Shown here: piece by piece, positions 1 to 32,000 of the stretch
How positions within the stretch are numbered: position 1 is the first letter of the stretch
Layout: every line of letters begins with the position of its first letter
Source: Clostridia bacterium
GTDB taxonomy: Bacteria; Bacillota; Clostridia; Christensenellales; Aristaeellaceae
NCBI GenBank assembly: GCA_030526225.1
Contig: JAUNDF010000010.1
Location: 1-32,000, forward strand
DNA: 32,000 nucleotides
Reading direction: 5' to 3'
The notes under the pieces: generated by a model
Databases searched by the model: none
What the model was told of the DNA's origin: nothing
Seen by the model: the letters and a program-made list of their open reading frames with translations, nothing else
Position numbers and translations under genes: made by a program

Positions 1-1
1 T

Positions 2-61
2 CCCACCGCAGAGCCCACCGCAGAACCTACTGCCGAGCCTACTGCTGAACCCACCGCCGAA
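2..61 (+). repeat. In-frame 12-nt tandem repeat (5 units) encoding a (PTAE)n linker
   Basis: Units cccaccgcagag / cccaccgcagaa / cctactgccgag / cctactgctgaa / cccaccgccgaa were read directly. The repeat probably continues upstream of the window. Confidence 0.8.
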
Positions 62-661
62 CCCACCCCCACCAACGTGCCGGTCATCAGCGTGCCTGTG
101 GATGCCGTTGTGACCGTGGGCGAAACCACCTTCGGCGATGATGTGTCCCCCGAAGCCGCCGAGCTGCTGAAGGAGCTGGCACAGGCCAAGGCCGAAGTTG
201 CCTTCTACGAGGAGCAGGTTGCCGCCGCCACCGCACAGGCCCTGACCCATCTGGACCCCATTGTGGATGACATCGAAGCACAGCTGGCCGCCGGTGCCGA
301 CTGGGCTGACCTGACCGCCATCTACAACGAGGATCCCGGCATGATGGCCGGCCGCGCCACCGCTGAAACCGGCTACGCTGTCTGCGCCGACATGACCGGC
401 TTTGACAAGCCCTTCGTGGATGCCGCCATGGCCCTGGCCAATGTGGGTGATGTATCTCCCCGCACCGCCGGTGCATACGGCTACTACCTCATCAAGTACG
501 TCAGCGATGTTGCCGAAGGCCCCGTGGCCCTGGACGAAGTCCGCGCCGAACTGGAGCCCGAGGTGCTGACCACCAAGCAGGAAGCCGAATACGAAGCCAA
601 GGTTGCCGCCTGGATTGCCGAAGCTTCCGTCACCAAGGACCTGAAGGCCCTGGAGAACTAA
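2..661 (+). CDS. PpiC/parvulin-type peptidyl-prolyl isomerase (PrsA/SurA-like), C-terminal part. The frame is open to the left window edge.
   Basis: The frame of ORF 77..661 stays open back to position 2 (PTAEPTAE... linker). The C-terminal region has a parvulin-like signature (GDVSPRTAGAYGYYLIKYVSD). Stop TAA at 659-661, followed by a terminator hairpin. Confidence 0.65.
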   Translation, partial: PTAEPTAEPTAEPTAEPTAEPTPTNVPVISVPVDAVVTVGETTFGDDVSPEAAELLKELAQAKAEVAFYEEQVAAATAQALTHLDPIVDDIEAQLAAGADWADLTAIYNEDPGMMAGRATAETGYAVCADMTGFDKPFVDAAMALANVGDVSPRTAGAYGYYLIKYVSDVAEGPVALDEVRAELEPEVLTTKQEAEYEAKVAAWIAEASVTKDLKALEN

Positions 662-674
662 TCAGTCCCTTCTC

Positions 675-711
675 AGGACCGCTCCCGAGTGTGTGGAGCG
701 GTCCTGTTTTT
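675..711 (+). terminator. Rho-independent terminator after the isomerase gene
   Basis: 11-bp perfect stem aggaccgctcc (675-685) / ggagcggtcct (695-705), then g+ttttt. Confidence 0.75.
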
Positions 712-773
712 GCGCTCAAATCCCCCGCAAACAAAAAGATTCAAAAAAGTTTGAAAAAATTTCAAAAAGGGTA

Positions 774-802
774 TTGCAATTTCTCTGAAACTATGCTATA
801 TT
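774..802 (+). promoter_or_regulatory. Sigma-A type promoter for tRNA-Thr
   Basis: TTGCAA (774-779), 17-nt spacer ending in TGc, TATATT (797-802), about 22 nt upstream of the tRNA 5' end. Confidence 0.6.
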
Positions 803-824
803 ATCTGTGTTGCCGATGCAATGT

Positions 825-900
<76 letters not shown>

Positions 901-910
901 TTTTTTATTT

Positions 911-956
911 CCCGCAATTCCTTGTACAGCAAGGGGTTGCGGGGTTTTTGTTTTTG
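911..956 (+). terminator. Rho-independent terminator after tRNA-Thr
   Basis: Stem cccgcaa...ttgcggg with inner ccttg/caagg pairing, followed by gtttttgttttt. Confidence 0.7.
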
Positions 957-1075
957 CTGGTGTTCTGCTCTTTTTGAAACCTGCCTGTCAAAACCCTTGA
1001 GCAGGGTAATACTTTGATGATGCCGGATTGGTCAAACGATATTCGCTCCCGCATTCCCTGCACTTCTGACCCCGA

Positions 1076-1105
1076 TTGACTTTCCCGCACCATGCCATAT
1101 ATAAT
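1076..1105 (+). promoter_or_regulatory. Candidate sigma-A promoter for the mop leader
   Basis: TTGACT (1076-1081), 18-nt spacer, TATAAT (1100-1105). The predicted start falls just before the 5' arm of the leader's outer stem. Confidence 0.45.
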
Positions 1106-1110
1106 ATCCA

Positions 1111-1268
1111 TCGGAAGGATTATGAGTTCATACCTGTTTTATGCCGATGAAACATTCGGGATGATGCAGGGGGAAGCATCCTTTCGCACGCGGGAAGGCG
1201 CTGCAGCCGTCCCTGCATCGGTGCCGATGAAAAACGCGGCATGGTGCGGGCAGACATCATCCTTCCGA
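1111..1268 (+). promoter_or_regulatory. Structured 5' leader upstream of mop. Candidate riboswitch, possibly of the Moco/Tuco class (class not verified).
   Basis: Perfect 10-bp outer helix tcggaaggat (1111-1120) / atccttccga (1259-1268). Nested perfect 9-bp helix gatgcaggg (1163-1171) / ccctgcatc (1211-1219). Duplicated tgccgatgaaa boxes at 1142-1152 and 1222-1232. The 3' arm ends 8 nt before the mop ribosome binding site. Confidence 0.4.
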
Positions 1269-1294
1269 ATATCAAAAAAGGAGTGTACCCCAAA

Positions 1295-1507
1295 ATGAAA
1301 ATCAGCGCACGCAATCAGCTGAAGGGCACCGTTGTGGCCATCGAAGAGGGTGCCGTGAACGGCATCGTCAAGATTGACATCGGCGCCGGCAACGTCATCA
1401 GCTCCACCATCTCCATGGTCTCCATCAAGGAACTGGGCCTGGAGGTCGGCAAGACTGCTTATGCCATCGTGAAGGCTACTTCCGTGATGGTCGGCGTGGA
1501 TGACTGA
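1295..1507 (+). CDS. mop: Molybdopterin-binding protein Mop (single TOBE/Mop domain, 70 aa)
   Basis: MKISARNQLKGTVVAIEEGAVNG...AIVKATSVMVGV is the typical Mop/TOBE sequence. RBS aaaaggag at 1276-1283. Stop TGA. Confidence 0.85.
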   Translation: MKISARNQLKGTVVAIEEGAVNGIVKIDIGAGNVISSTISMVSIKELGLEVGKTAYAIVKATSVMVGVDD

Positions 1508-1542
1508 TTCATGAAGGCTTGAGGCTCCGCAACGCCTCGGAG

Positions 1543-1575
1543 GACTGCTCTCGGGAATGAGGGCAGTCTTTTTTA
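1543..1575 (+). terminator. Rho-independent terminator after mop
   Basis: Stem gactgc...gcagtc followed by tttttt (1569-1574). The GC-rich to AT-rich composition break lies immediately downstream. Confidence 0.7.
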
Positions 1576-1747
1576 TTGTGATATTTGATTTGTCTAGTAT
1601 AAGTTTTTAAGAAGCAGAATTATTGATTGATAAACAAAAGGTTTATACAGTCCAATAGATGTTGGAGTGAAAGTGTTTTACTTTTGTAAATTAATATGAT
1701 ATTATATTAATAAATAAACAAGTAATTGCGTTAAGGAGAGAGAAATA

Positions 1748-3100
1748 ATGAAAAAACATCTCATCGCAACATGTACAATTGTAGTTTTCTCCATCCTGAT
1801 ATTGTCTTCCGTTTGTTTAGCAGACAATGTTGTTAAAGCGTCATTCGTTCATAATGGAATGGAGTTTAAACTATTTTAGAGTGGAACAGCAGAACTTGTA
1901 AAAGTTCGAGATACGCGGTGCGTTAATTTTGAAATACCATCAACAGTAGAAGGATATCTTGTTACAACTATAAATAGCGCTGCTTTTTCAGATTGTAAAT
2001 CATTGGATATATTAATTATTCCGGATTCGGTAAGTTAGATAAATGGAAATCCGTTTGTTGACTGCAAGAATGTTCGATTTAGCATATCCGCACAACATCC
2101 TGCGCTTGCTGTTATCGATGGCGTTTTATTCTCAAAACCGGATAAAAGACTGATTTCGTATCCGGCATGGAAAGATAATAAAACATATGAAGTGCCGGAT
2201 GGAATTGTGACAATTGGTGATTGGGCTTTTGCTTATAATGAAAGATTATCAAGCATTATTCTGCCTAATACTGTAAAAACAATTGGAGAAAAGGCATTCA
2301 TATTTTGCAATAGACTATCTAAGATTAATCTGCCAGAGAGCGTAGAAACCATTGGGATAAATCCATTTTATGGATGCAACAAAGTTGATGTTAAAATAAA
2401 TAGCAAACAAGAGCACTATCTTGTGAAGAGTGGAGTGCTTATTTCAAAAAAAGATAGCAGAATGATTAGCTATCTGCTAGGTTCAACAAAAAAGTCTTAT
2501 TCCATACCTAAAAATGTTGAAGTTATTGGCGAGTATGCATTTTCTTGCAATGGTGACTTAAAGTCGATAGAAATGCCTAATAGCGTTAAAAAAATCTGTA
2601 AAGGTGCTTTTTTGGGATGCTATGATCTTCAAACGATTCGTCTTTCTGCTAACATCGAAATCATTGAAGAATAGCTTTTTTATAGCTGTCGTGAACTGAA
2701 AAGAATTGAAATTCCTCAAGGTGTGAAGGCGATTGGGAAAAGTGCGTTTGAAAATTGTGTATACCTCATAAGCGTAAAAATGCCAAATAGCTTAATATAG
2801 ATAGGAGATAGAGCCTTTGCTAACTGTAGTACCTTAACAAGTGTGAACGTTCCGTGCAATGTTACTACTATTGGATGGCGCGCATTTGAACATTGTACAA
2901 ATTTGGAAGAAATAATGATTCCTAAGAGCGTAAATAAAATAGCCTTCGATGCTTTTAAATATTGCGATAAAATAGTTGTGTATGTATAGCCTGATAGTTA
3001 TGCAGAATATGTCTTGCCACTTTCAGGTATACCTACCAACTATAAGGACACTGAAGTCCCTTTGACGAACTCAAGTGACTTTGGATGGCTTAAATAGTAA
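1748..3100 (+). CDS. Secreted BspA-type leucine-rich-repeat protein (450 codons) containing six in-frame TAG codons. It would be a pseudogene under the standard code.
   Basis: ATG at 1748 with RBS aaggagag. Signal peptide MKKHLIATCTIVVFSILILSSVCLA. About 12 repeats of IPxSVxxIGxxAFxxCxxL. I translated the single frame 1748-3100: the only interruptions are TAG at 1877, 2036, 2672, 2798, 2987 and 3095, and the frame ends at TAA 3098-3100. There are no frameshifts. GC is roughly 33 percent by eye. Confidence 0.6.
1877..1879 (+). other. In-frame TAG (candidate sense codon) in the LRR gene
   Basis: Context ...GMEFKLF[TAG]SGTAELV. In frame with ATG 1748 (offset 129). Confidence 0.55.
2036..2038 (+). 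other. In-frame TAG in the LRR gene
   Basis: IPDSVS[TAG]INGNPF aligns with LPESVETIGINPF of a sister repeat. Confidence 0.55.
2672..2674 (+). other. In-frame TAG in the LRR gene
   Basis: NIEIIEE[TAG]LFYSCRELKRIEIP. The repeat register continues across the codon. Confidence 0.55.
2798..2800 (+). other. In-frame TAG in the LRR gene
   Basis: MPNSLI[TAG]IGDRAFANC aligns with MPNSVKKICKGAFLGC. Confidence 0.55.
2987..2989 (+). other. In-frame TAG in the LRR gene
   Basis: Context KIVVYV[TAG]PDSYAEYV. Confidence 0.5.
3095..3097 (+). other. In-frame TAG immediately preceding the TAA of the LRR gene
   Basis: ...GWLK[TAG][TAA]. It is either a tandem stop or a final sense codon before the true TAA stop. 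Confidence 0.35.
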
Positions 3101-3129
3101 ATAATTGACCGAAATTTATATAAAACCCC

Positions 3130-3158
3130 TTGCATTCCCCGCTCACTTATGCTACAAT
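3130..3158 (+). promoter_or_regulatory. Candidate sigma-A promoter (extended -10) for the BFD/Dabb pair
   Basis: TTGCAT (3130-3135), 17-nt spacer ending in TGc, TACAAT (3153-3158). Confidence 0.5.
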
Positions 3159-3235
3159 AAAGCCAGAAAGAGAGAGAAAGAAAAGGTCACAGGGAGTGAC
3201 CGGAAAATGATGAGAAGGAGGCGATTCCATTGGAT

Positions 3236-3406
3236 ATGGAAGAAACTGTGTGCTTCTGCGCTGACGTGAACGTAGGACAGATAAAGGCTGCTGTGGAAGC
3301 AGGCGCAACCACGGTAGAGGCTGTGGGTGAAGCCACCGGCGCCGGGACCCATTGCGGTGGCTGCCAGGAGCGAATCGCTGAGTTGATCGCGGAGTTCACC
3401 AAGTAA
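3236..3406 (+). CDS. BFD-like [2Fe-2S]-binding domain protein (56 aa; too short for the ORF track)
   Basis: Hand translation gives MEETVCFCADVNVGQIKAAVEAGATTVEAVGEATGAGTHCGGCQERIAELIAEFTK, with the CxC...CxxC pattern of BFD-like domains. GGAGG at 3217-3221. An alternative in-frame TTG start lies at 3230. The TAA stop overlaps the next ATG (TAATG). Confidence 0.65.
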   Translation: MEETVCFCADVNVGQIKAAVEAGATTVEAVGEATGAGTHCGGCQERIAELIAEFTK

Positions 3407-3699
3407 TGAAGCATTGTATTCTGTGCAAGTTTAAACCCGAGGTAAAACAAACAGATTGGCAGGCGATGCTGCCTGACATAGAGAAAATCTTTGATAAAAC
3501 ACTGTCCATCGACGGCGTAGAACAGGTAGAGCTGATAACCAACTGCGTGGATCGCGACAATCGCTATGATTTACTGATTCGCATGACCATGACCCGAGAA
3601 GCCCTGCCGGCTTATGATGCTTGCCCTGCCCATGCCGAGTGGAAAAACAGTTACGGAAATAAGCTGGAAAAGAAAGCCATTTTCGACTACGAAGCTTGA
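3406..3699 (+). CDS. Dabb (stress-responsive alpha/beta barrel) domain protein
   Basis: 97 aa: MKHCILCKFKPEV...DLLIRMTMTREALPAYDACPAHAEWK, a Dabb-like pattern. Translationally coupled to the upstream gene. Confidence 0.7.
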   Translation: MKHCILCKFKPEVKQTDWQAMLPDIEKIFDKTLSIDGVEQVELITNCVDRDNRYDLLIRMTMTREALPAYDACPAHAEWKNSYGNKLEKKAIFDYEA

Positions 3700-3730
3700 A
3701 TGAACCTTTATAACCAAATGACCGACCGAC

Positions 3731-3756
3731 ACGCTCCCGCAAGGGAGCGTTTTTTG
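3731..3756 (+). terminator. Rho-independent terminator
   Basis: acgctccc / gcaa loop / gggagcgt, followed by ttttt. Confidence 0.8.
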
Positions 3757-3787
3757 TATGTATTGCAGAGAAACAGGCTGATTTTGA

Positions 3788-3816
3788 TTGACTGCAGCCG
3801 CCGGAGGTGCTACAAT
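3788..3816 (+). promoter_or_regulatory. Candidate sigma-A promoter (extended -10) for flotillin
   Basis: TTGACT (3788-3793), 17-nt spacer ending in TGc, TACAAT (3811-3816). Confidence 0.55.
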
Positions 3817-3853
3817 AGAAATAGCAAAAAACCGAATACAAGGAGGACTATCC

Positions 3854-5284
3854 ATGGACGGCAATTCTTTTCTGTATTTCCTGTCCCACAATTGGATGTG
3901 GGTGCTGCTGGGGCTGGTTGTGCTCATCATCCTCATCAAATTCATGCCCCGGTACAAAATCGCCCCGCCGGATAACGCGCTGATTATTTCCGGTCTGGTG
4001 CGGCGCAATTACAAGGTGCGCAACCATGACGGCACCGTGCAGAGCAAGCGCTTCGGCTACCGCATCATCCGCGGCGGCGCAACCTTCTTCATCCCGGCGC
4101 TGGAGCGGGTGGACAAGCTGGATATGTGCCTGATGCAGGTGGATATCCGCACGGCCCAGCCGGTGCCCACCAAGGAATACATCCCGGTGTTTGTGGATGC
4201 GGTGGCCAACATCAAAATCGGTTCGGATGACATCGCCATCGCCACCGCCGCAGAGCAGCTGCTGCACTACGATGCCGAGCAGATTAAGACCCTCGCCAAG
4301 GATGTGCTGGAAGGCAACATGCGCGAAATCATCGGCCAGATGACCATCGCGGAGCTGGTGCAGAACCGCGACAAGTTCGCGCAGGAATCCATCAAGGCCG
4401 CCATGACCGACATGAGCAACATGGGTCTGGAAATCATCAACCTGACCATCCAGAACTTCGCCGATGTGGATGGCAAGGTGGTGGATACCATGGCCGTCCA
4501 GAACGTGGTCACCAAGGAGCGCGATGCCGAAATCGCCCGCGCCAAGGCCATGCAGGAGCAGAATCAGGCAAAGGTGGAGGCCGAGGCCATCATCGCCGAG
4601 CAGAACAAGAATCTGGAGATTCAGAAGGCGGCCTACAAGATTGAGCAGGACCAGAAGCGCGCACAGGCCGACCAGGCGTATGACATCGAGAAGGAATCCA
4701 TCCGCAAAAAGTTTGAGACAGAGCATGCCGCGGCCGAGCTGACCAAGCTGCAGAAGCAGACCGAGCTGCAGCGCCAGCAGGTTGAAATCGAGCGTGAGCG
4801 GCTGAATGTGGAAATCCGCGAGAAGGCCAACGCCGAAAAGGATGCCCGCATGGCACAGGCCGAGGCGGACCGCTATGAGCGTCAGGCCAAGGCTGATGCT
4901 GATTTGTATCAGGCCGAGCGCGAGGCGGAAGCCATCCGCCGCAAGGGTGAAGCGGAAGCCGAGGCCATCCGCCTGAAGGCGGAGGCTATGAAGCTGTACG
5001 GTCAGGCCGCCATGCTGGAAATGGTGGTTGACAAGCTGCCCGAGATTGCCCGCAGCGTATCCGAGCCGCTGAGCAAGACGGAGAAGATTATCATGTTCGG
5101 CGAAGGCGGCGCCACCCGCATGGCAAGGGACACCGCCGGTACCATGCTGCAGACCTTCGAGGCTGTGAAGGAAAGCGTGGGCCTTGACATTCCTCAGATG
5201 CTGAAGGATGTGACCACCGGCGGTCTGGTGGGCAAGCAGCCTGCCGGCACCCCCGCAGAGGCCGATGCACCTGCGGCAGAGTAA
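3854..5284 (+). CDS. floT: Flotillin / SPFH-domain protein (FloT/YuaG-like)
   Basis: ATG 3854 lies 7 nt after AGGAGG (3841-3846). N-terminal TM helix, SPFH/band-7 region, and a long Ala/Glu/Gln/Arg-rich coiled-coil (flotillin repeats). Stop TAA. Confidence 0.88.
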   Translation: MDGNSFLYFLSHNWMWVLLGLVVLIILIKFMPRYKIAPPDNALIISGLVRRNYKVRNHDGTVQSKRFGYRIIRGGATFFIPALERVDKLDMCLMQVDIRTAQPVPTKEYIPVFVDAVANIKIGSDDIAIATAAEQLLHYDAEQIKTLAKDVLEGNMREIIGQMTIAELVQNRDKFAQESIKAAMTDMSNMGLEIINLTIQNFADVDGKVVDTMAVQNVVTKERDAEIARAKAMQEQNQAKVEAEAIIAEQNKNLEIQKAAYKIEQDQKRAQADQAYDIEKESIRKKFETEHAAAELTKLQKQTELQRQQVEIERERLNVEIREKANAEKDARMAQAEADRYERQAKADADLYQAEREAEAIRRKGEAEAEAIRLKAEAMKLYGQAAMLEMVVDKLPEIARSVSEPLSKTEKIIMFGEGGATRMARDTAGTMLQTFEAVKESVGLDIPQMLKDVTTGGLVGKQPAGTPAEADAPAAE

Positions 5285-5304
5285 GCAATTGAACAGATAA
5301 GCGC

Positions 5305-5338
5305 AGGGGCTGTGATTGATTTTCACAGCCCCTGTTTC
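5305..5338 (+). terminator. Terminator hairpin after flotillin
   Basis: aggggctgtga (5305-5315) / tcacagcccct (5323-5333) followed by gtttc. The T tract is weak. Confidence 0.6.
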
Positions 5339-5374
5339 AACCTTCTCCGTCACGGCAAAGGCAATGGAACGCAA

Positions 5375-5401
5375 CAAAAAAAGAGTGGCCGAAGCCACTC
5401 T
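5375..5401 (-). terminator. Rho-independent terminator of the minus-strand gene 5415..6101
   Basis: agagtggc / cgaa loop / gccactct, preceded by an A-run on + (a T-run on -). Confidence 0.65.
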
Positions 5402-5414
5402 GATTGTCGGTCAA

Positions 5415-6101
5415 TTACTTGACGAAGAAAAGCTCAATGCCCATCAGCTCGCAGCGGGCCATGCCGTCTGCCAGCAGCTGGATGCCGTAGGTCATGGTTT
5501 CGTCGCCGACGGACACGGTCTTGGTCAGTTCGCCGTCCTTCAGCTCGTAGGCGCCGTCATCGTTGCCCATCATGGTGACATTGCCGTTGTCGATGACCAT
5601 GGTCATGTCTTCGCCGAACATGTCCTTCAGCTCAGCGGGGTCGGCCGTGGCCAGATCGATATACATGCCGCCAAAGCCCATCTTGCACATGGTCCAGGTG
5701 CCGTTGAAGGCGGTGATGTCATCGGTGCTTACCTTTTCGGCAGGCACGAAAGCGGCGGCGGGGGGCTCGTGGGTGAAAATCAGGGAAGTGCCTTCCTCTT
5801 CCATGACAAGGGTATCGCCGTCAACGGTGAATTCCTGTACGGAATCGCCGATGGTCACGGTTACCTTGCCGTCAGCCTCGGCCCAGCTGCAGTCGGCAGA
5901 TTCGCCCATGACGGTGGCGGCACCGGTGCCGTCTTCCTTCAGGTCAAAGGACATTTCCATGCCCAGGTCACCCGGGTTCATGGCTGCACCGGAAGCACTG
6001 ATGGTGTTGAGATACCATACGCCGGGAACGCCCTCAGCCACGGCAGCCACAGTGCACAGCAGCATCATAACGGCCAGCAGAACAGATACAAGCTTCTTCA
6101 T
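5415..6101 (-). CDS. Secreted hypothetical protein with two internal lipocalin-like repeats
   Basis: The start was moved to the internal MKKLVSVLLAVMMLLCTVAAVAEG signal peptide (ATG at 6099-6101 on -, with aaggagg upstream). Stop TAA. No family was recognised with confidence. Confidence 0.65.
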   Translation of the reverse strand: MKKLVSVLLAVMMLLCTVAAVAEGVPGVWYLNTISASGAAMNPGDLGMEMSFDLKEDGTGAATVMGESADCSWAEADGKVTVTIGDSVQEFTVDGDTLVMEEEGTSLIFTHEPPAAAFVPAEKVSTDDITAFNGTWTMCKMGFGGMYIDLATADPAELKDMFGEDMTMVIDNGNVTMMGNDDGAYELKDGELTKTVSVGDETMTYGIQLLADGMARCELMGIELFFVK

Positions 6102-6290
6102 TGTGTTTTCCTCCTTCACAGGTTGGATGATATCAATCAAGCCTTTTTCAGGCCGTGATTCGGAGAATATGGTTTGATTGGTTGATTTTTCCATTCGCTT
6201 TCGGTATATTGATTATAGCAGAGAAAACGACAGTTCACCAGTGCAATAATGGAGTGAATATCAACCGGATACAACAAAGGAGGGATTCCC

Positions 6291-7178
6291 GTGAAATTCA
6301 GAAAAGCATTGTCGATGCTTTTGGCTATGCTGATGCTGGCCTGCGCCCTGCCCGCGATGGCAGACACCCCCCTGGCGGATTGCTTTGATGCCCAGCAGAC
6401 GCTGCTGTTTTCCACCACCAACGTGGCCCTGCAGGTGGATGCGGAATTCGCGCTGGATGACGTGGCCTTCAAGCATGCAACACTCACCCACCGGCAGGAC
6501 CTGAACGATTCCGTGCGGGAGCTGGTGATGGAAACGCCCATGAAGGACGGCACCACCCTGCGCAGCGGCTTTACGGTGGTGACCTTCGCCTCCGAGACCA
6601 CCGCCTATGAGAGCGGCTTCATCGTCCGGCAGTACGAAACCTATCCGGGCAAGTTCTCCATCCTGCGGCCGCGGATTTGGTCCGATGCGCTTTTGCCGGT
6701 GCTTCGGGCAGCCGTCAAGCAAATGGAAGCATCATTGGGGGACGGCGTACAGGTCACGGTCAGGAGCGACGGCAGCCGGGTCATCCATGTGGAGGTCGGG
6801 GAAAAGGATGTGCCGGAGACCATGAACGGTCTTGTGACCCTGCTGGCCCTGCATGCGGCGGAAAAGTACACCGGCACCAGCGTGATGACCATGTCCTCCG
6901 CCATCATGCCGGAGATGAGCAGCTTTGCCACCATTGCCGACGGGCTGGTGTACTGCACCAAGTCTCTGCGAATCATCTCTGCCGCGGGAGACATCACCCT
7001 TGATGAATACGGCAATCTGACCGAATGCAAGGGCAATGTACTGCTGCTTTTGCAGGAGAAAAACGGCATGCTTCACGAGCTGTCCGTCACCTTTACAGAA
7101 ACGGCGGATGAGTACGGCTTTGTCAGCATTCCCCGGGATAATCCGGCAAAATACAACACATGGTTTCCGGCAGATTAA
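6291..7178 (+). CDS. Secreted hypothetical protein
   Basis: GTG start after aaaggaggg. Signal peptide MKFRKALSMLLAMLMLACALPAMA. The ORF has the coding-like composition of its neighbours. Stop TAA. Confidence 0.65.
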   Translation: MKFRKALSMLLAMLMLACALPAMADTPLADCFDAQQTLLFSTTNVALQVDAEFALDDVAFKHATLTHRQDLNDSVRELVMETPMKDGTTLRSGFTVVTFASETTAYESGFIVRQYETYPGKFSILRPRIWSDALLPVLRAAVKQMEASLGDGVQVTVRSDGSRVIHVEVGEKDVPETMNGLVTLLALHAAEKYTGTSVMTMSSAIMPEMSSFATIADGLVYCTKSLRIISAAGDITLDEYGNLTECKGNVLLLLQEKNGMLHELSVTFTETADEYGFVSIPRDNPAKYNTWFPAD

Positions 7179-7191
7179 TCAGACAAAAACA

Positions 7192-7219
7192 AGCGCCGCC
7201 CTTTCGGACGGCGCTCTTT
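7192..7219. terminator. Hairpin between convergent genes (possibly a bidirectional terminator)
   Basis: agcgccg..cc / tttc loop / gg..cggcgct, flanked by aaaaaca on the left and ctttgt on the right. Confidence 0.55.
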
Positions 7220-7238
7220 GTATGCGCGGAATATGGGA

Positions 7239-8972
7239 TTACTTGCCCAGGGCATAGGCAGCGGCGTTGGTGCCGGCAATGCGGCCGAAGACCACGATGT
7301 CGCACACTGCGTTGCCGCCGATGCGGTTGCCGCCATGGACACCGCCGGTGACCTCGCCGGCTGCGAACAGACCGTCGATGATGCTGCCCTCGGTGTTGAT
7401 GACGTGGGTGTCGGTATCAATCTTCAGGCCGCCCATGGTGTGATGGATGCCGGGAGATACCTTGATGGCGTAGTAGGGAGCCTGGGACAGGTCCTCGTCG
7501 ATGCCGTTGTTGCGGCCGAATTCCTCATCCACACCGGCTGCCACGGCAGCGTTCCACTTTTCCATGGAAGCGGCGAAGGCAGCGGGATCAACGCCCATCT
7601 GCTCGGCCAGACCCTCGTAGGTATCAGCGGTCACGGTGAGGCCGCCGTTGATGTACTTGGCCGTGGACTTCTGATGGTCAACGATGCGCTGGTCGAAGAT
7701 GATCCAGGCGAAGGAGCCGGGCTGCTTCAGTTCAGCCTGAGAAACAGCATCGCGGGTGGACATGTCGTTGGTGAAGCGGACGCCGTCGGCATTAATCAGG
7801 ATAGCACCGGCAGAACGCAGGGACTCGGTGATGAGCATGCTGGTTTCCTGATGCACAGTGGGGTGCAGCTGAATCTGATCCATATCCACGGTATCGGCAC
7901 CGATGGCGGTGGCCAGGATGATGCCGTCGCCGTCAGCACCGGAGTGGTTGGTGGTCACAGCGCCGTTGAGGGAAGGATCGTAGGAGCACATCAGGTCGAA
8001 GTTGGCACCGAAGCCGCCGGTGGCAACGATGACAGCACCGGCACGGATGGTGTAGTCATGCTTCTTGTCATGGGCCACAGCGCCGACCACCTTGCCGTCC
8101 TCCACCAGCAGCTCGGTGGCTTCGGTGTTGGTCATGGGCTTGATGTTCAGCTGGTCGCAAACGGCCATCATCTTTTCCACCAGGAAGTTGCCCACAGCGC
8201 TGCCGTCTTCCGGCTCGTGCAGGTACTTGTGGGTGGTGCCGCCGGTGGGGGCAATCTTGGGCAGGGGAGCGCCGATTTCCTCCAGCCATGCAATGGCCTC
8301 GGCGGAGTTTTCAGCCATGGTGGTGACCAGGGCCAGATCGTTCTTCTGGTGGCCGCCGTTCATGGTGTCTTCAATAAAGGTTTCCACAGTGCTGTCGGTG
8401 ATGCCGGCAGCGGCCTGCAGGTGGGTGGAGGCAGCGTTCATGCCGCCGGTAGCCTTCAGGGTGTTGCCGCCCACAAAGGCCATCTGCTCGAGGACGATGA
8501 CGTTGGCGCCTTCCTGAGCGGCCTTTACGGCAGCGGTGAGGCCTGCGCCGCCTGCACCGATAATCAGCACGTCGCAGCTCAGCTCCTCAGCGGTGCGCTC
8601 GGTATCGCCGGCCTGTTCCTTCTTTACCTCGAAGGGGGTGGGGTCGATGCCGGCTTCAATCAGCGCGTTCTTGGCAGCCTCGCGGATGGCCACGCTGGTC
8701 AGGGTGGCATTGGTCACATCGTCAACGGCCAGGGTGTTGTATTCCACCATGTCTGCGGGCACAGACTCCGCAGCGGGGCCGCCGATGGAGGGGGTTTCGT
8801 TGTGGGAGATAACCTTCACGTCGTAGATGGTGTTTGCGTCGGCGGTCACTTCAACCACCACTTCGCCGCCGATGGGGCTGATGGCTGTGCCCTGGGCGGT
8901 GACACCCTCTGCGGTGGCAGTCATGCCGAAGAGCATGGATACTGCCAGAATGATGCCGAGGATCTTTTTCAT
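7239..8972 (-). CDS. Exported flavoprotein reductase with an N-terminal FMN-binding domain and a fumarate-reductase/urocanate-reductase-type FAD domain
   Basis: The start was moved to MKKILGIILAVSMLFGMTATA (cat at 8970-8972, aaggagg upstream). Flavinylation-type motif DDVTNAT at 8703-8723. FAD dinucleotide fold DVLIIGAGGAGLTAA. C-terminal GLFAAGEVTGGVHGGNRIGGNA. Stop TAA. Confidence 0.88.
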   Translation of the reverse strand: MKKILGIILAVSMLFGMTATAEGVTAQGTAISPIGGEVVVEVTADANTIYDVKVISHNETPSIGGPAAESVPADMVEYNTLAVDDVTNATLTSVAIREAAKNALIEAGIDPTPFEVKKEQAGDTERTAEELSCDVLIIGAGGAGLTAAVKAAQEGANVIVLEQMAFVGGNTLKATGGMNAASTHLQAAAGITDSTVETFIEDTMNGGHQKNDLALVTTMAENSAEAIAWLEEIGAPLPKIAPTGGTTHKYLHEPEDGSAVGNFLVEKMMAVCDQLNIKPMTNTEATELLVEDGKVVGAVAHDKKHDYTIRAGAVIVATGGFGANFDLMCSYDPSLNGAVTTNHSGADGDGIILATAIGADTVDMDQIQLHPTVHQETSMLITESLRSAGAILINADGVRFTNDMSTRDAVSQAELKQPGSFAWIIFDQRIVDHQKSTAKYINGGLTVTADTYEGLAEQMGVDPAAFAASMEKWNAAVAAGVDEEFGRNNGIDEDLSQAPYYAIKVSPGIHHTMGGLKIDTDTHVINTEGSIIDGLFAAGEVTGGVHGGNRIGGNAVCDIVVFGRIAGTNAAAYALGK

Positions 8973-9069
8973 TGGTTCTTCCTCCTTATCATACAGGAAA
9001 GATTTCATTACGATAAAAGTATAACAATCTCCGCCCAAGGGGTGAAATTCATTTTTATCATTATTACTA

Positions 9070-9097
9070 TTCCAAACCGGCATAACTATGGTATAAT
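9070..9097 (+). promoter_or_regulatory. Candidate promoter for the LysR gene in the divergent intergenic region
   Basis: TTCCAA, 16-nt spacer ending in TGg, TATAAT (9092-9097). Confidence 0.4.
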
Positions 9098-9178
9098 AGA
9101 GACAAATGACGCAGGAAATGGCCGGAAACGGCGTTTTTGACGGATTTCCCAAGGGGATTATGCGGAGGATAAGGCAAA

Positions 9179-10102
9179 ATGAATTCCAACGAGCTGAACT
9201 ATTTCCTGACCATCGCCCGGGAGGGCAGCCTGACCACGGCGGCTGAAAAGCTGTTTATCACCCAGCCCACGCTGACCAAATACATCCAGCGGCTGGAAAA
9301 GGATGTGGGGCTGACGCTGTTCCGCCGGGTGGGGAAAAAGCTGATGCTCACCTATGCCGGCGAGCGGTACAAAAGCTATGCCGAAAAGCTGGTGCAGCTT
9401 CAGCTGGACATGGATCTGGAGATGAACGATCTGCGGGAAAACGGCGTAACCCGGCTGCGGGTGGGCATTCCGCCCTTCCGGTGCAGCTATGTTCTGCCGT
9501 GGGTGCTGCCGGAATTCAAAAAGCTGCATCCCAATGTGCGCTTTGAGCTGATTGAGGATGCCAGCGCATCACTGGACAAGGCGCTGCTGCAGGGCGATAT
9601 CGATCTGGCCATCTACAATCTGTTCGAGCCCCTGCCCCAGCTGGATTACACCCTGCTGGAGCATGACCGGTTCTATGCTGTGCTGCCCCAGGGCCATCCG
9701 GTGAAGGACAAGGCGGTTTATCCCGAGGACGGCGGCCCCGGGGAGATTCCGCTGGAGCTGCTGCAGGACGAGATTTTCATCATCCAGAGCAGAAAGCAGC
9801 GGTCGGGGCAGTTTATCCATCAGCAGATGAAAAACATCAATTTCACGCCAAAGCGCATTCTGGAGAGCAGCAACATCCGTGCCGCGGGCCTTCTGGCGGC
9901 CAACGGCTACGGCGTGTCGTTTATGTGCGCCTCCCTGCTGCGGCGCTTTCAGGGGGCCAGCCGTTGCGATGTGTACCGCATTGCCGACTGCGACATGGCG
10001 CTGGATCTGGTGGCGGCCAGCCGCAAGGATGCCTATCTGCCTGTGTGCGCCCGTGATTTTATCGAGCTGGTGCGGGAATGCAACCTGCGCTCCCCGGATT
10101 GA
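9179..10102 (+). CDS. LysR-family transcriptional regulator
   Basis: N-terminal wHTH LNYFLTIAREGSLTTAAEKLFITQPTLTKYIQRLEKDVG plus a substrate-binding domain. Divergent from the reductase gene. Stop TGA. Confidence 0.9.
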   Translation: MNSNELNYFLTIAREGSLTTAAEKLFITQPTLTKYIQRLEKDVGLTLFRRVGKKLMLTYAGERYKSYAEKLVQLQLDMDLEMNDLRENGVTRLRVGIPPFRCSYVLPWVLPEFKKLHPNVRFELIEDASASLDKALLQGDIDLAIYNLFEPLPQLDYTLLEHDRFYAVLPQGHPVKDKAVYPEDGGPGEIPLELLQDEIFIIQSRKQRSGQFIHQQMKNINFTPKRILESSNIRAAGLLAANGYGVSFMCASLLRRFQGASRCDVYRIADCDMALDLVAASRKDAYLPVCARDFIELVRECNLRSPD

Positions 10103-10108
10103 TGCGGT

Positions 10109-10136
10109 TTGCAATTGCGGGGAATCATGGTATAAT
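10109..10136 (+). promoter_or_regulatory. Candidate sigma-A promoter (extended -10) for recD2
   Basis: TTGCAA (10109-10114), 16-nt spacer ending in TGg, TATAAT (10131-10136). Confidence 0.5.
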
Positions 10137-10171
10137 GCGGAACAGATTTTACGAAAAAGGAGGCTGCCGCC

Positions 10172-12424
10172 TTGGAGCATGTGTAGGCCGGTGTCACCGG
10201 GACCATCTATCGCAATGAGGACAACGGGTATACTATCCTGACTGCCCGGGCCGGGCGCAGCGAAATCACCGTGGTGGGGACGCTCCCTGCCCTGTCCCCG
10301 GGGGAGCAGTGCGTGTTCCATGGCGACTGGGTGGAGCATCCGCAGTATGGGCGGCAGCTGAAGTGCACGGGCTGTGAAATCAAAAAGCCCACCACCCTGC
10401 TGGGCATTGAGCGGTATCTGGGCTCGGGGCTGATTCGCGGCGTGGGCCCTTCCACCGCCAAGCAGATTGTGGAAACCTTCGGCGAGGAAACGCTGACCAT
10501 CCTCAGCGAGCATCCGGAGCGGCTGCAGGAGGTCCCCGGCATGGGGCGCAAGCGCTGGCGGGTGATTGCGGAAAACTTTCAGGAGCAGAACGCCATGCGG
10601 GAATCCATGGTGTTTCTGCAGTCCTACGGCATTTCCCCCAACCTGTCGGTAAAAATCAGCCGGCTGTACGGCGACAGGACCGCCGATGTGATTAAAAACA
10701 ACCCCTACCGCCTTTGCGAGGATTTGGAAGGCGTGGGCTTTCAGACGGCGGACCGCATCGGCATGGCCATCGGCATTGCCGCGGACAGCGAGTTCCGCAT
10801 CCAGTCGGCGCTGAAGTACATGCTGCGGGAGGCCTCCGTCTCCATGGGCCATGTGTATCTGCCCCTGCGGGAGCTGGTAACGAAAACCGCCCAGCTGCTG
10901 CGCACGGAGGAGGCGCTGGTATCCCGGCAGGTGAAAACGCTGATGCTGCGGCGGGACATCATCTGCAAGCAGGAGGAGGGCGAGGAGGACATCCGCGTGT
11001 ATCTCGCCGCCTTTGACAGCGCCGAGAGCGAGGTGGCCAAGCGCCTGTGCGAGCTGATTGCCTCCCTTGCCCGGGAAGAAAACCCCCAGGCGGAGCAGGA
11101 CATCGACCGGTTTGAAAAGCGCCACGGCATCCACTTTTCCGCCCAGCAGAGAAAGGCCATCACCATGGCCATGGAGATGGCCCTGAAAAACCAGATCGTG
11201 GTGATTACCGGCGGCCCCGGCACCGGCAAAACAACGATTATCAACTGCATCATCTCCCTGCTTTCGCGCGATGGGGAGGTGAAGCTGTGCGCCCCCACCG
11301 GCCGCGCCGCCAAGCGCATGACATAGGCCACCGGCGTGGAGTCGAAGACCATCCACCGCCTGCTGGAATACGGCGGGGACGACGGCGCCTTTGCCCGGGA
11401 TCAGGATAACCCCATCGAGGGCGACTGCGTGATTGTGGACGAGACCTCCATGGTGGATTTGATGCTGATGCGCTCCCTGCTGCGGGCCATTGAGCCGGGG
11501 ACAAAGCTGATTCTGGTGGGCGATGCCGACCAGCTGCCCAGCGTGGGCGCGGGCAATGTGCTGGGGGATATCCTCGACAGCGGCATTGTGCCTGTGTGCC
11601 GCCTGACGGACATCTACCGGCAGGATGAACAGAGCCGCATTGTGGTCAATGCCCACCGCATCAACCGCGGAGAAATGCCCCTGCTCAACGAAAAGGGCAC
11701 GGATTTCTTCTTCGAGCGCAAGGATTCCTTTGCCCAGACGGCCCAGACCATTGTGCAGCTGATGACCAAACGGCTGCCCGCGTTTTTGAAATTCCCGGAG
11801 GATGAAACTGCGGACCGCGCCGTCCGGAGCATACAGGTGCTGGCACCGGCGAAAAAGGGCGAGTGCGGCGTTCTGGTGCTCAACACCATGCTGCAGGAAG
11901 CCCTCAATCCCCCCGCGGCGGACAAGCCGTTTATCAAATACGGCGAAACCATCTTCCGCCTTGGGGACAAGGTGATGCAGACCAAAAACGACTACCAGAT
12001 TGAGTGGCGCAAGGAAAGCCGCCTTGGCTGGGAGGACGGCAAGGGCGTGTTCAACGGCGACGTGGGCTACATCACTGCGGTGGATGAGGAGGAGCACTGC
12101 CTCACGGTCCTCTTTGATGAGGAAAAGGAAGTGGTGTACCAGTCCGCTCAGCTGGAAAATCTGGATCTGGCCTACTGCCTGTCGGTGCACAAGAGCCAGG
12201 GCAGCGAGTTCCCGGTGGTGATTATGCCCGTGGTGGGCGGCTCCAGCATGCTTTTGACCAGAAACCTGTTCTACACCGCCCTGACCCGTGCGCGGAGTCT
12301 GGTGGTGCTGGTGGGCCGGGAGGAAATCATCCGGCAGATGACGCAGAACAATCACATTCAGAAGCGGTACACCTCTCTGGCAGGGCGGCTGCGCATGATG
12401 GGTGCGCTGCTGCCCAAAGAGTGA
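10172..12424 (+). CDS. recD2: RecD2-type ATP-dependent DNA helicase (750 codons) with two in-frame TAG codons
   Basis: TTG 10172 lies 9 nt after aaaaaggagg. The N-terminal GTIYRNEDNGYTIL motif lies between TAG 10184 and the first standard-code start. HhH region, Walker A ITGGPGTGKTT, APTGRAAKRMT[TAG]ATGVESKTIHRLL, and helicase motifs through SVHKSQGSEF. ORFs 10271..11326 and 11336..12424 share one frame. Stop TGA. Confidence 0.8.
10184..10186 (+). other. In-frame TAG (candidate sense codon), recD2 codon 5
   Basis: ttg gag cat gtg TAG gcc ggt gtc acc ggg acc atc tat cgc aat gag gac aac ggg. The conserved N-terminal peptide follows it. Confidence 0.55.
11324..11326 (+). other. In-frame TAG in recD2, at a position that is Glu in RecD2 homologs as I recall them
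   Basis: GRAAKRMT[TAG]ATGVESKTIHRLL, compared with the family pattern GRAAKR(L/M)(S/T)E.TG..A.TIHRLL recalled from memory. Confidence 0.65.
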
Positions 12425-13158
12425 GGCCCCGAAACCTCTGGCAGCGGCTGTCATCGGCGCTGTTGGGGTCGGTTTATCCCGATGACACGACCTGCCTTGT
12501 CTGCGGCGAAAGCCTGCCGGGCGAGGTGCTTTGCCCCGATTGCCGCAAAAGGCTGGATGCACTGCGCCTTTCAGGGGCTGTGTGTGACCGCTGCGGTCAT
12601 CCCCTGCCGCAGGGGGAGGCATGCCCCTTCTGTGCCGTCCATTTCCTGCCTGTGACGGCCCGCTCTGCATGGGCGCACAAGGATGAGGCACGGCGGCTGG
12701 TGCATCTGCTGAAGTTCCATCAGCAGGCAATTGCGGCGGATATCATGGCCCGGGCCGCGGCAGAAGCGGCCGGTGAAATGAACCTGTGCGCCGATACGGT
12801 GGTCACATGGGTCACCATGCCGGAAAGGCGAAAGCGGGAGCGGGGCATCGACCACGGCTATGAGCTTGCATCCCGCACGGCGGATTTGCTGGGGCTGCCC
12901 TGCCGTCAGCTGCTCCTTCGAAGGGACGGACGGCACGAAATCACCCAGCGGGGGCTGGACGGAGAACAGCGGGCGCAGAACCTTTCCGGTGCCTTCTCCT
13001 GCATGCCCATGAAGGGCGGCCATGTACTCCTGCTGGATGATGTGCTCACCACCGGCAGAACGGTGACCGTGTGCGCCCGGGCACTGCTGGAGGCCGGCTG
13101 TGAATCGGTCAGCGTGGTCACTGCCACCCGCGCCGTGGACAGGAAAACAGAACTGTAA
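12421..13158 (+). CDS. comFC: ComF-family protein (ComFC-like phosphoribosyltransferase)
   Basis: N-terminal Cys-rich zinc-finger region (CLVCG...CPDC...CDRCG...CPFC). C-terminal PRT motif VLLLDDVLTTGRT. GTG start overlaps the recD2 stop (GTGA). Stop TAA. Confidence 0.78.
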   Translation: MRPRNLWQRLSSALLGSVYPDDTTCLVCGESLPGEVLCPDCRKRLDALRLSGAVCDRCGHPLPQGEACPFCAVHFLPVTARSAWAHKDEARRLVHLLKFHQQAIAADIMARAAAEAAGEMNLCADTVVTWVTMPERRKRERGIDHGYELASRTADLLGLPCRQLLLRRDGRHEITQRGLDGEQRAQNLSGAFSCMPMKGGHVLLLDDVLTTGRTVTVCARALLEAGCESVSVVTATRAVDRKTEL

Positions 13159-13185
13159 TATTACAATAGGAAATGAGAGAACACC

Positions 13186-13710
13186 ATGTACGAGGGAAGA
13201 CTCATTCGTCTGCGCGCCTTTGAGCGCGGGGATGTGGATACGAACCACGCCTTTGTCAACGACTACGAAACGCTCAGGAGCATGATCAGCGGCATTCCGT
13301 TCCCGGCCTCCATGGAGGATGAATACCGCTGGCTGGACCAGCAGACCGGCTATTCCCGCGGGGAGTACCAGTTTGCGGTGGAGGATTTTGAGGGCTATCT
13401 GGTGGGCCGCTGCGGCATCACCCGGGTGGACTGGAAAAACGGTCTGGCCGAGCTGGCCATGATGATTGGCACGCCCTACCGGGGCCGGGGCTACGGCAGC
13501 GAAGCCATGGAGCTGCTGACGGACTTCTGCTTCCGGGAGATGAACCTGCACAAGCTGAAGGTCACCGTGTTTGCCTTCAACAAGGCGGCCATCCGCTGCT
13601 ACGAAAAGAACGGCTTTCATCAGGAGGGTCTGCTGAAGAAGGAAATCTTCCGCGACGGCGCATGGCAGGATGTGGTCATCATGGCCCGGTTCCGGGAAGA
13701 TGGCGTATAA
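13186..13710 (+). CDS. GNAT-family N-acetyltransferase (RimJ/RimL-like)
   Basis: IRLRAFERGD...RGRGYGSEAMELL...HKLKVTVFAFNKAAIRCYEKNGF is a typical GNAT core. Stop TAA. Confidence 0.85.
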   Translation: MYEGRLIRLRAFERGDVDTNHAFVNDYETLRSMISGIPFPASMEDEYRWLDQQTGYSRGEYQFAVEDFEGYLVGRCGITRVDWKNGLAELAMMIGTPYRGRGYGSEAMELLTDFCFREMNLHKLKVTVFAFNKAAIRCYEKNGFHQEGLLKKEIFRDGAWQDVVIMARFREDGV

Positions 13711-13735
13711 AAACAAAACGAATGCACCGCCGTGC

Positions 13736-13764
13736 TTGACATCCCATGAACCGCAAGGTATCAT
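13736..13764 (+). promoter_or_regulatory. Candidate sigma-A promoter for aspartate kinase. It overlaps a hairpin (13741-13769 plus a T-run) that may terminate the GNAT gene.
   Basis: TTGACA (13736-13741), 17-nt spacer, TATCAT (13759-13764). Inverted repeat atcccatga / tcatgggat followed by tgttttt. Confidence 0.45.
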
Positions 13765-13803
13765 GGGATTGTTTTTGATTTGATATCAGGAGGCACAAAG
13801 CCC

Positions 13804-15120
13804 ATGAAGAAGATTGTAACCAAGTTCGGCGGCAGCTCTCTGGCCAATGCCGCCCAGTTTGCCAAGGTGAAGGAAATCATCCTGCTGGACCCTGCGCGCC
13901 GCTATGTGGTGCCCTCTGCCCCCGGCAAGCGCTTTGACGGGGATGACAAGGTGACGGACCTGCTGTACCGCTGCCACCGTCAGGCCATGGAAGGGGAGAG
14001 CATTGCCGAGACCTTCGGCAAAATCCGCGCCCGCTATCAGGAAATCGTGGATGAGCTGAAGCTGACCGTGGACATCACCCCCGAGCTGGACGAGGTGGAA
14101 GCGCAGATTGCCGCCGGTGCCACTGCCGATTACTGCGCAAGCCGCGGCGAATACCTCAACGGCATCCTGCTGGCCAATTATCTGGGCTGGCGCTTCCTGG
14201 ATGCGGCCAAGGGCATCTGCTTTGATGAGGAAGGCCGCTTTGATGCCGACAAGACCAACACCATCATGTCTGCTCTGCTGTGCGATGACATGCCTGCCGT
14301 TGTCCCCGGCTTCTACGGTGCCAAGCCCAACCGGGAGATTCACACCTTCAGCCGCGGCGGCAGCGACATCACCGGCGCCATTGTGGCCCGTGCCGTCAAG
14401 GCCGACATGTACGAAAACTGGACGGATGTATCCGGCTTCCTGATGGCTGATCCCCGCGTGGTGGAGGCTCCCCGGGAGATTGCATCCATCACCTATTCCG
14501 AGCTGCGTGAGCTGAGCTACATGGGTGCCAGCGTGCTCCATGCCGATGCCATGTTCCCCGTGCAGCGGGCCGGCATCCCCACCAACATCCGCAACACCAA
14601 CAACCCCAATCATCCCGGCACCATGATTGCCGTGCATCAGCCCCATGACGAGAGCCACCCCACCATCACCGGCATCGCCGGCCGCAAGGGCTTCTCCACC
14701 ATCAACGTGGAAAAGGCCATGATGAACAGCGAGCTGGGCTTTGGCCGCAAGGTCCTGCAGGTGATTGAGGAGGAGGGCCTGTCCTTTGAGCATATGCCCA
14801 CCGGCATCGACACCCTGTGCGTGGTGGTGGAAAGCAAGGAGCTGCAGCCCAAGCGGGACGAAATCGTCCGCCGCATTGTGGAGCTGACCGGCGCCGATAC
14901 CATCTCCATTCATGAAAACCTGTCTGTCATTGCCACCGTCGGCCGCGGCATGGTCAACAACTGCGGTACGGCCGCGCGGCTGTTCTCTGCCATGTCCCGG
15001 GCGGGCATCAACGTGCGCATGATTGATCAGGGCTCCAGCGAGCTTTCCATTATTGTGGGTGTGGATGATGATGATTTTGAGACCACCATCCGTGCCATCT
15101 ACCGCGAGTTTGTGGGCTGA
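13804..15120 (+). CDS. lysC: Aspartate kinase
   Basis: MKKIVTKFGGSSLANA is the amino-acid kinase N-terminus, and ACT-like domains lie at the C-terminus. AGGAGG lies 10 nt upstream. Stop TGA. Confidence 0.9.
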   Translation: MKKIVTKFGGSSLANAAQFAKVKEIILLDPARRYVVPSAPGKRFDGDDKVTDLLYRCHRQAMEGESIAETFGKIRARYQEIVDELKLTVDITPELDEVEAQIAAGATADYCASRGEYLNGILLANYLGWRFLDAAKGICFDEEGRFDADKTNTIMSALLCDDMPAVVPGFYGAKPNREIHTFSRGGSDITGAIVARAVKADMYENWTDVSGFLMADPRVVEAPREIASITYSELRELSYMGASVLHADAMFPVQRAGIPTNIRNTNNPNHPGTMIAVHQPHDESHPTITGIAGRKGFSTINVEKAMMNSELGFGRKVLQVIEEEGLSFEHMPTGIDTLCVVVESKELQPKRDEIVRRIVELTGADTISIHENLSVIATVGRGMVNNCGTAARLFSAMSRAGINVRMIDQGSSELSIIVGVDDDDFETTIRAIYREFVG

Positions 15121-15142
15121 TATATCTGTAAAATTTCTTCAG

Positions 15143-15180
15143 CGGAGCGCCTGAAACATGGTGCTCCGTTTGTGTGTTTG
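15143..15180 (+). terminator. Rho-independent terminator after lysC
   Basis: cggagcgcc / ggtgctccg stem followed by tttgtgtgttt. Confidence 0.65.
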
Positions 15181-15204
15181 ATATGATAAAAGGGGGAAAT
15201 GATG

Positions 15205-15966
15205 ATGCAGGTGACGTGGCAGATGTATGTGATTGTACTGCCGCTGATTTTCTTTGCCAGCTTTGTGGATTCCGTGGCCGGGGGCGGCGGATTAATCAGC
15301 CTGCCGGCATATTATCTGGCGGGGCTGAACCCCTATCTGGCGGCGGGCACCAACAAGCTGTCTGCCTGTGTGGGCACGGTGGCCTCCTGCGGCAAGTACA
15401 TCGCCAGCGGCAAGGCCAGCCTGAAGGTGGGCATACTGGCGGCGGTGATGGCGCTCCCCGGCAGCTGGCTGGGAACGCTGCTGCAGCTGCGCATCCCGGA
15501 GCAGACCGTGCGCATCATGATGCTGTGCCTGATTCCCGTGGTGGCGGCGGTGGTGCTGACCAACAAAAACAAGGAACAGCGCCATGCGGCGGTGCCGGAG
15601 AAGTACTTTATGGCAGCTGCGGCGGCCATCGGTCTGGTCATCGGCTTCTATGACGGCTTGGTGGGTCCCGGTACCGGCACGTTCCTGATTATCCTGTTTA
15701 CCATGCTGCTGGGCATGGACGGCGTGCTGGCCTCCGGCACGGCCAAGATGGTGAATCTTGCCAGCAATGTGGCGGCACTGGTGACCTACCTGACCGCCGG
15801 CAAGGTGCTGCTGGCCCTGGGTATCCCCGCGGCCTTCTGCTCGGTGATGGGCGGCCTGCTGGGGGCAAAGATGACCATCAGCAAGGGCGCGGGCTTTGTG
15901 CGCCGGATGATGCTGGTGGTGCTGGCCCTGCTGCTTGCCAAAATGCTGTTTGATGTGGTATCATAA
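15205..15966 (+). CDS. TauE/SafE (DUF81) family sulfite/anion exporter
   Basis: Polytopic membrane protein with the FVDSVAGGGGLISLP and GFYDGLVGPGTGTF signatures. Of three consecutive ATGs (15199, 15202, 15205), the third has the best spacing from GGGGG (15192-15196). Stop TAA. Confidence 0.85.
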   Translation: MQVTWQMYVIVLPLIFFASFVDSVAGGGGLISLPAYYLAGLNPYLAAGTNKLSACVGTVASCGKYIASGKASLKVGILAAVMALPGSWLGTLLQLRIPEQTVRIMMLCLIPVVAAVVLTNKNKEQRHAAVPEKYFMAAAAAIGLVIGFYDGLVGPGTGTFLIILFTMLLGMDGVLASGTAKMVNLASNVAALVTYLTAGKVLLALGIPAAFCSVMGGLLGAKMTISKGAGFVRRMMLVVLALLLAKMLFDVVS

Positions 15967-16020
15967 TCAGATAGAATAAGCCCAAATTGGGCTTGTCAGG
16001 ATGTTTGGGAGGTGTGTCGG

Positions 16021-16419
16021 ATGGCGCGGGAAAACCGCATCACCCTGTGTCTGCCGGGGCAGGCCGATCATTCACTGGTGCTTCGCACCATGGTAGGCGG
16101 CGTGGCCTATCTGTATGACCTGAGCGTGGATGACATGGATGATCTTCGCGCCGCCGCGGATGAGGCCTTCGACTGCCTGCTGCATCAGGGCAGCACGGTG
16201 GAAAGCATCACCACCGACATTCTCCGGGAGGATGGCCGCGTATCAGCATTGCTGACGGCTGCCTTCGGGGAAAAGCAAACATCCGCCCCCGGCGAAGAGG
16301 AGAACGAAATCTCGCTGGCGGTACTGAAAACCATCATGCCCGATGTACAGCTGACCGTGGACGGGGAGGGCCGGATTGCGGCCATCCGCCTGACGCTTTC
16401 CACCGGGAGGGCATCATGA
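16021..16419 (+). CDS. Small SpoIIAB/RsbW-like anti-sigma-factor-like protein with a degenerate ATPase N-box
   Basis: ATG 16021 lies 8 nt after GGGAGG. AADEAFDCLLHQG resembles the anti-sigma kinase box E-A-x-x-N-A-x-x-H-G, but Cys replaces the Asn. The stop overlaps the sigma-factor start (ATGA). Confidence 0.45.
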   Translation: MARENRITLCLPGQADHSLVLRTMVGGVAYLYDLSVDDMDDLRAAADEAFDCLLHQGSTVESITTDILREDGRVSALLTAAFGEKQTSAPGEEENEISLAVLKTIMPDVQLTVDGEGRIAAIRLTLSTGRAS

Positions 16420-17144
16420 TGGAAGAAGACATCAATGCCCTGCTGGCAGGGTATGCCCGTGCACCGGAGCCGGAGACGCTGAACCGGCTGACGGAGCATT
16501 TTCTGCCCCTGTCGCGGCAGGTGGCGGCCAAATTCTATGGGCGCGGTGCCGAAATGGAGGATTTGCGGCAGGTGGCAGCCATGGCGCTGATGAACGCCAT
16601 CAAACGCTTCGACCCTGACAAGGGGGTCAAGTTTACCACCTTCGCCGTTACCACCATGGCGGGTGAGGTGCGCAACCACCTGCGGGACAAGGCCGCGCTC
16701 ATTCGCCCCTCCCGTGATTTGCGGGAAAAGGCGGCGCAGGTGAACAAAATCACCGACCGGCTGGCCCAGCAGCTGCTGCGGGAGCCTACCGTGCGTGAAA
16801 TTGCCGGCGAAATGAACATCACCCCCGATGAGCTGCTGCACATCCTCGACAGCCGGGAAAAGCTGGAGGTTGCCTCCCTGAACGAAATCTCCGGGGAGGA
16901 TGACCGCGCCCTTGAGGAGCGGCTTGGTCAGACCGACGGCGGCTACGAGGCCGTGGAGCAGCGGGACATGTGGCAGTGGATTATGCGCCAGCTGACCGGG
17001 CAGGAGCAATTGCTGGTCCGGCTGCGTTATGTATAGCGGATGGGTCAGCGGGAGTGCGCCGCCAGAATGAACCTGTCGCAAATGCAGGTCAGCCGCATGG
17101 AGCGGCGCATGCTGGCGCGCATCCGCAGCAAAATGACATCATAA
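16416..17144 (+). CDS. Group-3 sigma-70 family factor (SigF/SigG/SigB-like, 242 aa) with one in-frame TAG before region 4.2
   Basis: Region 2 (DLRQVAAMALMNAIKRFDPDKGVKFTTFAVTTMAGEVRNHLRD), region 3, then LLVRLRYV[TAG]RMGQRECAARMNLSQMQVSRMERRMLARIRSKMTS. The region 4.2 HTH is encoded only after the TAG. Stop TAA at 17142-17144. Confidence 0.8.
17034..17036 (+). other. In-frame TAG (candidate sense codon) in the sigma factor
   Basis: cgt tat gta TAG cgg atg ggt cag. The HTH follows in the same frame. Confidence 0.65.
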
Positions 17145-17174
17145 ACAAGGATTGAAACCAAGGAGCGTGAAAGG

Positions 17175-18392
17175 ATGTACAGAGAAACACCGCCGATGGC
17201 ACCGCAGCCGAGGAAGAAGCTGCATGCTGTGCAGATTGTCATCATCGTGGTGGCCGTGCTGTTTGCCCTGTGGTACCTGTACAAAACCCTGGTGCCGGCG
17301 GCAACGCCCTATGCCACCATACAGGCAGGCACCCTGGGTGCAAGATACTCCGGCGATGTGCTCATCGTCCGGGATGAGACCCCCTATGATGCCGAGGGCG
17401 TGAGCAGCATCGAGTATGTGGCGGAGGAGGGCAAGGTGGCCCGCAACCGCTCCACCATCTGCAATGTGTTCTCCACCGGTTATTCCACCAAGGAGACCAC
17501 CGCCCTGCAGAACTACCGCGACCAGATCAAGCAGTATCAGCTGCAGCTCATCGGCGAGGAAACCACCTACGATGCCCGCATGGAGCGGCTGGACAGCGAT
17601 GTTTTGTAGCTGGCCCGGGAATTCCGCGCCATGATTGCCGGTCAGCCCGGCAATTTGCTCAATCAGGAAACGCTGCTCAATGCCGCCATCGGCTCCCGTC
17701 AGCTGTATCTGAAGAAAAAGTACGGCTCCGACCAGCGCCTCAGCCGGTTGTATGACGACGAACAGAGCCAGCTGCAGCGCATTGCCAGCTGGACCAAGCA
17801 GTATACCGCCGCGGGCGAGACCATCGTCAGCTTTTATACCGACGGCTATGAATACGGCCTGACCGCCTCCAACTTCCGTGATTTTACCCCGCAATAGGTC
17901 CGGAAGATGATTGCCGGTCAAAAGCCGGAGCTGACCACGGCCCAAAAGGGCAAGACCACCATCTACCGCACCGTGCGTGACGGCGTGTGGTACGCGCTGA
18001 TGCTGGTGAAGGACTCCACATGGAATCCGGTGGAGGGCCAGACCTACGAGCTGAAGCTGGAGCGGGTGGAAAACACCCGTGTGCTGGCCACGGTGGAATC
18101 CTTTACAAGAAACGGCAATGAGCTGCTGGTGCGCCTTGTGGTGCATGACTCCGTGGAGCCGGTGCTGTACATGCGCACCTGTCAGGCAGAGCTGGGCGAT
18201 TATGTGCAGAGCCTGATGGTGCCCAAGCGCGCCATCTATACCCAGGACAACATGACCGGCGTGGTGGTGCTGGACGGTGCCAATCAGCTGTTTGTGCCGG
18301 TGAACATCCTTTTGGAGGACGGCGGCAATGTGTACATCTCCGCCATCACCCAGGGTCTGCTGTATGAAGGGCAGACCGTGATGCTGTTCTGA
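17175..18392 (+). CDS. HlyD-like membrane-anchored protein (405 codons) with two in-frame TAG codons
   Basis: N-terminal TM anchor (VQIVIIVVAVLFALWYLY). ORFs 17175..17609, 17631..17897 and 17907..18392 are in one frame, separated only by TAG codons. Beta-barrel-like C-terminus. The family call is from general resemblance only. Stop TGA. Confidence 0.6.
17607..17609 (+). other. In-frame TAG in the HlyD-like gene
   Basis: Context RLDSDVL[TAG]LAREFRAMIAG. Confidence 0.5.
17895..17897 (+). other. In-frame TAG in the HlyD-like gene
   Basis: Context NFRDFTPQ[TAG]VRKMIAGQKPEL. Confidence 0.5.
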
Positions 18393-18429
18393 TGCGGCAT
18401 ATCTCAAGCAGGAAGGAAGGTCTTTGCGG

Positions 18430-19134
18430 ATGGAACTGAACCGGGAGCAGATTGCCCAGCGGTACGAGGAAATTTGCGCGGAGGTACAGCAGCTGGCGGA
18501 TGAAAGCGGCTATGCTGTGCCCAAAATCGTTGCGGTCACCAAGACCCATCCCCTGGAGACCATTTTGCCCATCCGGGAGCTGGGCATCCGTGAGGTGGGC
18601 GAGAACCGGGTGCAGGAAATTATGGAAAAACTGCCTGCGCTGGAAGAAAATTTTCAGATTCACCTGATTGGAAGGTTGCAATCCAATAAAGTTAAATATA
18701 TAATAAACCATGTATGCCTTATTCATTCTGTGGACAGGCTCAGCCTTGCGCAGGAGATTGACCGCCAGGCCCAAAAGGCCGGAAGGCGGATGCCTGTGCT
18801 TGTTCAGGTGAGCCCCGCAGGGGAAGAGCAGAAGGGCGGCATCCCTCCCGAGGAGACGGAGGCCTTCCTTCGGCAGCTGGCACAATTGCCCGGCCTTGAT
18901 GTGCGCGGGCTGATGGCTGTGATGCCAAAATCAGAGGATGAAGCGTACCTGTCGGGGCTTTTTGCCGATATGCGTGCGCTGTTTGAGCGTCTTCGGGACG
19001 AAAACATAGAGGGGATTACCATGGAGGAGCTTTCCATGGGCATGTCCGGCGATTACCGGCTGGCCGTGCGCCATGGCGCAACCATCATCCGGGTGGGCAG
19101 TGCGCTCTTCGGGCCCCGGGATTATTCCGTGTGA
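18430..19134 (+). CDS. yggS: YggS/YlmE-family pyridoxal-phosphate homeostasis protein
   Basis: VAVTKTHP (Lys of the PLP site), GENRVQE, HLIGRLQSNKVK, SMGMSGDY, IRVGSALFG. An alternative TTG start lies at 18424. Stop TGA. Confidence 0.9.
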   Translation: MELNREQIAQRYEEICAEVQQLADESGYAVPKIVAVTKTHPLETILPIRELGIREVGENRVQEIMEKLPALEENFQIHLIGRLQSNKVKYIINHVCLIHSVDRLSLAQEIDRQAQKAGRRMPVLVQVSPAGEEQKGGIPPEETEAFLRQLAQLPGLDVRGLMAVMPKSEDEAYLSGLFADMRALFERLRDENIEGITMEELSMGMSGDYRLAVRHGATIIRVGSALFGPRDYSV

Positions 19135-19156
19135 TTGTGTGTAGGGGGTAAACGAA

Positions 19157-20356
19157 TTGTCTTTTAAGGATTGGAAACAACAGCTTGCATCCAGGCTGCG
19201 CGGCAAGGGCGCACAGCAGCAGGAGGAAGACCGGTTCTCCGGCTCCTTCAGCGGCTATCATCCTGCCGGCAACCGGGATATGTACGATACATCCCGCATG
19301 GCTGCCCAGCAGCAGGAGCCCCAGCAGGCGGCCTATCAGCCCCAGCAGGAGATGAACGGCATGATGCCCGAGCAGGGCTATGCCCCTCAGATGCAGGGCT
19401 ATACCTGGCAGCAGCAGGCACAGCAGATGAACATGCCGCCCGTGCCCCAGCAGACAACATGGCAGCCCCAGCAGGAGATGCGCCAGCAGACCTCCTCCTG
19501 GCAGACGGCATGGCAGCCCCGTCAGGAGCAGCCCGCCCCCGAAGCGGCAGGCCGCCAGAATCAGCCCCGGCAGGACAACATCAGCTACCTGAATGTCAAC
19601 TTCACCGGCAGTGACGGCCGCGGCTATGTGGGCGTGGAGCGCGCCGTGCTTTTGGCCGGCATCAGCGACTGCAACCGCGTGATTGAATACATGCGCAACA
19701 ACGAGTCGGTCATCCTGAACATGGATAACATCGCCGACGACAAGGAAGTGCAGCGCTGCCTGGATTTCGTATCCGGTGCCGCCTTCACCCTTGAATATAC
19801 CGTCACCAAGCTGAGCCGCAGCAAGCGCATCTACATGCTGTCCCCTGCGGTGATTCTGGTGCTGACCGATGCCGGCATGGCCAACTGGAAGACCGGTGCC
19901 GATGCCCAGCCCCTGCGCGAGCAGGCAGAGGAAAGCCGCGCATGGACCGAGCAGCCCGCCTACGGTGACCGCCGCGCCGCCTATGAAGCACCCTATGCCC
20001 AGCAGAGCTACGGCAATGCTCAGGGCTACACCGCCCGCCAGTCCTATGAGGACATGCAGCAGGGCTACACCATGCAGCAGAGCTATGGCCAGCAGGGCTA
20101 CACGGCCCAGCAGCCCTATTACGATATGCAGCAGGGCTATACCGCCCAGCAGCCCTACTATCAGCAGGGCTATACCATGCAGCAGCCCGCCTATGAGCAG
20201 TATGCCCAGCCCCAGATGACCTTCGGTCAGGTGGCAGCCGTACCGCCCTACAGCACCGGCAGTGTGGATGTATCCGGCGCCGCACCCCGCAGCGCCTATG
20301 ATTCCGATACCCGCCGCGGCTTCTACGGCACGGCGCAGACCCAGCTTGCCCGATAA
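19157..20356 (+). CDS. sepF: SepF-domain cell-division protein with long Gln/Tyr-rich low-complexity extensions
   Basis: Central SepF-like core (VLLAGISDCNRVIEYMRNNESVILNMDNIADDKEVQRCLDFVSGAAFTLEYTVTKLSRSKRIYMLSP). Positioned between yggS and yggT as in Firmicutes division (dcw) clusters. TTG start 8 nt after GGGGG. Stop TAA. Confidence 0.72.
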   Translation: MSFKDWKQQLASRLRGKGAQQQEEDRFSGSFSGYHPAGNRDMYDTSRMAAQQQEPQQAAYQPQQEMNGMMPEQGYAPQMQGYTWQQQAQQMNMPPVPQQTTWQPQQEMRQQTSSWQTAWQPRQEQPAPEAAGRQNQPRQDNISYLNVNFTGSDGRGYVGVERAVLLAGISDCNRVIEYMRNNESVILNMDNIADDKEVQRCLDFVSGAAFTLEYTVTKLSRSKRIYMLSPAVILVLTDAGMANWKTGADAQPLREQAEESRAWTEQPAYGDRRAAYEAPYAQQSYGNAQGYTARQSYEDMQQGYTMQQSYGQQGYTAQQPYYDMQQGYTAQQPYYQQGYTMQQPAYEQYAQPQMTFGQVAAVPPYSTGSVDVSGAAPRSAYDSDTRRGFYGTAQTQLAR

Positions 20357-20368
20357 GGGGGTGGCCTG

Positions 20369-20644
20369 ATGCTGCTGTTGATGCGCATTCTCCGCATGGC
20401 ACTGCTGGTGTATGAGCTGCTGCTCATCGCCTATGTGCTGCTCAACTGGCTCAAGCCCGCCGCCAACCGCTGGACGGAGCTGCTCCGCCGCGTGACCGAG
20501 CCGGTGCTCACGCCCCTTCGGGTGGCCATTGTTTCCCGGCTGCCGGCAAGGTATCAGCCCATTGACTGGTCCCCTGTGGCGGCACTTGCGATTTGTGAAA
20601 TCATCGGCTGGATTCTCGGCAGAATCGCCGCCATTTTCGCATGA
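20369..20644 (+). CDS. yggT: YggT/YlmG-family membrane protein
   Basis: 91 aa with two TM helices. VYELLLIAYVLLNWL...TEPVLTPLR is typical of YggT. The stop overlaps the ylmH start (ATGA). Confidence 0.85.
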   Translation: MLLLMRILRMALLVYELLLIAYVLLNWLKPAANRWTELLRRVTEPVLTPLRVAIVSRLPARYQPIDWSPVAALAICEIIGWILGRIAAIFA

Positions 20645-21390
20645 TTAAGGATACTGCACAGCAGCTGAAGCTGCGGCTGAATCAGCTGGCCCAGCGGGCC
20701 GACAGGCTGTACTGCGCTGTCCCCGGCCGCTTTCTGGCGGCAGAGGAGCAGGCCATGGCACAGGATGCCGCCCGGGATAACGGGGTGGATGTATCCTTTT
20801 GCGGCGGCTGGAGTGATGCATAGCGGGTGCAGGTGTGCTTTCATCCCTTCGGGGAGGAGCCGCTGTTTACCGCCCAATGGGTGGAAGCCAAATGGAACAG
20901 CCGCTTTTCCACCGCGGCCCACAGCGATTTGCTGGGGAGCCTGATGGCCCTTGGCATGGAGCGTGCCTTTCTGGGCGACATCATCGTTGAGGAAGGCCGG
21001 GCACTGGTCTGCGTGATGCCCGAGCTGGCGGCTCGTCTGCCGGTGGAATGGACAAGCGCGGGACGCACGCCCATCTGGGTATCGGTGCTGGGCAGCCCGC
21101 CTGAAATTGCCCCGCCTGAAGGGAAGCAGCTGCGCGACACAGTGCCGTCCCTGCGGCTGGACTGCGTGGTGGCAAGCGGCATGAAGCAATCCCGCACCAA
21201 AGCGGCATAGCTGATTCGTCAGGGGCTGGTGATGGTCAATCATCGCCCGTAGGAACGCTGTGACCGGCTGCTGCAGGAGGGCGCACTGGTATCCATCCGC
21301 CATTTCGGCAGAATCCGTCTGCTGGAGGTGGGGGAACCCACCCGCAAGGACCGGCTGCCCGTGGTGCTGGAAATATTCGCGAAGAAATAA
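20641..21390 (+). CDS. ylmH: YlmH-like S4-domain RNA-binding protein (249 codons) with three in-frame TAG codons
   Basis: GGWSDA[TAG]RVQV matches the YlmH GGY..AER motif. The S4 domain reads LRLDCVVASGMKQSRTKAA[TAG]LIRQGLVMVNHRP[TAG]ERCDRLLQEGALVSIRHFGRIRL. All segments share one frame. Stop TAA at 21388-21390. Confidence 0.75.
20821..20823 (+). other. In-frame TAG in ylmH at the conserved Glu of GGY..AER
   Basis: GGWSDA[TAG]RVQVCFHP, compared with B. subtilis YlmH GGYDRAERKRA (recalled from memory). Confidence 0.65.
21208..21210 (+). other. In-frame TAG in the ylmH S4 domain
   Basis: Context SRTKAA[TAG]LIRQGLVMVN. Confidence 0.6.
21250..21252 (+). other. In-frame TAG in the ylmH S4 domain
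   Basis: Context VNHRP[TAG]ERCDRLLQEGALVSIRHFGR. Confidence 0.6.
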
Positions 21391-21433
21391 TTAAATCCAC
21401 ATAAACGGCCCAACAAGAAAGGAGATTTTCACC

Positions 21434-21913
21434 ATGCAGGTTACCATTGAAATGATTGAGAGCAAAGAGTTTGATTTTGTTCCCCAGGGCTACAAGCCCG
21501 AGCAGGTGGATGAGTTCCTGGATGACATCATTGACGAAATGATTAACATGCAGGATGAAATCCGCGATCTGCAGGGCAAGCTGGCCGCAGCCAACGCCGC
21601 CCCCAAGGCCGCTCCCGTGGCTGCAGAGCCCCGCGCCACCGATACCAACACCGCCGCCTTCCGCGAGATTCTGGAAATGGCACAGCGCGTGAAGGACGAA
21701 ACCATCACCAAGGCACAGACCGAGGCTGATGCCATCGTGGCCAAGGCCAACGAACAGGCCAAGGCACAGCTGGGCAGCCTGATGGAAGACAAGGCCAAGC
21801 TGGAAAAGCAGGTGGCCGCCCTGAAGGAAGCCGCCTCCGCTTACCGTGCCAACTTCGAGGCACTGCTGGCCGCCCAGCAGGATGCCATCGAAAAGGCCAC
21901 CGATCTGTTCTGA
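21434..21913 (+). CDS. divIVA: DivIVA-domain cell-division protein
   Basis: IESKEFDFVPQGYKPEQVDEFLDDI is the DivIVA N-terminal lipid-binding domain, followed by a coiled coil. Stop TGA. Confidence 0.9.
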   Translation: MQVTIEMIESKEFDFVPQGYKPEQVDEFLDDIIDEMINMQDEIRDLQGKLAAANAAPKAAPVAAEPRATDTNTAAFREILEMAQRVKDETITKAQTEADAIVAKANEQAKAQLGSLMEDKAKLEKQVAALKEAASAYRANFEALLAAQQDAIEKATDLF

Positions 21914-21921
21914 TGCTTCAA

Positions 21922-21952
21922 GACCTCTGCCCGCTGCGGCAGGGGTCTTTTT
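21922..21952 (+). terminator. Rho-independent terminator after divIVA
   Basis: gacctctgcc / ggcaggggtc stem followed by ttttt. Confidence 0.75.
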
Positions 21953-22068
21953 CCATGCACGCAGGCAGGAAAAATGGGGCTTTGCATCGAATAGCATAAA
22001 TTGGATGAGTATCGTCCGTTGAATCCTGCAAATGCACATGATGGTTCATCATAGAAAAGAGGTATTTT

Positions 22069-23169
22069 ATGGCAGACAAGCAGCAGACAACCTGCCCCCG
22101 CGTGGATATCGGCGGTCAGGCAGTGATGGAAGGCGTGATGATGAAGGGCCCCGATGCCATCGCCATCACCGTCAGACGGCCCGATGGCTCCATGGCCGTG
22201 CGCTATGAGCCCTATGTGGCCCTGAGCAAAAAGCACAAGTGGATGGGCTGGCCCGTCATCCGCGGCGCCGTGAACATGGCCAACATGCTGGTCATGGGCA
22301 TGCAGACGCTGGAAACCTCCACCAAGATGCTGGGCATCATGGATGAGGAGCCCACCAAGTTTGAAAAATGGCTGGCAGAGAAGCTGGGCAAGGGCATCGA
22401 CAAGGTGGTCATGGGCATGGCCATGATTCTGGCCGTGATTCTGTCCGTGGGCCTGTTTATCCTTGTGCCCACCGCCGTGGAAAAGGGCATCATTGCCTGG
22501 ACCGGCTCCACCACCGCCGCAACGCTGGTGGGCGGCGTTGTGAAGATTCTGCTGCTCATCGGCTACATGATTTTCTGCGGCATGGTGCCCGATGTGCGCC
22601 GCACCTTCCAGTACCACGGTGCCGAGCACAAGACCGTGTACTGCCACGAGCATGACCTGCCCCTGACCCCCGAAAACGCCAAGGGCTTCACTACCCTGCA
22701 CCCCCGCTGCGGCACCGCATTTTTGCTGATTGTGTTCGTCATCTCCATTCTGATGACGCTGCTCATCGGCCGGGGCATCACCGTGTTTATCTGGCGGTTC
22801 CTGTTCCATCTGGCCATGCTGCCGGTGATTGCAGGCGTCAGCTACGAGGTGCTGAAGGGTCTGGCCCACAGCGACAGCAAGCTGGCCCGTGCGCTCCGCT
22901 GGCCCGGACTGCAGATGCAGCGCCTGACCACCCGCGAGCCCGACGAAAAGATGCTGGAATGCGCCATCGTTTCCATGAATGTGGCCCTGTACGGCCTGCC
23001 CAAAAATGCGCCCAAGAACCGGGACGGCTTCACCATCCTGCACAGCTACAAGGAATCCGAAAAGGGCTATGTGTTTGAAAAGCCCGAGGTGAAGCCGGTT
23101 GCGGAAGCAGCTGAAGCTGTTGCCGAAGAAGCAGATGAAGAAGCGCCTGTTCAGGAGCCCCAGGCATGA
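22069..23169 (+). CDS. DUF1385-family membrane protein (commonly a prmC neighbour)
   Basis: IGGQAVMEGVMMKG...YHGAEHKTV...HPRCGT are hallmarks of DUF1385. The stop overlaps the prmC start (ATGA). Confidence 0.85.
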   Translation: MADKQQTTCPRVDIGGQAVMEGVMMKGPDAIAITVRRPDGSMAVRYEPYVALSKKHKWMGWPVIRGAVNMANMLVMGMQTLETSTKMLGIMDEEPTKFEKWLAEKLGKGIDKVVMGMAMILAVILSVGLFILVPTAVEKGIIAWTGSTTAATLVGGVVKILLLIGYMIFCGMVPDVRRTFQYHGAEHKTVYCHEHDLPLTPENAKGFTTLHPRCGTAFLLIVFVISILMTLLIGRGITVFIWRFLFHLAMLPVIAGVSYEVLKGLAHSDSKLARALRWPGLQMQRLTTREPDEKMLECAIVSMNVALYGLPKNAPKNRDGFTILHSYKESEKGYVFEKPEVKPVAEAAEAVAEEADEEAPVQEPQA

Positions 23170-24008
23170 CACCCAGACAGCTGATTCGCGAAACGGCGAA
23201 GCAATTTCAGGCGGCGGGTGTGCCCGATGCCCTGCTGGATGCATCCCTGCTGCTGGCCCACCTGACCGGCATGGAGCCCATGGCCCTGCGGCTGGATGAG
23301 GATACACAGCTGGCGGAGGACATCCTCCGGCAATACGCACAGCTGGCCCGGCGCCGCTGTCAGCGCGAACCCTTGCAATATCTGACCGGGGAAGTTGTCT
23401 TCCTCGGTCGTGTTTTCCATGTGGACAGCCGCGTGCTGATTCCCCGGCCCGAAACGGAGCTGCTGGTGGAATTAGCCGCATCAGAGCTGAAAAAGCACGG
23501 TGCGGGTGCCAAGGCCCTTGACCTGTGCTGCGGCAGCGGCTGCATCGGCGTATCCCTTGCACTATAGGTGCCGGGGAGCGAGGTGCATCTGTCCGATTTA
23601 TCTGCCGATGCACTGGCGGTGACCGGCATCAACGCCGAAGCCCTTGCGGCAAAGGTACAGCTGCATCACGGCGATATGTTTGCGCCGCTGGAGGGTGAAC
23701 GGTTCCACGTGCTGGTGTCCAATCCGCCGTATATCCCCGCGGAGGATTGCCGTCAGCTGCAGGCAGAGGTCCTGCGGGAGCCCATGACCGCCCTTGACGG
23801 CGGCGAGGACGGGTACGATTTCTACCGCACCATCGCAAAGGAAGCGCCCCGTCATCTGCTGCCCGGCGGTGCCCTCTTTCTGGAGATCGGCTGGGATCAG
23901 GCCGAAGGGGTGTGCCGCCTGCTGAGGGAAGCCGGCATGGTGCAGGTGACAAGCCATCAGGACTACAACGGCATTAGCCGCATGGTGGAAGCCCACATGG
24001 CTGATTGA
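23166..24008 (+). CDS. prmC: Release-factor glutamine N5-methyltransferase PrmC/HemK (280 codons) with one in-frame TAG
   Basis: EPLQYLTGEVVFLGRVFHVDSRVLIPRPETE, SAM motif DLCCGSGCIGVSLAL[TAG]VPGSEVHLSDLS, and the catalytic NPPY (VSNPPYIP), which lies downstream of the TAG. ORFs 23166..23567 and 23568..24008 share one frame. Stop TGA. Confidence 0.8.
23565..23567 (+). other. In-frame TAG (candidate sense codon) in prmC
   Basis: gca cta TAG gtg ccg ggg. It aligns with the E of E. coli PrmC ALASERPDCEI (recalled from memory). Confidence 0.62.
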
Positions 24009-24038
24009 GTTTGAACGACGCAAAAGGATGAAGAAGCA

Positions 24039-25091
24039 ATGAAAACGCAAGTGCTGGGCCCCGCGCAGGAGAATCTGCAGGCCGCGGCTGAGCTGCTCCG
24101 AAGCGGGCAGCTGGTGGCCTTTCCTACGGAAACGGTGTACGGTCTGGGTGCCAATGCCTTTGACAAGGATGCGGTGCTGTCCATCTTTGCCGCCAAGGAC
24201 CGCCCTGCAGATAATCCCCTGATTGTGCACGTGTGGTGCCGGGAGCAGCTGAAGGACATCTGCGAGGTATCCGAAACGGCAGAAAAGCTGATGGATGCCT
24301 TCTGGCCCGGCCCGCTGACCATCCTGATGCCGCGGAAGGAATCCATCCCCCTGGAGGTGACCGCGGGTCTGCCCACGGTGGCGGTGCGCATGCCCTCCCA
24401 TCCGGTGGCGGCGGCACTGCTGAAGGCTTGCAATGTGCCCGTGGCGGCACCCAGCGCCAATCGCTCCGGCAAGCCCAGCCCCACCTCTGCACGGTATGTG
24501 TATCAGGATATGGATGGCCGCATCCCCATGATTATCGACGGCGGGGACTGCGATGTGGGCCTTGAGTCCACGGTGCTGGATATCGGCCACGGCAAGCCCT
24601 GCATCCTCCGTCCCGGCGGCGTGACCCGGGATATGCTGGAAAAAGTGCTGGGTGAGGTGGATGTGGCCGGCAGCGTACTGCGCCCCCTGCAGCAGGGCGA
24701 GGTGGCCCTGTCCCCCGGCATGCGCTACAAGCACTACGCCCCCAACGGTCAGGTGGTGCTGGTGGAAGGGGAGGAGCAGCAGGTGGTTGGGGCACTGCGC
24801 CGCTTGTGTGAAGAGGCCGCGCAAAACGGTCACAAGAGCTGTGTGATGTGCTTTACCGAGCATGCGGAACAGCTGGCGGATTGCCATCCCTTCGATCTGG
24901 GCAGCATCCATCGCCCGGAGGAGACCGCCCGCTGTCTGTTTGATACCCTGCGCCGGCTGGATGACGTGGGCATGGATGCCATCTTCAGCGAGGTACTGCC
25001 CCCCGAGGGTATCGGCCTTGCGGTGATGAACCGTCTGGGCCGCGCTGCCGGCTTCCATTCCGTGCAGGCGGAGGATATCCTGCGGGACTGA
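24039..25091 (+). CDS. tsaC: L-threonylcarbamoyladenylate synthase (TsaC/Sua5/YwlC type, with a Sua5 C-terminal domain)
   Basis: VAFPTETVYGLGANAFD, KDRPADNPLIVHV, PGPLTIL, APSANRSGKPSPT. Stop TGA. Confidence 0.9.
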   Translation: MKTQVLGPAQENLQAAAELLRSGQLVAFPTETVYGLGANAFDKDAVLSIFAAKDRPADNPLIVHVWCREQLKDICEVSETAEKLMDAFWPGPLTILMPRKESIPLEVTAGLPTVAVRMPSHPVAAALLKACNVPVAAPSANRSGKPSPTSARYVYQDMDGRIPMIIDGGDCDVGLESTVLDIGHGKPCILRPGGVTRDMLEKVLGEVDVAGSVLRPLQQGEVALSPGMRYKHYAPNGQVVLVEGEEQQVVGALRRLCEEAAQNGHKSCVMCFTEHAEQLADCHPFDLGSIHRPEETARCLFDTLRRLDDVGMDAIFSEVLPPEGIGLAVMNRLGRAAGFHSVQAEDILRD

Positions 25092-25160
25092 CGGGAAGGA
25101 AATCACGCCCATACGCGTTATATCATTGAAAAGCAAAGGGAAAGGCAAAGGAGGTGCGGC

Positions 25161-25946
25161 ATGAAGAGAATCATCTGGTTGATGCTGCTTGTGATGCTGC
25201 TTTTGTCCCCTACCGCGCTGGCCGATGATGTTTGCACCGTGGCGGATATCCGCGCGGCTTCGGTGATTACCACCGCCGACAATTACCTGACGCTGTCCAT
25301 CCCCGCCGCTCCCGGGCAGGATGTCACCGTCTCTGTGTATGATGACAGCGGCCTTGTGTGGCAGCAGTGCCGGGAAGGCGTGGCCGGGCCCTACATGACC
25401 GATGAAATCTACCTGAAGGTCAAGGGCGGCGACACCGCGTACCATGTGGCGGTCAATCTGGGCGGCGAGGAGATTGCTTTTGATGTCATTCGGCAGATTG
25501 GCCGGCTGAAGGGCAACGCCGCCTGCACCGATGGCTATCCCATTTCCGGCATGTCCGGCGCGGATACATGGCAGAGAGCCGCCATCATCCCTGCAGCGGA
25601 TGGGGTGACCTATGTGCCTGTGGTGACCGCCAACGGCCGCGAAATCGGTCAGGCTTGCCTGCAGGTTTCCGGCGGACAGCTGACCGTGTTCATCAGCGTA
25701 TATGACGGCGAAACCGCCATCGACAGCGGCGAGGTGCTGGCGGCGCGCTCCCGCGGGGAAGCCGCGGCTCTGGGCCGCAAGCAGTTTTCCGGCATCAGGG
25801 CAGGCTTGGGTCAGCCCGTTGACCTGTCCGGCTGCGGCACTGCGGCGGTATGGGTGAAGCTGAAGGTTTCCTACAACCCGGCCAACGCCGCCCAATATAC
25901 CCCCAATGATGGATACTGGCAGAAGCAGTGGCAGGGGATGGATTAA
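25161..25946 (+). CDS. Secreted hypothetical protein
   Basis: GGAGG RBS. Signal peptide MKRIIWLMLLVMLLLSPTALA. No recognisable family. Stop TAA. Confidence 0.6.
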   Translation: MKRIIWLMLLVMLLLSPTALADDVCTVADIRAASVITTADNYLTLSIPAAPGQDVTVSVYDDSGLVWQQCREGVAGPYMTDEIYLKVKGGDTAYHVAVNLGGEEIAFDVIRQIGRLKGNAACTDGYPISGMSGADTWQRAAIIPAADGVTYVPVVTANGREIGQACLQVSGGQLTVFISVYDGETAIDSGEVLAARSRGEAAALGRKQFSGIRAGLGQPVDLSGCGTAAVWVKLKVSYNPANAAQYTPNDGYWQKQWQGMD

Positions 25947-25950
25947 ATTA

Positions 25951-25984
25951 AGAGGCTGTGAAGTTATCTTTCACAGCCTCTTTT
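25951..25984. terminator. Strong hairpin terminator between convergent genes
   Basis: agaggctgtga (25951-25961) / tcacagcctct (25971-25981) followed by tttt. Confidence 0.75.
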
Positions 25985-26030
25985 CATATGTTTCGTCTTG
26001 TATGATTTGATAAAAGATGGTTTTCTGCGC

Positions 26031-26092
26031 GGTACTCCCTAAGCCTCCCTCCTTGAGGGAGTTGACACGGCTTTGCCGTGACGGAAGGAGGT
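26031..26092. repeat. GC-rich palindromic extragenic element (multi-hairpin, REP-like) abutting the dut stop
   Basis: ctccct/agggag hairpin (26045-26061), cacgg/ccgtg hairpin (26066-26080), and an outer near-complementary pair cctccctcc / ggaaggagg. Confidence 0.45.
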
Positions 26093-26572
26093 TTACTTCT
26101 TCCCCGTAGATCCCATGCCGCCGGTTCTCTCGCCATCGGCTGCATCATCGGTGGTGATGCCGTAGGGCAGGAAGATGCCCTGACAGAAGCGGTCGCCGGC
26201 GGAAAGCACCAGGGGCTTGGGGCCGGGGTTGCGCAGCTTGACCATGATGTGGCCTTCGTTGTCGGCATGGAAGTAGTCGCTGTCAATCACGCCCACGGTG
26301 TTGCTCAATCGCACATCGTACTTGAAGCCGATGGAGCTGCGGGGGAACAGCAGCAGCACCCAGCCGGGCTGCATTTCACAGCGGATGCCCGTGGGAATCA
26401 GCTTGTCCTCCCCGGGGGCAACGGTTACATCCACAGGGGTGACGAAATCATACCCCGCACTGCCGGATGTGGCGCGCCGGGGCAGGGGGATGCTCTCCAC
26501 GGCCATGCTGCCGGGGATGGCATCCATCGCCCATCTGTCGGGGGAAATGTGCATAAATGCTGCAATGCCCAT
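26093..26572 (-). CDS. dut: dUTP diphosphatase
   Basis: ATSGSAGYDF, GVIDSDY and GERTGGMGSTG motifs. The start ATG overlaps the rsmA stop (TAATG). A shorter internal start (MAVESIPLP) is possible. Stop TAA. Confidence 0.85.
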   Translation of the reverse strand: MGIAAFMHISPDRWAMDAIPGSMAVESIPLPRRATSGSAGYDFVTPVDVTVAPGEDKLIPTGIRCEMQPGWVLLLFPRSSIGFKYDVRLSNTVGVIDSDYFHADNEGHIMVKLRNPGPKPLVLSAGDRFCQGIFLPYGITTDDAADGERTGGMGSTGKK

Positions 26573-27423
26573 TATTCAGCGGCCTCCTGTTTGCGGTCAT
26601 AGAGCGCATCGGCGATGCGGCCCAGCTCCTCGAGGGTCAGCTTTTCGCCGCGGATGCGCTCATCCAGCCCGGCGGATTGGATAATGGCGGCGGCATCGGC
26701 CCGCTCCATGCGGAAGGTGGCGCACAGGTTGTTGAGCATGGTTTTGCGGCGCAGGGCAAAGGCGGCGCCGGCCACCCGGAAGAAGGTGTCCTCATCCTTC
26801 GCGGCAACAGCGGGTGTTTCCCGAACGGGCAGCACCACAAAGGCGCTGTCCACCTTGGGCGGCGGGGTGAAGCAGGCGGCGGGCACATCCAGCGCCAGAT
26901 AGGGGTCGCAGTAGTACTGGGCGCGCACGGCCAGCATGCCCCAGCCATCATCCCCGGGTTTTGCGAGGATTTTGTCGGCCACTTCCTTCTGCACCATAAA
27001 AGCCAGCCGCTTCATGGGCAGGCCGGAGTTGAGCAGCATGGTAATCAGCGGGGTGGTGATGTAATAGGGGATGTTGGCCACCACGGAGAAGGGCTTGTCC
27101 ATGTGGCTTGTCAGCTCGTGGAGATTCTGCTGCATCACATCGCCCTGCACAAGGGTGAAGTTTTTGTACTCGGCCATGAAGGCGCCCAGCAGGGGAATCA
27201 GCCGCTCATCCAGCTCCACGGAGAGCACGCTCTTGGCCCGGCGGCACAGGTGCTTGGTCAGGTTGCCGCTGCCGGGGCCGATTTCCAGCACATCATCGGT
27301 TTCATCCACCCCGGAAAGCTCTGCCAGAGAGGCCAGCAGGTCCTCGTCATAAATAAAGTTCTGTCCCAGCCCGTGCTTGTAGTTCAGCTGGCTGTCGCGG
27401 ATTCGTTCCTTCGTTTTGCTCAT
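26572..27423 (-). CDS. rsmA: 16S rRNA (adenine1518/1519-N6)-dimethyltransferase RsmA/KsgA
   Basis: The start was moved to MSKTKERIRDSQLNYKHGLGQNFI. SAM motif VLEIGPGSGNLT, then VANIPYYITTP. Stop TAA. Confidence 0.9.
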   Translation of the reverse strand: MSKTKERIRDSQLNYKHGLGQNFIYDEDLLASLAELSGVDETDDVLEIGPGSGNLTKHLCRRAKSVLSVELDERLIPLLGAFMAEYKNFTLVQGDVMQQNLHELTSHMDKPFSVVANIPYYITTPLITMLLNSGLPMKRLAFMVQKEVADKILAKPGDDGWGMLAVRAQYYCDPYLALDVPAACFTPPPKVDSAFVVLPVRETPAVAAKDEDTFFRVAGAAFALRRKTMLNNLCATFRMERADAAAIIQSAGLDERIRGEKLTLEELGRIADALYDRKQEAAE

Positions 27424-27511
27424 GGTCAATCCCTCTTCCTTCAGGATGGGTCTATTATAGCATATTCCCGGGGAAAATGGCAAATCGGATGCGCCATCCT
27501 GTCTGATTCTG

Positions 27512-27539
27512 TTGATTTTTTGTCATTGTCTGGTATAAT
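27512..27539 (+). promoter_or_regulatory. Candidate sigma-A promoter (extended -10) for the CoA-transferase operon
   Basis: TTGATT (27512-27517), 16-nt spacer ending in TGg, TATAAT (27534-27539). Confidence 0.5.
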
Positions 27540-27605
27540 ATTCTTTGTGCTGTTTTTTTATGAATACATCACAAACCAATGAACGGAAGAAAAGGAATTG
27601 TTTGA

Positions 27606-29132
27606 ATGTTTCAGGTGATGACCCCCGATGAGGCTGTCAGCTTAATCCGCGACGGCGATTGTATCTGTGTCAACTCCTTTGTGGGGATTGAGAACCCCGT
27701 TGAGCTGCATGAGGCCATTTATCGCCGCTACAAGGCCACCGGCTCCCCCAGCAACCTGACCATGGTGTCCAGTGCCGGCTTTGGCGTGTGGGATGACAGC
27801 AGAGCCGCCGAGAGCTACATCCGGGATGGTGCCGTGTCCAAGCTGATTTGCGGCCATTTCGGGGCCATGCTCAATACAAAAAAGATTGTGCTGGAGGACC
27901 GCTTTGAGGCGTACAACCTGCCTCTGGGCTGCATCTCCCATGCCATCCGGGCGCAGGCCGGCGGCATACCCGGCGCGCTGAGCAAGGTGGGCCTGGATGT
28001 GTTTGTGGATCCCCGGCTGGAGGGCCCCGGCATCAACAACATCTCCAAGGATCAGAGCCTTGTGAAGCTGGTGGAGGTGGATGGGGAGGAGTTCCTCTAC
28101 TACAAGCTCCCCCGGCTGAAGGTCGCCCTGATTCGCGGCACTGCCGCCGACCGCAAGGGCAACATTTCCTTTGATGATATGTACATGGCCGGCGATGCAT
28201 TGTCCATCTGTCAGGCGGTGAAGGCCAACCACGGCAAGGTCATCGTGCAGGTGGACCGGCTGATTAACACCCCTTCCCGCCCCAGAAACACCGTGATTCC
28301 CGGCTGCCTTGTGGATGCCATTGTGCCCGTGGAGTCAGAAAAGCGCCACGCTGTGTTCAATTCCCTTACCGGCAGCTTTGAGATTCCCCCCAAGGACTGG
28401 TTCGACTGGTACGAAATGCTGGAGCCCTTCACCGTGAAAAAGAAGGTGACCAGCATGGCCAACGAGATTATCGGCAGCCGCGCCGCCAAAGAGCTGAAGA
28501 ACGGCGACATCGTCAATATCGGCATCGGCATTCCGGAAAACATTTCCCGCTACGCCAAGAAAAACGGTGTGCTGGACCATGTGACCCTGACAGTGGAATC
28601 CGGCGGCGTGGGCGGCTTCCCGGCCTCCGGCACCGTGTTCGGCGCCATGATCGGTGCCACCTCCGTGTACGATATGTCCTTCCAGTTCGACCTGTACAAC
28701 AACGGCGGTCTGGATATCTGCTTCATGGGCGGCCTTGAGGTGGACCGGCACGGCAACGTGAATGCCCATCGCGGCCCCGGCGCCTTCTCCGGCATCGGCG
28801 GCTTTGCCAACATCACCGCCAAAACCCCCACCGTGGTCTTCTGCCTCACCTTCAACACCAAGGGCCTTGATGTGACCTGCGCCGATGATAAGGTGCAGAT
28901 TCTCTCCGAGGGCTCCATCCCCAAGTTTGTGGAGGAGGTGCGCTCGGTCAGCTTCTCTGCCAAGCGGGCGCTGGAAAACCATCAGCGGGTGCTGTATGTC
29001 ACCGAACGGTGCGTATTCGAGCTGACCCCCAAGGGCTTGCGCCTGTGCGAGGTTTATCCCGGTGTGGATGCCCAGCGCGACATCCTCAGCCAGCTGCCCT
29101 TCCACGTGATTTATGAGGGAGGTGACTGCTGA
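27606..29132 (+). CDS. Family-I acyl-CoA:acetate/3-ketoacid CoA-transferase (YdiF/Pct-like, fused alpha-beta)
   Basis: 508 aa. N-terminal DGDCICVNSF...ICGHFG, and the ESGG motif (LTVESGGVGG) carrying the catalytic Glu typical of family-I CoA-transferases. Stop TGA overlaps the next ATG. Confidence 0.82.
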   Translation: MFQVMTPDEAVSLIRDGDCICVNSFVGIENPVELHEAIYRRYKATGSPSNLTMVSSAGFGVWDDSRAAESYIRDGAVSKLICGHFGAMLNTKKIVLEDRFEAYNLPLGCISHAIRAQAGGIPGALSKVGLDVFVDPRLEGPGINNISKDQSLVKLVEVDGEEFLYYKLPRLKVALIRGTAADRKGNISFDDMYMAGDALSICQAVKANHGKVIVQVDRLINTPSRPRNTVIPGCLVDAIVPVESEKRHAVFNSLTGSFEIPPKDWFDWYEMLEPFTVKKKVTSMANEIIGSRAAKELKNGDIVNIGIGIPENISRYAKKNGVLDHVTLTVESGGVGGFPASGTVFGAMIGATSVYDMSFQFDLYNNGGLDICFMGGLEVDRHGNVNAHRGPGAFSGIGGFANITAKTPTVVFCLTFNTKGLDVTCADDKVQILSEGSIPKFVEEVRSVSFSAKRALENHQRVLYVTERCVFELTPKGLRLCEVYPGVDAQRDILSQLPFHVIYEGGDC

Positions 29133-29500
29133 TGGAGCTGCAGGTGCTGCCCTGTGACCTGTCCGTGTGCAAGGTGACGGATTATGCTCAGGTGGATTGG
29201 TCCGCGCCCTTCACCTTTACGGGCTATACGGACGAGGAGTACTCGCTGGTATGCCCCGCATCCGCTGTGCCGGATAACACCACCCATCGGGAGGATGGCT
29301 GGCGCGGCTTCCGTATCGTGGGTACGCTGGATTTCTCCCTGGTGGGCATTTTGGCCAGAATCGCCTCTCTGCTGGCGGAAAACGGCATCTCCATCTTTGC
29401 CCTGTCCACCTTTAATACCGACTATGTGCTGATGAAAGCGGATGCATTTGACCGTGCGCTGGCTGTGCTGCGGGAGAATGGATATGCTGTAAAGGGATAA
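29132..29500 (+). CDS. ACT-domain protein (ACT_7-like)
   Basis: 122 aa. GFRIVGTLDFSLVGILARIASLLAENGISIFALSTFNTDYVLMK is an ACT-fold pattern. Translationally coupled to the CoA-transferase. Stop TAA. Confidence 0.72.
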   Translation: MELQVLPCDLSVCKVTDYAQVDWSAPFTFTGYTDEEYSLVCPASAVPDNTTHREDGWRGFRIVGTLDFSLVGILARIASLLAENGISIFALSTFNTDYVLMKADAFDRALAVLRENGYAVKG

Positions 29501-29540
29501 AAAAGAAGCTGTGAAAGAACGCTCTTCACAGCCTTACAAA

Positions 29541-29692
29541 GGACCTCTTCCGCCCCTTCGGGGCACCTTCCCCAGCGGGGAAGGTTTTTTAATTTGTCTC
29601 AAATTTCAACCATATGTGATAAGTGCATCATGACCTTCCCCGCTGGGGAAGGTGGATGAGCGCAGCGAAGTCGGAAGAGGTCTTCCGGGGCA
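29541..29692. repeat. MITE-like or REP-pair element: imperfect ~45-nt inverted arms around a 49-nt AT-rich core
   Basis: The reverse complement of the left arm (29541-29584) is ccttccccgctggggaaggtg-ccccgaagggg-cggaagaggtcc. The right arm (from 29634) is ccttccccgctggggaaggtg-gatgagcgcagcgaagt-cggaagaggtc. They share 21 nt plus 11 nt exactly. Confidence 0.5.
29566..29590 (+). terminator. Rho-independent terminator of the CoA-transferase/ACT operon, embedded in the left repeat arm
   Basis: ccttcccc / agc loop / ggggaagg followed by tttttt. Confidence 0.7.
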
Positions 29693-29730
29693 TTTTCCAT
29701 TCACTGCCTTTTTCCCAACCCCTTTTTTCT

Positions 29731-30258
29731 TTACAAATTATCCCAGTCATACTTCACTGCAGGCCGTTCCCACAGCACGGGCTGATGGGCTGCAAGGCTC
29801 TTTCGGACATCCAGCAACCGCTGATTGCGGCTGCCGCAGTACAGCAGGTCCAGCGAGCGCTGACGAAGCAGAAAGGGGCCGTCCACCAGCACATCCACCG
29901 CTTCCAGCAGGGCCATGCGGGCGGGCTCATGTTCCGCAAGCAGTGCTTCCAGCGTATAGCCGGTGTAGCACCACACATTCAGCCCCATCAGTCGGGCTTC
30001 ACGGGCCAGCAGCAGGCAGGCCTCCGGCTGACACATGGGCTCACCGCCGGAAAGAGTGATGCCGTCCAGCAGGGGATTGGCGCGGATTTGCCGCAGAATG
30101 TCCCCGGTATCCGTCAGGCGGCCGCCGGAAAAATCATGGCTGTCAGGATTGTGGCAGCCGGGGCAGTGATGGGGACACCCCTGCACAAACACCGTCAGCC
30201 GGTTGCCCGGGCCATCCACAATGGAATCGTTGACAATCCCCGCAATGCGAATTTCCAT
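29731..30258 (-). CDS. nrdG: Anaerobic ribonucleoside-triphosphate reductase activating protein (radical SAM)
   Basis: DSIVDGPGNRLTVFVQGCPHHCPGCHNP contains the CxxxCxxC cluster motif, followed by GITLSGGEP. Stop TAA. Confidence 0.9.
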   Translation of the reverse strand: MEIRIAGIVNDSIVDGPGNRLTVFVQGCPHHCPGCHNPDSHDFSGGRLTDTGDILRQIRANPLLDGITLSGGEPMCQPEACLLLAREARLMGLNVWCYTGYTLEALLAEHEPARMALLEAVDVLVDGPFLLRQRSLDLLYCGSRNQRLLDVRKSLAAHQPVLWERPAVKYDWDNL

Positions 30259-30276
30259 TATTATTCACCGACCACT

Positions 30277-32000
30277 TCATTGAATGCCGTGTTTGACACG
30301 GTCGTGCTCCTCTGCCCGCTTGGCATCGTTGAAGCGGTCCAGCGTGCCCACCAGATAGCCGGTGATGCGGCGGATGCGCTCAAAGGGGCGGTTGTCTTCC
30401 GTGCGGTGGCAGAGGGGGCATTCATCGCCGATGATGCCGTTGTAGCCGCACAGGGGGTCGCGGTCCACGGGATGGTTGATGGAACCGTAGCCGATGCCCT
30501 TGTCATGCATGCAGCGCACAATCTTCTCAAAGGCATCAAGGTTCTTCAGCGGATCGCCGTCCATTTCCACATAGCTGATGTGGCCGCCGTTGGTCAATGC
30601 GTGATAGGGGGCTTCAATCTCCAGCTTGTGGAAGGCGGAGCAGGGGTAATATACCGGCACATGGAAGCTGTTGGTGTAGTAATCCCGGCCGGTGACCCCG
30701 GGGATGATGCCGAACTTCTCCTTGTCCATGCGCACAAAGCGGCCGGAAAGGCCCTCGGCAGGGGTGGCGATGAGGGAGTAATTCAGCCCCTTCTCCTGTG
30801 CCAACTTGTCGGTAAAAGCGCGCATGGCGGAGATGATCTCCAGACCCAGCTGCTGGCTTTCATCGCTTTCACCGTGATGCTTGCCGGTCAGCGCCACCAG
30901 CGTTTCCGCCAGACCGATAAAGCCGATGGTCAGCGTGCCGTGCTTGAGCACCTCGCCGATGGTGTCGTTCCAGTCGAGGCCCTCGCTGTCCAGCCATACG
31001 CCCTCACCCATGAGGAAGGGGAAGTTCTTCACCTTCTTTTTGGAGATGATGGCCAGGCGCTCATCCAGCTGGGCAGCCACCAGCTCCATCTTGCGGTGCA
31101 GCTCCTCAAAGAACCATTTCTTGTCCCCGTTGGCCTTGATGGCAATGCGGGGGAGGTTGATGGAGGTGAAGGACAGGTTGCCCCGGCGGGGTGCTGTCTC
31201 GCGTGATTTATCGTAGACATTGCCCATTACCCGGGTGCGGCAGCCCATGTAGGCGATTTCCGTTTCGGGGTGGCCGGGCTTGTAGTACTGCAGATTAAAG
31301 GGCGCATCAATGAAGGAGAAATTGGGGAACAGCCGCTTGGCGCTGGTGCGGATGGCCAGCCGGTACAAATCGTAGTTGGGCTCACCGGGGTTGAAGTTGA
31401 TGCCCTCTTTGACGCGGAAAATCTGGATGGGGAAGATGGGTGTCTCGCCGCCGCCAAGGCCTGCCTCTGTGGCGTAGAGCAGATTGCGCACCACCATGCG
31501 GCCCTCGGGGGAGGTATCCGTGCCGTAGTTGATGGAGGAGAAGGGCACCTGGGCACCGGCGCGGCTGTGCATGGTGTTCAGGTTGTGAATCAGCGCCTCC
31601 ATGGCCTGATAGGTAGCCTTGTCCGTTTCCTTCAGGGCATGGCTGTGGCTGAAGGTGAGGATGTGCTCGGCGGTGGCTTCGTCCGTCTTTTCCAGCAGCA
31701 GGGCCTTCAGGGCGGCACGTGCTTCGGGGGCTTCATCCACCGCGGGCAGAAGGTTCTTTTCGGTCAGGGCTTCCATGAAAAGGGCGGCGGATTCCTCCGC
31801 GCGGTCATCATCAAGGAGCAGCTCCAGGGCGCGGGCAAGGTTCAGCTTGTAGCGCTTGAGGAAAGTCTTTTTTACGCCGGGGGCCATGCCGTAGTCAAAG
31901 TCCACAATGCTCTGGCCGCCGTGCTGGTCATTCTGGTTGGACTGGATGGCGATGCAGGCCAGGGCGGCATAGCTGGCGATATCGTTGGGCTCCCGCAGGG
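30277..32000 (-). CDS. nrdD: Anaerobic ribonucleoside-triphosphate reductase (class III), with the 5' end beyond the window
   Basis: The frame stays open to position 32000; upstream of the GTG at 31905 it reads ...SNQNDQHGGQSIVDFDYG. C-terminal Zn-ribbon CPLCHRTED and glycyl-radical motif RRITGYLVG. Stop TGA at 30277-30279. Confidence 0.92.
   Translation of the reverse strand, partial: LREPNDIASYAALACIAIQSNQNDQHGGQSIVDFDYGMAPGVKKTFLKRYKLNLARALELLLDDDRAEESAALFMEALTEKNLLPAVDEAPEARAALKALLLEKTDEATAEHILTFSHSHALKETDKATYQAMEALIHNLNTMHSRAGAQVPFSSINYGTDTSPEGRMVVRNLLYATEAGLGGGETPIFPIQIFRVKEGINFNPGEPNYDLYRLAIRTSAKRLFPNFSFIDAPFNLQYYKPGHPETEIAYMGCRTRVMGNVYDKSRETAPRRGNLSFTSINLPRIAIKANGDKKWFFEELHRKMELVAAQLDERLAIISKKKVKNFPFLMGEGVWLDSEGLDWNDTIGEVLKHGTLTIGFIGLAETLVALTGKHHGESDESQQLGLEIISAMRAFTDKLAQEKGLNYSLIATPAEGLSGRFVRMDKEKFGIIPGVTGRDYYTNSFHVPVYYPCSAFHKLEIEAPYHALTNGGHISYVEMDGDPLKNLDAFEKIVRCMHDKGIGYGSINHPVDRDPLCGYNGIIGDECPLCHRTEDNRPFERIRRITGYLVGTLDRFNDAKRAEEHDRVKHGIQ

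What the first reader, a model, noticed from the sequence alone, without database searches (positions are those of the whole stretch)
1576..3125. AT-rich island with a single secreted BspA-type LRR gene that shares the UAG-in-frame property and has the highest TAG density
Composition drops abruptly to roughly one-third GC (by eye) right after the mop terminator. It returns to host level at about 3125, suggesting a horizontally acquired cassette. I saw no integrase or flanking direct repeats. The 450-codon gene keeps a perfect frame, an intact signal peptide and the LRR register across six TAGs, about 1.3 percent of codons. Under the recoding hypothesis, either the donor used the same code or the gene has been resident long enough to accumulate TAG codons. 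Under the standard code it is a pseudogene hit only by TAG nonsense mutations, which is unlikely in an AT-rich gene where TAA should arise more easily.
Basis: partly seen in the sequence, partly recalled or inferred. Interest (0 to 1): 0.7.

Follow-up and report, generated by a model that had tools for sequence, protein, structure and literature searches.

The report
Foreign LRR gene with sense TAGs
A 1.55-kb AT-rich foreign insert in a GC-rich gut Clostridia genome carries one intact secreted leucine-rich-repeat gene containing six in-frame TAG codons. The host appears to read TAG as glutamate and lacks release factor 1 at its usual locus, a stop-codon change not so far reported for any bacterium.

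Summary
Window 1573-3130 is the only AT-rich stretch (about 35% GC against about 60%). It holds one ORF, ATG 1748 to TAA 3100, a BspA-type LRR_5 protein with a signal peptide, six in-frame TAGs, and no TAA, TGA or frameshift.

- Five host genes (RecD2, a sigma factor, an HlyD-like protein, YlmH, PrmC) carry nine more in-frame TAGs. Seven sit where relatives have GAG or GAA (Glu).
- No gene of 32 ends in TAG.
- prfA (RF1) lies between prmC and tsaC in relatives from at least three species. Here that slot is a 30-nt gap.
- Contigs from a second assembler are identical across both GC boundaries and all TAGs.

Random nonsense mutations in this AT-rich gene would give TAG only 23% of the time (five of five: about 6e-4). 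The sixth TAG restores the family's conserved C-terminal length.

Un-ameliorated composition, the window's only two CTAG sites and a TAG:GAG ratio of 6:4 point to recent transfer from a gene pool already using TAG as sense. A homologous AT-rich LRR moron in a phage shows a possible route.

Not shown: the tRNA(CUA), genome-wide RF1 absence, any protein evidence, and the donor.

The parts
1539..1572 (+). Intrinsic terminator of the upstream host gene mop (TOBE domain, 1295-1507). It marks the left edge of the island.
   Evidence: 15-bp stem plus T-run. Mop is identical to MDO4483349.1.
1573..3130 (.). AT-rich island, about 1.56 kb and 33-36% GC. It contains the window's only two CTAG sites (1594, 2477).
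   Evidence: Both junctions with host DNA are reproduced by the Logan contigs L050 (862-2475) and L061 (2471-9231) with 0 mismatches.
1677..1705 (+). Promoter-like site TTTACT-17-TATTAT with a TG extension, inside the island and upstream of the LRR gene.
   Evidence: Consensus scan, 9 of 12 matches. Function is inferred only.
1734..1740 (+). Ribosome-binding site AGGAGAG, 7 nt upstream of the ATG.
   Evidence: Read directly from the sequence.
1748..3100 (+). Coding sequence of the secreted BspA-type LRR_5 protein: 450 sense codons including six TAG, then a TAA stop.
   Evidence: Pfam PF13306 at 278 bits, E 8e-84. PDB 4fs7 at E 4e-52. Closest database protein only 38-41% identical.
1748..1822 (+). 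Predicted signal peptide MKKHLIATCTIVVFSILILSSVCLA, cleaved before DN.
   Evidence: Hydropathy and inspection. No lipobox. Inference only.
1877..1879 (+). In-frame TAG 1, codon 44.
   Evidence: Homologues have D (21) or E (10) at this column.
2036..2038 (+). In-frame TAG 2, codon 97, at the repeat position ..SVx*IG.
2672..2674 (+). In-frame TAG 3, codon 309.
   Evidence: In 4fs7 it aligns to D and to E.
2798..2800 (+). In-frame TAG 4, codon 351, at the same repeat position as TAG 2.
   Evidence: It aligns to E in all three repeat alignments to 4fs7.
2987..2989 (+). In-frame TAG 5, codon 414.
3095..3097 (+). In-frame TAG 6, codon 450, followed directly by TAA. Best read as the last sense codon.
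   Evidence: 30 of 32 homologues with the conserved C-terminal DWL motif end exactly two residues after WL. GWLK plus one more residue fits that; GWLK alone does not.
3130..3158 (+). Probable host promoter (TTGCAT, 17 nt, TGn-TACAAT) for the downstream BFD-like [2Fe-2S] gene (3236-3406). It marks the right edge of the island.
   Evidence: Read from the sequence. Not reported by the consensus scan. Inference only.
10172..12424 (+). Context: host RecD2 helicase gene with two in-frame TAGs (10184-10186 and 11324-11326).
   Evidence: Both align to GAG or GAA (Glu), in 7 of 7 and 45 of 45 relatives, and to E in the RecD2/RecD structures.
16416..18392 (+). Context: sigma-factor gene (TAG at 17034) and HlyD-like gene (TAGs at 17607 and 17895).
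20641..21390 (+). Context: ylmH with three in-frame TAGs (20821, 21208, 21250).
   Evidence: All three align to Glu codons in the closest relatives. Pfam YlmH_RBD and S4 match on both sides of the TAGs.
23166..25091 (+). Context: prmC (TAG at 23565), a 30-nt spacer, then tsaC. The RF1 gene prfA, present between these two genes in relatives, is absent.

Best explanation
The island is a horizontally acquired single-gene cassette. It encodes an intact, secreted BspA-type (LRR_5) leucine-rich-repeat protein, probably a surface or host-binding adhesin-like factor.

The gene is not a pseudogene because this bacterium decodes UAG as an amino acid, most likely glutamate. The organism is an uncultured Clostridia MAG with locus tag Q4C54, whose nearest named relatives are Aristaeellaceae. 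Release factor 1 has been lost from its conserved prmC-prfA-tsaC slot. UAA and UGA, both read by RF2, are the only terminators in use. A tRNA with anticodon CUA, not seen in this window, would insert Glu. Translation therefore runs from ATG 1748 through all six UAGs to UAA 3098.

The gene keeps donor-like composition yet already has a TAG:GAG ratio of 6:4, against 9:384 in host genes. The TAGs therefore most likely came with the gene, from an AT-rich gene pool that already uses the same code, plausibly phages or other mobile elements of this recoded lineage.

Shown: the composition, the frame, family membership, the TAG sites, Glu at the orthologous host columns, absence of prfA at the locus, and contig integrity.

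Inferred: the tRNA, Glu as the inserted residue, secretion and adhesin function, and the donor.
For: Gene integrity.
- Six TAG and no TAA, TGA or frameshift in 450 codons, while the other forward frames hold 35 and 54 stops.
- LRR_5 HMM matches run across the TAGs.
- Reading TAG 6 as sense restores the family's conserved C-terminal length in 30 of 32 homologues.
- P(TAG | random nonsense) is 0.23 in this gene, so five of five has probability about 6e-4. For G>T changes alone it is 0.11.

Host code.
- Nine in-frame TAGs lie in RecD2 (2), sigma (1), HlyD-like (2), YlmH (3) and PrmC (1). All have Pfam domains on both sides of the TAG.
- Orthologous codons are GAG or GAA in 45/45, 7/7, 7/8, 5/5, 4/4 and 4/4 relatives, and E in the RecD2, RecD, HemK and YlmH structures.
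- Column log-odds: Glu +10 nats, next best -3, at the eight host sites known when it was run. At the LRR sites Glu is also first at +2.1.
- 0 of 32 genes end in TAG, against about 10-15% in relatives.
- RF1 (PVT and GGQ motifs) lies between prmC and tsaC in L058, L060 and L062-64. The window has a 30-nt gap there and no RF1-like sequence.

Not an artefact.
- The Logan contigs L049, L050, L051 and L061, from the same run but another assembler, are 100% identical over both GC boundaries and 13 of the 15 in-frame TAGs. The RecD2 site at 11324 and the PrmC site at 23565 lie outside them.
- TAG-free proteins from the window match a GenBank MAG exactly.

Foreign and recent.
- GC3 is 28% against 78%, and GAA:GAG is 20:4 against 266:384.
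- The only CTAG sites in the window are in the island, against 0 observed and about 30 expected in host DNA. The closest relatives avoid CTAG too.

Route.
- The IMG/VR contig L065 carries a homologous signal-peptide LRR_5 gene at 35% GC inside a 53%-GC myovirus head-neck-tail module.
Against: - No tRNA(CUA) is present in the window; the only tRNA is Thr-GGT. The rest of the MAG could not be reached.
- RF1 could be encoded elsewhere in the genome.
- There is no proteomic or expression evidence.
- Two of the nine host TAG columns are not Glu in relatives (HlyD-145: A/T/D; sigma-207: H/Q), and the PrmC column is mostly A or G.
- At the LRR sites homologues are only 30-40% identical and the columns are variable, so Glu is only weakly favoured there.
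- In the GC-rich host genes 61-68% of random nonsense mutations would also be TAG, so the host set alone is weak on that criterion (p about 0.02-0.05).
- No close homologue of the LRR gene exists anywhere searched. The donor and its code are therefore inferred from composition alone.
- The lineage is seen in a single sample.
- The two Logan contigs overlap by only 5 nt in mid-gene (2471-2475), so that join rests on the GenBank assembly alone.
Confidence: 0.75

Rival explanations
1. The host is recoded, but the TAGs arose after transfer. The LRR gene came from an ordinary standard-code AT-rich donor and has been resident long enough to accumulate six synonymous GAR-to-TAG changes in this host.
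For: No donor with TAG-sense coding was found. The closest phage-borne homologue (L065) has no in-frame TAG. Host genes show that GAG-to-TAG drift does occur in this lineage.
Against: The gene shows essentially no amelioration: GC3 is 28% against 78%, and it keeps CTAG and TTAG sites that the host lineage purges. Yet 6 of its 10 GAG-or-TAG codons are TAG, against 9 of about 393 in host genes. GAA, its main Glu codon, needs two substitutions to become TAG. That many hits at specific sites without a general change in composition is not expected under neutral drift.
Confidence: 0.15
2. UAG is read through, but not as Glu. It could be Gln as in phage code 15, pyrrolysine, or a mixture inserted by near-cognate tRNAs once RF1 is gone.
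For: TAG-to-Gln is the only natural amber reassignment documented in gut phages. Firmicutes make Gln-tRNA through Glu-tRNA(Gln) (my knowledge), so Glu and Gln identities are mechanistically close. Two host columns contain Q in some relatives.
Against: CAG, with 362 codons, is one transition from TAG and should dominate the sources if TAG meant Gln. Yet 7 of 9 host sites are Glu columns and none is a Gln column. The RecD2 site is invariant E in more than 45 relatives and two structures. The log-odds for Q is -6.5 against +10 for E. There are no pyl genes or methylamine methyltransferases in the window, and the TAG-bearing genes are unrelated housekeeping genes.
Confidence: 0.08
3. The organism uses the standard code and the genes are decaying. 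The LRR gene and five host genes would be pseudogenes hit by nonsense mutations, for example through a G>T mutator or a recent bottleneck.
For: GAG-to-TAG is a single G>T step. In GC-rich host genes most random nonsense mutations would give TAG (0.61-0.68). MAGs of host-associated bacteria can be rich in pseudogenes.
Against: There are 15 in-frame stops and all are TAG. None is TAA or TGA, and there is no frameshift. Several fall in one gene (6, 3, 2 and 2). In the AT-rich LRR gene, TAG is expected in only 23% of cases, or 11% for G>T alone. Downstream domains and motifs remain intact: sigma region 4, NPPY in PrmC, helicase motifs. TAG at codon 5 of RecD2 would abolish the protein entirely. 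TAG 6 of the LRR gene fits the family's C-terminal length only if it is read as sense. The loss of prfA is unexplained by this model.
Confidence: 0.05
4. The pattern is an assembly or binning artefact. An AT-rich fragment from another organism, such as a recoded phage, would have been joined to a GC-rich contig, or the TAGs would be consensus errors.
For: The composition switch is abrupt. The Logan assembly breaks inside the gene at 2471-2475.
Against: Each GC boundary lies well inside a Logan contig that continues into unambiguous host genes (L050: tRNA-Thr region, mop and 900 nt of the island; L061: 660 nt of the island and 6 kb of host). Both agree with the GenBank contig at every base. The host-gene TAGs are reproduced in L051.
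Confidence: 0.02

Closest known systems
BspA-type LRR_5 surface proteins (Pfam PF13306). Solved examples: 4fs7, 4gt6, 4h09, Treponema pallidum TpLRR (6mlx), and the LRR domain of S. pneumoniae PcpA (4cp6).
   Same: The 23-residue repeat ..IP.SV..IG..AF..C..L.. is present. Pfam scores 278 bits. PDB matches range from E 4e-52 to 1e-29. The protein has a signal peptide and the family's conserved C-terminal ..SYA..(D)WLxx end.
   Different: It is at most 41% identical to anything among 5.8e9 proteins. Six codons are TAG. No anchor domain (LPXTG, choline-binding or similar) was seen. Its function has not been tested.
Bacterial stop-codon reassignments with loss of a release factor: UGA to Trp (code 4) and UGA to Gly (code 25), both with loss of RF2.
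   Same: The logic is the same. One stop codon becomes sense, the cognate release-factor gene disappears, and the other two stops carry all termination.
   Different: Here the codon is UAG, the missing factor is RF1, and the inferred amino acid is Glu. The genome is GC-rich (about 60%) and not reduced. The literature I could read lists only UGA reassignments in bacteria: PMC8629427, a 2.7-million-assembly screen 10.64898/2026.04.02.715157, and PMC13462651.
Code 15 (TAG to Gln) in gut phages such as crAss-like and Lak phages.
   Same: In-frame TAG occurs in AT-rich gut-associated DNA. The Logan gene caller read this gene straight through its TAGs on contig L050, as it would under a TAG-recoded gene model.
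   Different: The aligned residues indicate Glu, not Gln. The recoding is in chromosomal housekeeping genes of a bacterium. No related phage was found.
Eukaryotic UAR-to-Glu codes (peritrich ciliates, Blastocrithidia).
   Same: A stop codon of the UAR box is read as glutamate. The Blastocrithidia abstract is; the peritrich code is from my own knowledge.
   Different: These are eukaryotic nuclear codes based on eRF1, and UAA is also reassigned. Here UAA remains the commonest stop (17 of 32 genes).
Phage morons: AT-rich cargo genes with their own promoter, inserted in phage genomes.
   Same: L065 carries a homologous secreted LRR_5 gene at 35% GC between neck and tail genes of a 53%-GC myovirus. 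The window's island likewise has its own promoter-like site and RBS and is a single gene.
   Different: No phage genes flank the island in the window, and no terminator follows the gene.
Engineered RF1-deleted, amber-free E. coli (C321.deltaA type genomically recoded organisms).
   Same: UAG is freed from termination by deleting prfA and is then read by a suppressor tRNA (PMC11903333 abstract; the rest from my own knowledge).
   Different: That system is synthetic. Here the state would be natural, with UAG re-entering genes at Glu positions.

Membership tests
BspA-type LRR_5 protein (PF13306) | Scores above the Pfam gathering threshold for LRR_5. | tested here: met
   278.3 bits against a cutoff of 27.7, E 8e-84, four matched stretches.
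BspA-type LRR_5 protein (PF13306) | Sequence homology to solved LRR_5 solenoid structures. | tested here: met
   4fs7 at E 4e-52, 4gt6 at 5e-47, 6mlx at 7e-33.
BspA-type LRR_5 protein (PF13306) | Secreted or surface-located (N-terminal signal peptide). | tested here: inconclusive
   A positively charged N-region followed by a hydrophobic core of about 20 residues and CLA/DN. No dedicated predictor was available, and no anchor domain was found.
Stop-codon reassignment (a change of genetic code) | The codon occurs in frame inside several conserved genes, with intact domains downstream. | tested here: met
   Nine TAGs in five host genes plus six in the LRR gene.
Stop-codon reassignment (a change of genetic code) | The codon aligns consistently with one amino acid in homologues. 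| tested here: met
   Glu at 7 of 9 host sites. Log-odds +10 nats against -3 for the runner-up, computed on eight of the nine sites.
Stop-codon reassignment (a change of genetic code) | The codon is no longer used as a terminator. | tested here: met
   0 of 32 genes end in TAG (17 TAA, 15 TGA). Relatives use TAG for about 10-15% of stops. The sample is small (p about 0.005-0.03).
Stop-codon reassignment (a change of genetic code) | Loss of the cognate release factor (RF1, prfA). | tested here: inconclusive
   prfA is absent from the prmC-prfA-tsaC slot that is conserved in five contigs of at least three related species. The rest of the genome could not be searched.
Stop-codon reassignment (a change of genetic code) | A cognate tRNA with anticodon CUA. 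| not testable with these tools
   The window holds only tRNA-Thr(GGT). Other contigs of the MAG were not retrievable.
Stop-codon reassignment (a change of genetic code) | Protein-level evidence of read-through. | not testable with these tools
   This needs (meta)proteomics.
Code 15 (TAG to Gln, phage type) | TAG aligns with Gln in homologues. | tested here: not met
   No host site is a Gln column. Q log-odds is -6.5.
Pyrrolysine decoding | TAG confined to methylamine methyltransferase genes, with a pylTSBCD cluster present. | tested here: not met
   The TAGs are in a helicase, a sigma factor, YlmH, PrmC, an HlyD-like gene and the LRR gene. No pyl gene is in the window. The rest of the genome is unseen.
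Horizontally acquired genomic island | Composition and oligonucleotide signature deviate from the host. | tested here: met
   GC 35% against 61%, GC3 28% against 78%. The window's only CTAG sites are here.
Horizontally acquired genomic island | Mobility genes or att-type flanking repeats. | tested here: not met
   No integrase or transposase. The only flanking repeat is a 16-nt pair at 88% identity, 1733 and 3167.
Horizontally acquired genomic island | Absent from the same site in related genomes. | tested here: inconclusive
   The mop-to-LysR side is not syntenic in the nearest relatives, which are 75% identical in RecD2. No empty site could be examined.

The most novel reading that the evidence does not exclude
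This MAG represents a natural bacterial lineage in which the amber codon UAG has been reassigned to glutamate after loss of RF1. The literature I could search reports only UGA reassignments in bacteria. The AT-rich LRR cassette would be cargo from a mobile gene pool (phages or other elements) that has co-adapted to that code, using TAG at near-equilibrium frequency. The island would then be the first glimpse of a recoded mobilome. It would also show that a changed code does not isolate a lineage from horizontal transfer, but channels transfer through elements that share the code.
Probability: 0.4. Interest if true: 0.9.

Novelty: new variant of a known kind. Interest (0 to 1): 0.8.

Why it matters
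Every natural stop-codon reassignment reported in bacteria, in the papers I could read, involves UGA. A free-living, GC-rich gut Firmicute that reads UAG as Glu and has dropped RF1 would be a new bacterial genetic code. It would also be a natural counterpart of engineered RF1-free strains.

The LRR island matters in three ways.
- It is the statistically cleanest evidence in the window that TAG is tolerated as sense, because in an AT-rich gene random decay should give TAA or TGA.
- It suggests that other genomes or elements use the same code.
- It bears on whether code changes act as barriers to gene flow and phage infection.

There are practical consequences too. Standard annotation splits or discards these genes. 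At least PrmC, and probably a fragment of the LRR gene, appear as separate fragment proteins in the GenBank record, judging by gaps in the accession numbering. Completeness and pseudogene estimates for such MAGs will therefore be wrong.

Tried and rejected
- Close homologues of the LRR gene, to read the codons at the six sites. None exists in 5.8e9 proteins (best 41%), IMG/VR, INPHARED by DNA or protein, PLSDB or JGI metagenomes (at most 32%).
- Empty-site comparison in relatives. The upstream side is not syntenic.
- att repeats or an integrase: none convincing.
- ncRNA in the island or its flanks: Rfam finds only tRNA-Thr.
- Reaching the rest of the contig or MAG to find the tRNA(CUA) and RF1. 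Proteins held only in NCBI were not on record in the contig index. The genome-collection scan showed the MAG is not a GTDB representative.
- Searching with the C-terminal half of RecD2 for related lineages split at the same TAG. The many hits of about 365 aa simply start at the conserved Met of KRM(T/S)E and all have E at the site.
- 3D model of the read-through protein.
- 'A before TAG' as a special read-through context. Rejected: it matches the genome-wide NTAG preference (ATAG 44%, GTAG 54%, CTAG 0).
- The idea that the whole family lacks TAG stops. Rejected: the closest relatives use TAG for about 10% of stops.
Full report
**1. What is in the sequence**

Between 1573 and 3130 the window drops to 32-36% GC in 300-nt windows. 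Both flanks are at 55-66%. In a scan of all 32 kb this is the only such stretch. The left edge follows the terminator hairpin and T-run of the host gene mop (1539-1572). The right edge abuts a probable extended -10 promoter of a BFD-like [2Fe-2S] gene (read).

The island holds a promoter-like site (1677-1705), a GGAG ribosome-binding site and one ORF, ATG 1748 to TAA 3098-3100. That frame has TAG at codons 44, 97, 309, 351, 414 and 450. It has no TAA or TGA and no frameshift. The two other forward frames contain 35 and 54 stops.

The product is a BspA-type LRR_5 protein (PF13306, 278 bits, E 8e-84), and one HMM match spans two of the TAGs. It is homologous to solved LRR_5 proteins (4fs7 at E 4e-52, 4gt6, TpLRR 6mlx, PcpA 4cp6). 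Its N-terminus looks like a signal peptide (inference).

First, the sixth TAG is the penultimate codon (TAG-TAA). Second, the TAG density (1.3%) only narrowly exceeds that of ylmH (1.2%).

**2. Source and integrity**

Ten TAG-free proteins of the window are exact matches to GenBank proteins MDO4483349-MDO4483383. These belong to a MAG annotated 'Clostridia bacterium' (locus tag Q4C54_, contig 38,163 bp). Each is alone in its 90% identity cluster.

Logan contigs are an independent assembly of the same run, SRR24915835. L050 corresponds to window 862-2475, L061 to 2471-9231, L051 to 16833-22194 and L049 to 13308-16573. All are identical to the window at every base. Both GC boundaries, all six LRR TAGs and seven of the nine host TAGs are therefore not products of one assembler. 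The two Logan contigs meet inside the gene with only a 5-nt overlap, so that join rests on the GenBank assembly alone.

**3. Is TAG a sense codon in this organism?**

Outside the island, five bona fide genes carry in-frame TAGs, and all have Pfam domains on both sides of the TAG:
- RecD2, with two sites. One is at codon 5, found after correcting the start to TTG 10172.
- A sigma-70-family factor, with one site lying before region 4.
- An HlyD-like protein, with two sites.
- YlmH, with three sites.
- PrmC, with one site lying before the NPPY motif.

A scan of GTDB representative genomes with RecD2 returned relatives at most 75% identical. These are ruminant and other gut Clostridia MAGs, and the genes from RecD2 to DivIVA are syntenic in them. 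Their codons opposite the window's TAGs are as follows:

| Site | Codons in relatives |
|---|---|
| RecD2-380 | GAG or GAA in 45/45 |
| RecD2-5 | GAG or GAA in 7/7 |
| HlyD-241 | GAG or GAA in 7/8 |
| YlmH, three sites | GAG or GAA in 5/5, 4/4 and 4/4 |
| HlyD-145 | A, T or D |
| sigma-207 | H or Q |

The PrmC column is A, G, E or D in 120 homologues. Solved structures show E at the RecD2/RecD, HemK and first YlmH sites.

A column log-odds calculation, run on the eight host sites known at that point, gives Glu +10 nats and the runner-up -3. None of the relatives' orthologues has an in-frame stop.

All 32 annotated genes in the window end in TAA (17) or TGA (15). By a crude count, relatives end about 10-15% of ORFs in TAG.

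Relatives also have the gene order rpmE, DUF1385, prmC, prfA, tsaC. This is seen in five contigs of at least three species, and their prfA product carries the RF1-type PVT motif and GGQ. In the window prmC is followed by tsaC after 30 nt, and nothing RF1-like is detectable in the 32 kb.

Together these results meet most criteria for a stop-codon reassignment. What is missing is the tRNA(CUA), a genome-wide search for RF1, and protein evidence. None of these could be obtained here.

**4. What this means for the LRR gene**

Under the standard code the gene would be a pseudogene with five or six nonsense hits, all of them TAG. From its own codon content, only 23-24% of random nonsense substitutions would give TAG. 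For G>T changes alone the figure is 11%. Five of five therefore has probability about 6e-4, before counting the absence of indels.

Among 32 homologues that share the conserved C-terminal DWL motif, 30 end exactly two residues after WL (DWLNN, DWLND, DWLKD). The window reads GWLK-TAG-TAA. It matches the family only if TAG 6 is translated.

TAGs 2 and 4 occupy the same position of the repeat (SVx*IG). In 4fs7 that position is E in all three repeat alignments. Over 120 distant homologues the five internal columns are variable, with Glu only weakly the best fit at +2.1 nats.

I conclude that the ORF is intact and is translated through all six UAGs. Glu as the inserted residue is inferred mainly from the host genes.

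**5. Origin**

The gene differs from host genes in several ways:

| Feature | LRR gene / island | Host genes / host DNA |
|---|---|---|
| GC3 | 28% | 78% |
| GAA:GAG | 20:4 | 266:384 |
| AAA:AAG | 28:9 | 81:324 |
| CTAG sites | 2 (positions 1594 and 2477) | 0 observed, about 30 expected in 30 kb |

The host's closest relatives purge CTAG in the same way. These are marks of foreign and little-ameliorated DNA.

No integrase or convincing att repeat is present, and no empty site could be examined. No close relative of the gene exists in any collection searched.

The TAG:GAG ratio is 6:4 in the island and 9:384 in host genes. For an AT-rich sequence in which TAG and GAG are synonymous, a ratio above 1 is near mutational equilibrium. 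The host ratio is far below equilibrium, which suggests a young or disfavoured codon there. Reaching 6:4 after transfer, without any visible shift in composition, is unlikely. I therefore favour a donor that already used TAG as sense, while stressing that the numbers are small.

One homologue from IMG/VR (L065) shows a route. It is a signal-peptide LRR_5 gene with the same internal HP.L..I.GVLFSKPDKRLI motif and a ..DWLLE end. It has 35% GC and is inserted between neck and tail-sheath genes of a 53%-GC myovirus module. That gene has no TAGs, so it is a precedent for phage carriage and not a donor.

**6. Comparison with what is known**

The protein is an ordinary though divergent member of the BspA/LRR_5 family. 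The unusual part is the coding.

The papers I could read list only UGA reassignments for bacteria. These are the Codetta screen (PMC8629427), a 2026 screen of 2.7 million assemblies (10.64898/2026.04.02.715157) and a 2026 paper on UGA to Trp in Actinomycetota (PMC13462651). TAG to Gln is documented in gut phages. UAR to Glu is documented in eukaryotes (and my own knowledge).

A UAG-to-Glu code with RF1 loss in a GC-rich Firmicute would work like the UGA codes with RF2 loss and like engineered RF1-free E. coli. It would not be a member of any described code. I therefore rate it a new variant of a known kind.

**7. Verdict**

My confidence that this is an intact, foreign LRR gene translated through UAG in a recoded, RF1-less host is about 0.75. 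Within that picture, I put Glu as the inserted residue at about 0.85 and a donor that shares the code at about 0.6-0.7.

The main residual risks are an RF1 gene elsewhere in the genome, the unseen tRNA, and the fact that the lineage is known from a single sample.

Noticed in passing
window 23166-25091: prmC is followed directly by tsaC/sua5 after a 30-nt spacer. In five contigs from related species an RF1 gene of about 1.06 kb (prfA, with PVT and GGQ motifs) lies between them. This looks like a clean deletion of release factor 1 from a conserved operon, while the RF methyltransferase PrmC is kept and itself contains a TAG.
   Followed up: yes
window 10184-10186, 11324-11326, 17034-17036, 17607-17609, 17895-17897, 20821-20823, 21208-21210, 21250-21252, 23565-23567: Nine in-frame TAGs lie in five host genes (RecD2 x2, sigma factor, HlyD-like x2, YlmH x3, PrmC). 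Seven are at columns where relatives have GAG or GAA. The RecD2 start is TTG 10172 with TAG as codon 5 (MEHV*AG here, MEQVEAS in relatives).
   Followed up: yes
whole window outside 1573-3130; loci L001, L003, L004, L006, L020: CTAG is absent from 30 kb of host DNA (about 30 expected), and TTAG/CTAA is nearly absent (4 observed, about 32 expected). The closest relatives show the same CTAG purge, so it is a lineage trait unrelated to the recoding. The cause is unknown; restriction or repair are possibilities.
   Followed up: partly
host TAG sites listed above: The base before an in-frame TAG is A in 6 of 9 host sites and G in 3 of 9, never C or T, although A is only about 8% at third codon positions. 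The preceding codon differs synonymously from relatives (ACC GAG becomes ACA TAG; GCG GAG becomes GCA TAG). This is as expected if creating CTAG is disallowed. It matches the general NTAG preference and is not a special read-through context.
   Followed up: yes
L050 887-1612 (= window 1748-2473): On this short AT-rich Logan contig the collection's gene caller read the LRR gene straight through two TAGs, giving a 242-aa product. On the GC-rich contigs L051 and L061 the TAG-containing genes were split into fragments. GenBank accession numbering suggests PrmC and the LRR gene are likewise fragmented in the public annotation.
   Followed up: partly
L065 2875-3768 (IMGVR_UViG_3300032007_000226): A homologous secreted LRR_5 gene at 35% GC sits between neck and tail-sheath genes of a 53%-GC myovirus structural module. 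It is an AT-rich moron of the same subfamily and has no in-frame TAG.
   Followed up: yes
window 2471-2475: The two Logan contigs covering the island end and begin here with only a 5-nt overlap, next to the CTAG at 2477. The reason for the break (coverage, the repeat structure of the LRR gene, or strain variation) is unknown.
   Followed up: no
window 662-1294: A 630-nt non-coding stretch of lower GC (44-52%) holds tRNA-Thr(GGT) at 825-900. About 390 nt before mop have no ORF and no Rfam match.
   Followed up: partly
window 3159-3235: The 5' leader of the BFD-like gene contains a purine-rich run (AAAGAGAGAGAAAGAA, which resembles the LRR gene's RBS region at 1733-1748) and a perfect 6-bp hairpin GGTCAC-AGGGA-GTGACC at 3185-3201. 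No Rfam family matches.
   Followed up: no
window 19157-20356 and 2-70: There are low-complexity protein segments. SepF has a long Gln/Tyr-rich tail with repeated QQGYT(A/M)QQ(P/S)Y units. The partial first ORF begins with PTAE tandem repeats.
   Followed up: no

What the first reader, a model, noticed from the sequence alone, without database searches (positions are those of the whole stretch)
1748..23567. UAG behaves as a sense codon: 15 in-frame TAGs in six otherwise intact genes, and no gene in the window terminates with TAG alone
Six genes are split in the ORF track only by TAG codons: recD2 (2), a SigF/G-type sigma factor (1), an HlyD-like gene (2), ylmH (3), prmC (1) and a BspA-type LRR gene (6). 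In every case the flanking ORFs share one reading frame. There is no frameshift and no in-frame TAA or TGA. Indispensable conserved motifs lie downstream of the TAG: sigma region 4.2 HTH, PrmC NPPY, the RecD2 helicase core and the YlmH S4 domain. I read the stop codons of the 31 complete CDS I call in the window and found 17 TAA, 14 TGA and no TAG; the only TAG at a gene end is directly followed by TAA. The surrounding genes are chromosomal housekeeping genes (division-cluster tail, lysC, rsmA, dut, nrdDG), so this is not a stop-recoded phage. To my knowledge, general UAG reassignment has been described in some phages (code 15) and as restricted pyrrolysine decoding, but not as general usage in a bacterial chromosome.
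Basis: partly seen in the sequence, partly recalled or inferred. Interest (0 to 1): 0.95.

Follow-up and report, generated by a model that had tools for sequence, protein, structure and literature searches.

The report
Gut bacterium reads UAG as glutamate
This stretch of a gut Clostridia chromosome uses the stop codon UAG as an ordinary codon for glutamate, and the gene for the release factor that normally reads UAG is deleted from its usual place; no such natural genetic code turned up for any bacterium in the literature I could search.

Summary
There are 15 in-frame TAGs in six otherwise intact genes, no in-frame TAA or TGA, and the 31 CDS end in 17 TAA, 14 TGA and 0 TAG.

1. The encoded amino acid is glutamate. 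In the closest syntenic standard-code relative, 7 of 8 comparable TAG sites are GAG or GAA and one is GAC. The three YlmH sites are Glu in 94-100% of 120 homologs. Over 8 sites Glu scores +21 bits, Asp -7 and Gln -16.

2. prfA (RF1) lies between prmC and sua5 in 88 of 91 related loci. In the window only 30 bp separate these two genes.

3. The only other two loci without prfA at this site are different species from other metagenomes. They also carry sense TAGs, for example in L144 at a Sua5 column that is Glu in 82 of 85 relatives.

4. Independently assembled Logan contigs reproduce three of the TAGs and the prmC-sua5 junction at 100% identity.

One caveat: the absence of TAG terminators is not significant by itself, because sister species end only 3.2% of genes in TAG.

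Still missing are the tRNA(CUA) and proof that RF1 is absent genome-wide.

Verdict: a new bacterial genetic code (UAG=Glu, with RF1 loss) in Christensenellales-like gut bacteria. Confidence is about 0.8 and interest is very high.

The parts
1748..3100 (+). BspA-type LRR_5 surface-protein gene on a low-GC (23-38%) single-gene island. It has six in-frame TAGs (1877, 2036, 2672, 2798, 2987, 3095) and its stop is the TAA at 3098.
   Evidence: Pfam LRR_5 E=8e-84 across the TAGs. There is no TAA or TGA in 450 codons of AT-rich sequence. Codon counts are GAA 20, GAG 4 and TAG 6. GC profile. Logan contig L168 reproduces the TAGs at 1877 and 2036. The TAG sites fall in variable repeat positions, so they show read-through but not which amino acid is inserted.
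10172..12424 (+). recD2 helicase gene with a TTG start; sense TAGs at 10184 (codon 5) and 11324 (codon 385).
   Evidence: Full RecD2 Pfam architecture. Site 11324 is Glu in 87 of 103 representatives, in D. radiodurans RecD2 and in E. coli RecD. Site 10184 is Glu in 42 of 103. L165 has GAA and GAG at these two sites.
16416..17144 (+). SigF/G-type sporulation-like sigma factor gene; sense TAG at 17034, inside region 4.
   Evidence: Sigma70_r2, r3 and r4 domains, with r4 spanning the TAG. The aligned residue is Glu in PDB 8x6g_H and Lys in 1l0o_C. L165 has GAG.
17175..18392 (+). HlyD_2-family membrane protein gene; sense TAGs at 17607 and 17895.
   Evidence: HlyD_2 covers aa 13-389. Site 17895 is Asp 62 / Glu 52 among 120 homologs. 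Site 17607 is variable: S62, A21, D16, T16, E3. L165 has GAC and GAG.
20641..21390 (+). ylmH (S4-domain RNA-binding protein of the division cluster); sense TAGs at 20821, 21208 and 21250.
   Evidence: YlmH_RBD and S4 domains. The aligned columns are Glu in 120/120, 113/120 (the rest Asp) and 118/120 homologs. L165 has GAG, GAG and GAA.
23166..24008 (+). prmC (release-factor glutamine methyltransferase); sense TAG at 23565. The gene is retained although its usual neighbour prfA is gone.
   Evidence: PrmC_N and MTS domains, with NPPY downstream of the TAG. The column is Glu in 34 of 78 relatives, followed by A10, D8 and G7. L083 has GAA and L144 has GAG there. Logan contig L082 reproduces the TAG.
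24009..24038 (+). A 30-bp prmC-sua5 spacer at the position where relatives carry the roughly 1.07-kb prfA (RF1) gene; this is the RF1 deletion scar.
   Evidence: 88 of 91 related loci with both prmC and sua5 have a 1.07-2.2 kb gap there that encodes RF1 (PVT and GGQ motifs seen in L004). The window, L083 and L144 have spacers of 34-47 bp as measured between HSP ends. tblastn of RF1 against the whole window finds nothing better than E=1.1.
22069..23169 (+). DUF1385 gene, the first gene of the conserved DUF1385-prmC-prfA-sua5 operon. I used it as the anchor to collect relatives.
   Evidence: Pfam DUF1385 E=9e-77. Loci L002-L162 were collected with it.
24039..25091 (+). sua5/tsaC gene lying immediately downstream of prmC. 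Its product is identical to NCBI MDO4483377.1.
   Evidence: Pfam Sua5_yciO_yrdC plus Sua5_C. Exact protein match to a 'MAG: Clostridia bacterium' record on a 38,163-bp contig. Window codon GAG corresponds to the sense TAG in L144 sua5.

Best explanation
The window comes from a Christensenellales/Aristaeellaceae-like gut bacterium whose genetic code has changed. UAG is no longer a stop codon; it is a rare glutamate codon, about 1 per 1000 codons and about 1.4% of Glu codons in core genes. Termination uses only UAA and UGA.

Shown here:
- TAG occurs in frame in intact, conserved genes.
- These positions are Glu (GAG or GAA) in relatives.
- prfA has been cleanly excised from the DUF1385-prmC-prfA-sua5 operon.
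- The same combination occurs in at least two other species from other metagenomes.

Inferred, not shown:
- RF1 is absent genome-wide, so nothing terminates at UAG, and RF2 alone handles UAA and UGA. prmC is kept to methylate RF2.
- A dedicated tRNA with anticodon CUA decodes UAG. Most likely it is a duplicated tRNA-Glu(CUC) with a C36-to-A change that GluRS still charges.
- New TAG codons then arise from GAG by single G-to-T changes that are effectively synonymous. This fits the non-shared, reciprocal TAG/GAR pattern among the three lineages.
- The change was eased because the surrounding clade had almost stopped using TAG as a terminator (3% of genes), a route close to codon capture.
For: In-frame TAGs, Pfam domains spanning them, and no in-frame TAA or TGA.

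Glu identity:
- YlmH sites: 120/120, 113/120 and 118/120 Glu.
- RecD2: 87/103 and 42/103 Glu, plus Glu in PDB RecD2 and RecD.
- PrmC: Glu is the commonest residue, 34/78.
- Sigma factor: Glu in 8x6g_H.
- HlyD: Asp/Glu at one site.
- Nearest syntenic standard-code relative L165: GAG x5, GAA x2, GAC x1 at the 8 sites.
- Log-odds over 8 sites: Glu +21.5 bits, Asp -6.9, Gln -16.3.

RF1:
- The gap between prmC and sua5 encodes RF1 in 88 of 91 loci and is absent only in the window (seen as its Logan contig L082), L083 and L144.
- L144 has sense TAGs on both strands. One is at a Sua5 column that is Glu in 82/85 relatives. Another is at the TetM/EF-G 'DF.AEV' Glu.
- L083 has one sense TAG inside murD.
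- No gene in L083 or L144 ends in TAG.
- Reciprocal TAG/GAR pattern.

Independent assembly: Logan contigs are 100% identical to the window, TAGs and junction included.

Control: the only in-frame TAG found in an RF1-containing relative (L142) is a TGG-to-TAG change beside a 12-bp deletion on a 1.8x-coverage contig.
Against: - No tRNA with a CUA anticodon lies in the window, L083 or L144. The window has only tRNA-Thr(GGU) and the two loci have no tRNA (ARAGORN and Rfam). I could not reach the rest of the genome.
- RF1 absence is shown only at the syntenic site. The operon is rearranged in at least one relative (L163), so prfA could have moved elsewhere.
- The lack of TAG terminators is not significant alone (P=0.36).
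- One of the nine comparable sites (17607) is not a Glu column. The six LRR sites say nothing about the amino acid.
- All evidence is from sequence; there is no protein-level confirmation.
- The Logan contigs may come from the same reads as the MAG, so they exclude assembler artefacts but not sample-specific ones. L083 and L144 cover that point.
Confidence: 0.8

Rival explanations
1. UAG is ambiguous. RF1 is still encoded elsewhere in the genome, having moved out of the operon, and an efficient suppressor tRNA-Glu(CUA) competes with it. TAG would then be read as Glu in some contexts and as stop in others.
For: I saw only 32 kb of the genome. The prmC/sua5 neighbourhood is rearranged in at least one relative (L163). 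TAG usage is still low, at 1 per 1000 codons, as expected early in a reassignment.
Against: prfA is missing from its conserved site in exactly the three loci that carry sense TAGs, and in none of the 88 others. About one core gene in five here contains a TAG. These include probably important genes such as prmC, ylmH, a sigma factor and recD2, which would be hard to sustain against an active RF1. No gene in about 55 ORFs of the three loci ends in TAG.
Confidence: 0.1
2. RF1 was lost but there is no dedicated tRNA. UAG would be read slowly by near-cognate tRNAs, as in engineered RF1-knockout E. coli, and the TAGs would be tolerated, mildly deleterious mutations.
For: No tRNA(CUA) was found in the sequence available. 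TAG is rare in core genes.
Against: The TAG sites are almost exclusively at Glu columns: 7 of 8 in L165, and Glu +21.5 bits. Random nonsense mutations would also arise from CAG, TGG, TAC, AAG and similar codons. From general knowledge, near-cognate reading of UAG inserts mainly Gln, Tyr, Lys or Trp, not Glu. The LRR gene uses TAG for 6 of 450 codons, which implies efficient decoding. The pattern recurs in three species.
Confidence: 0.05
3. UAG encodes a different amino acid: glutamine, as in phage code 15 or a supE-like tRNA-Gln(CUA); or pyrrolysine, as in Pyl-decoding archaea and bacteria.
For: These are the UAG reassignments already described in prokaryotic systems. Gln is chemically close to Glu and appears as a minority residue at some columns, for example 11 of 103 at RecD2 site 11324.
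Against: Column statistics strongly disfavour Gln (-16.3 bits against +21.5 for Glu). Three columns are 94-100% Glu with at most one Gln in 120. The relative's codons are GAG or GAA, never CAG or AAG. The window has no pyl genes and no methylamine methyltransferase genes, and the TAGs lie in housekeeping genes.
Confidence: 0.03
4. Artefact or decay: the TAGs are sequencing, consensus or base-calling errors, or the six genes are pseudogenes in a degenerating genome.
For: This is a MAG from a single run. Ordinary erroneous in-frame TAGs do occur in low-coverage contigs (L142).
Against: All 15 in-frame stops are TAG and none is TAA or TGA. They share no sequence context. They fall at Glu codons of relatives. 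An independent assembly gives identical sequence. Two other species from other datasets show the same combination of prfA deletion and sense TAGs, on both strands.
Confidence: 0.02

Closest known systems
Bacterial UGA reassignments with RF2 loss: translation table 4 (UGA=Trp; Mycoplasmatales, Hodgkinia, Zinderia, some Eggerthellaceae) and table 25 (UGA=Gly; Gracilibacteria, Absconditabacteria)
   Same: The logic is the same. One stop codon becomes a sense codon in a bacterial chromosome, the release factor that alone reads that codon is lost, and the two remaining stops are handled by the other factor. In-frame occurrences fall at columns conserved for a single amino acid (PMC8629427, PMC13462651).
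   Different: Here the codon is UAG, not UGA. The factor lost is RF1, not RF2. The amino acid is Glu. The genome is high-GC (about 60%) and apparently not reduced, and the organism is a free-living gut anaerobe. A cognate tRNA has not yet been seen.
Phage genetic code 15 (TAG=Gln) in crAss-like, Lak and other gut phages
   Same: The same codon (TAG) is read as sense in gut microbiome DNA, and standard gene callers split the genes at TAG.
   Different: Those are phage genomes that carry their own suppressor tRNA and infect standard-code hosts, and the amino acid is Gln. Here the DNA is a bacterial chromosome with housekeeping synteny, the amino acid is Glu, and the host RF1 gene itself is deleted.
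Genome-wide UAG=pyrrolysine in some archaea (Kivenson et al. 2025, as cited in the gTranslate preprint) and conditional Pyl decoding in bacteria
   Same: UAG is no longer, or not only, a stop in a prokaryotic chromosome, and TAG terminators are depleted.
   Different: Pyl decoding needs pylTSBCD and inserts a lysine derivative. Archaea have a single aRF1 rather than a dedicated RF1 to lose. Here the TAG columns are Glu, and the loss of a dedicated release-factor gene is visible.
Eukaryotic nuclear codes with UAR=Glu (peritrich ciliates, table 30; Blastocrithidia nonstop)
   Same: UAG is assigned to the same amino acid. In those cases decoding is by tRNA-Glu with anticodons cognate to UAR (PMC12153298).
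   Different: In those codes UAA and UAG change together and eRF1 is modified rather than lost. Here UAA remains the main terminator (17 of 31 genes, no in-frame TAA), and the organism is a bacterium with separate RF1 and RF2.
Engineered RF1-deficient E. coli (C321.deltaA, RFzero-type strains, 'Ochre')
   Same: prfA is deleted and UAG is freed for reassignment to an amino acid through a CUA suppressor tRNA. RF2 alone is enough for termination (PMC4434889, PMC11903333).
   Different: Those strains are laboratory constructs in which TAG stops were first replaced by design. Here the equivalent state appears to have evolved naturally in a clade where TAG stops had already fallen to about 3%.

Membership tests
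Stop-codon reassignment with loss of the cognate class-I release factor (the kind represented by bacterial tables 4 and 25) | The codon occurs in frame inside conserved, otherwise intact genes, with homology continuing downstream of it. | tested here: met
   15 TAGs in 6 genes, with Pfam domains spanning them or following them. The same holds in L083 and L144.
Stop-codon reassignment with loss of the cognate class-I release factor (the kind represented by bacterial tables 4 and 25) | In-frame occurrences align to columns conserved for one amino acid. | tested here: met
   Glu +21.5 bits against -6.9 for the next best. 7 of 8 sites are GAG or GAA in L165.
Stop-codon reassignment with loss of the cognate class-I release factor (the kind represented by bacterial tables 4 and 25) | The codon is not used as a terminator. 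| tested here: inconclusive
   0 of 31 genes in the window and 0 of about 25 in L083 and L144 end in TAG. However, sister species with RF1 use TAG stops in only 3.2% of genes, so P is 0.16-0.36.
Stop-codon reassignment with loss of the cognate class-I release factor (the kind represented by bacterial tables 4 and 25) | The gene for the release factor specific to that codon (here prfA/RF1) is absent from the genome. | tested here: inconclusive
   prfA is absent from its conserved site, where 88 of 91 relatives have it, and absent from the 32-kb window. I could not search the rest of the genome.
Stop-codon reassignment with loss of the cognate class-I release factor (the kind represented by bacterial tables 4 and 25) | A tRNA with an anticodon cognate to the reassigned codon (CUA) is present. 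| not testable with these tools
   None in the window, L083 or L144.
Phage code 15 (TAG=Gln) | TAG positions align to Gln, and the replicon is a phage. | tested here: not met
   Gln scores -16.3 bits. The region is syntenic with a bacterial chromosome carrying division-cluster and housekeeping genes.
Pyrrolysine decoding (pylTSBCD) | A pyl gene cluster is present, and UAG occurs in methylamine methyltransferase genes or Pyl is used genome-wide. | tested here: not met
   No pyl or mtt/mtb/mtm genes are in the window, and the TAG columns are Glu. Genome-wide absence of pyl genes could not be tested.
UAR=Glu nuclear codes (table 30-like) | UAA and UAG are both reassigned to Glu. | tested here: not met
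   TAA terminates 17 of 31 genes and never occurs in frame.

The most novel reading that the evidence does not exclude
This is the first natural bacterial genetic code in which UAG is a sense codon (Glu) and release factor 1 has been lost. It is present in at least three uncultured Christensenellales/Aristaeellaceae-like gut species and possibly arose more than once. It emerged in a clade where TAG terminators had already dwindled to about 3% of genes. These genomes may have escaped large code screens because they are not GTDB species representatives, and gene calls split at TAG may depress MAG quality scores. The low-GC LRR gene, with 13 TAG per 1000 codons, hints at a wider TAG-sense mobile gene pool, such as phages adapted to these hosts.
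Probability: 0.75. Interest if true: 0.95.

Novelty: new variant of a known kind. Interest (0 to 1): 0.92.

Why it matters
In the papers I could search (up to August 2026), the natural stop-codon reassignments described for bacteria all involve UGA and RF2. UAG reassignment is described only for phages (to Gln) and archaea (to Pyl). I found no description of a natural RF1-less bacterium, although RF1 knock-outs with a freed UAG are the basis of synthetic genomically recoded organisms.

A natural UAG=Glu lineage with RF1 loss would have several consequences:
- It would add a new translation table for Bacteria.
- It would give a natural test of codon-capture against ambiguous-intermediate models. 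Sister species with 3% TAG stops and an intact prfA are available for comparison.
- It would provide a naturally evolved CUA-tRNA/GluRS pair and an RF2-only termination system, both of interest to synthetic biology.
- It would raise questions about phage-host code conflict in the gut, since TAG=Gln phages and TAG=Glu hosts would misread each other.
- It would expose an annotation problem. In this window about a fifth of the genes in such MAGs are split or called pseudogenes under table 11, which probably biases MAG quality scores and their inclusion in reference sets.

Tried and rejected
1. Finding the suppressor tRNA. ARAGORN and Rfam on the window, L083 and L144, and ARAGORN on all 162 loci held at the time, found no CUA-anticodon tRNA and no tRNA-Glu. 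Exact-protein look-ups returned only 1.6-3.7 kb Logan contigs that lie inside the window or nothing.

2. Finding close relatives of the window species. Sua5 has no hit between 77% and 100% identity among 5.8 billion proteins. The genome and metagenome scans gave at most 76% identity. TAG/GAG polymorphism within a species could therefore not be examined.

3. A composition-only count of internal stops across loci was too noisy to use, because adjacent same-frame genes inflate it. I replaced it with homology-based counts.

4. Truncated RecD2 hits of about 380 aa looked like other TAG-split genes, but they turned out to be contig-end fragments.

5. L142's in-frame TAG is a TGG-to-TAG change next to a deletion on a 1.8x-coverage contig that still has RF1. 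It is an ordinary error or pseudogene, not a fourth lineage.

6. L163 and L164, which carry other divergent Sua5 genes, are uninformative or standard. L164 has the C-terminus of RF1 upstream of sua5.

7. A methylation or base-calling motif as the cause was rejected, because the TAG flanks share nothing.

8. A phage origin for the LRR gene is unresolved. It has only 25-30% identity to gut phage proteins.

9. Single or multiple origin is unresolved. In an NJ tree of DUF1385+PrmC+Sua5, L083 and L144 pair together, while the window sits in a neighbouring, poorly resolved clade.

Full report
**What is in the window.** The window has about 60% GC and is densely coding, mostly on the + strand. Pfam assigns ordinary chromosomal genes:
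- a flotillin, an FAD/FMN reductase, a LysR regulator, recD2, comF, a GNAT acetyltransferase, lysC and tauE;
- a SigF/G-like sigma factor and an HlyD_2 protein;
- the tail of the division cluster: yggS, sepF, yggT, ylmH, divIVA;
- DUF1385, prmC, sua5, dut, rsmA, a CoA-transferase and nrdG/nrdD.

One tRNA-Thr(GGU) lies at 825-900. The block from recD2 to divIVA is collinear with a standard-code Aristaeellaceae/Christensenellales MAG (L165, GCA_017516645.1). This is bacterial chromosome, not phage. The window's Sua5 is identical to NCBI protein MDO4483377.1, from 'MAG: Clostridia bacterium' on a 38,163-bp contig.

**Checking the observation.** When only TAA and TGA count as stops, six genes that table 11 splits become single ORFs. 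They contain 15 in-frame TAGs, no in-frame TAA or TGA, and no frameshift. Pfam domains run across the TAGs or lie downstream of them. The TAGs share no flanking motif. Three Logan contigs from run SRR24915835 are 100% identical to the window. They include the TAGs at 1877, 2036 and 23565 and the prmC-sua5 junction.

**Which amino acid.** I collected homologs for every TAG-bearing core gene.
- YlmH: the three TAG columns are Glu in 120/120, 113/120 (the rest Asp) and 118/120 homologs.
- RecD2: site 11324 is Glu in 87/103 representatives (Gln in 11), and Glu in the solved D. radiodurans RecD2 and E. coli RecD. Site 10184, codon 5 after a TTG start, is Glu in 42/103, the commonest residue.
- PrmC: Glu in 34/78, the commonest residue.
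- Sigma factor: Glu in 8x6g_H and Lys in 1l0o_C.
- HlyD: one site is Asp 62 / Glu 52; the other is variable.

A log-odds sum over eight sites gives Glu +21.5 bits, Asp -6.9 and Gln -16.3. The most direct test is the closest syntenic standard-code relative, L165. At the eight TAG positions in recD2, sigma, hlyD and ylmH it carries GAG five times, GAA twice and GAC once. With Glu at about 7% of residues, 7 of 8 has a probability of roughly 1e-7 by my own estimate. The six LRR sites fall in variable repeat positions. They show read-through but do not identify the residue.

**Release factor 1.** In relatives, the DUF1385-prmC pair is followed by a gap of about 1.1 kb and then sua5. In L004 that gap encodes a 352-aa RF1 with PVT and GGQ motifs. 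Of 91 genome and metagenome loci that hold both prmC and sua5, 88 have RF1 between them. The three that do not are L082 (the window itself), L083 and L144. In the window, prmC ends at 24008 and sua5 starts at 24039. The 30-bp spacer resembles the prfA-sua5 intergenic region of relatives, so this is a clean excision of prfA. RF1 has no tblastn match anywhere in the window.

**Other members of the lineage.** L083 (R14__coassemble_417) and L144 (R28__coassemble_162) are different species. Their DUF1385 proteins are 72% and 65% identical to the window's, and they come from other assemblies.
- L144 has four in-frame TAGs on both strands. One lies in sua5 at a column that is Glu in 82/85 relatives. 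Another lies in a TetM/EF-G-like GTPase at the conserved Glu of 'DTPGHxDFxAEV'.
- L083 has one TAG inside murD.
- No gene in either locus ends in TAG.
- TAG sites are not shared among the three lineages and swap with GAR. The window's prmC TAG is GAA in L083 and GAG in L144. The sua5 TAG of L144 is GAG in the window and in L083. That is the behaviour expected of synonymous codons.
- As a control, the only in-frame TAG in the same three genes among roughly 155 RF1-containing loci (L142) is a TGG-to-TAG change beside a deletion on a 1.8x-coverage contig.

An NJ tree of the three proteins pairs L083 with L144 and places the window in an adjacent, weakly resolved clade. One origin or two cannot be decided.

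Relatives overall end 10.3% of ORFs in TAG. The RF1-containing species closest to the window end only 9 of 277 (3.2%) in TAG. Finding 0 of 31 in the window therefore has P of about 0.36 and proves little. The same number is informative in another way. The clade had almost abandoned TAG terminators, and that is the state in which losing RF1 and capturing UAG is least costly.

**Mechanism.**
- Shown: UAG is translated, the positions are Glu positions, and prfA is deleted from its operon in every locus with sense TAGs.
- Inferred: RF1 is absent genome-wide, and RF2 terminates at UAA and UGA. prmC is retained for RF2 methylation. A tRNA(CUA) charged with Glu decodes UAG. The simplest source is a duplicated tRNA-Glu(CUC) with C36 changed to A.
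- An alternative I cannot exclude is a tRNA-Gln(CUG)-derived CUA tRNA that a non-discriminating GluRS charges and GatCAB does not amidate. This idea rests on general knowledge of the indirect Gln pathway in Firmicutes and was not tested.
- TAG accounts for 9 of 652 Glu-type codons in core genes, about 1 per 1000 codons. In the low-GC LRR gene it accounts for 6 of 30.

**Rivals.** I rate a relocated RF1 with ambiguous UAG at about 0.10, near-cognate read-through without a dedicated tRNA at about 0.05, Gln or Pyl at about 0.03, and artefact or pseudogenes at about 0.02. The reasons are given under rival explanations.

**Comparison with what is known.** The logic matches bacterial tables 4 and 25, where UGA becomes sense and RF2 is lost. 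The codon matches phage code 15 and archaeal Pyl codes. The amino acid matches the UAR=Glu nuclear codes. The combination seen here is UAG only, Glu, Bacteria and RF1 loss. It is not among the cases listed in Shulgina & Eddy 2021, the 2026 Actinomycetota UGA paper, the 2026 gTranslate preprint or the phage recoding literature. Searches for the family name together with genetic-code terms found nothing. I therefore class it as a new variant of a known kind, in effect a new translation table.

**Limits.** No tRNA(CUA) was seen. RF1 absence is shown only locally. There is no protein-level evidence. The window species is known from a single sample. The MAG was not among the GTDB r232 species representatives scanned.

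Noticed in passing
window 1560-3200 (LRR gene 1748-3100): This is a single-gene low-GC island (23-38% GC, against about 60% for the window). It carries a BspA/LRR_5 gene with 13 TAG per 1000 codons, about 13 times the density in core genes. Its Glu-type codons are GAA 20, GAG 4 and TAG 6. This suggests the gene evolved in a low-GC, TAG-sense gene pool, such as a phage or mobile element of this lineage. It has only 25-30% identity to gut phage proteins.
   Followed up: partly
L168 887-1612 (= window 1748-2473): The gene caller behind the Logan contig collection called the LRR gene as one 242-aa product straight through two TAGs. It apparently chose an alternative-code model for this short AT-rich contig.
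   Followed up: no
Loci L004-L026, L034, L039, L080, L086, L115, L125, L147 (RF1-containing sister species): TAG terminates only 9 of 277 ORFs (3.2%) in the clade nearest the window, against 10.3% across all relatives. Near-abandonment of TAG stops appears to precede RF1 loss.
   Followed up: partly
L083 (R14__coassemble_417) and L144 (R28__coassemble_162): These are two further species with prfA missing between prmC and sua5 and with in-frame TAGs (murD in L083; sua5, a TetM-like GTPase and two other genes in L144). About 15 kb and 23 kb of these contigs were not fetched and could hold more TAG sites or the tRNA.
   Followed up: partly
window 19157-20356: SepF is 399 aa, much longer than I recall as typical for SepF (about 150 aa). 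It has long Gln/Tyr/Pro-rich low-complexity extensions on both sides of the SepF domain. L165 has a similar 482-aa SepF.
   Followed up: no
window 2-661: This partial gene starts with PTAE/PT repeats and has no other Pfam domain. It is probably a secreted or anchored protein.
   Followed up: no
L163 (ERZ27234641 k141_336871): This is a relative of L144 (Sua5 84% identical) with a YkuD-domain gene instead of prmC upstream of sua5. The operon is therefore rearranged in some members, and prfA relocation cannot be excluded from synteny alone.
   Followed up: partly
L142 1525-2493: DUF1385 carries one in-frame TAG, aligned to Trp, next to a 12-bp deletion on a 1.8x-coverage human-gut contig that still has RF1. 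This is an ordinary error or pseudogene and served as a negative control.
   Followed up: yes
They end in TAA and TGA, consistent with the stop-codon tally.
   Followed up: no

What the first reader, a model, noticed from the sequence alone, without database searches (positions are those of the whole stretch)
11324..23567. Which amino acid? Three TAG sites fall on positions that are Glu in the homologs I can recall
RecD2 reads GRAAKRMT[TAG]ATG..KTIHRLL, against a family pattern with E before .TG. YlmH reads GGWSDA[TAG]R, against GGY..AER. PrmC reads SLAL[TAG]VPGSEV, against E. coli ALASERPDCEI. The sigma-factor site (RYV[TAG]RMGQRE) is also often acidic. GAG to TAG is a single transversion. 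The other sites lie at variable positions and are uninformative. Gln is the precedent from code 15 and CAG to TAG is also one step, so Gln cannot be excluded from about four informative sites aligned from memory.
Basis: inference. Interest (0 to 1): 0.8.

Follow-up and report, generated by a model that had tools for sequence, protein, structure and literature searches.

The report
Bacterial TAG stop codon read as glutamate
This uncultured gut-type Clostridia bacterium appears to read the stop codon TAG as glutamate and has lost the release-factor-1 gene from its usual place, a TAG reassignment I did not find reported for any bacterium.

Summary
All four quoted TAG sites are in the sequence as described. 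The window has 33 genes and 9,762 codons, with 15 in-frame TAG, no in-frame TAA or TGA, and no gene ending in TAG.

The PrmC site (23565) is not Glu-dominated: A56 G28 E19 D10 in the 120 closest homologs, and E is only a 28% plurality family-wide. The sigma site is mixed.

An empirical likelihood over 8 sites puts Glu ahead of Asp and Gln by more than 5 nats. Resampled sets of true Gln, Asp, Lys, Thr, Ala or His positions never reached that margin (0 of 20,000).

Three independent relatives carry DUF1385-prmC-prfA-sua5. The window has prmC, a 30 bp gap, then sua5, with no prfA remnant.

A second assembly (Logan, run SRR24915835) reproduces every one of the ten TAGs its contigs cover.

No tRNA-CUA lies in the window, and I could not reach the rest of the genome. 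The verdict is that TAG=Glu is well supported and Gln is effectively excluded. I found no published report of a bacterial UAG reassignment.

The parts
10172..12424 (+). RecD2 helicase gene. The true start is TTG 10172, preceded by an AAGGAGG ribosome-binding site. It contains two in-frame TAGs.
   Evidence: TIGR01448 874 bits. The N-terminus aligns to relatives' MEKLEAG....
10184..10186 (+). In-frame TAG, codon 5 of RecD2.
   Evidence: Relatives have GAG/GAA (Glu) in 13/13.
11324..11326 (+). In-frame TAG in RecD2 helicase domain 1A (AAKRMT-x-ATG).
   Evidence: Glu in 13/13 relatives. Glu in PDB 3e1s RecD2 and 1w36 RecD.
16416..17144 (+). SigB/F/G-type sigma factor. The region 4 helix-turn-helix lies downstream of the TAG.
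   Evidence: Pfam regions 2/3/4. Identity to L017 is 0.51 before the TAG and 0.72 after it.
17034..17036 (+). In-frame TAG in sigma region 4.
   Evidence: Relatives show D5 H5 Q3 E3 R1. E in 8x6g and K in 1l0o. Weakly informative.
17175..18392 (+). HlyD_2 family membrane protein with two in-frame TAGs (17607, 17895).
   Evidence: PF12700. The 17895 column is Q17 E16, with E in the closest relatives L017 and L002. The 17607 column is T12 Q9 E4.
17607..17609 (+). In-frame TAG, HlyD_2 codon 145.
   Evidence: Variable column. The TAG is also present in the Logan contig L036.
17895..17897 (+). In-frame TAG, HlyD_2 codon 241.
   Evidence: Column Q17 E16 D1 Y1. The TAG is also present in L036.
20641..21390 (+). 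YlmH (RNA-binding, S4 domain) with three in-frame TAGs.
   Evidence: PF17774 plus PF01479. Matches PDB 8s1p YlmH at 6e-27.
20821..20823 (+). In-frame TAG, YlmH codon 61 (GGWSDA-x-R).
   Evidence: Glu in 13/13 relatives. Glu in B. subtilis and S. pneumoniae YlmH.
21208..21210 (+). In-frame TAG, YlmH codon 190 (S4 domain).
   Evidence: Column E5 D3 A3 S1 L1.
21250..21252 (+). In-frame TAG, YlmH codon 204.
   Evidence: Column E7 T4 L1 Q1.
23166..24008 (+). PrmC, the release-factor glutamine methyltransferase, with one in-frame TAG.
   Evidence: TIGR03534 276 bits.
23565..23567 (+). In-frame TAG, PrmC codon 134.
   Evidence: Variable column: A56 G28 E19 D10 in the closest homologs, and an E plurality of 41/149 family-wide.
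24009..24038 (.). 30 bp prmC-sua5 spacer, at the position where relatives carry prfA (release factor 1).
   Evidence: L038, L039 and L043/L044 have DUF1385-prmC-prfA-sua5. Their prfA scores 488-496 bits on TIGR00019 (L038, L039) and has PVT and GGQ motifs. tblastn finds no RF1 remnant anywhere in the window.
1748..3100 (+). BspA-type leucine-rich-repeat gene in a 33-36% GC islet. It has six in-frame TAGs (1877, 2036, 2672, 2798, 2987, 3095) and no TAA or TGA. The last TAG directly precedes the TAA stop.
   Evidence: PF13306 8e-84. GC profile. Logan contig L042 confirms the junction with host DNA and four of the TAGs. The columns do not identify the amino acid.

Best explanation
In this organism TAG (UAG) is a sense codon for glutamate throughout the genome, and only TAA and TGA terminate translation. 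The organism is an uncultured Christensenellales/Aristaeellaceae-like Clostridia MAG (proteins MDO44833xx, run SRR24915835).

Shown:
- TAG occurs in frame in 6 of 33 genes and never ends a gene.
- The protein sequence downstream of each TAG is as conserved as the sequence upstream.
- At conserved positions the TAG always replaces Glu.
- The prfA gene for release factor 1, the factor that reads UAG, is missing from its conserved slot between prmC and sua5.

Inferred:
- RF1 has been lost from the whole genome, so UAG no longer terminates.
- A tRNA with anticodon CUA, charged with Glu, decodes UAG. It could be a mutated tRNA-Glu copy, or a tRNA-Gln-derived CUA tRNA charged by a non-discriminating GluRS and not amidated.
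- RF2, still methylated by the retained PrmC, handles UAA and UGA.
- Close relatives almost never use TAG as a stop (about 3%), so the codon was nearly free before takeover. TAG codons then arose mostly from GAG by a single G-to-T change.
For: 1. TAG is sense. The 9,762 codons hold 15 in-frame TAG, 0 TAA and 0 TGA. Stops are TAA 18, TGA 15, TAG 0.
2. Random nonsense mutation would give TAG only 60% of the time in the native genes and 23% in the AT-rich LRR gene. That gives 0.6^9 x 0.23^6, about 1.5e-6.
3. Identity to relatives downstream of the TAGs is equal or higher than upstream.
4. An independent assembler reproduces all ten TAGs that its contigs cover, at 100% identity.
5. Glu. There are three invariant-Glu columns at 13/13 each, and E is the plurality at two further YlmH sites.
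6. The empirical likelihood favours E over D by 5.2 nats and over Q by 5.5 nats. The resampling calibration gave 0/20,000 for every other residue tested (Q, D, K, T, A, H).
7. In 675 invariant columns the window agrees with its relatives 96% of the time, and all 3 TAGs in such columns are in Glu columns. PDB homologs agree.
8. RF1. Three relatives have prmC-prfA-sua5, whereas the window has a 30 bp gap and no remnant.
9. TAG stops are rare in close relatives: 4/102 and 0/37.
10. There is no shared sequence context after the TAGs.
Against: - No tRNA with anticodon CUA is in the window. The rest of the genome could not be reached, so the decoder is unseen.
- prfA is shown absent only from its usual locus, not from the genome. 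That locus is also rearranged upstream, since rho-rpmE is missing.
- Only 9 TAG sites are alignable, and 3 of them carry most of the signal.
- The PrmC, sigma and HlyD_2-145 columns, and all LRR columns, do not favour Glu on their own.
- The LRR gene has more TAG (6) than GAG (4), which simple GAG-to-TAG drift does not explain.
- All the data come from one sequencing run of one sample.
- With TAG stops already at about 3% in relatives, 0/33 TAG stops has no statistical weight by itself.
Confidence: 0.8

Rival explanations
1. TAG is decoded as glutamine, as in genetic code 15 and the TAG-recoded gut phages, through a tRNA-Gln(CUA) one mutation away from CUG.
For: Gln is the commonest precedent for UAG. 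One column (HlyD_2 codon 241) is Q17/E16 and another (codon 145) has Q9. CAG is abundant in the window, with 362 codons.
Against: The three invariant columns are Glu, not Gln. The window never deviates from any of the 21 invariant-Gln columns, and in the 32 other invariant-Glu columns it departs only once (to Lys), never to Gln. Q loses to E by 5.5 nats. Sets of 8 true Gln sites never mimic the observed pattern (0/20,000). The closest relatives (L017, L002) have no Q at any TAG site. There is no Q in the PrmC column.
Confidence: 0.04
2. Suppression is partial or ambiguous. RF1 still exists elsewhere in the genome, and a Glu-inserting amber suppressor tRNA competes with it, so TAG is both stop and Glu.
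For: prfA absence is shown only at one locus, which is also rearranged upstream. TAG stops are so rare in relatives that 0/33 does not discriminate.
Against: Genes with 2, 3 and 6 TAGs (RecD2, HlyD_2, YlmH, LRR) need near-complete read-through to give useful amounts of protein. About 18% of the genes are affected (6 of 33). prfA has been removed cleanly between two retained neighbours, with no remnant.
Confidence: 0.1
3. TAG encodes pyrrolysine or another non-canonical residue, as in the archaeal all-TAG-as-Pyl code.
For: Genome-wide UAG=Pyl is the only prokaryotic cellular precedent for UAG as a sense codon. Alignments cannot see non-canonical residues directly.
Against: A lysine derivative is not expected to replace invariant Glu in three columns. 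Lys ranks far below Glu. The window holds no pyl genes and no methylamine methyltransferase genes. Pyl cannot be excluded from the window alone.
Confidence: 0.03
4. The TAGs are real stops or errors, arising from pseudogenes in a decaying genome or from G-to-T sequencing or assembly artefacts that hit GAG codons.
For: GAG-to-TAG is a G-to-T change, the signature of oxidative damage, and it would by itself place stops on Glu codons.
Against: The same process would turn GAA into TAA and GGA into TGA. Under G>T/C>A mutation only, TAG is 41% of the expected nonsense codons, yet the count is 15:0:0. There are no frameshifts, and conservation downstream of the TAGs is undiminished. Two assemblers agree at 100%. 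The AT-rich LRR gene stays open over 450 codons apart from its TAGs.
Confidence: 0.02

Closest known systems
Peritrich ciliate and Blastocrithidia nuclear codes (NCBI tables 30 and 31: UAA/UAG read as Glu)
   Same: UAG is read as glutamate, and the new codons sit on conserved Glu positions.
   Different: Those are eukaryotic nuclear codes in which UAA and UAG change together, and they involve eRF1 and tRNA adaptations. Here the organism is a bacterium, only UAG changes, UAA remains the commonest stop (18/33), and the RF1 gene is missing from its locus.
Genetic code 15 and TAG-recoded gut bacteriophages (TAG read as Gln; crAss-like, Lak and others)
   Same: Only TAG is reassigned, TAA and TGA remain stops, and the setting is the animal or human gut microbiome.
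   Different: The amino acid there is Gln (tested here and rejected). Those are phages that carry their own suppressor tRNAs and whose hosts use the standard code. Here housekeeping chromosomal genes of the cell are affected.
Bacterial UGA reassignments with RF2 loss (codes 4 and 25: Mycoplasmatales, Hodgkinia, Absconditabacteria/Gracilibacteria, Eggerthellaceae MAGs)
   Same: The logic mirrors this case: one stop codon becomes sense, the release factor specific for it disappears, and the codon was already rare in sister lineages.
   Different: Those involve UGA with RF2 and Trp or Gly, mostly in small low-GC genomes. This case involves UAG with RF1 and Glu in roughly 60% GC sequence. All bacterial stop reassignments reported in the papers I read involve UGA.
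Archaeal genome-wide UAG=pyrrolysine code (Kivenson et al., bioRxiv 10.1101/2024.09.30.615893)
   Same: UAG is a genome-wide sense codon in a prokaryotic cell, and coding density alone hardly reveals it.
   Different: That code inserts a 22nd amino acid using the pyl machinery. Here a canonical amino acid (Glu) is indicated, and no pyl genes are seen in the window.
Engineered RF1-deleted, amber-free E. coli (C321.deltaA, RFzero, 'Ochre')
   Same: Deleting prfA frees UAG for sense decoding by a CUA tRNA.
   Different: Those strains are synthetic. This would be a natural counterpart.

Membership tests
Genome-wide stop-codon reassignment (as opposed to pseudogenes or errors) | The codon occurs in frame in conserved genes, with homology continuing downstream. 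| tested here: met
   There are 15 in-frame TAGs in 6 genes. Identity to relatives after the TAGs is at least as high as before them.
Genome-wide stop-codon reassignment (as opposed to pseudogenes or errors) | Only that one stop codon is found in frame, and it is not used as a terminator. | tested here: met
   In-frame counts are TAG 15, TAA 0, TGA 0. Stops are TAA 18, TGA 15, TAG 0. The chance under random nonsense mutation is about 1.5e-6. The 0/33 stop count alone is weak, because relatives use TAG as a stop only about 3% of the time.
Genome-wide stop-codon reassignment (as opposed to pseudogenes or errors) | Loss of the release factor that reads the codon (RF1/prfA for UAG). | tested here: inconclusive
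   prfA is absent from the conserved prmC-prfA-sua5 slot that three relatives have, and the window holds no remnant.
Genome-wide stop-codon reassignment (as opposed to pseudogenes or errors) | A tRNA whose anticodon (CUA) reads the codon. | not testable with these tools
   The only tRNA in the window is Thr-GGT. The MAG is not among the searchable genome contigs, and only short Logan contigs overlapping the window were retrievable.
UAG = Glu (as in NCBI tables 30 and 31) | At conserved alignment columns, the codon falls on Glu. | tested here: met
   Three invariant-Glu columns at 13/13 each. E is the best residue overall by more than 5 nats. Calibrated by resampling.
UAG = Glu (as in NCBI tables 30 and 31) | UAA is reassigned together with UAG. 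| tested here: not met
   TAA terminates 18 of 33 genes and is never in frame. This is therefore not table 30 or 31 but a UAG-only variant.
Genetic code 15 / phage-type UAG = Gln | At conserved columns, the codon falls on Gln. | tested here: not met
   No TAG falls in any of the 21 invariant-Gln columns. Q trails E by 5.5 nats. 0/20,000 resampled Gln sets match the observed pattern.
Pyrrolysine decoding of UAG | pylT and pylSBCD genes are present, and UAG occurs in methylamine methyltransferase genes. | not testable with these tools
   None are in the window. TAG sites sit on Glu columns, not Lys-like ones.

The most novel reading that the evidence does not exclude
This lone Christensenellales lineage uses a previously undescribed bacterial genetic code in which UAG means glutamate, UAA and UGA are the only stops, and RF1 has been lost. 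It would be the first natural UAG reassignment to a canonical amino acid in a cellular prokaryote, a mirror image of the UGA/RF2 codes, and a natural counterpart of engineered RF1-free E. coli. The decoding tRNA might be a Gln-type CUA tRNA charged with Glu by a non-discriminating GluRS and left unamidated. That would link the reassignment to the indirect Gln-tRNA pathway.
Probability: 0.75. Interest if true: 0.92.

Novelty: new variant of a known kind. Interest (0 to 1): 0.87.

Why it matters
- Every natural bacterial stop-codon reassignment in the papers I read involves UGA, so a UAG=Glu code with RF1 loss would extend the known range of bacterial code evolution.
- It arises in a high-GC, apparently free-living gut-type lineage rather than a reduced endosymbiont. 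Sister lineages that almost never use TAG stops offer a clean test of codon-capture versus ambiguous-intermediate models.
- There are practical consequences. The genome is currently annotated with code 11, so about a fifth of its genes are split into fragments: PrmC, YlmH, HlyD_2 and RecD2 appear as separate proteins in NCBI and in protein databases.
- Code-prediction tools based on coding density would miss it.
- A natural Glu-inserting CUA tRNA and synthetase pair, in an RF1-free background, would interest genetic-code engineers. It also bears on barriers to phage infection and gene transfer.

Tried and rejected
- **tRNA-CUA in the window.** ARAGORN and Rfam found only tRNA-Thr(GGT). The relatives' loci held no tRNA-Glu to use as a template.
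- **Reaching the rest of the genome.** The MAG is not among the GTDB representative contigs; the best hit was 69% identical. Exact-protein look-ups returned only short Logan contigs inside the window (L036, L037, L042). NrdG, the CoA-transferase, Mop and the ACT protein were not on record.
- **Pattern scans for a Glu-type tRNA body with a CUA anticodon.** There were 0 hits in the metagenome contigs (first pattern), 0 in the viral contigs, and 2 unrelated short contigs with the second pattern. None of these bears on this organism.
- **The six LRR TAG sites for amino-acid inference.** The closest homologs are at most 41% identical and repetitive. The columns are flat (S, T, D, E, G, I) and were not used to decide the residue. 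No close phage homolog of the LRR gene was found.
- **Sister lineages with the same code.** The next-closest aspartate kinase among 5.8 billion proteins is 75% identical, and none of the 35 relatives has in-frame TAGs in the shared genes.
- **Literature.** Four searches found no report of a bacterial UAG reassignment, nor of this run or protein accession.
- **Context-dependent recoding (a SECIS- or PYLIS-like signal).** Rejected, because the sequences after the 15 TAGs share no motif.
Full report
**What is in the window.**
The 32 kb window is about 60% GC and carries a Firmicute-type gene set. On the + strand it encodes LysR, RecD2, ComF, a GNAT, aspartate kinase, TauE, a sigma factor with an upstream partner, an HlyD_2 protein, YggS, SepF, YggT, YlmH, DivIVA, DUF1385, PrmC and Sua5/TsaC. 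On the - strand it encodes dUTPase, KsgA, NrdG, NrdD and a flavoprotein reductase. When TAG is treated as sense, six + strand genes that standard translation breaks into fragments become full length.

Across 33 genes and 9,762 codons there are 15 in-frame TAG, no in-frame TAA or TGA, and stops of TAA 18, TGA 15, TAG 0. The in-frame TAGs lie at:

| Gene | TAG positions (first base) |
|---|---|
| LRR gene | 1877, 2036, 2672, 2798, 2987, 3095 |
| RecD2 | 10184, 11324 |
| Sigma factor | 17034 |
| HlyD_2 | 17607, 17895 |
| YlmH | 20821, 21208, 21250 |
| PrmC | 23565 |

**The sequence is real.**
The aspartate kinase, DivIVA, DUF1385 and Sua5 proteins are exact matches to NCBI MAG proteins MDO4483361.1, MDO4483373.1, MDO4483374.1 and MDO4483377.1, annotated 'Clostridia bacterium', on a 38,163 bp contig. 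Three contigs from an independent assembler (Logan, run SRR24915835) cover window 2471-9231, 13308-16573 and 16833-22194. They have no mismatches, and they contain every one of the ten TAGs in those ranges. Gene callers using code 11 split the affected genes there too. The N-terminal PrmC fragment even sits as its own cluster representative in the protein library.

**Checking the observation.**
The four quoted peptide contexts are exactly as written. I fetched 35 syntenic loci from Christensenellales-type MAGs (Candidatus Limiplasma and uncultured rumen and gut Clostridia). HlyD_2 identity to the window ranged from 40% to 69%. I aligned the window proteins to these loci by tblastn. None of the relatives has an in-frame TAG in the shared genes. 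Their residues at the window's TAG sites are:

| Site (first base of TAG) | Gene and position | Residues in relatives |
|---|---|---|
| 10184 | RecD2 codon 5 | E 13/13 |
| 11324 | RecD2 | E 13/13 |
| 20821 | YlmH | E 13/13 |
| 21208 | YlmH | E5 D3 A3 S1 L1 |
| 21250 | YlmH | E7 T4 L1 Q1 |
| 17895 | HlyD_2 | Q17 E16 D1 Y1 |
| 17607 | HlyD_2 | T12 Q9 E4 and others |
| 17034 | sigma | D5 H5 Q3 E3 R1 |

Solved structures agree for the two conserved sites. D. radiodurans RecD2 and E. coli RecD have E at the RecD2 site. B. subtilis YlmH (GGYDRAERKR) and S. pneumoniae YlmH have E at the YlmH site.

The PrmC claim holds only for E. coli. In the 120 closest PrmC homologs the column is A56 G28 E19 D10 S5 N2. 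In 149 representatives that are at most 50% identical to each other it is E41 L39 A12 H10 Y10. RecD2 actually starts at TTG 10172, behind an AAGGAGG ribosome-binding site, and reads M-E-H-V-[TAG]-A-G, against relatives' M-E-K-L-E-A-G.

**Which amino acid.**
I built an empirical substitution table P(relative residue | window residue) from all aligned positions of these same genes and relatives. It gives P(E|E)=0.53, P(Q|Q)=0.41, P(E|Q)=0.09 and P(Q|E)=0.05. I then scored the 8 alignable TAG sites, counting each site once. The scores are E -13.9, D -19.1, Q -19.4, and everything else below -24.

Using only the three closest relatives, E again wins, by 10 nats over D and 25 over Q.

Calibration by resampling gave a clear result. 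Random sets of 8 genuine Glu positions from the four genes give E a median margin of 5.0, against 5.2 observed. Sets of genuine Gln, Asp, Lys, Thr, Ala or His positions never reach that margin (0 of 20,000 each).

Among 675 columns that are invariant in at least 10 relatives, the window carries the same residue in 96% of the columns without a TAG (647/672). Three TAGs fall in such columns, and all three are among the 35 invariant-Glu columns. In the 21 invariant-Gln columns the window always has Gln.

Adding the flat PrmC and LRR columns does not change the ranking. A non-canonical residue cannot be ruled out from alignments, but it is not expected at invariant Glu positions.

**These are not pseudogenes or errors.**
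GAG-to-TAG nonsense mutations would also land on Glu codons, so this rival needed its own test. Given the window's codon usage, random single-base nonsense changes would produce TAG 60% of the time in the native genes and 23% in the AT-rich LRR gene. With only G>T/C>A changes the figure is 41% in the native genes. The observed count of 15 TAG, 0 TAA, 0 TGA has a probability of about 1.5e-6.

Identity to the closest relatives is as high or higher after the TAGs as before them:

| Gene | Identity before TAG(s) | Identity after TAG(s) |
|---|---|---|
| RecD2 | 0.68 | 0.78 |
| Sigma | 0.51 | 0.72 |
| HlyD_2 | 0.66 | 0.69, then 0.71 |

The sequences following the 15 TAGs share no motif, which argues against a local recoding signal.

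**Release factor 1.**
In three independent relatives the gene order is rho-rpmE-DUF1385-prmC-prfA-sua5. These relatives are GCA_051886675.1 (an Aristaeellaceae MAG), an ENA 194 kb contig, and GCA_963627075.1. Their PrmC is 60-63% identical to the window's. The intervening gene in the first two scores 488-496 bits on the prfA equivalog TIGR00019 (cut-off 423) and has the RF1 PVT motif and GGQ; the third carries the same PCRF/RF-1 domain pair.

In the window, prmC ends at 24008 and sua5 starts at 24039. tblastn with the relatives' RF1 finds nothing in the 32 kb. This is locus-level evidence for RF1 loss. The locus is also rearranged upstream, because DivIVA directly precedes DUF1385. A relocated prfA elsewhere in the genome therefore cannot be excluded.

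**Evolutionary setting.**
TAG terminates 18% of orthologous genes across all 35 relatives. In the closer clade it terminates only 4 of 102, and 0 of 37 in the three prmC loci. The codon was therefore already almost unused as a stop.

The recoded lineage is isolated. The next-closest aspartate kinase among 5.8 billion proteins is 75% identical, and the window's own cluster has a single member.

Outside the LRR gene, TAG makes up about 1.3% of inferred Glu codons (9 TAG, 390 GAG, 277 GAA).

**Mechanism, and which steps are shown or inferred.**
Shown: TAG is translated, it stands where Glu is required, TAA and TGA terminate, and prfA is gone from its slot while prmC (needed for RF2) is kept.

Inferred: a CUA-anticodon tRNA charged with Glu decodes UAG, RF1 is absent genome-wide, and RF2 alone terminates. 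The tRNA was not found. The window has only tRNA-Thr(GGT), and the rest of the genome was out of reach. Scans of public metagenome and viral contigs for a Glu-type tRNA body with a CUA anticodon gave nothing relevant.

**Comparison with what is known.**
UAG=Glu is known only in eukaryotic nuclear codes, together with UAA (tables 30 and 31). UAG-only reassignment is known as Gln in code 15 and in gut phages, and as Pyl in some archaea. Shulgina and Eddy (2021) state that all known bacterial changes reassign UGA, and the 2026 papers I read add only further UGA cases and sense-codon changes. I found no report of this run, this protein accession, or a bacterial UAG reassignment. I therefore rate this as a new variant of a known kind.

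**Verdict.**
The Glu interpretation is supported and sharpened, and the surrounding evidence (TAG-only read-through, prfA deletion) makes a genuine code change the best explanation. My confidence in that explanation is about 0.8. The remaining uncertainty lies in the unseen tRNA, the genome-wide status of RF1, and the reliance on a single sample.

Noticed in passing
window 24009-24038 (between prmC and sua5): The release factor 1 gene (prfA) that sits between prmC and sua5 in three relatives is cleanly absent here. Only a 30 bp spacer remains, and the window holds no remnant.
   Followed up: yes
window 1500-3150 (LRR gene 1748-3100): A 33-36% GC islet in a 60% GC genome encodes a BspA-type LRR protein. 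TAG density there is 14 times that of the native genes (6 TAG against 4 GAG, 0 CAG), and the last TAG lies directly before the TAA stop. This suggests a foreign or fast-evolving gene already adapted to, or coming from, a TAG-sense background. Its origin is unexplained.
   Followed up: partly
window 10172-10186: RecD2 starts at TTG 10172 (ribosome-binding site AAGGAGG), not at the GTG 10271 that ORF listing suggests. Its fifth codon is a TAG aligned to an invariant Glu.
   Followed up: yes
window 21913-22069, compared with L038, L039 and L043: There is a synteny break. In relatives DUF1385 is preceded by rho and rpmE, whereas here it follows DivIVA directly. None of the 35 dcw-tail loci of relatives has DUF1385/prmC within 10 kb. 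The RF1 locus was therefore rearranged in this lineage.
   Followed up: partly
relatives L001-L012, L017, L019, L028, L031, L035, L038, L039, L043: The closer relatives almost never use TAG as a stop (4/102 and 0/37 genes), while more distant Limiplasma-like relatives use it often. This looks like a possible pre-adaptation for TAG capture.
   Followed up: partly
public databases (P0364; Logan gene calls on L036): The recoded genes are stored as separate fragment proteins in NCBI and in protein libraries (PrmC 133 aa; HlyD_2 144, 88 and 161 aa; YlmH 60 and 127 aa), because code 11 was used for annotation.
   Followed up: yes
L045 278-353 and 600-674 (JGI contig Ga0310811_10314524): An unrelated 1.8 kb metagenome contig carries two tandem tRNA genes with anticodon CUA. 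It turned up in the pattern scan and has no evident link to this organism.
   Followed up: no
window 825-900: The single tRNA in the window, tRNA-Thr(GGT), lies about 600 bp upstream of the low-GC LRR islet. No integrase or repeat was seen that would mark an integration event.
   Followed up: no

What the first reader, a model, noticed from the sequence alone, without database searches (positions are those of the whole stretch)
10172..12424. recD2 needs two UAG read-throughs, including codon 5, to encode its conserved N-terminus and helicase core
With TTG 10172 as start (9 nt after aaaaaggagg), the protein begins MEHV[TAG]AGVTGTIYRNEDNGYTIL. That N-terminal motif is typical of RecD2 and lies between the TAG and the first standard-code start (GTG 10271). 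The second TAG (11324) sits between Walker A and the rest of the helicase motifs. Under the standard code the gene would give a Walker-A-only fragment and a separate fragment without Walker A.
Basis: partly seen in the sequence, partly recalled or inferred. Interest (0 to 1): 0.7.

Follow-up and report, generated by a model that had tools for sequence, protein, structure and literature searches.

The report
Bacterium reading TAG stop as glutamate
The two TAG "stops" inside recD2 are real, and they look like one symptom of a wider change: this gut Clostridia bacterium appears to read TAG as glutamate in many genes and has lost the release-factor-1 gene from its usual place, which would be the first natural amber-to-amino-acid code change found in a bacterium.

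Summary
recD2 (10172-12424, +) has in-frame TAGs at codons 5 and 385 and is otherwise an intact, full-length RecD2 (TIGR01448, 877 bits, one continuous match). Both TAG columns are invariant Glu in 120/120 closest homologs. The pattern is not specific to this gene. Nine in-frame TAGs lie in five conserved genes: recD2, a sigma factor, a HlyD-like gene, ylmH and prmC. Six more lie in a low-GC LRR gene. There is no in-frame TAA or TGA anywhere, and none of 31 genes ends in TAG. In five syntenic relative species, 7 of the 9 columns are conserved Glu (mostly GAG) and none is Gln. Relatives carry DUF1385-prmC-prfA-sua5. The window has DUF1385-prmC-(30 nt)-sua5, so prfA (RF1) is cleanly missing. Relatives almost never use TAG as a stop (2/135), which fits codon capture. 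The best reading is an organism-wide UAG-to-Glu reassignment after RF1 loss, probably through a tRNA-Glu(CUA). GenBank (MAG "Clostridia bacterium", locus tag Q4C54) annotates the pieces as separate proteins under table 11. I found no report of a bacterial UAG-to-Glu code. The evidence rests on one MAG from one sequencing run.

The parts
10172..12424 (+). recD2 (SF1B helicase RecD2), conceptual 750-aa product with two in-frame TAGs
   Evidence: TIGR01448 scores 877 bits, with protein residues 8-739 matching profile positions 3-712 of 713 in one stretch. 120 uninterrupted homologs of 743-750 aa at 71-76% identity.
10159..10163 (+). Shine-Dalgarno GGAGG, 8 nt upstream of the TTG start
   Evidence: Read directly from the sequence. 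The start position agrees with Met1 of the orthologs.
10184..10186 (+). In-frame TAG, recD2 codon 5
   Evidence: The column is Glu in 120/120 homologs. The ortholog codon is GAG or GAA.
11324..11326 (+). In-frame TAG, recD2 codon 385 (motif Ia region, ...APTGRAAKRMT-x-ATG...)
   Evidence: The column is Glu in 120/120 homologs and Glu in D. radiodurans RecD2 3E1S.
16416..17144 (+). Sigma-70 family (sporulation-type) sigma factor with an in-frame TAG at 17034-17036. Region 4.2 continues for 36 codons after it.
   Evidence: orthologs have E in 4 of 5 species and H in 1. GenBank annotates only the 206-aa stump, MDO4483364.
17175..18392 (+). HlyD_2 / BSH_RND_rel-like gene with in-frame TAGs at 17607-17609 and 17895-17897
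   Evidence: The pieces match HlyD_2 profile positions 9-133 and 257-385. Ortholog residues are D/T/S at the first TAG and E in 5/5 at the second.
20641..21390 (+). ylmH (S4-domain RNA-binding protein) with in-frame TAGs at 20821, 21208 and 21250
   Evidence: Orthologs have E in 4/4 species at all three columns. The Logan gene calls split it into 60-aa and 127-aa pieces.
23166..24008 (+). prmC (release-factor glutamine methyltransferase) with an in-frame TAG at 23565-23567
   Evidence: The column is variable in 120 homologs (A 56, G 28, E 19, D 10). GenBank splits the gene into MDO4483375 and MDO4483376.
24009..24038 (+). 30-nt prmC-sua5 spacer, the position where relatives carry prfA (RF1, about 1.06 kb)
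   Evidence: Relatives L008 and L009 have DUF1385-prmC-prfA-sua5. Their prfA scores 487.9 bits on TIGR00019, above the 423 cut-off, and carries PVT and GGQ motifs. tblastn finds no RF1 remnant in the window (best E = 0.85). The flanking genes are orthologous at 69-74% identity.
22069..23169 (+). DUF1385 gene, upstream anchor of the conserved prmC-prfA cluster
24039..25091 (+). sua5 (L-threonylcarbamoyladenylate synthase), downstream anchor of the cluster
1748..3100 (+). Low-GC BspA-type LRR gene with in-frame TAGs at 1877, 2036, 2672, 2798 and 2987, plus TAG 3095 directly before the TAA stop
   Evidence: PF13306 LRR_5. There is no in-frame TAA or TGA even though GC3 is 0.28. The TAG columns are hypervariable.

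Best explanation
recD2 is an intact, functional gene. Its two TAGs are sense codons because the organism, an uncultured Clostridia bacterium near the family Aristaeellaceae, no longer uses UAG as a stop. The proposed mechanism has four steps. (1) In this family TAG had already almost disappeared as a terminator. (2) The prfA gene, which encodes RF1, the only factor that reads UAG, was lost. RF2 then terminates at UAA and UGA, and prmC is kept to methylate RF2. (3) A tRNA with anticodon CUA charged with glutamate decodes UAG. The simplest origin is a tRNA-Glu(CUC) copy with a C36-to-A change. (4) GAG-to-TAG changes then became synonymous and accumulated. TAG now makes up about 1.4% of Glu codons in the GC-rich genes. 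What the sequence shows: in-frame TAGs at conserved Glu columns in several unrelated housekeeping genes, purifying selection downstream of them, no TAG terminators, and prfA absent from its syntenic slot. What is inferred: the suppressor tRNA, genome-wide absence of RF1, the order of events, and actual translation.
For: There are 15 in-frame TAGs in six genes, no in-frame TAA or TGA, and the 31 genes end in TAA (17), TGA (14) or TAG (0). Across five syntenic relative species, 7 of the 9 TAG columns in conserved genes are Glu, mostly encoded by GAG, and none is Gln. The chance of 7 or more Glu-consensus columns out of 9 is about 3e-7. The two recD2 columns are Glu in 120/120 homologs and the second is also Glu in Deinococcus RecD2. 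RecD2 is under purifying selection on both sides of the TAGs (298 of 308 invariant columns kept) and matches TIGR01448 end to end. prfA is present between prmC and sua5 in relatives and is precisely absent here, with no remnant. Relatives use TAG for only 2 of 135 stops, which is the expected precondition for codon capture. In the AT-rich LRR gene, GAA (20) far outnumbers GAG (4), yet all six internal stops are TAG and none is TAA. That pattern is incompatible with random nonsense mutation. The TAG sites share no downstream structure or motif, which argues against a site-specific recoding signal. An independent Logan assembly of run SRR24915835 gives 100% identical DNA over 9.1 kb that includes 7 of the TAGs.
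Against: No tRNA(CUA) was seen. The window holds only tRNA-Thr(GGT), and the rest of the MAG could not be reached. RF1 absence is shown only at the syntenic locus, so a relocated prfA is not excluded. All evidence comes from one MAG and one sequencing run. No closer relative than about 76% identity exists in the databases, so conservation of TAG sites across species could not be tested, and two degenerate-pattern scans of JGI metagenomes found no other instance. Two of the nine columns are variable and not Glu in relatives, and the six LRR columns are uninformative. Zero TAG terminators out of 31 is not significant on its own, because relatives also avoid TAG (P = 0.63). There are no expression or proteome data.
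Confidence: 0.78

Rival explanations
1. UAG has a dual meaning or is only suppressed. RF1 is still encoded elsewhere in the genome, and a suppressor tRNA, or efficient near-cognate reading, lets ribosomes pass in-frame TAGs with partial efficiency. This would be amber suppression rather than a full reassignment.
For: RF1 absence is shown only at one locus. No tRNA was seen. TAG is still a rare codon, 9 of 9216 in the GC-rich genes.
Against: The prfA slot is cleanly empty, while its neighbours stay orthologous and adjacent. A TAG at codon 5 of recD2 and three TAGs in ylmH would compound into large protein losses if suppression were partial. No gene in the window ends in TAG. Near-cognate reading in RF1-less E. 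coli inserts Gln, Tyr or Lys (my reading of PMC4333366, listed), not Glu, whereas the columns here are Glu.
Confidence: 0.12
2. TAG encodes another amino acid. One option is glutamine, as in phage code 15, through a tRNA-Gln(CUA) that a non-discriminating GluRS and GatCAB might process to Gln or leave as Glu. The other option is pyrrolysine.
For: TAG-to-Gln is the common natural amber reassignment, and many Clostridia make Gln-tRNA through Glu-tRNA-Gln (both from general knowledge). Two of the nine columns and the LRR columns do not specify Glu.
Against: Seven of nine columns are conserved Glu and none is Gln, although CAG (358) is as common as GAG (382) in these genes. Two columns are Glu in 120/120 homologs. 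TAG is one step from the GAG that the orthologs use. The sites lie in helicase, sigma and S4 proteins rather than methylamine methyltransferases, and there is no PYLIS-like structure.
Confidence: 0.06
3. The TAGs are damage. They could be recent G-to-T nonsense mutations in a decaying or mutator lineage, which would make these pseudogenes, or sequencing or assembly errors. In either case the genes really are broken.
For: All conserved-column events are compatible with a single GAG-to-TAG transversion. There is only one MAG and one run. Every TAG is preceded by a purine, which could be a mutational context.
Against: All 15 events produce TAG and none produces TAA or TGA, even in the AT-rich LRR gene where GAA outnumbers GAG 20 to 4. 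There are no frameshifts or other lesions. Conservation downstream is as high as upstream. The events hit at least five unrelated housekeeping genes within 14 kb. Two assemblers give identical sequence. The separate, clean loss of prfA cannot be explained by point errors.
Confidence: 0.03
4. The effect is gene-specific programmed read-through of recD2, a regulatory recoding event limited to this gene.
For: This is the simplest reading if only 10172-12424 is inspected.
Against: Thirteen further in-frame TAGs occur in five other genes. The sites share no motif or structure. prfA is lost.
Confidence: 0.01

Closest known systems
Bacterial UGA reassignments with RF2 loss (table 4: Mycoplasmatales and various endosymbionts, UGA=Trp; table 25: Absconditabacteria/Gracilibacteria, UGA=Gly)
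   Same: The logic is the same. A stop codon becomes rare, its dedicated release-factor gene is lost, and a tRNA with the matching anticodon captures the codon. Public annotation under table 11 then fragments the genes (PMC13462651, PMC8629427).
   Different: The codon here is UAG, not UGA. The factor lost is RF1, not RF2. The amino acid is Glu. The genome is GC-rich (about 60%) and belongs to a gut anaerobe, not an AT-rich reduced genome. According to PMC8629427, all known bacterial stop reassignments involve UGA.
Code 15 in gut phages (TAG=Gln; Lak, crAss-like and other phages)
   Same: The same codon is read as sense in a gut-microbiome setting, and a suppressor tRNA is the presumed decoder (10.1101/2021.08.26.457843; 10.1101/2022.01.06.475225).
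   Different: Those are phage genomes infecting standard-code hosts. The amino acid there is Gln, and recoding is concentrated in late genes. Here the TAGs are in chromosomal housekeeping genes in conserved synteny, the columns are Glu and not Gln, and the cellular prfA is missing.
Eukaryotic nuclear codes with UAG or UAR = Glu (peritrich ciliates, table 30; an oligohymenophorean ciliate with UAG=Glu, PMC10553269; Blastocrithidia nonstop, PMC12153298)
   Same: The codon-to-amino-acid assignment is the same, presumably through a tRNA-Glu whose anticodon changed by one base.
   Different: Those are eukaryotic nuclear systems with a single omnipotent eRF1. They share no release-factor gene loss of this type and no common ancestry with this case.
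Pyrrolysine decoding of UAG (Methanosarcinales and some Bacillota or Deltaproteobacteria)
   Same: An in-frame UAG is translated in prokaryotic genes.
   Different: Pyl sits at specific sites in methylamine methyltransferases and needs pylTSBCD. Here the TAGs replace conserved Glu in unrelated housekeeping proteins.
Engineered RF1-free E. coli (C321.deltaA, RFzero strains, 'Ochre' GRO; PMC11903333, PMC4434889)
   Same: The cell state is the same: no RF1, UAG freed from termination, and RF2 carrying termination.
   Different: Those strains are synthetic and their UAG is assigned to non-canonical amino acids. This case would be a natural counterpart.
RecD2 helicases (TIGR01448; D. radiodurans RecD2, PDB 3E1S/3GP8; B. 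subtilis YrrC)
   Same: The conceptual product is a full-length member, with the OB_YrrC N-terminus, HHH_RecD2, Walker A, motifs Ia to VI and the SH3_13 domain.
   Different: The only difference is the two Glu positions written as TAG.

Membership tests
RecD2 (SF1B helicase, TIGR01448) | Full-length match to the equivalog model above its curated cut-off | tested here: met
   877.2 bits against a cut-off of 500. Protein residues 8-739 match profile positions 3-712 of 713 in a single stretch spanning both TAG sites.
RecD2 (SF1B helicase, TIGR01448) | Helicase motifs (Walker A GxGxGKT, motif II DExx, motif V/VI) and the N-terminal OB fold | tested here: met
   GGPGTGKT at aa 347-354, VDETSM at 422-427, VHKSQGSE at 672-679 and YTALTRAR at 701-708. 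The N-terminus aligns with homologs that carry PF23139 OB_YrrC.
Stop-codon reassignment with release-factor loss | In-frame stop codons of one kind only, in many unrelated conserved genes that are otherwise intact | tested here: met
   15 TAG, 0 TAA and 0 TGA in frame across six genes. Downstream sequence is conserved.
Stop-codon reassignment with release-factor loss | The codon aligns consistently with one amino acid in homologs | tested here: met
   Glu at 7 of 9 columns across five species, 120/120 at the two recD2 columns, and no Gln column. The six LRR columns are uninformative.
Stop-codon reassignment with release-factor loss | The codon is no longer used as a terminator | tested here: inconclusive
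   0 of 31 genes end in TAG, but relatives also use TAG for only 2 of 135 stops, so the window alone cannot discriminate.
Stop-codon reassignment with release-factor loss | The gene for the cognate release factor (prfA/RF1) is absent from the genome | tested here: inconclusive
   It is absent from its conserved slot between prmC and sua5 and from the whole 32-kb window.
Stop-codon reassignment with release-factor loss | A tRNA gene with the complementary anticodon (CUA) is present | not testable with these tools
   The only tRNA in the window is tRNA-Thr(GGT). Other contigs of the MAG could not be fetched.
Stop-codon reassignment with release-factor loss | Protein-level confirmation (peptides spanning the codon) | not testable with these tools
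   No proteomic or Ribo-seq data were available.
Code 15 (TAG=Gln) | TAG aligns with conserved Gln columns | tested here: not met
   0 of 9 columns are Gln and 7 of 9 are Glu.
Pyrrolysine system | TAG in methylamine methyltransferase genes, pyl genes nearby, and an optional PYLIS structure | tested here: not met
   The TAGs are in helicase, sigma, HlyD-like, S4, PrmC and LRR genes. The window has no pyl genes. Downstream folding does not differ from GAG controls (p = 0.41).

The most novel reading that the evidence does not exclude
A free-living, GC-rich gut Clostridia lineage (a sister of Aristaeellaceae, known from a single MAG) has deleted prfA and reads UAG as glutamate through a tRNA-Glu-derived CUA tRNA. 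This would be the first natural bacterial genetic code in which the amber codon is a standard sense codon, and the first natural bacterium living without RF1.
Probability: 0.65. Interest if true: 0.92.

Novelty: new variant of a known kind. Interest (0 to 1): 0.85.

Why it matters
All accepted bacterial stop-codon reassignments involve UGA and RF2 loss (PMC8629427, PMC13462651). UAG has been seen as sense only in phages (Gln), in Pyl users, and in eukaryotes. RF1 is treated as universal in bacteria and has been removed only by engineering. A natural RF1-less bacterium with UAG=Glu would have four consequences.

- It would show that the amber codon can be captured in a cellular bacterial genome, and in a GC-rich, non-reduced one.
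- It would give a natural test of the codon-capture route, because the relatives already avoid TAG stops.
- It would offer a naturally orthogonal chassis and a tRNA/GluRS pair of interest for genetic code expansion.
- It would matter for phage-host biology, since standard-code phages and plasmids with TAG-terminated genes would be mistranslated.

There is also a practical point. The GenBank record splits at least five genes into fragments under table 11. Genomes like this one will also score as low quality and be dropped from reference sets, so similar cases may be systematically hidden.

Tried and rejected
- **Fetching the rest of the source genome.** Exact-protein look-ups returned only two Logan contigs inside the window. 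The NCBI contig was not retrievable. So tRNA(CUA) and genome-wide prfA could not be checked.
- **Searching for closer relatives that share the TAGs.** The genome-contig scan gave one 50%-identity Oscillospiraceae locus. A search with the 351-aa N-terminal fragment gave nothing above 71% identity. The truncated RecD2 hits on long contigs end in frameshift-like tails or at contig ends, not at Glu columns. Degenerate DNA patterns requiring TAG at recD2 site 2 or ylmH site 1 gave 0 hits in JGI metagenomes.
- **Using the LRR gene to infer the amino acid.** 150 giant LRR homologs were collected. The TAG positions fall in hypervariable repeat columns, where S, T and Y are the commonest residues and E makes up 5-8%, so this was uninformative.
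- **TAG-terminator depletion as evidence.** This was rejected as non-discriminating, because relatives also avoid TAG.
- **Translational meaning of the A before TAG.** It looked striking at first (Fisher p = 1e-5). However, every TAG trinucleotide in the GC-rich part, in any frame and on either strand, is preceded by A or G, so it may be a DNA-level bias. I left it unexplained.
- **Two more TAGs upstream of sepF (19007 and 19142).** These lie upstream of the ortholog-supported TTG start at 19157, so they are not coding.
- **Rfam.** The only hit in the window is the tRNA.
- **Literature search by run or locus tag.** Searching for SRR24915835 and Q4C54 found nothing.
Full report
**1. The observation**

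The stretch 10172-12424 (+) reads as one frame with exactly two internal stops, both TAG, at 10184-10186 (codon 5) and 11324-11326 (codon 385). It ends in TGA at 12422-12424. TTG 10172 lies 8 nt after GGAGG (10159-10163), and a TATAAT box sits at 10132-10137. Under the standard code only two ORFs exist: 10271-11326 (351 aa) and 11336-12424 (362 aa). Walker A (GGPGTGKT, aa 347-354) lies before TAG 2, and motifs II to VI lie after it.

**2. recD2 is an intact gene if TAG is read**

With X at the two TAGs, the 750-aa product finds 120 uninterrupted RecD2 proteins of 743-750 aa at 71-76% identity and about 100% coverage. They come from Clostridia and Aristaeellaceae MAGs. Both TAG columns are Glu in 120/120 of them. 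The second column is also Glu in Deinococcus RecD2, PDB 3E1S. With Glu inserted, the product scores 877 bits on the RecD2 equivalog TIGR01448 in a single stretch, with protein residues 8-739 matching profile positions 3-712 of 713. Of 308 columns invariant in the 120 homologs, the window keeps 298. Two of the ten exceptions are the TAGs, and the others are conservative changes. Identity to the closest homolog is 74% before TAG 2 and 80% after it. The sequence downstream of both TAGs is therefore under purifying selection.

**3. The pattern is not specific to recD2**

I built a gene map from codon-position GC and synteny. It gives 31 genes ending in TAA (17) or TGA (14) and none ending in TAG. 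There are 15 in-frame TAGs and no in-frame TAA or TGA. The TAG-bearing genes other than recD2 are:

| Gene | Coordinates | In-frame TAG positions |
|---|---|---|
| Sigma factor | 16416-17144 | 17034 (region 4.2 continues after it) |
| HlyD_2-like gene | 17175-18392 | 17607, 17895 |
| ylmH | 20641-21390 | 20821, 21208, 21250 |
| prmC | 23166-24008 | 23565 |
| Low-GC BspA-type LRR gene | 1748-3100 | 1877, 2036, 2672, 2798, 2987, 3095 |

TAG is rare in every frame of the coding sequence (9 in frame, 6 and 3 out of frame), and the in-frame class is the largest.

**4. Source and independence**

Exact protein look-ups identify the window as part of a 38,163-bp contig of a GenBank MAG named "Clostridia bacterium" (locus-tag prefix Q4C54, proteins MDO4483350-83). 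Two Logan contigs assembled independently from run SRR24915835 are 100% identical to window 16833-22194 and 22173-25906, which contain 7 of the TAGs. GenBank annotates the pieces as separate proteins under table 11. Examples are a 206-aa sigma stump, two HlyD fragments, a YlmH fragment, two PrmC halves and an LRR fragment. The recoding has therefore not been recognised in the public record.

**5. Which amino acid**

Five relative species share the gene order recD2-...-aspartokinase-TauE-(131 aa)-sigma-HlyD-like-yggS-sepF-yggT-ylmH-divIVA (loci L002, L003/L004, L011, L012 and L013). Ortholog residues at the nine TAG columns of conserved genes are:

| TAG column | Ortholog residues |
|---|---|
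| recD2 codon 5 | E in 5/5 |
| recD2 codon 385 | E in 5/5 |
| sigma codon 207 | E in 4, H in 1 |
| HlyD-like codon 145 | D, T, S, S, T |
| HlyD-like codon 241 | E in 5/5 |
| ylmH codons 61, 190, 204 | E in 4/4 at each |
| prmC codon 134 | A in 2/2 (120 homologs: A 56, G 28, E 19, D 10) |

The ortholog codon is usually GAG. Seven of nine columns are conserved Glu, against a background Glu frequency of 7%, which gives P of about 3e-7. No column is Gln, although CAG (358) is as frequent as GAG (382) in these genes. The LRR columns fall on hypervariable repeat positions and say nothing. The best inference is TAG = Glu, one transversion away from GAG.

**6. Release factor 1**

In two relatives the order is rpmE-DUF1385-prmC-prfA-sua5 (L008 from GCA_051886675.1, Aristaeellaceae, and L009). 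The factor there is RF1: TIGR00019 at 487.9 bits against a cut-off of 423, with the PVT tripeptide and GGQ motif. In the window, DUF1385 (22069-23169), prmC (23166-24008) and sua5 (24039-25091) are orthologous at 69-74% identity. But prmC and sua5 are separated by only 30 nt, and tblastn finds no RF1 remnant anywhere in the 32 kb. prfA has been cleanly removed from its conserved position. prmC is retained, as expected, because it also methylates RF2.

**7. Evolutionary plausibility**

The relatives use TAG for only 2 of 135 stops, against TGA 89 and TAA 44. The 0/31 count in the window is therefore not significant by itself (P = 0.63). It does show that the family was already close to TAG-free termination, which is the classical precondition for losing the release factor and capturing the codon.

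**8. Rival explanations**

- **Random nonsense mutation or sequencing error.** This cannot explain why all 15 events give TAG and none gives TAA or TGA. In the AT-rich LRR gene GAA outnumbers GAG 20 to 4, yet all six events are TAG. It also cannot explain the absence of other lesions, the identical result from two assemblers, or the separate clean prfA deletion.
- **Site-specific recoding signals.** The sites share no downstream structure (p = 0.41 against GAG controls) and no motif.
- **Gln or Pyl.** These are disfavoured by the column identities.
- **Dual meaning or suppression.** The rival that remains open is that RF1 survives elsewhere in the genome and UAG is only suppressed. The window cannot settle this.

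**9. What is not shown**

No tRNA(CUA) was seen. The window holds only tRNA-Thr(GGT) at 825-900. The rest of the MAG was not retrievable. No closer relative than about 76% identity exists in the protein collection. Degenerate-pattern scans for TAG at two of the sites found nothing in JGI metagenomes. The trait is therefore known from one genome and one run. Translation itself is inferred.

**10. Comparison with what is known**

The literature held here states that all known bacterial stop reassignments are UGA-to-Trp or UGA-to-Gly with RF2 loss (PMC8629427; PMC13462651). UAG-to-Gln is known in gut phages. UAG or UAR to Glu is known only in ciliates and Blastocrithidia. RF1-free bacteria are known only as engineered strains. 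Searches for natural prfA loss with UAG reassignment in bacteria, and for the family Aristaeellaceae, gave nothing relevant. The mechanism class is known: stop-codon capture after release-factor loss. This codon, factor, amino acid and host combination is not.

**11. Verdict**

The deeper explanation is a probable organism-wide UAG-to-Glu reassignment with loss of RF1. My confidence is about 0.78 that TAG is a sense codon here. It is about 0.65 for the full package of Glu, RF1 truly lost, and a dedicated tRNA. Interest is 0.85.

Noticed in passing
window 24009-24038 (between prmC 23166-24008 and sua5 24039-25091): prfA (RF1) is missing from the conserved DUF1385-prmC-prfA-sua5 cluster that relatives carry. 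Only a 30-nt spacer remains, and there is no remnant elsewhere in the window.
   Followed up: yes
window 1748-3100 (+), next to tRNA-Thr at 825-900: A single low-GC gene (about 39% GC, GC3 0.28) for a BspA-type LRR protein sits in a 60% GC region. It holds 6 of the 15 in-frame TAGs (TAG 6, GAG 4, GAA 20), all at hypervariable repeat positions. The last TAG sits directly before the TAA stop. Its origin and the reason for the high TAG density are unknown.
   Followed up: partly
all TAG trinucleotides, window 3700-32000, both strands: Every TAG is preceded by a purine. On the + strand the counts are A 27, G 32, T 2, C 0. On the - strand they are A 56, G 56, T 1, C 0. CTAG is absent and TTAG nearly so. 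For in-frame TAGs this means the preceding codon ends in A in 6 of 9 cases, although only 7.7% of codons end in A, and relatives have G or C there. The cause is unexplained.
   Followed up: partly
stop codons of the 31 genes in the window, compared with L002-L013: TAA makes up 55% of stops in the window against 33% in relatives (Fisher p = 0.024). In relative L011 the two TAG-terminated genes are the sigma and ylmH orthologs, whose window counterparts end in TAA.
   Followed up: partly
window 21434-23169 compared with L012 and L013 (about 21-22 kb) and L008 and L009 (2.4-6 kb): There is a local rearrangement. In the window, divIVA is followed directly by DUF1385-prmC-sua5. In relatives, divIVA is followed by a DEAD_2 helicase, and DUF1385-prmC-prfA-sua5 lies elsewhere, behind rho-rpmE.
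   Followed up: no
GenBank proteins MDO4483350, 364, 365, 367, 372, 375 and 376 (window genes at 2192-2671, 16416-17033, 17175-17606, 17907-18389, 20827-21207, 23166-23564 and 23583-24005): The public record annotates the TAG-interrupted genes as separate truncated proteins under table 11. The MAG was also not found among the GTDB species representatives in the genome-contig scan.
   Followed up: yes
window 19007-19009 and 19142-19144: Two further TAGs lie in the sepF reading frame but upstream of its ortholog-supported TTG start (19157). They overlap or follow yggS (which ends at 19134) and are most likely not translated.
   Followed up: yes
window starts of recD2 (10172), aspartokinase (13780), yggS (18424), sepF (19157), and genes at 3788, 7239-9152(-) and 26572-27483(-): TTG start codons are unusually frequent: 7 of the 28 genes whose starts lie inside the window, going by the longest ORF or the ortholog alignment. 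Most starts were not individually verified.
   Followed up: no

What the first reader, a model, noticed from the sequence alone, without database searches (positions are those of the whole stretch)
16416..17144. The sigma factor's DNA-binding region 4.2 is encoded only downstream of an in-frame UAG
Regions 2 and 3 end at ...LLVRLRYV. After TAG (17034) come 35 more codons, RMGQRECAARMNLSQMQVSRMERRMLARIRSKMTS, and then TAA. That segment is the canonical -35-recognition HTH. A sigma factor truncated at the TAG would be non-functional. If UAG decoding is inefficient or conditional, this site could also work as a translational gate on sigma activity.
Basis: partly seen in the sequence, partly recalled or inferred. 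Interest (0 to 1): 0.65.

Follow-up and report, generated by a model that had tools for sequence, protein, structure and literature searches.

The report
Amber codon reassigned to glutamate
The TAG inside this sigma-factor gene is one of fifteen in-frame TAGs in six genes of an uncultured gut Clostridia bacterium that has lost the release-factor-1 gene from its usual place and seems to read TAG as glutamate, which I found no earlier report of in a bacterial chromosome.

Summary
The gene at 16416-17144 has an in-frame TAG at 17034-17036, followed by 35 codons and a TAA. Pfam Sigma70_r4 runs across the TAG (aa 190-237), and every homolog is about 249 aa long and has region 4.

The TAG is not specific to the sigma gene. 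The window holds 15 in-frame TAGs in 6 genes: a BspA-like LRR protein, RecD2, the sigma factor, an HlyD_2-like protein, YlmH and PrmC. It has no in-frame TAA or TGA, and none of its 32 genes ends in TAG. Orthologs in 80 syntenic, standard-code relatives (Christensenellales/Aristaeellaceae) end in TAG about 10% of the time.

At the 9 TAG columns in core genes, the orthologs mostly carry Glu. RecD2 has Glu in 33/33 at both sites, and YlmH aa61 has it in 69/70. The log-odds are +24.9 bits for Glu and -7.0 for Gln.

Two relatives have DUF1385-prmC-prfA(RF1)-tsaC. In the window prfA is gone, and only 30 nt separate prmC from tsaC.

Best reading: UAG is a genome-wide Glu sense codon following RF1 loss, and the sigma factor is made full-length constitutively. 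The "translational gate" idea is not supported.

Three things are missing: the tRNA(CUA), the rest of the genome, and read or proteome confirmation.

The parts
16416..17144 (+). SigB/SigF/SigG-family sigma factor gene. It gives 242 aa when TAG is read as sense, and ends in TAA.
   Evidence: Pfam finds r2, r3 and r4. NCBIfam TIGR02980 SigBFG scores 209.6 bits, below its cut-off of 234. The closest solved structure is the SigB-type 8X6G_H. There are 438 homologs of about 249 aa.
17034..17036 (+). In-frame TAG, codon 207, in the short linker between region 4.1 and the region 4.2 HTH.
   Evidence: The ortholog column holds D24 E21 H18 Q10 R7. 8X6G_H has Glu here and 1L0O_C has Lys.
17037..17141 (+). 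35 codons encoding the region 4.2 helix-turn-helix.
   Evidence: The Sigma70_r4 match extends to aa 237. This part is 69% identical to relatives, against 48% upstream of the TAG.
16012..16419 (+). 135-aa ORF whose stop overlaps the sigma start (ATGA); possibly an anti-sigma partner.
   Evidence: It is conserved directly upstream of the sigma gene in the relatives that cover that position. The only family hit is a weak RsbW match (E = 6e-4), and Pfam finds nothing even at E <= 1.
10172..12424 (+). RecD2 helicase gene (TTG start) with in-frame TAGs at 10184 (codon 5) and 11324 (motif Ia).
   Evidence: Pfam AAA_19 and AAA_30 run across the second TAG. Orthologs have Glu in 33/33 at both columns. 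Relatives' N-termini read MEQVEASVLGT. PDB 3E1S and 1W36_D have Glu at the motif Ia column.
17175..18392 (+). HlyD_2-family gene with in-frame TAGs at 17607 and 17895.
   Evidence: Pfam HlyD_2 spans aa 13-389, across both TAGs. Ortholog columns: Q27 T13 E9 S9 D7 A7 at the first, and E45 Q22 D7 at the second.
20641..21390 (+). YlmH-like RNA-binding protein gene with in-frame TAGs at 20821, 21208 and 21250.
   Evidence: Pfam YlmH_RBD. Ortholog columns: E69/70, E50/70 and E43/70.
23166..24008 (+). prmC (release-factor glutamine methyltransferase) with an in-frame TAG at 23565.
   Evidence: Pfam PrmC_N plus MTS, with MTS running across the TAG. Column: A19 E7 G2 D2.
24009..24038 (+). 30-nt spacer between prmC and tsaC, where two relatives carry prfA (RF1, 352-353 aa).
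   Evidence: L081 and L083 have DUF1385-prmC-RF1 (PCRF plus RF-1 domains; PVT and GGQ motifs)-Sua5. The window has no RF1 remnant; the best tblastn hit has E = 0.23.
1748..3100 (+). Secreted BspA-like LRR_5 protein gene in a 35%-GC island, with six in-frame TAGs (1877, 2036, 2672, 2798, 2987, 3095). The last is immediately followed by the TAA stop.
   Evidence: The 450-codon frame has 0 TAA/TGA, where about 25 are expected by shuffling. Homologs carry PF13306 LRR_5. The TAG columns are variable.

Best explanation
The TAG in the sigma gene is an ordinary sense codon. This organism is an uncultured Clostridia bacterium related to Christensenellales/Aristaeellaceae gut MAGs. It appears to have reassigned UAG from stop to glutamate across its genome. 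Inferred mechanism, by analogy with RF2 loss in UGA-reassigned bacteria: the gene for release factor 1 (the only factor that reads UAG) was deleted, UAG stops were replaced by UAA/UGA, and a tRNA with a CUA anticodon charged with Glu decodes UAG. UAG codons then reappeared by mutation, mostly at Glu (GAG/GAA) positions. The sigma factor would thus be made as a full-length 242-aa protein with Glu (or another tolerated residue) at position 207, in the 4.1-4.2 linker, without special regulation. Shown here: the in-frame TAGs, domain and ortholog continuity across them, absence of TAG stops, Glu at the aligned columns, and absence of prfA from its syntenic slot. Inferred: absence of RF1 from the whole genome, the existence and identity of the tRNA, and the efficiency of decoding.
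For: (1) There are 15 in-frame TAGs in 6 of 32 genes and no in-frame TAA or TGA. Pfam domains run through the TAGs in the sigma factor, RecD2, HlyD_2 and PrmC. (2) Stops are 17 TAA, 15 TGA and 0 TAG (plus the LRR gene's TAA). Orthologs in relatives end in TAG in 75 of 717 cases, so the chance of 0 in 32 is about 0.03. (3) The 9 TAG columns in core genes give log-odds of +24.9 bits for Glu, -7.0 for Gln and -8.9 for Asp. Glu is invariant at both RecD2 sites, is also found in PDB 3E1S and 1W36_D, and is 69/70 at YlmH aa61. Relatives' codons at those columns are mostly GAG/GAA. (4) Sequence after the last TAG is at least as conserved as sequence before the first one in all four genes tested. (5) prfA is absent between prmC and tsaC, where two relatives have it. 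(6) The 80 closest species are syntenic and have no internal stops in these genes, so the pattern belongs to this lineage and is not an alignment artefact. (7) The TAGs share no sequence motif. With 168 GAA and 17 GGA codons, generic G-to-T error would also have produced TAA or TGA.
Against: No tRNA(CUA) was seen. The window's only tRNA is Thr-GGT. A scan of metagenome contigs for a conserved tRNA-Glu anticodon arm carrying CUA gave one hit, which is not a tRNA. Only 32 kb of a single contig is available, so RF1 could sit elsewhere; the flanks of the DUF1385-prmC-tsaC block are rearranged compared with relatives. No closer relative exists in the 5.8-billion-protein collection (best 58-63% identity), so there is no independent genome with the same code. 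No sequencing run could be found to confirm the base calls. Three core columns (sigma, HlyD aa145, PrmC) and the LRR columns are not Glu-dominated. The test on absence of TAG stops is only P of about 0.03.
Confidence: 0.72

Rival explanations
1. Ambiguous or conditional UAG decoding. RF1 persists elsewhere or decoding is inefficient, so a suppressor tRNA competes with termination or stalling. The output of UAG-containing genes, including the sigma factor, would then depend on suppressor supply.
For: The TAGs are concentrated in few genes (at most 5 distinct genes for the 9 core TAGs, P = 0.026). They are absent from long metabolic genes such as NrdD, the CoA-transferase and aspartokinase, as expected for a poorly decoded codon. 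The 100 nt after the sigma's TAG fold unusually well (z = -2.9). Pyl-encoding methanogens are reported to keep ambiguous amber usage (PMC12626013, title and abstract).
Against: The affected genes have no common theme. prfA is missing from its slot. No gene uses TAG as its stop. The RNA fold is matched or exceeded in MFE by 17 of 79 standard-code relatives and is absent at the other 8 TAGs tested.
Confidence: 0.1
2. UAG is a sense codon but encodes something other than Glu: Gln as in recoded phages, pyrrolysine, or Asp.
For: The sigma column is D24/E21, HlyD aa145 is Q-dominated and PrmC is A-dominated. The LRR columns are variable. Gln is the usual meaning of reassigned UAG in phages, and Pyl in archaea.
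Against: Gln, Asp and Lys have zero counts at both invariant RecD2 columns, and Asp and Lys also at YlmH aa61, where Gln appears once in 70. Glu leads by more than 30 bits. No pyl genes or methylamine methyltransferase genes are in the window, though the window is small.
Confidence: 0.08
3. Artefact or decay. The TAGs are sequencing or assembly errors (for example G-to-T damage), or the genes are pseudogenes of a degenerating genome.
For: The evidence is a single contig with no read-level confirmation. Most TAGs are one G-to-T step from GAG.
Against: Only TAG appears, never TAA or TGA, despite 168 GAA and 17 GGA codons. There are no frameshifts. Downstream sequence is fully conserved. The TAGs share no context motif. 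The 35%-GC LRR gene has 6 TAGs and 0 TAA/TGA against about 25 expected. The coincident loss of prfA and the lack of TAG stops are not explained by error.
Confidence: 0.06

Closest known systems
UGA-to-Trp or UGA-to-Gly reassignment in bacteria (translation tables 4 and 25), with loss of RF2
   Same: The logic is the same: a stop codon becomes sense genome-wide, the cognate release-factor gene is lost, and the codon appears at conserved positions of housekeeping genes. The signature is described in PMC13462651.
   Different: The codon here is UAG rather than UGA, the factor is RF1 rather than RF2, and the amino acid is Glu. The genome region is 58% GC and shows no sign of reduction. According to PMC8629427 and the gTranslate preprint, all known bacterial stop reassignments are UGA.
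UAR-to-Glu nuclear codes of eukaryotes (Blastocrithidia nonstop; peritrich ciliates, table 30)
   Same: The amino acid is the same: UAG is read as glutamate. For Blastocrithidia see the PMC12153298 abstract. The peritrich case is from my own knowledge.
   Different: Those are eukaryotic, they reassign UAA and UAG together, and they depend on eRF1 changes. Here UAA remains a stop (17 of 32 genes).
TAG-recoded bacteriophages (table 15, TAG to Gln)
   Same: In-frame TAG is read as sense in prokaryotic-type genes.
   Different: Those are phage genomes and the meaning is Gln. This window is a bacterial chromosome segment with 12 genes syntenic with relatives, and Gln is disfavoured.
UAG-to-pyrrolysine decoding (Pyl archaea and some bacteria)
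   Same: UAG is read through in cellular genomes. Genome-wide reassignment in archaea is reported as recent.
   Different: Pyl needs the pylTSBCD genes and occurs in methylamine methyltransferases. Here the columns are conserved Glu in unrelated housekeeping genes.
Engineered RF1-deleted, UAG-free E. coli (C321.deltaA, RFzero)
   Same: RF1 is absent and UAG is freed for a new meaning (PMC6207430 and PMC4434889, listed).
   Different: Those strains are synthetic. This would be a natural counterpart with UAG captured by a canonical amino acid.

Membership tests
Genome-wide stop-codon reassignment (alternative genetic code) | The codon occurs in frame inside conserved genes, with homology continuing across it. 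| tested here: met
   There are 15 TAGs in 6 genes. Pfam domains and ortholog alignments run through them.
Genome-wide stop-codon reassignment (alternative genetic code) | The codon is no longer used to end genes. | tested here: met
   0 of 32 genes end in TAG (17 TAA, 15 TGA), against 10.5% TAG in relatives' orthologs; P is about 0.03. The sample is small.
Genome-wide stop-codon reassignment (alternative genetic code) | The aligned columns point consistently to one amino acid. | tested here: met
   Glu scores +24.9 bits against -7.0 for the next best. Glu is the modal residue at 6 of the 9 core-gene columns.
Genome-wide stop-codon reassignment (alternative genetic code) | The cognate release factor (RF1 for UAG) is lost. 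| tested here: inconclusive
   prfA is absent from the conserved prmC-prfA-tsaC slot and leaves no remnant in the window. The rest of the genome was not available.
Genome-wide stop-codon reassignment (alternative genetic code) | A tRNA whose anticodon reads the codon (CUA). | not testable with these tools
   None is in the window. A pattern scan of metagenome contigs was negative. The source genome could not be retrieved.
Pyrrolysine decoding | The pylTSBCD genes are present, and UAG occurs in methylamine methyltransferase genes. | tested here: not met
   The window has no such genes. The TAG columns are conserved Glu, not Lys-like. The window is only 32 kb.
Phage table-15 recoding | A phage genome in which TAG means Gln. 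| tested here: not met
   The segment is chromosomal and syntenic with 80 bacterial genomes. Gln scores -7.0 bits.
Gene-specific programmed read-through (translational gate) | The stop is confined to the regulated gene and accompanied by a dedicated recoding signal. | tested here: not met
   Five other genes also carry in-frame TAGs. The downstream RNA fold is not specific to the TAG-bearing gene.
SigB/SigF/SigG group-3 sigma factors | Regions 2, 3 and 4 are present, and the protein scores above the family threshold. | tested here: inconclusive
   Pfam r2, r3 and r4 all pass their cut-offs. TIGR02980 scores 209.6 bits, below its cut-off of 234.35, and the SigF, SigG and SigB equivalog models score far below theirs.
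SigB/SigF/SigG group-3 sigma factors | A partner anti-sigma kinase (SpoIIAB/RsbW type) encoded next to the sigma gene. | tested here: inconclusive
   The conserved upstream 135-aa ORF gives only a weak RsbW N-terminal hit (E = 6e-4) and no Pfam HATPase domain.

The most novel reading that the evidence does not exclude
A non-reduced, 58%-GC gut Clostridia lineage has deleted prfA and fully reassigned UAG to glutamate. It would be the first natural bacterial amber-codon reassignment to a canonical amino acid, and a natural counterpart of engineered RF1-free recoded E. coli. Such a code could also act as a barrier to standard-code phages and horizontal gene transfer.
Probability: 0.6. Interest if true: 0.9.

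Novelty: new variant of a known kind. Interest (0 to 1): 0.8.

Why it matters
According to the papers I could search (PMC8629427, PMC13462651, the 2026 gTranslate preprint), every known bacterial stop reassignment involves UGA. UAG reassignment is known only in phages (to Gln), in Pyl-using archaea and bacteria, and in eukaryotes.

A free-living bacterium with UAG = Glu and no RF1 would show three things. The amber codon can be captured in bacteria. Capture does not need genome reduction or low GC. The RF1-less state engineered in E. coli also exists in nature. That would open questions about phage resistance and barriers to gene flow.

There is a practical consequence too. Table-11 gene callers truncate or split such genes, as with the 206-aa database call for this sigma factor. 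UAG reassignment does not lower coding density much, so current code predictors would miss it, as the gTranslate authors note for UAG-to-Pyl.

For the sigma factor itself the result is deflationary. It is probably an ordinary full-length group-3 sigma factor.

Tried and rejected
- **Methylation-motif or systematic base-call error:** rejected. The TAG contexts share no motif.
- **Generic G-to-T damage:** rejected. There is no in-frame TAA or TGA despite 168 GAA and 17 GGA codons.
- **Recoding RNA element after the sigma's TAG:** it gave z = -2.9. I rejected it as TAG-linked because 17 of 79 standard-code relatives fold as well, and the other 8 TAGs tested show nothing.
- **Relatives sharing the code:** rejected. 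Every '*' in relatives' alignments lies at a gene terminus or in a low-identity match.
- **Retrieving the source contig or genome:** The look-up of encoding contigs on two window proteins found nothing on record.
- **Read-level confirmation:** two run-index searches listed no runs.
- **Finding a tRNA-Glu(CUA):** no tRNA-Glu was present in the 60 loci scanned to use as a template. A scan of metagenome contigs for the conserved tRNA-Glu anticodon arm with CUA gave one hit, which is not a tRNA. The arm sequence came from my memory of E. coli and B. subtilis tRNA-Glu, so this negative result is weak.
- **Reading the LRR gene's TAG columns from homologs:** homologs are at most 41% identical and the columns are variable, so this was uninformative.
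- **SpoIIAB-SigF operon:** the upstream ORF has no detectable HATPase domain, and the gene before it is TauE.
- **My first GC3 filter:** it missed the low-GC LRR gene. I found that gene only on inspecting the island.

Full report
**Observation.** The ORF starting at ATG 16416 reaches a TAG at 17034-17036. It then continues in frame for 35 codons to a TAA at 17142-17144. With the TAG read as X, Pfam finds Sigma70_r2 (aa 26-93), r3 (aa 104-168) and r4 (aa 190-237; 31.8 bits against a cut-off of 24.1). The TAG is codon 207. It lies between region 4.1 and the region 4.2 helix-turn-helix, which is entirely downstream. NCBIfam places the protein in the SigB/SigF/SigG subfamily, just below threshold (209.6 against 234.35 bits). 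The closest solved structure is a SigB-type factor, 8X6G_H.

A search of 5.8 billion proteins found 438 homologs. The 119 listed besides the window's own call are about 249 aa long and carry region 4. The only truncated entry is the window's own standard-code call (P0001, 206 aa, r2 and r3 only).

**The TAG is not special to the sigma gene.** Treating TAG as sense joins same-frame ORF pieces in several other genes, and Pfam domains run straight through the joins:
- RecD2 (10172-12424): TAGs at 10184 and 11324.
- An HlyD_2-family gene (17175-18392): TAGs at 17607 and 17895.
- YlmH (20641-21390): TAGs at 20821, 21208 and 21250.
- PrmC (23166-24008): TAG at 23565.

Later inspection of a 35%-GC island revealed a sixth gene at 1748-3100. 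It encodes a secreted BspA-like LRR_5 protein of 450 codons, with six TAGs and no TAA or TGA, where shuffling predicts about 25. In all there are 15 in-frame TAGs in 6 of 32 genes, and not one in-frame TAA or TGA. The 32 genes end in TAA (17) or TGA (15), never TAG.

**Relatives.** A scan of one genome per species found 80 loci from uncultured Clostridia: Christensenellales, Aristaeellaceae, Ca. Egerieenecus and Ca. Limiplasma, mostly from animal guts. Sigma identity to these is at most 57%. The gene order RecD2-GNAT-aspartokinase-TauE-small ORF-sigma-HlyD_2-YggS-SepF-YlmG-YlmH-DivIVA is conserved, so the window is a bacterial chromosome segment.

None of the relatives has an internal stop in these genes. 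The few '*' in the alignments lie at gene termini or in poor matches. Relatives end 75 of 717 orthologs in TAG, so they use the standard code. The chance of 0 TAG stops in 32 genes at that rate is about 0.03.

**Which amino acid.** Residues in orthologs at the TAG columns:

| Gene and position | Residues in orthologs |
|---|---|
| RecD2 codon 5 | E 33/33 |
| RecD2 motif Ia | E 33/33 |
| YlmH aa61 | E 69/70 |
| YlmH aa190 | E 50/70 |
| YlmH aa204 | E 43/70 |
| HlyD aa241 | E 45, Q 22 |
| Sigma aa207 | D 24, E 21, H 18, Q 10, R 7 |
| HlyD aa145 | Q 27, T 13, E 9 |
| PrmC aa134 | A 19, E 7 |

A simple log-odds sum over these nine columns gives Glu +24.9 bits, Gln -7.0 and Asp -8.9. Relatives' codons at these columns are mostly GAG/GAA. 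Solved RecD2 (3E1S) and E. coli RecD (1W36_D) also have Glu at the motif Ia column. Relatives' RecD2 proteins begin MEQVEASVLGT, where the window has (TTG)-E-H-V-[TAG]-A-G-V-T-G-T. The LRR gene's TAG columns are variable and uninformative. By my rough estimate they leave Glu ahead by more than 30 bits.

Sequence after the last TAG is at least as conserved as sequence before the first one. For the sigma factor the figures are 69% against 48%. Translation therefore continues past the TAGs.

**Release factor.** Two relatives of the window's PrmC (L081, a 194-kb contig, and L083, Aristaeellaceae) have rho-rpmE-DUF1385-prmC-RF-Sua5/TsaC. Their RF has PCRF and RF-1 domains, the RF1-type tripeptide P-V-T and the GGQ motif. 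That PxT marks RF1 and SPF marks RF2 is from my own knowledge.

In the window, DUF1385 (22069-23169), prmC and tsaC (24039-25091) are 60-74% identical to those relatives. prmC and tsaC are separated by only 30 nt, and tblastn with RF1 finds nothing in the window (best E = 0.23). The spacer (tgaGTTTGAacgacgcaaaagga...ATG) resembles the relatives' RF1-stop-to-tsaC spacer (TGAacgaaagaagga...ATG). This suggests a deletion of almost exactly the prfA ORF.

This mirrors the recognised signature of UGA reassignment, which is loss of RF2 plus an altered tRNA (PMC13462651). RF1 could still be encoded elsewhere. The flanks of this block are rearranged compared with relatives.

**Artefact checks.** The TAG contexts share no motif, which argues against methylation-linked base-call error. 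The 20 core genes contain 279 GAG, 168 GAA and 17 GGA codons, so random G-to-T change would have produced TAA or TGA as well; the chance that all nine nonsense codons are TAG is about 0.01-0.02. There are no frameshifts.

I could not obtain reads or the source contig. No closer relative exists in the protein collection, where the best identities are 58% for the sigma factor and 63% for PrmC. The case therefore rests on one contig.

**The gate hypothesis.** The 100 nt after the sigma's TAG fold to -47.9 kcal/mol (z = -2.9), whereas the other eight core-gene TAGs tested give z between +1.8 and -1.5. The same segment in 79 standard-code relatives has a median of -41.8 kcal/mol, and 17 of them reach -45 or lower. 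L003, for example, reaches -54.0 with CAC at the site. The fold is thus a property of this GC-rich coding segment.

With TAG also present in housekeeping genes, no TAG stops, and prfA missing from its slot, a sigma-specific gate is unsupported. A global dependence of all TAG genes on suppressor supply remains possible. The nine core TAGs are somewhat clustered (at most 5 genes, P = 0.026).

**Mechanism proposed (inferred).** RF1 was lost, and a tRNA(CUA) charged with Glu decodes UAG. From my own knowledge, not tested here: many Firmicutes make Gln-tRNA through a non-discriminating GluRS, which accepts both C36 and G36 anticodons. Such an enzyme may more readily accept A36. The final residue (Glu or Gln) would then depend on whether the amidotransferase recognises the tRNA body.

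I looked for such a tRNA and did not find one. The window has only tRNA-Thr. A metagenome scan for the conserved tRNA-Glu anticodon arm with CUA gave one hit, which is not a tRNA.

**Comparison and novelty.** In the searchable literature, all known bacterial stop reassignments are UGA (PMC8629427; gTranslate preprint; PMC13462651). Genome-wide UAG reassignment is reported for archaea (to Pyl), and UAR-to-Glu for eukaryotes such as Blastocrithidia (PMC12153298). TAG-to-Gln in phages is from my own knowledge. My searches found no report of bacterial UAG-to-Glu. I rate this a new variant of a known kind.

**Verdict.** The best explanation is genome-wide UAG = Glu with RF1 loss, at confidence about 0.7. 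It is limited by the missing tRNA, the missing genome context and the lack of read or proteome confirmation.

Noticed in passing
window 1500-3100 (gene 1748-3100): This is a low-GC island (34-36% against 58% for the window) downstream of tRNA-Thr (825-900). It carries a BspA-like LRR_5 gene in which TAG is about ten times more frequent (6 in 450 codons) than in core genes, and GAA 20 / GAG 4. It may have been acquired from, or long evolved under, a TAG-sense code. The donor is unknown; the best homologs are at most 41% identical.
   Followed up: partly
window 3095-3100: The LRR gene ends ...AAA TAG TAA. Under the standard code the TAG would be the stop. Under the proposed code it adds one residue before an immediately adjacent TAA, which may be a relic backup stop.
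   Followed up: no
window, all 9 core-gene TAGs: The TAGs are concentrated in 5 of 31 genes (permutation P = 0.026), with 3 in the 249-codon YlmH. There are none in the long metabolic genes (NrdD, flavoprotein reductase, flotillin, CoA-transferase, aspartokinase). All nine are followed by G or C.
   Followed up: partly
window 17034-17133: There is a stable predicted RNA hairpin just after the sigma's TAG (-47.9 kcal/mol, z = -2.9), closed by GCGGAUG/CAUCCGC. 17 of 79 standard-code relatives fold as stably (MFE <= -45 kcal/mol), so it is probably a by-product of the Arg-rich HTH coding sequence.
   Followed up: yes
window 21913-22069 and 25091-25161: The DUF1385-prmC-tsaC block is flanked by DivIVA upstream and by an unknown secreted protein (25161-25946) downstream. 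The two relatives examined have rho-rpmE upstream and an SH3_3 protein, then rplM-rpsI, downstream of the block. So the surroundings of the lost prfA have been rearranged.
   Followed up: partly
window 16012-16419: A 135-aa ORF is translationally coupled to the sigma gene (ATGA overlap) and conserved upstream of it in relatives. It matches no Pfam family and gives only a weak RsbW-like hit. It may be a divergent anti-sigma factor.
   Followed up: partly
window 2-661: A gene running in from the left edge encodes tandem PTAE repeats (PTAEPTAEPTAE...) followed by a domain I did not identify. Both strands show long open frames here.
   Followed up: no
window 10172: RecD2 appears to start at a TTG, 8 nt after an AAGGAGG ribosome-binding site. 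This aligns with the Met start of relatives (MEQVE...).
   Followed up: yes

What the first reader, a model, noticed from the sequence alone, without database searches (positions are those of the whole stretch)
22069..25091. prmC is itself UAG-interrupted and has no adjacent prfA (RF1): a possible trace of release-factor-1 loss
prfA and prmC are adjacent in E. coli (hemA-prfA-prmC) and B. subtilis (prfA-prmC), and as far as I recall are usually adjacent in Clostridia too. Here prmC is coupled upstream to DUF1385 (ATGA overlap). It is followed after 30 nt by tsaC. No RF1-like ORF occurs anywhere in the window. Loss or alteration of RF1, the only factor that reads UAG, is the expected partner of UAG reassignment. 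RF2 would still need PrmC, which fits with prmC being retained.
Basis: inference. Interest (0 to 1): 0.75.

Follow-up and report, generated by a model that had tools for sequence, protein, structure and literature searches.

The report
Release factor 1 gene deleted, UAG recoded
In this uncultured gut Clostridia bacterium, the gene for release factor 1 (the only factor that reads the UAG stop codon) is cleanly missing from its usual place, and UAG now sits inside essential genes, most likely coding for glutamate; that would be the first natural UAG reassignment in a bacterial chromosome.

Summary
prmC (23166-24008) has one in-frame TAG (23565-23567). It overlaps DUF1385 by ATGA and is followed after 30 nt by tsaC. 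The window contains no RF1-like sequence.

Of 143 related loci with enough sequence after prmC, 135 carry prfA immediately downstream, and 88 show the full order prmC-prfA-tsaC. Only the window and two independent metagenome contigs (L083, L144) have prmC directly followed by tsaC. Those two, and a fourth prfA-less locus (L149), also carry in-frame TAGs in housekeeping genes. No convincing coding TAG turned up in prfA-bearing loci, apart from one TAG inside the prfA of contig L100.

The window has eight more in-frame TAGs in RecD2, a sigma factor, an HlyD-like protein and YlmH. No gene there convincingly ends in TAG. At the conserved TAG sites, homologues have Glu.

All prfA-less lineages sit in a clade where TAG stops are already rare (2% against 16%) and RF1's codon-reading loop is altered.

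Not shown: absence of prfA from the whole genome, and the tRNA that reads UAG. The searched literature reports only UGA reassignments in bacteria.

The parts
22069..23169 (+). DUF1385 gene. Its stop overlaps the prmC start (ATGA).
   Evidence: PF07136 at E=8e-77. Sequence read.
23166..24008 (+). prmC (release-factor glutamine methyltransferase), 280 codons with one in-frame TAG, ending in TGA.
   Evidence: PrmC_N plus an MTS domain match that spans the TAG, and an NPPY motif.
23565..23567 (+). In-frame TAG codon of prmC. The aligned column in relatives is Glu in 98 of 147 and Gln in 1.
24009..24038 (.). 30-nt prmC-tsaC spacer. This is the position where relatives carry the ~1.05-kb prfA gene. 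No remnant of prfA is present.
   Evidence: Synteny, RF1 ORFs of relatives, tblastn with no hit.
24039..25091 (+). tsaC/sua5 (threonylcarbamoyl-AMP synthase). It is identical to NCBI protein MDO4483377.1.
10136..12424 (+). RecD2 helicase ORF (start uncertain) with an in-frame TAG at 11324-11326. The TAG aligns with Glu in D. radiodurans RecD2 and E. coli RecD.
16416..17144 (+). Sigma-70 family factor with an in-frame TAG at 17034-17036, inside region 4.
17175..18392 (+). HlyD_2 family protein with in-frame TAGs at 17607-17609 and 17895-17897.
20641..21390 (+). ylmH with in-frame TAGs at 20821-20823, 21208-21210 and 21250-21252. The S4 domain lies beyond the second TAG. The first TAG aligns with Glu in B. 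subtilis and S. pneumoniae YlmH.
1748..3100 (+). BspA-type leucine-rich-repeat gene in a 33-36% GC island. It has TAGs at 1877, 2036, 2672, 2798, 2987 and 3095, and no in-frame TAA or TGA.

Best explanation
The window comes from a Christensenellales-like Clostridia lineage in which prfA (RF1) was excised from its ancestral slot between prmC and tsaC, and UAG is read as a sense codon, most likely glutamate. Without RF1 no release factor recognises UAG, because RF2 reads only UAA and UGA. A tRNA can then decode UAG without competition, and GAG-to-TAG changes become tolerable at Glu positions in essential genes, including prmC. PrmC is retained because RF2 still needs its GGQ glutamine methylated.

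Shown here: the in-frame TAGs, the missing prfA at the conserved slot, the co-occurrence of these two features in four lineages, and the Glu alignment.

Inferred: absence of RF1 from the whole genome, the existence and identity of a tRNA with anticodon CUA, and the order of events. The proposed order is that UAG stops first became rare in the clade, then prfA was lost, then UAG was captured as a sense codon.
For: (1) The prmC TAG and eight other in-frame TAGs lie inside Pfam domain matches of five housekeeping genes, with no in-frame TAA or TGA. In 12 confident genes (4515 codons) there are 7 TAG codons.

(2) No window gene convincingly ends in TAG. Of the coding ORFs delimited by standard stops, 12 end in TAA and 11 in TGA. 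Five end in TAG, and these match the upstream pieces of the TAG-split genes.

(3) prfA follows prmC in 135 related loci, 88 of them in the order prmC-prfA-tsaC. prmC abuts tsaC only in the window, L083 (47 nt) and L144 (35 nt). The prfA ORFs of relatives are shown.

(4) L083 has a TAG in MurD. L144 has TAGs in TsaC, a TetM/EF-G-like GTPase and two more ORFs. L149 has TAGs in a HAD-IIA hydrolase and one more ORF. All lie within domain matches. Among prfA-bearing loci, only one candidate sense TAG in a real coding frame survived the antisense check: the TAG inside the prfA of L100.

(5) No prfA remnant is detectable in any prfA-less locus.

(6) Residue aligned to TAG: PrmC, E in 98 of 147. L144 TsaC, E in 82 of 85. 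GTPase, the Glu of DTPGHxDFxxEVxRS in TetM, TetO and EF-G. RecD2, E in two structures. YlmH site 1, E in two structures.

(7) All prfA-less lineages fall inside a clade where TAG makes up 2% of stops, against 16% in sister groups with canonical RF1 (Fisher p=6e-10; GC is equal; TAG trinucleotide observed/expected is 0.28 against 0.35).
Against: Only 32 kb of the genome is visible, so prfA could have moved elsewhere. The window, L083, L144 and L149 contain no tRNA with anticodon CUA; the only tRNA found is tRNA-Thr(GGU). L028, L061, L146 and L148 lack prfA after prmC but show no sense TAG in the 1-12 genes held, so adjacency can be lost without visible recoding. The window's lineage is known from one sample only, and the next-best TsaC homologue among 5.8 billion proteins is 77% identical. 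Several TAG sites align with variable columns (T and V in YlmH, L or E in MurD), so Glu rests on about five informative sites, and Gln is not formally excluded.
Confidence: 0.75

Rival explanations
1. RF1 is retained but relocated. prfA moved elsewhere in the genome, and UAG is decoded ambiguously by a suppressor tRNA competing with RF1, as with pyrrolysine in methanogens.
For: The whole genome was not seen. In L028, L061, L146, L148 and L149 the genes after prmC differ from the usual order, so this region does rearrange. RF1-bearing relatives with altered RF1 loops still use TAG as a rare true stop.
Against: In the window, L083 and L144 the flanking genes prmC and tsaC stay adjacent. Spacers are 30-47 nt, and in L144 the upstream motif AGAAAGAAGGA still resembles the GAAAGAAGGAAC seen upstream of tsaC in several relatives. 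This pattern fits a deletion better than a rearrangement. Nine TAGs in five housekeeping genes, with no convincing TAG terminator in about 28 ORFs, argue against competition with a release factor.
Confidence: 0.15
2. The TAGs are damage or artefact: pseudogenes of a decaying genome, or sequencing or assembly errors. On this view the missing prfA is unrelated.
For: One low-coverage relative (L142, 1.8x) has a TAG at a conserved Trp, which is probably an error. The window's sequence is confirmed only within the same sequencing run.
Against: Only TAG interrupts genes, never TAA or TGA, and there are no frameshifts. The affected genes are essential or conserved, and their domain matches span the TAGs. 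The TAGs fall preferentially at Glu columns. Three independent metagenome contigs show the same combination of features.
Confidence: 0.03
3. UAG is reassigned, but to an amino acid other than Glu: glutamine (as in code-15 phages) or pyrrolysine.
For: Gln often substitutes for Glu. TAG-to-Gln is the known phage code, and a tRNA-Gln(CUA) is one mutation away from CUG. Several TAG sites lie in variable columns.
Against: The informative columns are Glu with almost no Gln: 98 E against 1 Q in PrmC and 82 of 85 E in TsaC, plus the Glu of EF-G, TetM and TetO in the solved structures aligned. There is no methylamine methyltransferase or pyl gene context in the window.
Confidence: 0.07

Closest known systems
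UGA reassignment with loss of RF2 (codes 4 and 25: Mycoplasmatales, Hodgkinia, Absconditabacteria/Gracilibacteria, and Eggerthellaceae in PMC13462651)
   Same: A stop codon read by only one class-I release factor becomes a sense codon, and the gene for that factor disappears. The other factor covers the remaining two stops. Relatives show reduced use of the codon as a stop beforehand.
   Different: Here the codon is UAG and the missing factor is RF1, the mirror image of the UGA cases. The genomes are about 60% GC gut Clostridia, not AT-rich or reduced genomes. The inferred amino acid is Glu. The literature searched reports only UGA reassignments in bacteria (PMC8629427 and PMC13462651).
Engineered E. 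coli lacking RF1 (C321.deltaA and related strains; PMC6207430, PMC11903333)
   Same: prfA is deleted, UAG is freed from termination, and RF2 handles UAA and UGA.
   Different: Those strains were built by replacing all TAG stops. Here the state arose naturally, and UAG has been repopulated as a sense codon in essential genes.
TAG-recoded gut phages (code 15, TAG to Gln; bioRxiv 10.1101/2021.08.26.457843)
   Same: In-frame TAG codons occur in gut-associated sequences.
   Different: The window is a chromosomal segment carrying cell-division, tRNA-modification and metabolic genes. The aligned residue is Glu, not Gln. The host release-factor gene itself is missing.
Archaea that read all TAG codons as pyrrolysine (bioRxiv 10.1101/2024.09.30.615893)
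   Same: UAG is used as a sense codon genome-wide, not at special sites.
   Different: A different domain of life and a different release factor system (aRF1). It depends on pylTSBCD. Here the TAGs sit at conserved Glu positions.
Eukaryotic UAR-to-Glu codes (Blastocrithidia, PMC12153298; from my own knowledge, not checked here, also peritrich ciliates)
   Same: UAG is decoded as glutamate.
   Different: These are nuclear codes with eRF1 alterations and cognate tRNA-Glu genes. There is no loss of a dedicated release factor.

Membership tests
Stop-codon reassignment with loss of the cognate release factor | The stop codon occurs in frame at conserved sense positions of many unrelated essential genes | tested here: met
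   Nine TAGs in RecD2, sigma, HlyD_2, YlmH and PrmC lie inside Pfam domain matches. Similar TAGs occur in L083, L144 and L149.
Stop-codon reassignment with loss of the cognate release factor | The codon is no longer used as a terminator | tested here: met
   In the window, 12 ORFs end in TAA and 11 in TGA. The five ORFs that end in TAG match the upstream pieces of the split genes. The sample is only about 28 ORFs.
Stop-codon reassignment with loss of the cognate release factor | The gene for the cognate release factor (prfA) is absent from the genome | tested here: inconclusive
   prfA is absent from the window, and from the prmC-tsaC slot that is occupied in 135 relatives.
Stop-codon reassignment with loss of the cognate release factor | A tRNA whose anticodon pairs with the codon (CUA) | not testable with these tools
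   The only tRNA in the window is tRNA-Thr(GGU). The held parts of L083, L144 and L149 contain no tRNA.
PrmC/HemK release-factor methyltransferase | PrmC_N domain, SAM-dependent MTS domain and an NPPY catalytic motif | tested here: met
   PF17827 at E=7e-19 and PF05175 at E=2.7e-16. The sequence contains VSNPPYIP.
RF1 (prfA) in the relatives' gap gene | Closest to RF1 rather than RF2, with PxT and GGQ motifs | tested here: met
   The L084-type protein matches E. coli RF1 at E=2e-106, against 1e-61 or weaker for RF2. Motifs are shown.
Pyrrolysine decoding | TAG in methylamine methyltransferases, pylTSBCD genes, and Pyl at non-Glu positions | tested here: not met
   The TAGs are in housekeeping genes at Glu columns. 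No pyl genes are present in the window. The whole genome was not checked.
Phage code 15 (TAG to Gln) | A phage genome context, with TAG aligned to Gln | tested here: not met
   The gene content is chromosomal. The PrmC column has Q in 1 of 147.

The most novel reading that the evidence does not exclude
A family-level clade of gut Christensenellales-like bacteria preserves a living series of codon-capture stages. Stage one: RF1 acquired substitutions at its codon-reading residues (E. coli numbering Q185K, I196R/K, H197Q, T198S), and UAG stops fell from 16% to 2%. Stage two: between one and four sublineages deleted prfA outright, and some of these show no TAG at all. Stage three: at least four lineages repopulated UAG as a glutamate codon. 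This would be the first natural bacterial code with UAG as a standard amino acid and without RF1.
Probability: 0.5. Interest if true: 0.92.

Novelty: new variant of a known kind. Interest (0 to 1): 0.86.

Why it matters
In the literature I searched, every natural stop-codon reassignment reported for a bacterial chromosome involves UGA and RF2. UAG with RF1 loss has been achieved only by genome engineering. A natural case would have several consequences.

- It would show that RF1 is dispensable in the wild.
- It would add a new translation table. Current annotation splits these genes or marks them as pseudogenes, which may lower completeness estimates and keep such MAGs out of reference sets.
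- It would offer natural tRNA and synthetase parts for amber-codon engineering.
- Because relatives with intact, altered and missing RF1 all exist, the order of events in codon reassignment (codon capture against ambiguous intermediate) could be tested directly.

Tried and rejected
- My first motif scan for RF1 (GGQ[HN]VN) found it in only 3 of 80 loci and wrongly suggested that relatives lack adjacent prfA. The clade's RF1 has GGQC[VI]N, and reading the gap ORFs corrected this.
- L048 appeared heavily recoded, with 35 internal X. These came from runs of N, so the signal is an artefact.
- A homology screen flagged hundreds of TAGs aligned to Q, E or K in prfA-bearing loci. Those checked were antisense ORFs, in which sense-strand Leu codons CTA, CTG, CTC and CTT read as TAG, CAG, GAG and AAG. 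I added a codon-usage coding score and re-screened.
- An exact look-up of the window's DUF1385 protein found nothing. Look-ups of TsaC and DivIVA returned only Logan sub-contigs identical to the window. No closer relative than 74-77% identity exists in the genome, metagenome or protein collections.
- I looked for a tRNA(CUA) in the window and in seven prfA-less loci and found none.
- A neighbour-joining tree with bootstrap could not resolve whether prfA was lost once or several times.
- A phage search with the low-GC LRR protein gave only 25-31% repeat-level similarity.
- I ran no further search on looking for the MAG's own RF1, because hits cannot be tied to a particular genome.
Full report
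**Observation.** The stretch 23166-24008 translates in one frame as a 280-codon PrmC with a single TAG at 23565-23567 and a TGA stop. When the TAG is read through, the product has the PrmC_N domain, an MTS methyltransferase domain whose match spans the TAG, and the NPPY motif. The DUF1385 gene (22069-23169; PF07136) overlaps the prmC start as ATGA. tsaC (24039-25091; PF01300 and PF03481) begins 30 nt after the prmC stop. The window contains no RF1-like sequence: a GGQ scan found none, and tblastn with nine RF1 sequences from relatives gave nothing better than E=0.7.

**The TAG in prmC is part of a pattern.** I translated the window with only TAA and TGA as stops. In-frame TAGs then appear in several genes:
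- RecD2 at 11324
- a sigma-70 factor at 17034
- an HlyD_2 protein at 17607 and 17895
- YlmH at 20821, 21208 and 21250; its S4 domain is only reached by reading through
- PrmC at 23565

All of these lie inside Pfam domain matches. None of these ORFs has an in-frame TAA, an in-frame TGA or a frameshift. Among ORFs delimited by standard stops that also have coding-like codon usage, 12 end in TAA and 11 in TGA. Five end in TAG, and these match the upstream pieces of the split genes. In this window, TAG behaves as a sense codon and not as a terminator.

**Origin of the window.** TsaC is identical to NCBI protein MDO4483377.1 ("MAG: Clostridia bacterium", contig 38,163 bp). Identical sub-contigs exist in the Logan assembly of run SRR24915835. 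The next-best TsaC among 5.8 billion proteins is only 77% identical. The best DUF1385 relatives in the GTDB species representatives and in the metagenome collection are 72-76% identical. By their record titles these relatives are Christensenellales or Christensenellaceae, Candidatus Limiplasma and unclassified Clostridia MAGs.

**Synteny.** I fetched 160 loci around DUF1385 homologues and located PrmC, RF1 and TsaC in each by tblastn.
- 88 loci show the order prmC-RF1-tsaC.
- 47 more show prmC-RF1 before the contig ends.
- The gap gene is a true RF1. It is about 350 aa long and has PxT and GGQ motifs. It matches E. coli RF1 at E=2e-106, against 1e-61 or weaker for RF2.
- prmC is directly followed by tsaC only in the window (30-nt spacer), L083 (47 nt; R14__coassemble_417) and L144 (35 nt; R28__coassemble_162).
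- In L028, L061, L146, L148 and L149, prmC is followed by other genes.
- None of the prfA-less loci holds a detectable prfA remnant.
- In L144 the sequence upstream of tsaC (AGAAAGAAGGA) still resembles the GAAAGAAGGAAC motif found upstream of tsaC in several relatives. This fits a clean excision.

So the ancestral order in this clade is DUF1385-prmC-prfA-tsaC, and the window has lost prfA from it.

**Missing prfA goes together with sense TAGs.**
- L083 has a TAG in MurD, between the N-terminal Rossmann segment and the rest of the protein.
- L144 has TAGs in TsaC, a TetM/EF-G-like GTPase, an HTH protein and one more ORF.
- L149 has TAGs in a HAD-IIA hydrolase and one more ORF.
- In prfA-bearing loci, the apparent internal TAGs I examined were runs of N (L048), antisense ORFs or junk frames.
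- Three cases in conserved genes remain: a probable error in a 1.8x-coverage contig (L142), true terminators, and one TAG inside the prfA of L100.
- L028, L061, L146 and L148 show no TAG at all in the 1-12 genes held, neither as a stop nor as a sense codon.

**Which amino acid does TAG encode?**
- PrmC column: Glu in 98 of 147 relatives and Gln in 1. The codons are GAA (58) and GAG (40).
- L144 TsaC site: Glu in 82 of 85 relatives.
- GTPase site: the Glu of DTPGHxDFxxEVxRS in TetM, TetO and EF-G.
- RecD2 site: Glu in D. radiodurans RecD2 and in E. coli RecD.
- YlmH first site: Glu in the B. subtilis and S. pneumoniae structures.
- Other sites fall in variable columns.

Glutamate is the best reading. 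Glutamine is not formally excluded.

**Background in the clade.** The RF1 loop that reads the codon is canonical (RVQRVP[STA]TE..GRIHTS) in the more distant, Limiplasma-like half of the loci. It is altered in the half that contains the window. Variant loops include PITESNGKIQSS, PVTDATGKRQTS, PVTDSTGKKQTS, HQVKRIPVTESNGRIQTS and CVKRVPVTESGGRIHTS. These changes fall at E. coli positions Q185, R195, I196, H197 and T198.

In dereplicated loci, TAG accounts for 32 of 200 stops (16%) where RF1 is canonical and 8 of 395 (2%) where it is altered. Fisher's exact test gives p=6e-10, and GC content is the same in both groups. Overall avoidance of the TAG trinucleotide differs little between the groups (observed/expected 0.35 against 0.28), so the depletion is specific to stop codons. 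The few TAGs left in altered-RF1 genomes are real terminators, so UAG is still a stop there.

In a bootstrapped neighbour-joining tree, all prfA-less loci fall inside this TAG-poor clade. Three pairs are well supported: (L144, L149) at 100, (L083, L146) at 98 and (L028, L061) at 100. The window joins (L083, L146) with only 22% support and the backbone is unresolved, so prfA was lost between one and four times.

**Mechanism.** The best-supported reading is as follows. UAG stops became rare in the clade. prfA then became dispensable and was deleted. UAG, which RF2 does not recognise, was captured by a tRNA and spread at Glu positions. PrmC is kept because RF2 still needs methylation of its GGQ glutamine; that last point rests on established knowledge of PrmC. 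The in-frame TAGs, the empty slot and their co-occurrence are shown. Genome-wide loss of RF1, the decoding tRNA and the order of events are inferred.

**Rivals.**
- prfA relocated, with ambiguous decoding of UAG. This cannot be excluded without the genome. It is disfavoured because prmC and tsaC remain adjacent after a clean excision, and because no gene convincingly ends in TAG.
- Pseudogenes or sequencing errors. This is rejected because only TAG interrupts genes, the TAGs prefer Glu positions, and the pattern recurs in independent contigs.
- Gln or Pyl instead of Glu. This is disfavoured by the composition of the aligned columns.

**Novelty.** Full-text searches found no report of a natural bacterial UAG reassignment or of natural RF1 loss. 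Shulgina and Eddy state that all known bacterial changes reassign UGA (PMC8629427). A paper from August 2026 still lists only UGA reassignments with RF2 loss (PMC13462651). The finding is the mirror image of that known kind.

Noticed in passing
L001-L162, RF1 genes of relatives (for example L003 11664-12935, and the L084-type loci): RF1 in the half of the clade nearest the window carries substitutions at codon-reading residues (E. coli Q185K, R195K, I196R/K, H197Q, T198S). In these genomes TAG makes up only 2% of stops, against 16% where the loop is canonical (p=6e-10).
   Followed up: partly
window 1500-3150 (LRR gene 1748-3100): A 33-36% GC island lies in a genome of about 60% GC, downstream of tRNA-Thr (825-900). 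It holds a BspA-type LRR gene with six in-frame TAGs (about 1.3% of codons, roughly eight times the density elsewhere) and no TAA or TGA. The last TAG is immediately followed by TAA. This suggests acquisition from another TAG-sense source. A phage search gave only repeat-level similarity.
   Followed up: partly
L100 5761-6834: One metagenome contig of the abundant human-gut PITESNGKIQSS-type species has an in-frame TAG inside prfA itself, at a Glu conserved in 66 homologues (…SIIM*IRGGAGGEE…). It could be a strain variant, the beginning of prfA inactivation, or a sequencing error.
   Followed up: no
L013 11846-12934: In this altered-loop genome the prfA gene itself ends in TAG, the stop that only RF1 reads. 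This could allow autoregulation.
   Followed up: no
L028, L061, L146, L148: These relatives lack prfA after prmC and show no TAG at all in the held sequence, neither as a stop nor as a sense codon. They may be RF1-less genomes with UAG unassigned. L028 and L061 are GTDB species representatives, so their whole genomes can be checked.
   Followed up: partly
window 10184-10186: A TAG lies 16 codons into the long RecD2 ORF, just upstream of the OB_YrrC domain match. Whether it is a tenth sense TAG or lies before the true start could not be decided.
   Followed up: no
all loci and the window: The tetranucleotide CTAG is almost absent (observed/expected 0.01-0.05) across the whole clade, whatever the RF1 state.
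   Followed up: no
L005, L007, L009, L011 (record titles): Several 'cleanbin' MAGs that carry this Clostridia locus are titled Alloprevotella, Bacteroidaceae, Anaerovoracaceae or Phocaeicola dorei. These look like mislabelled or chimeric bins.
   Followed up: no
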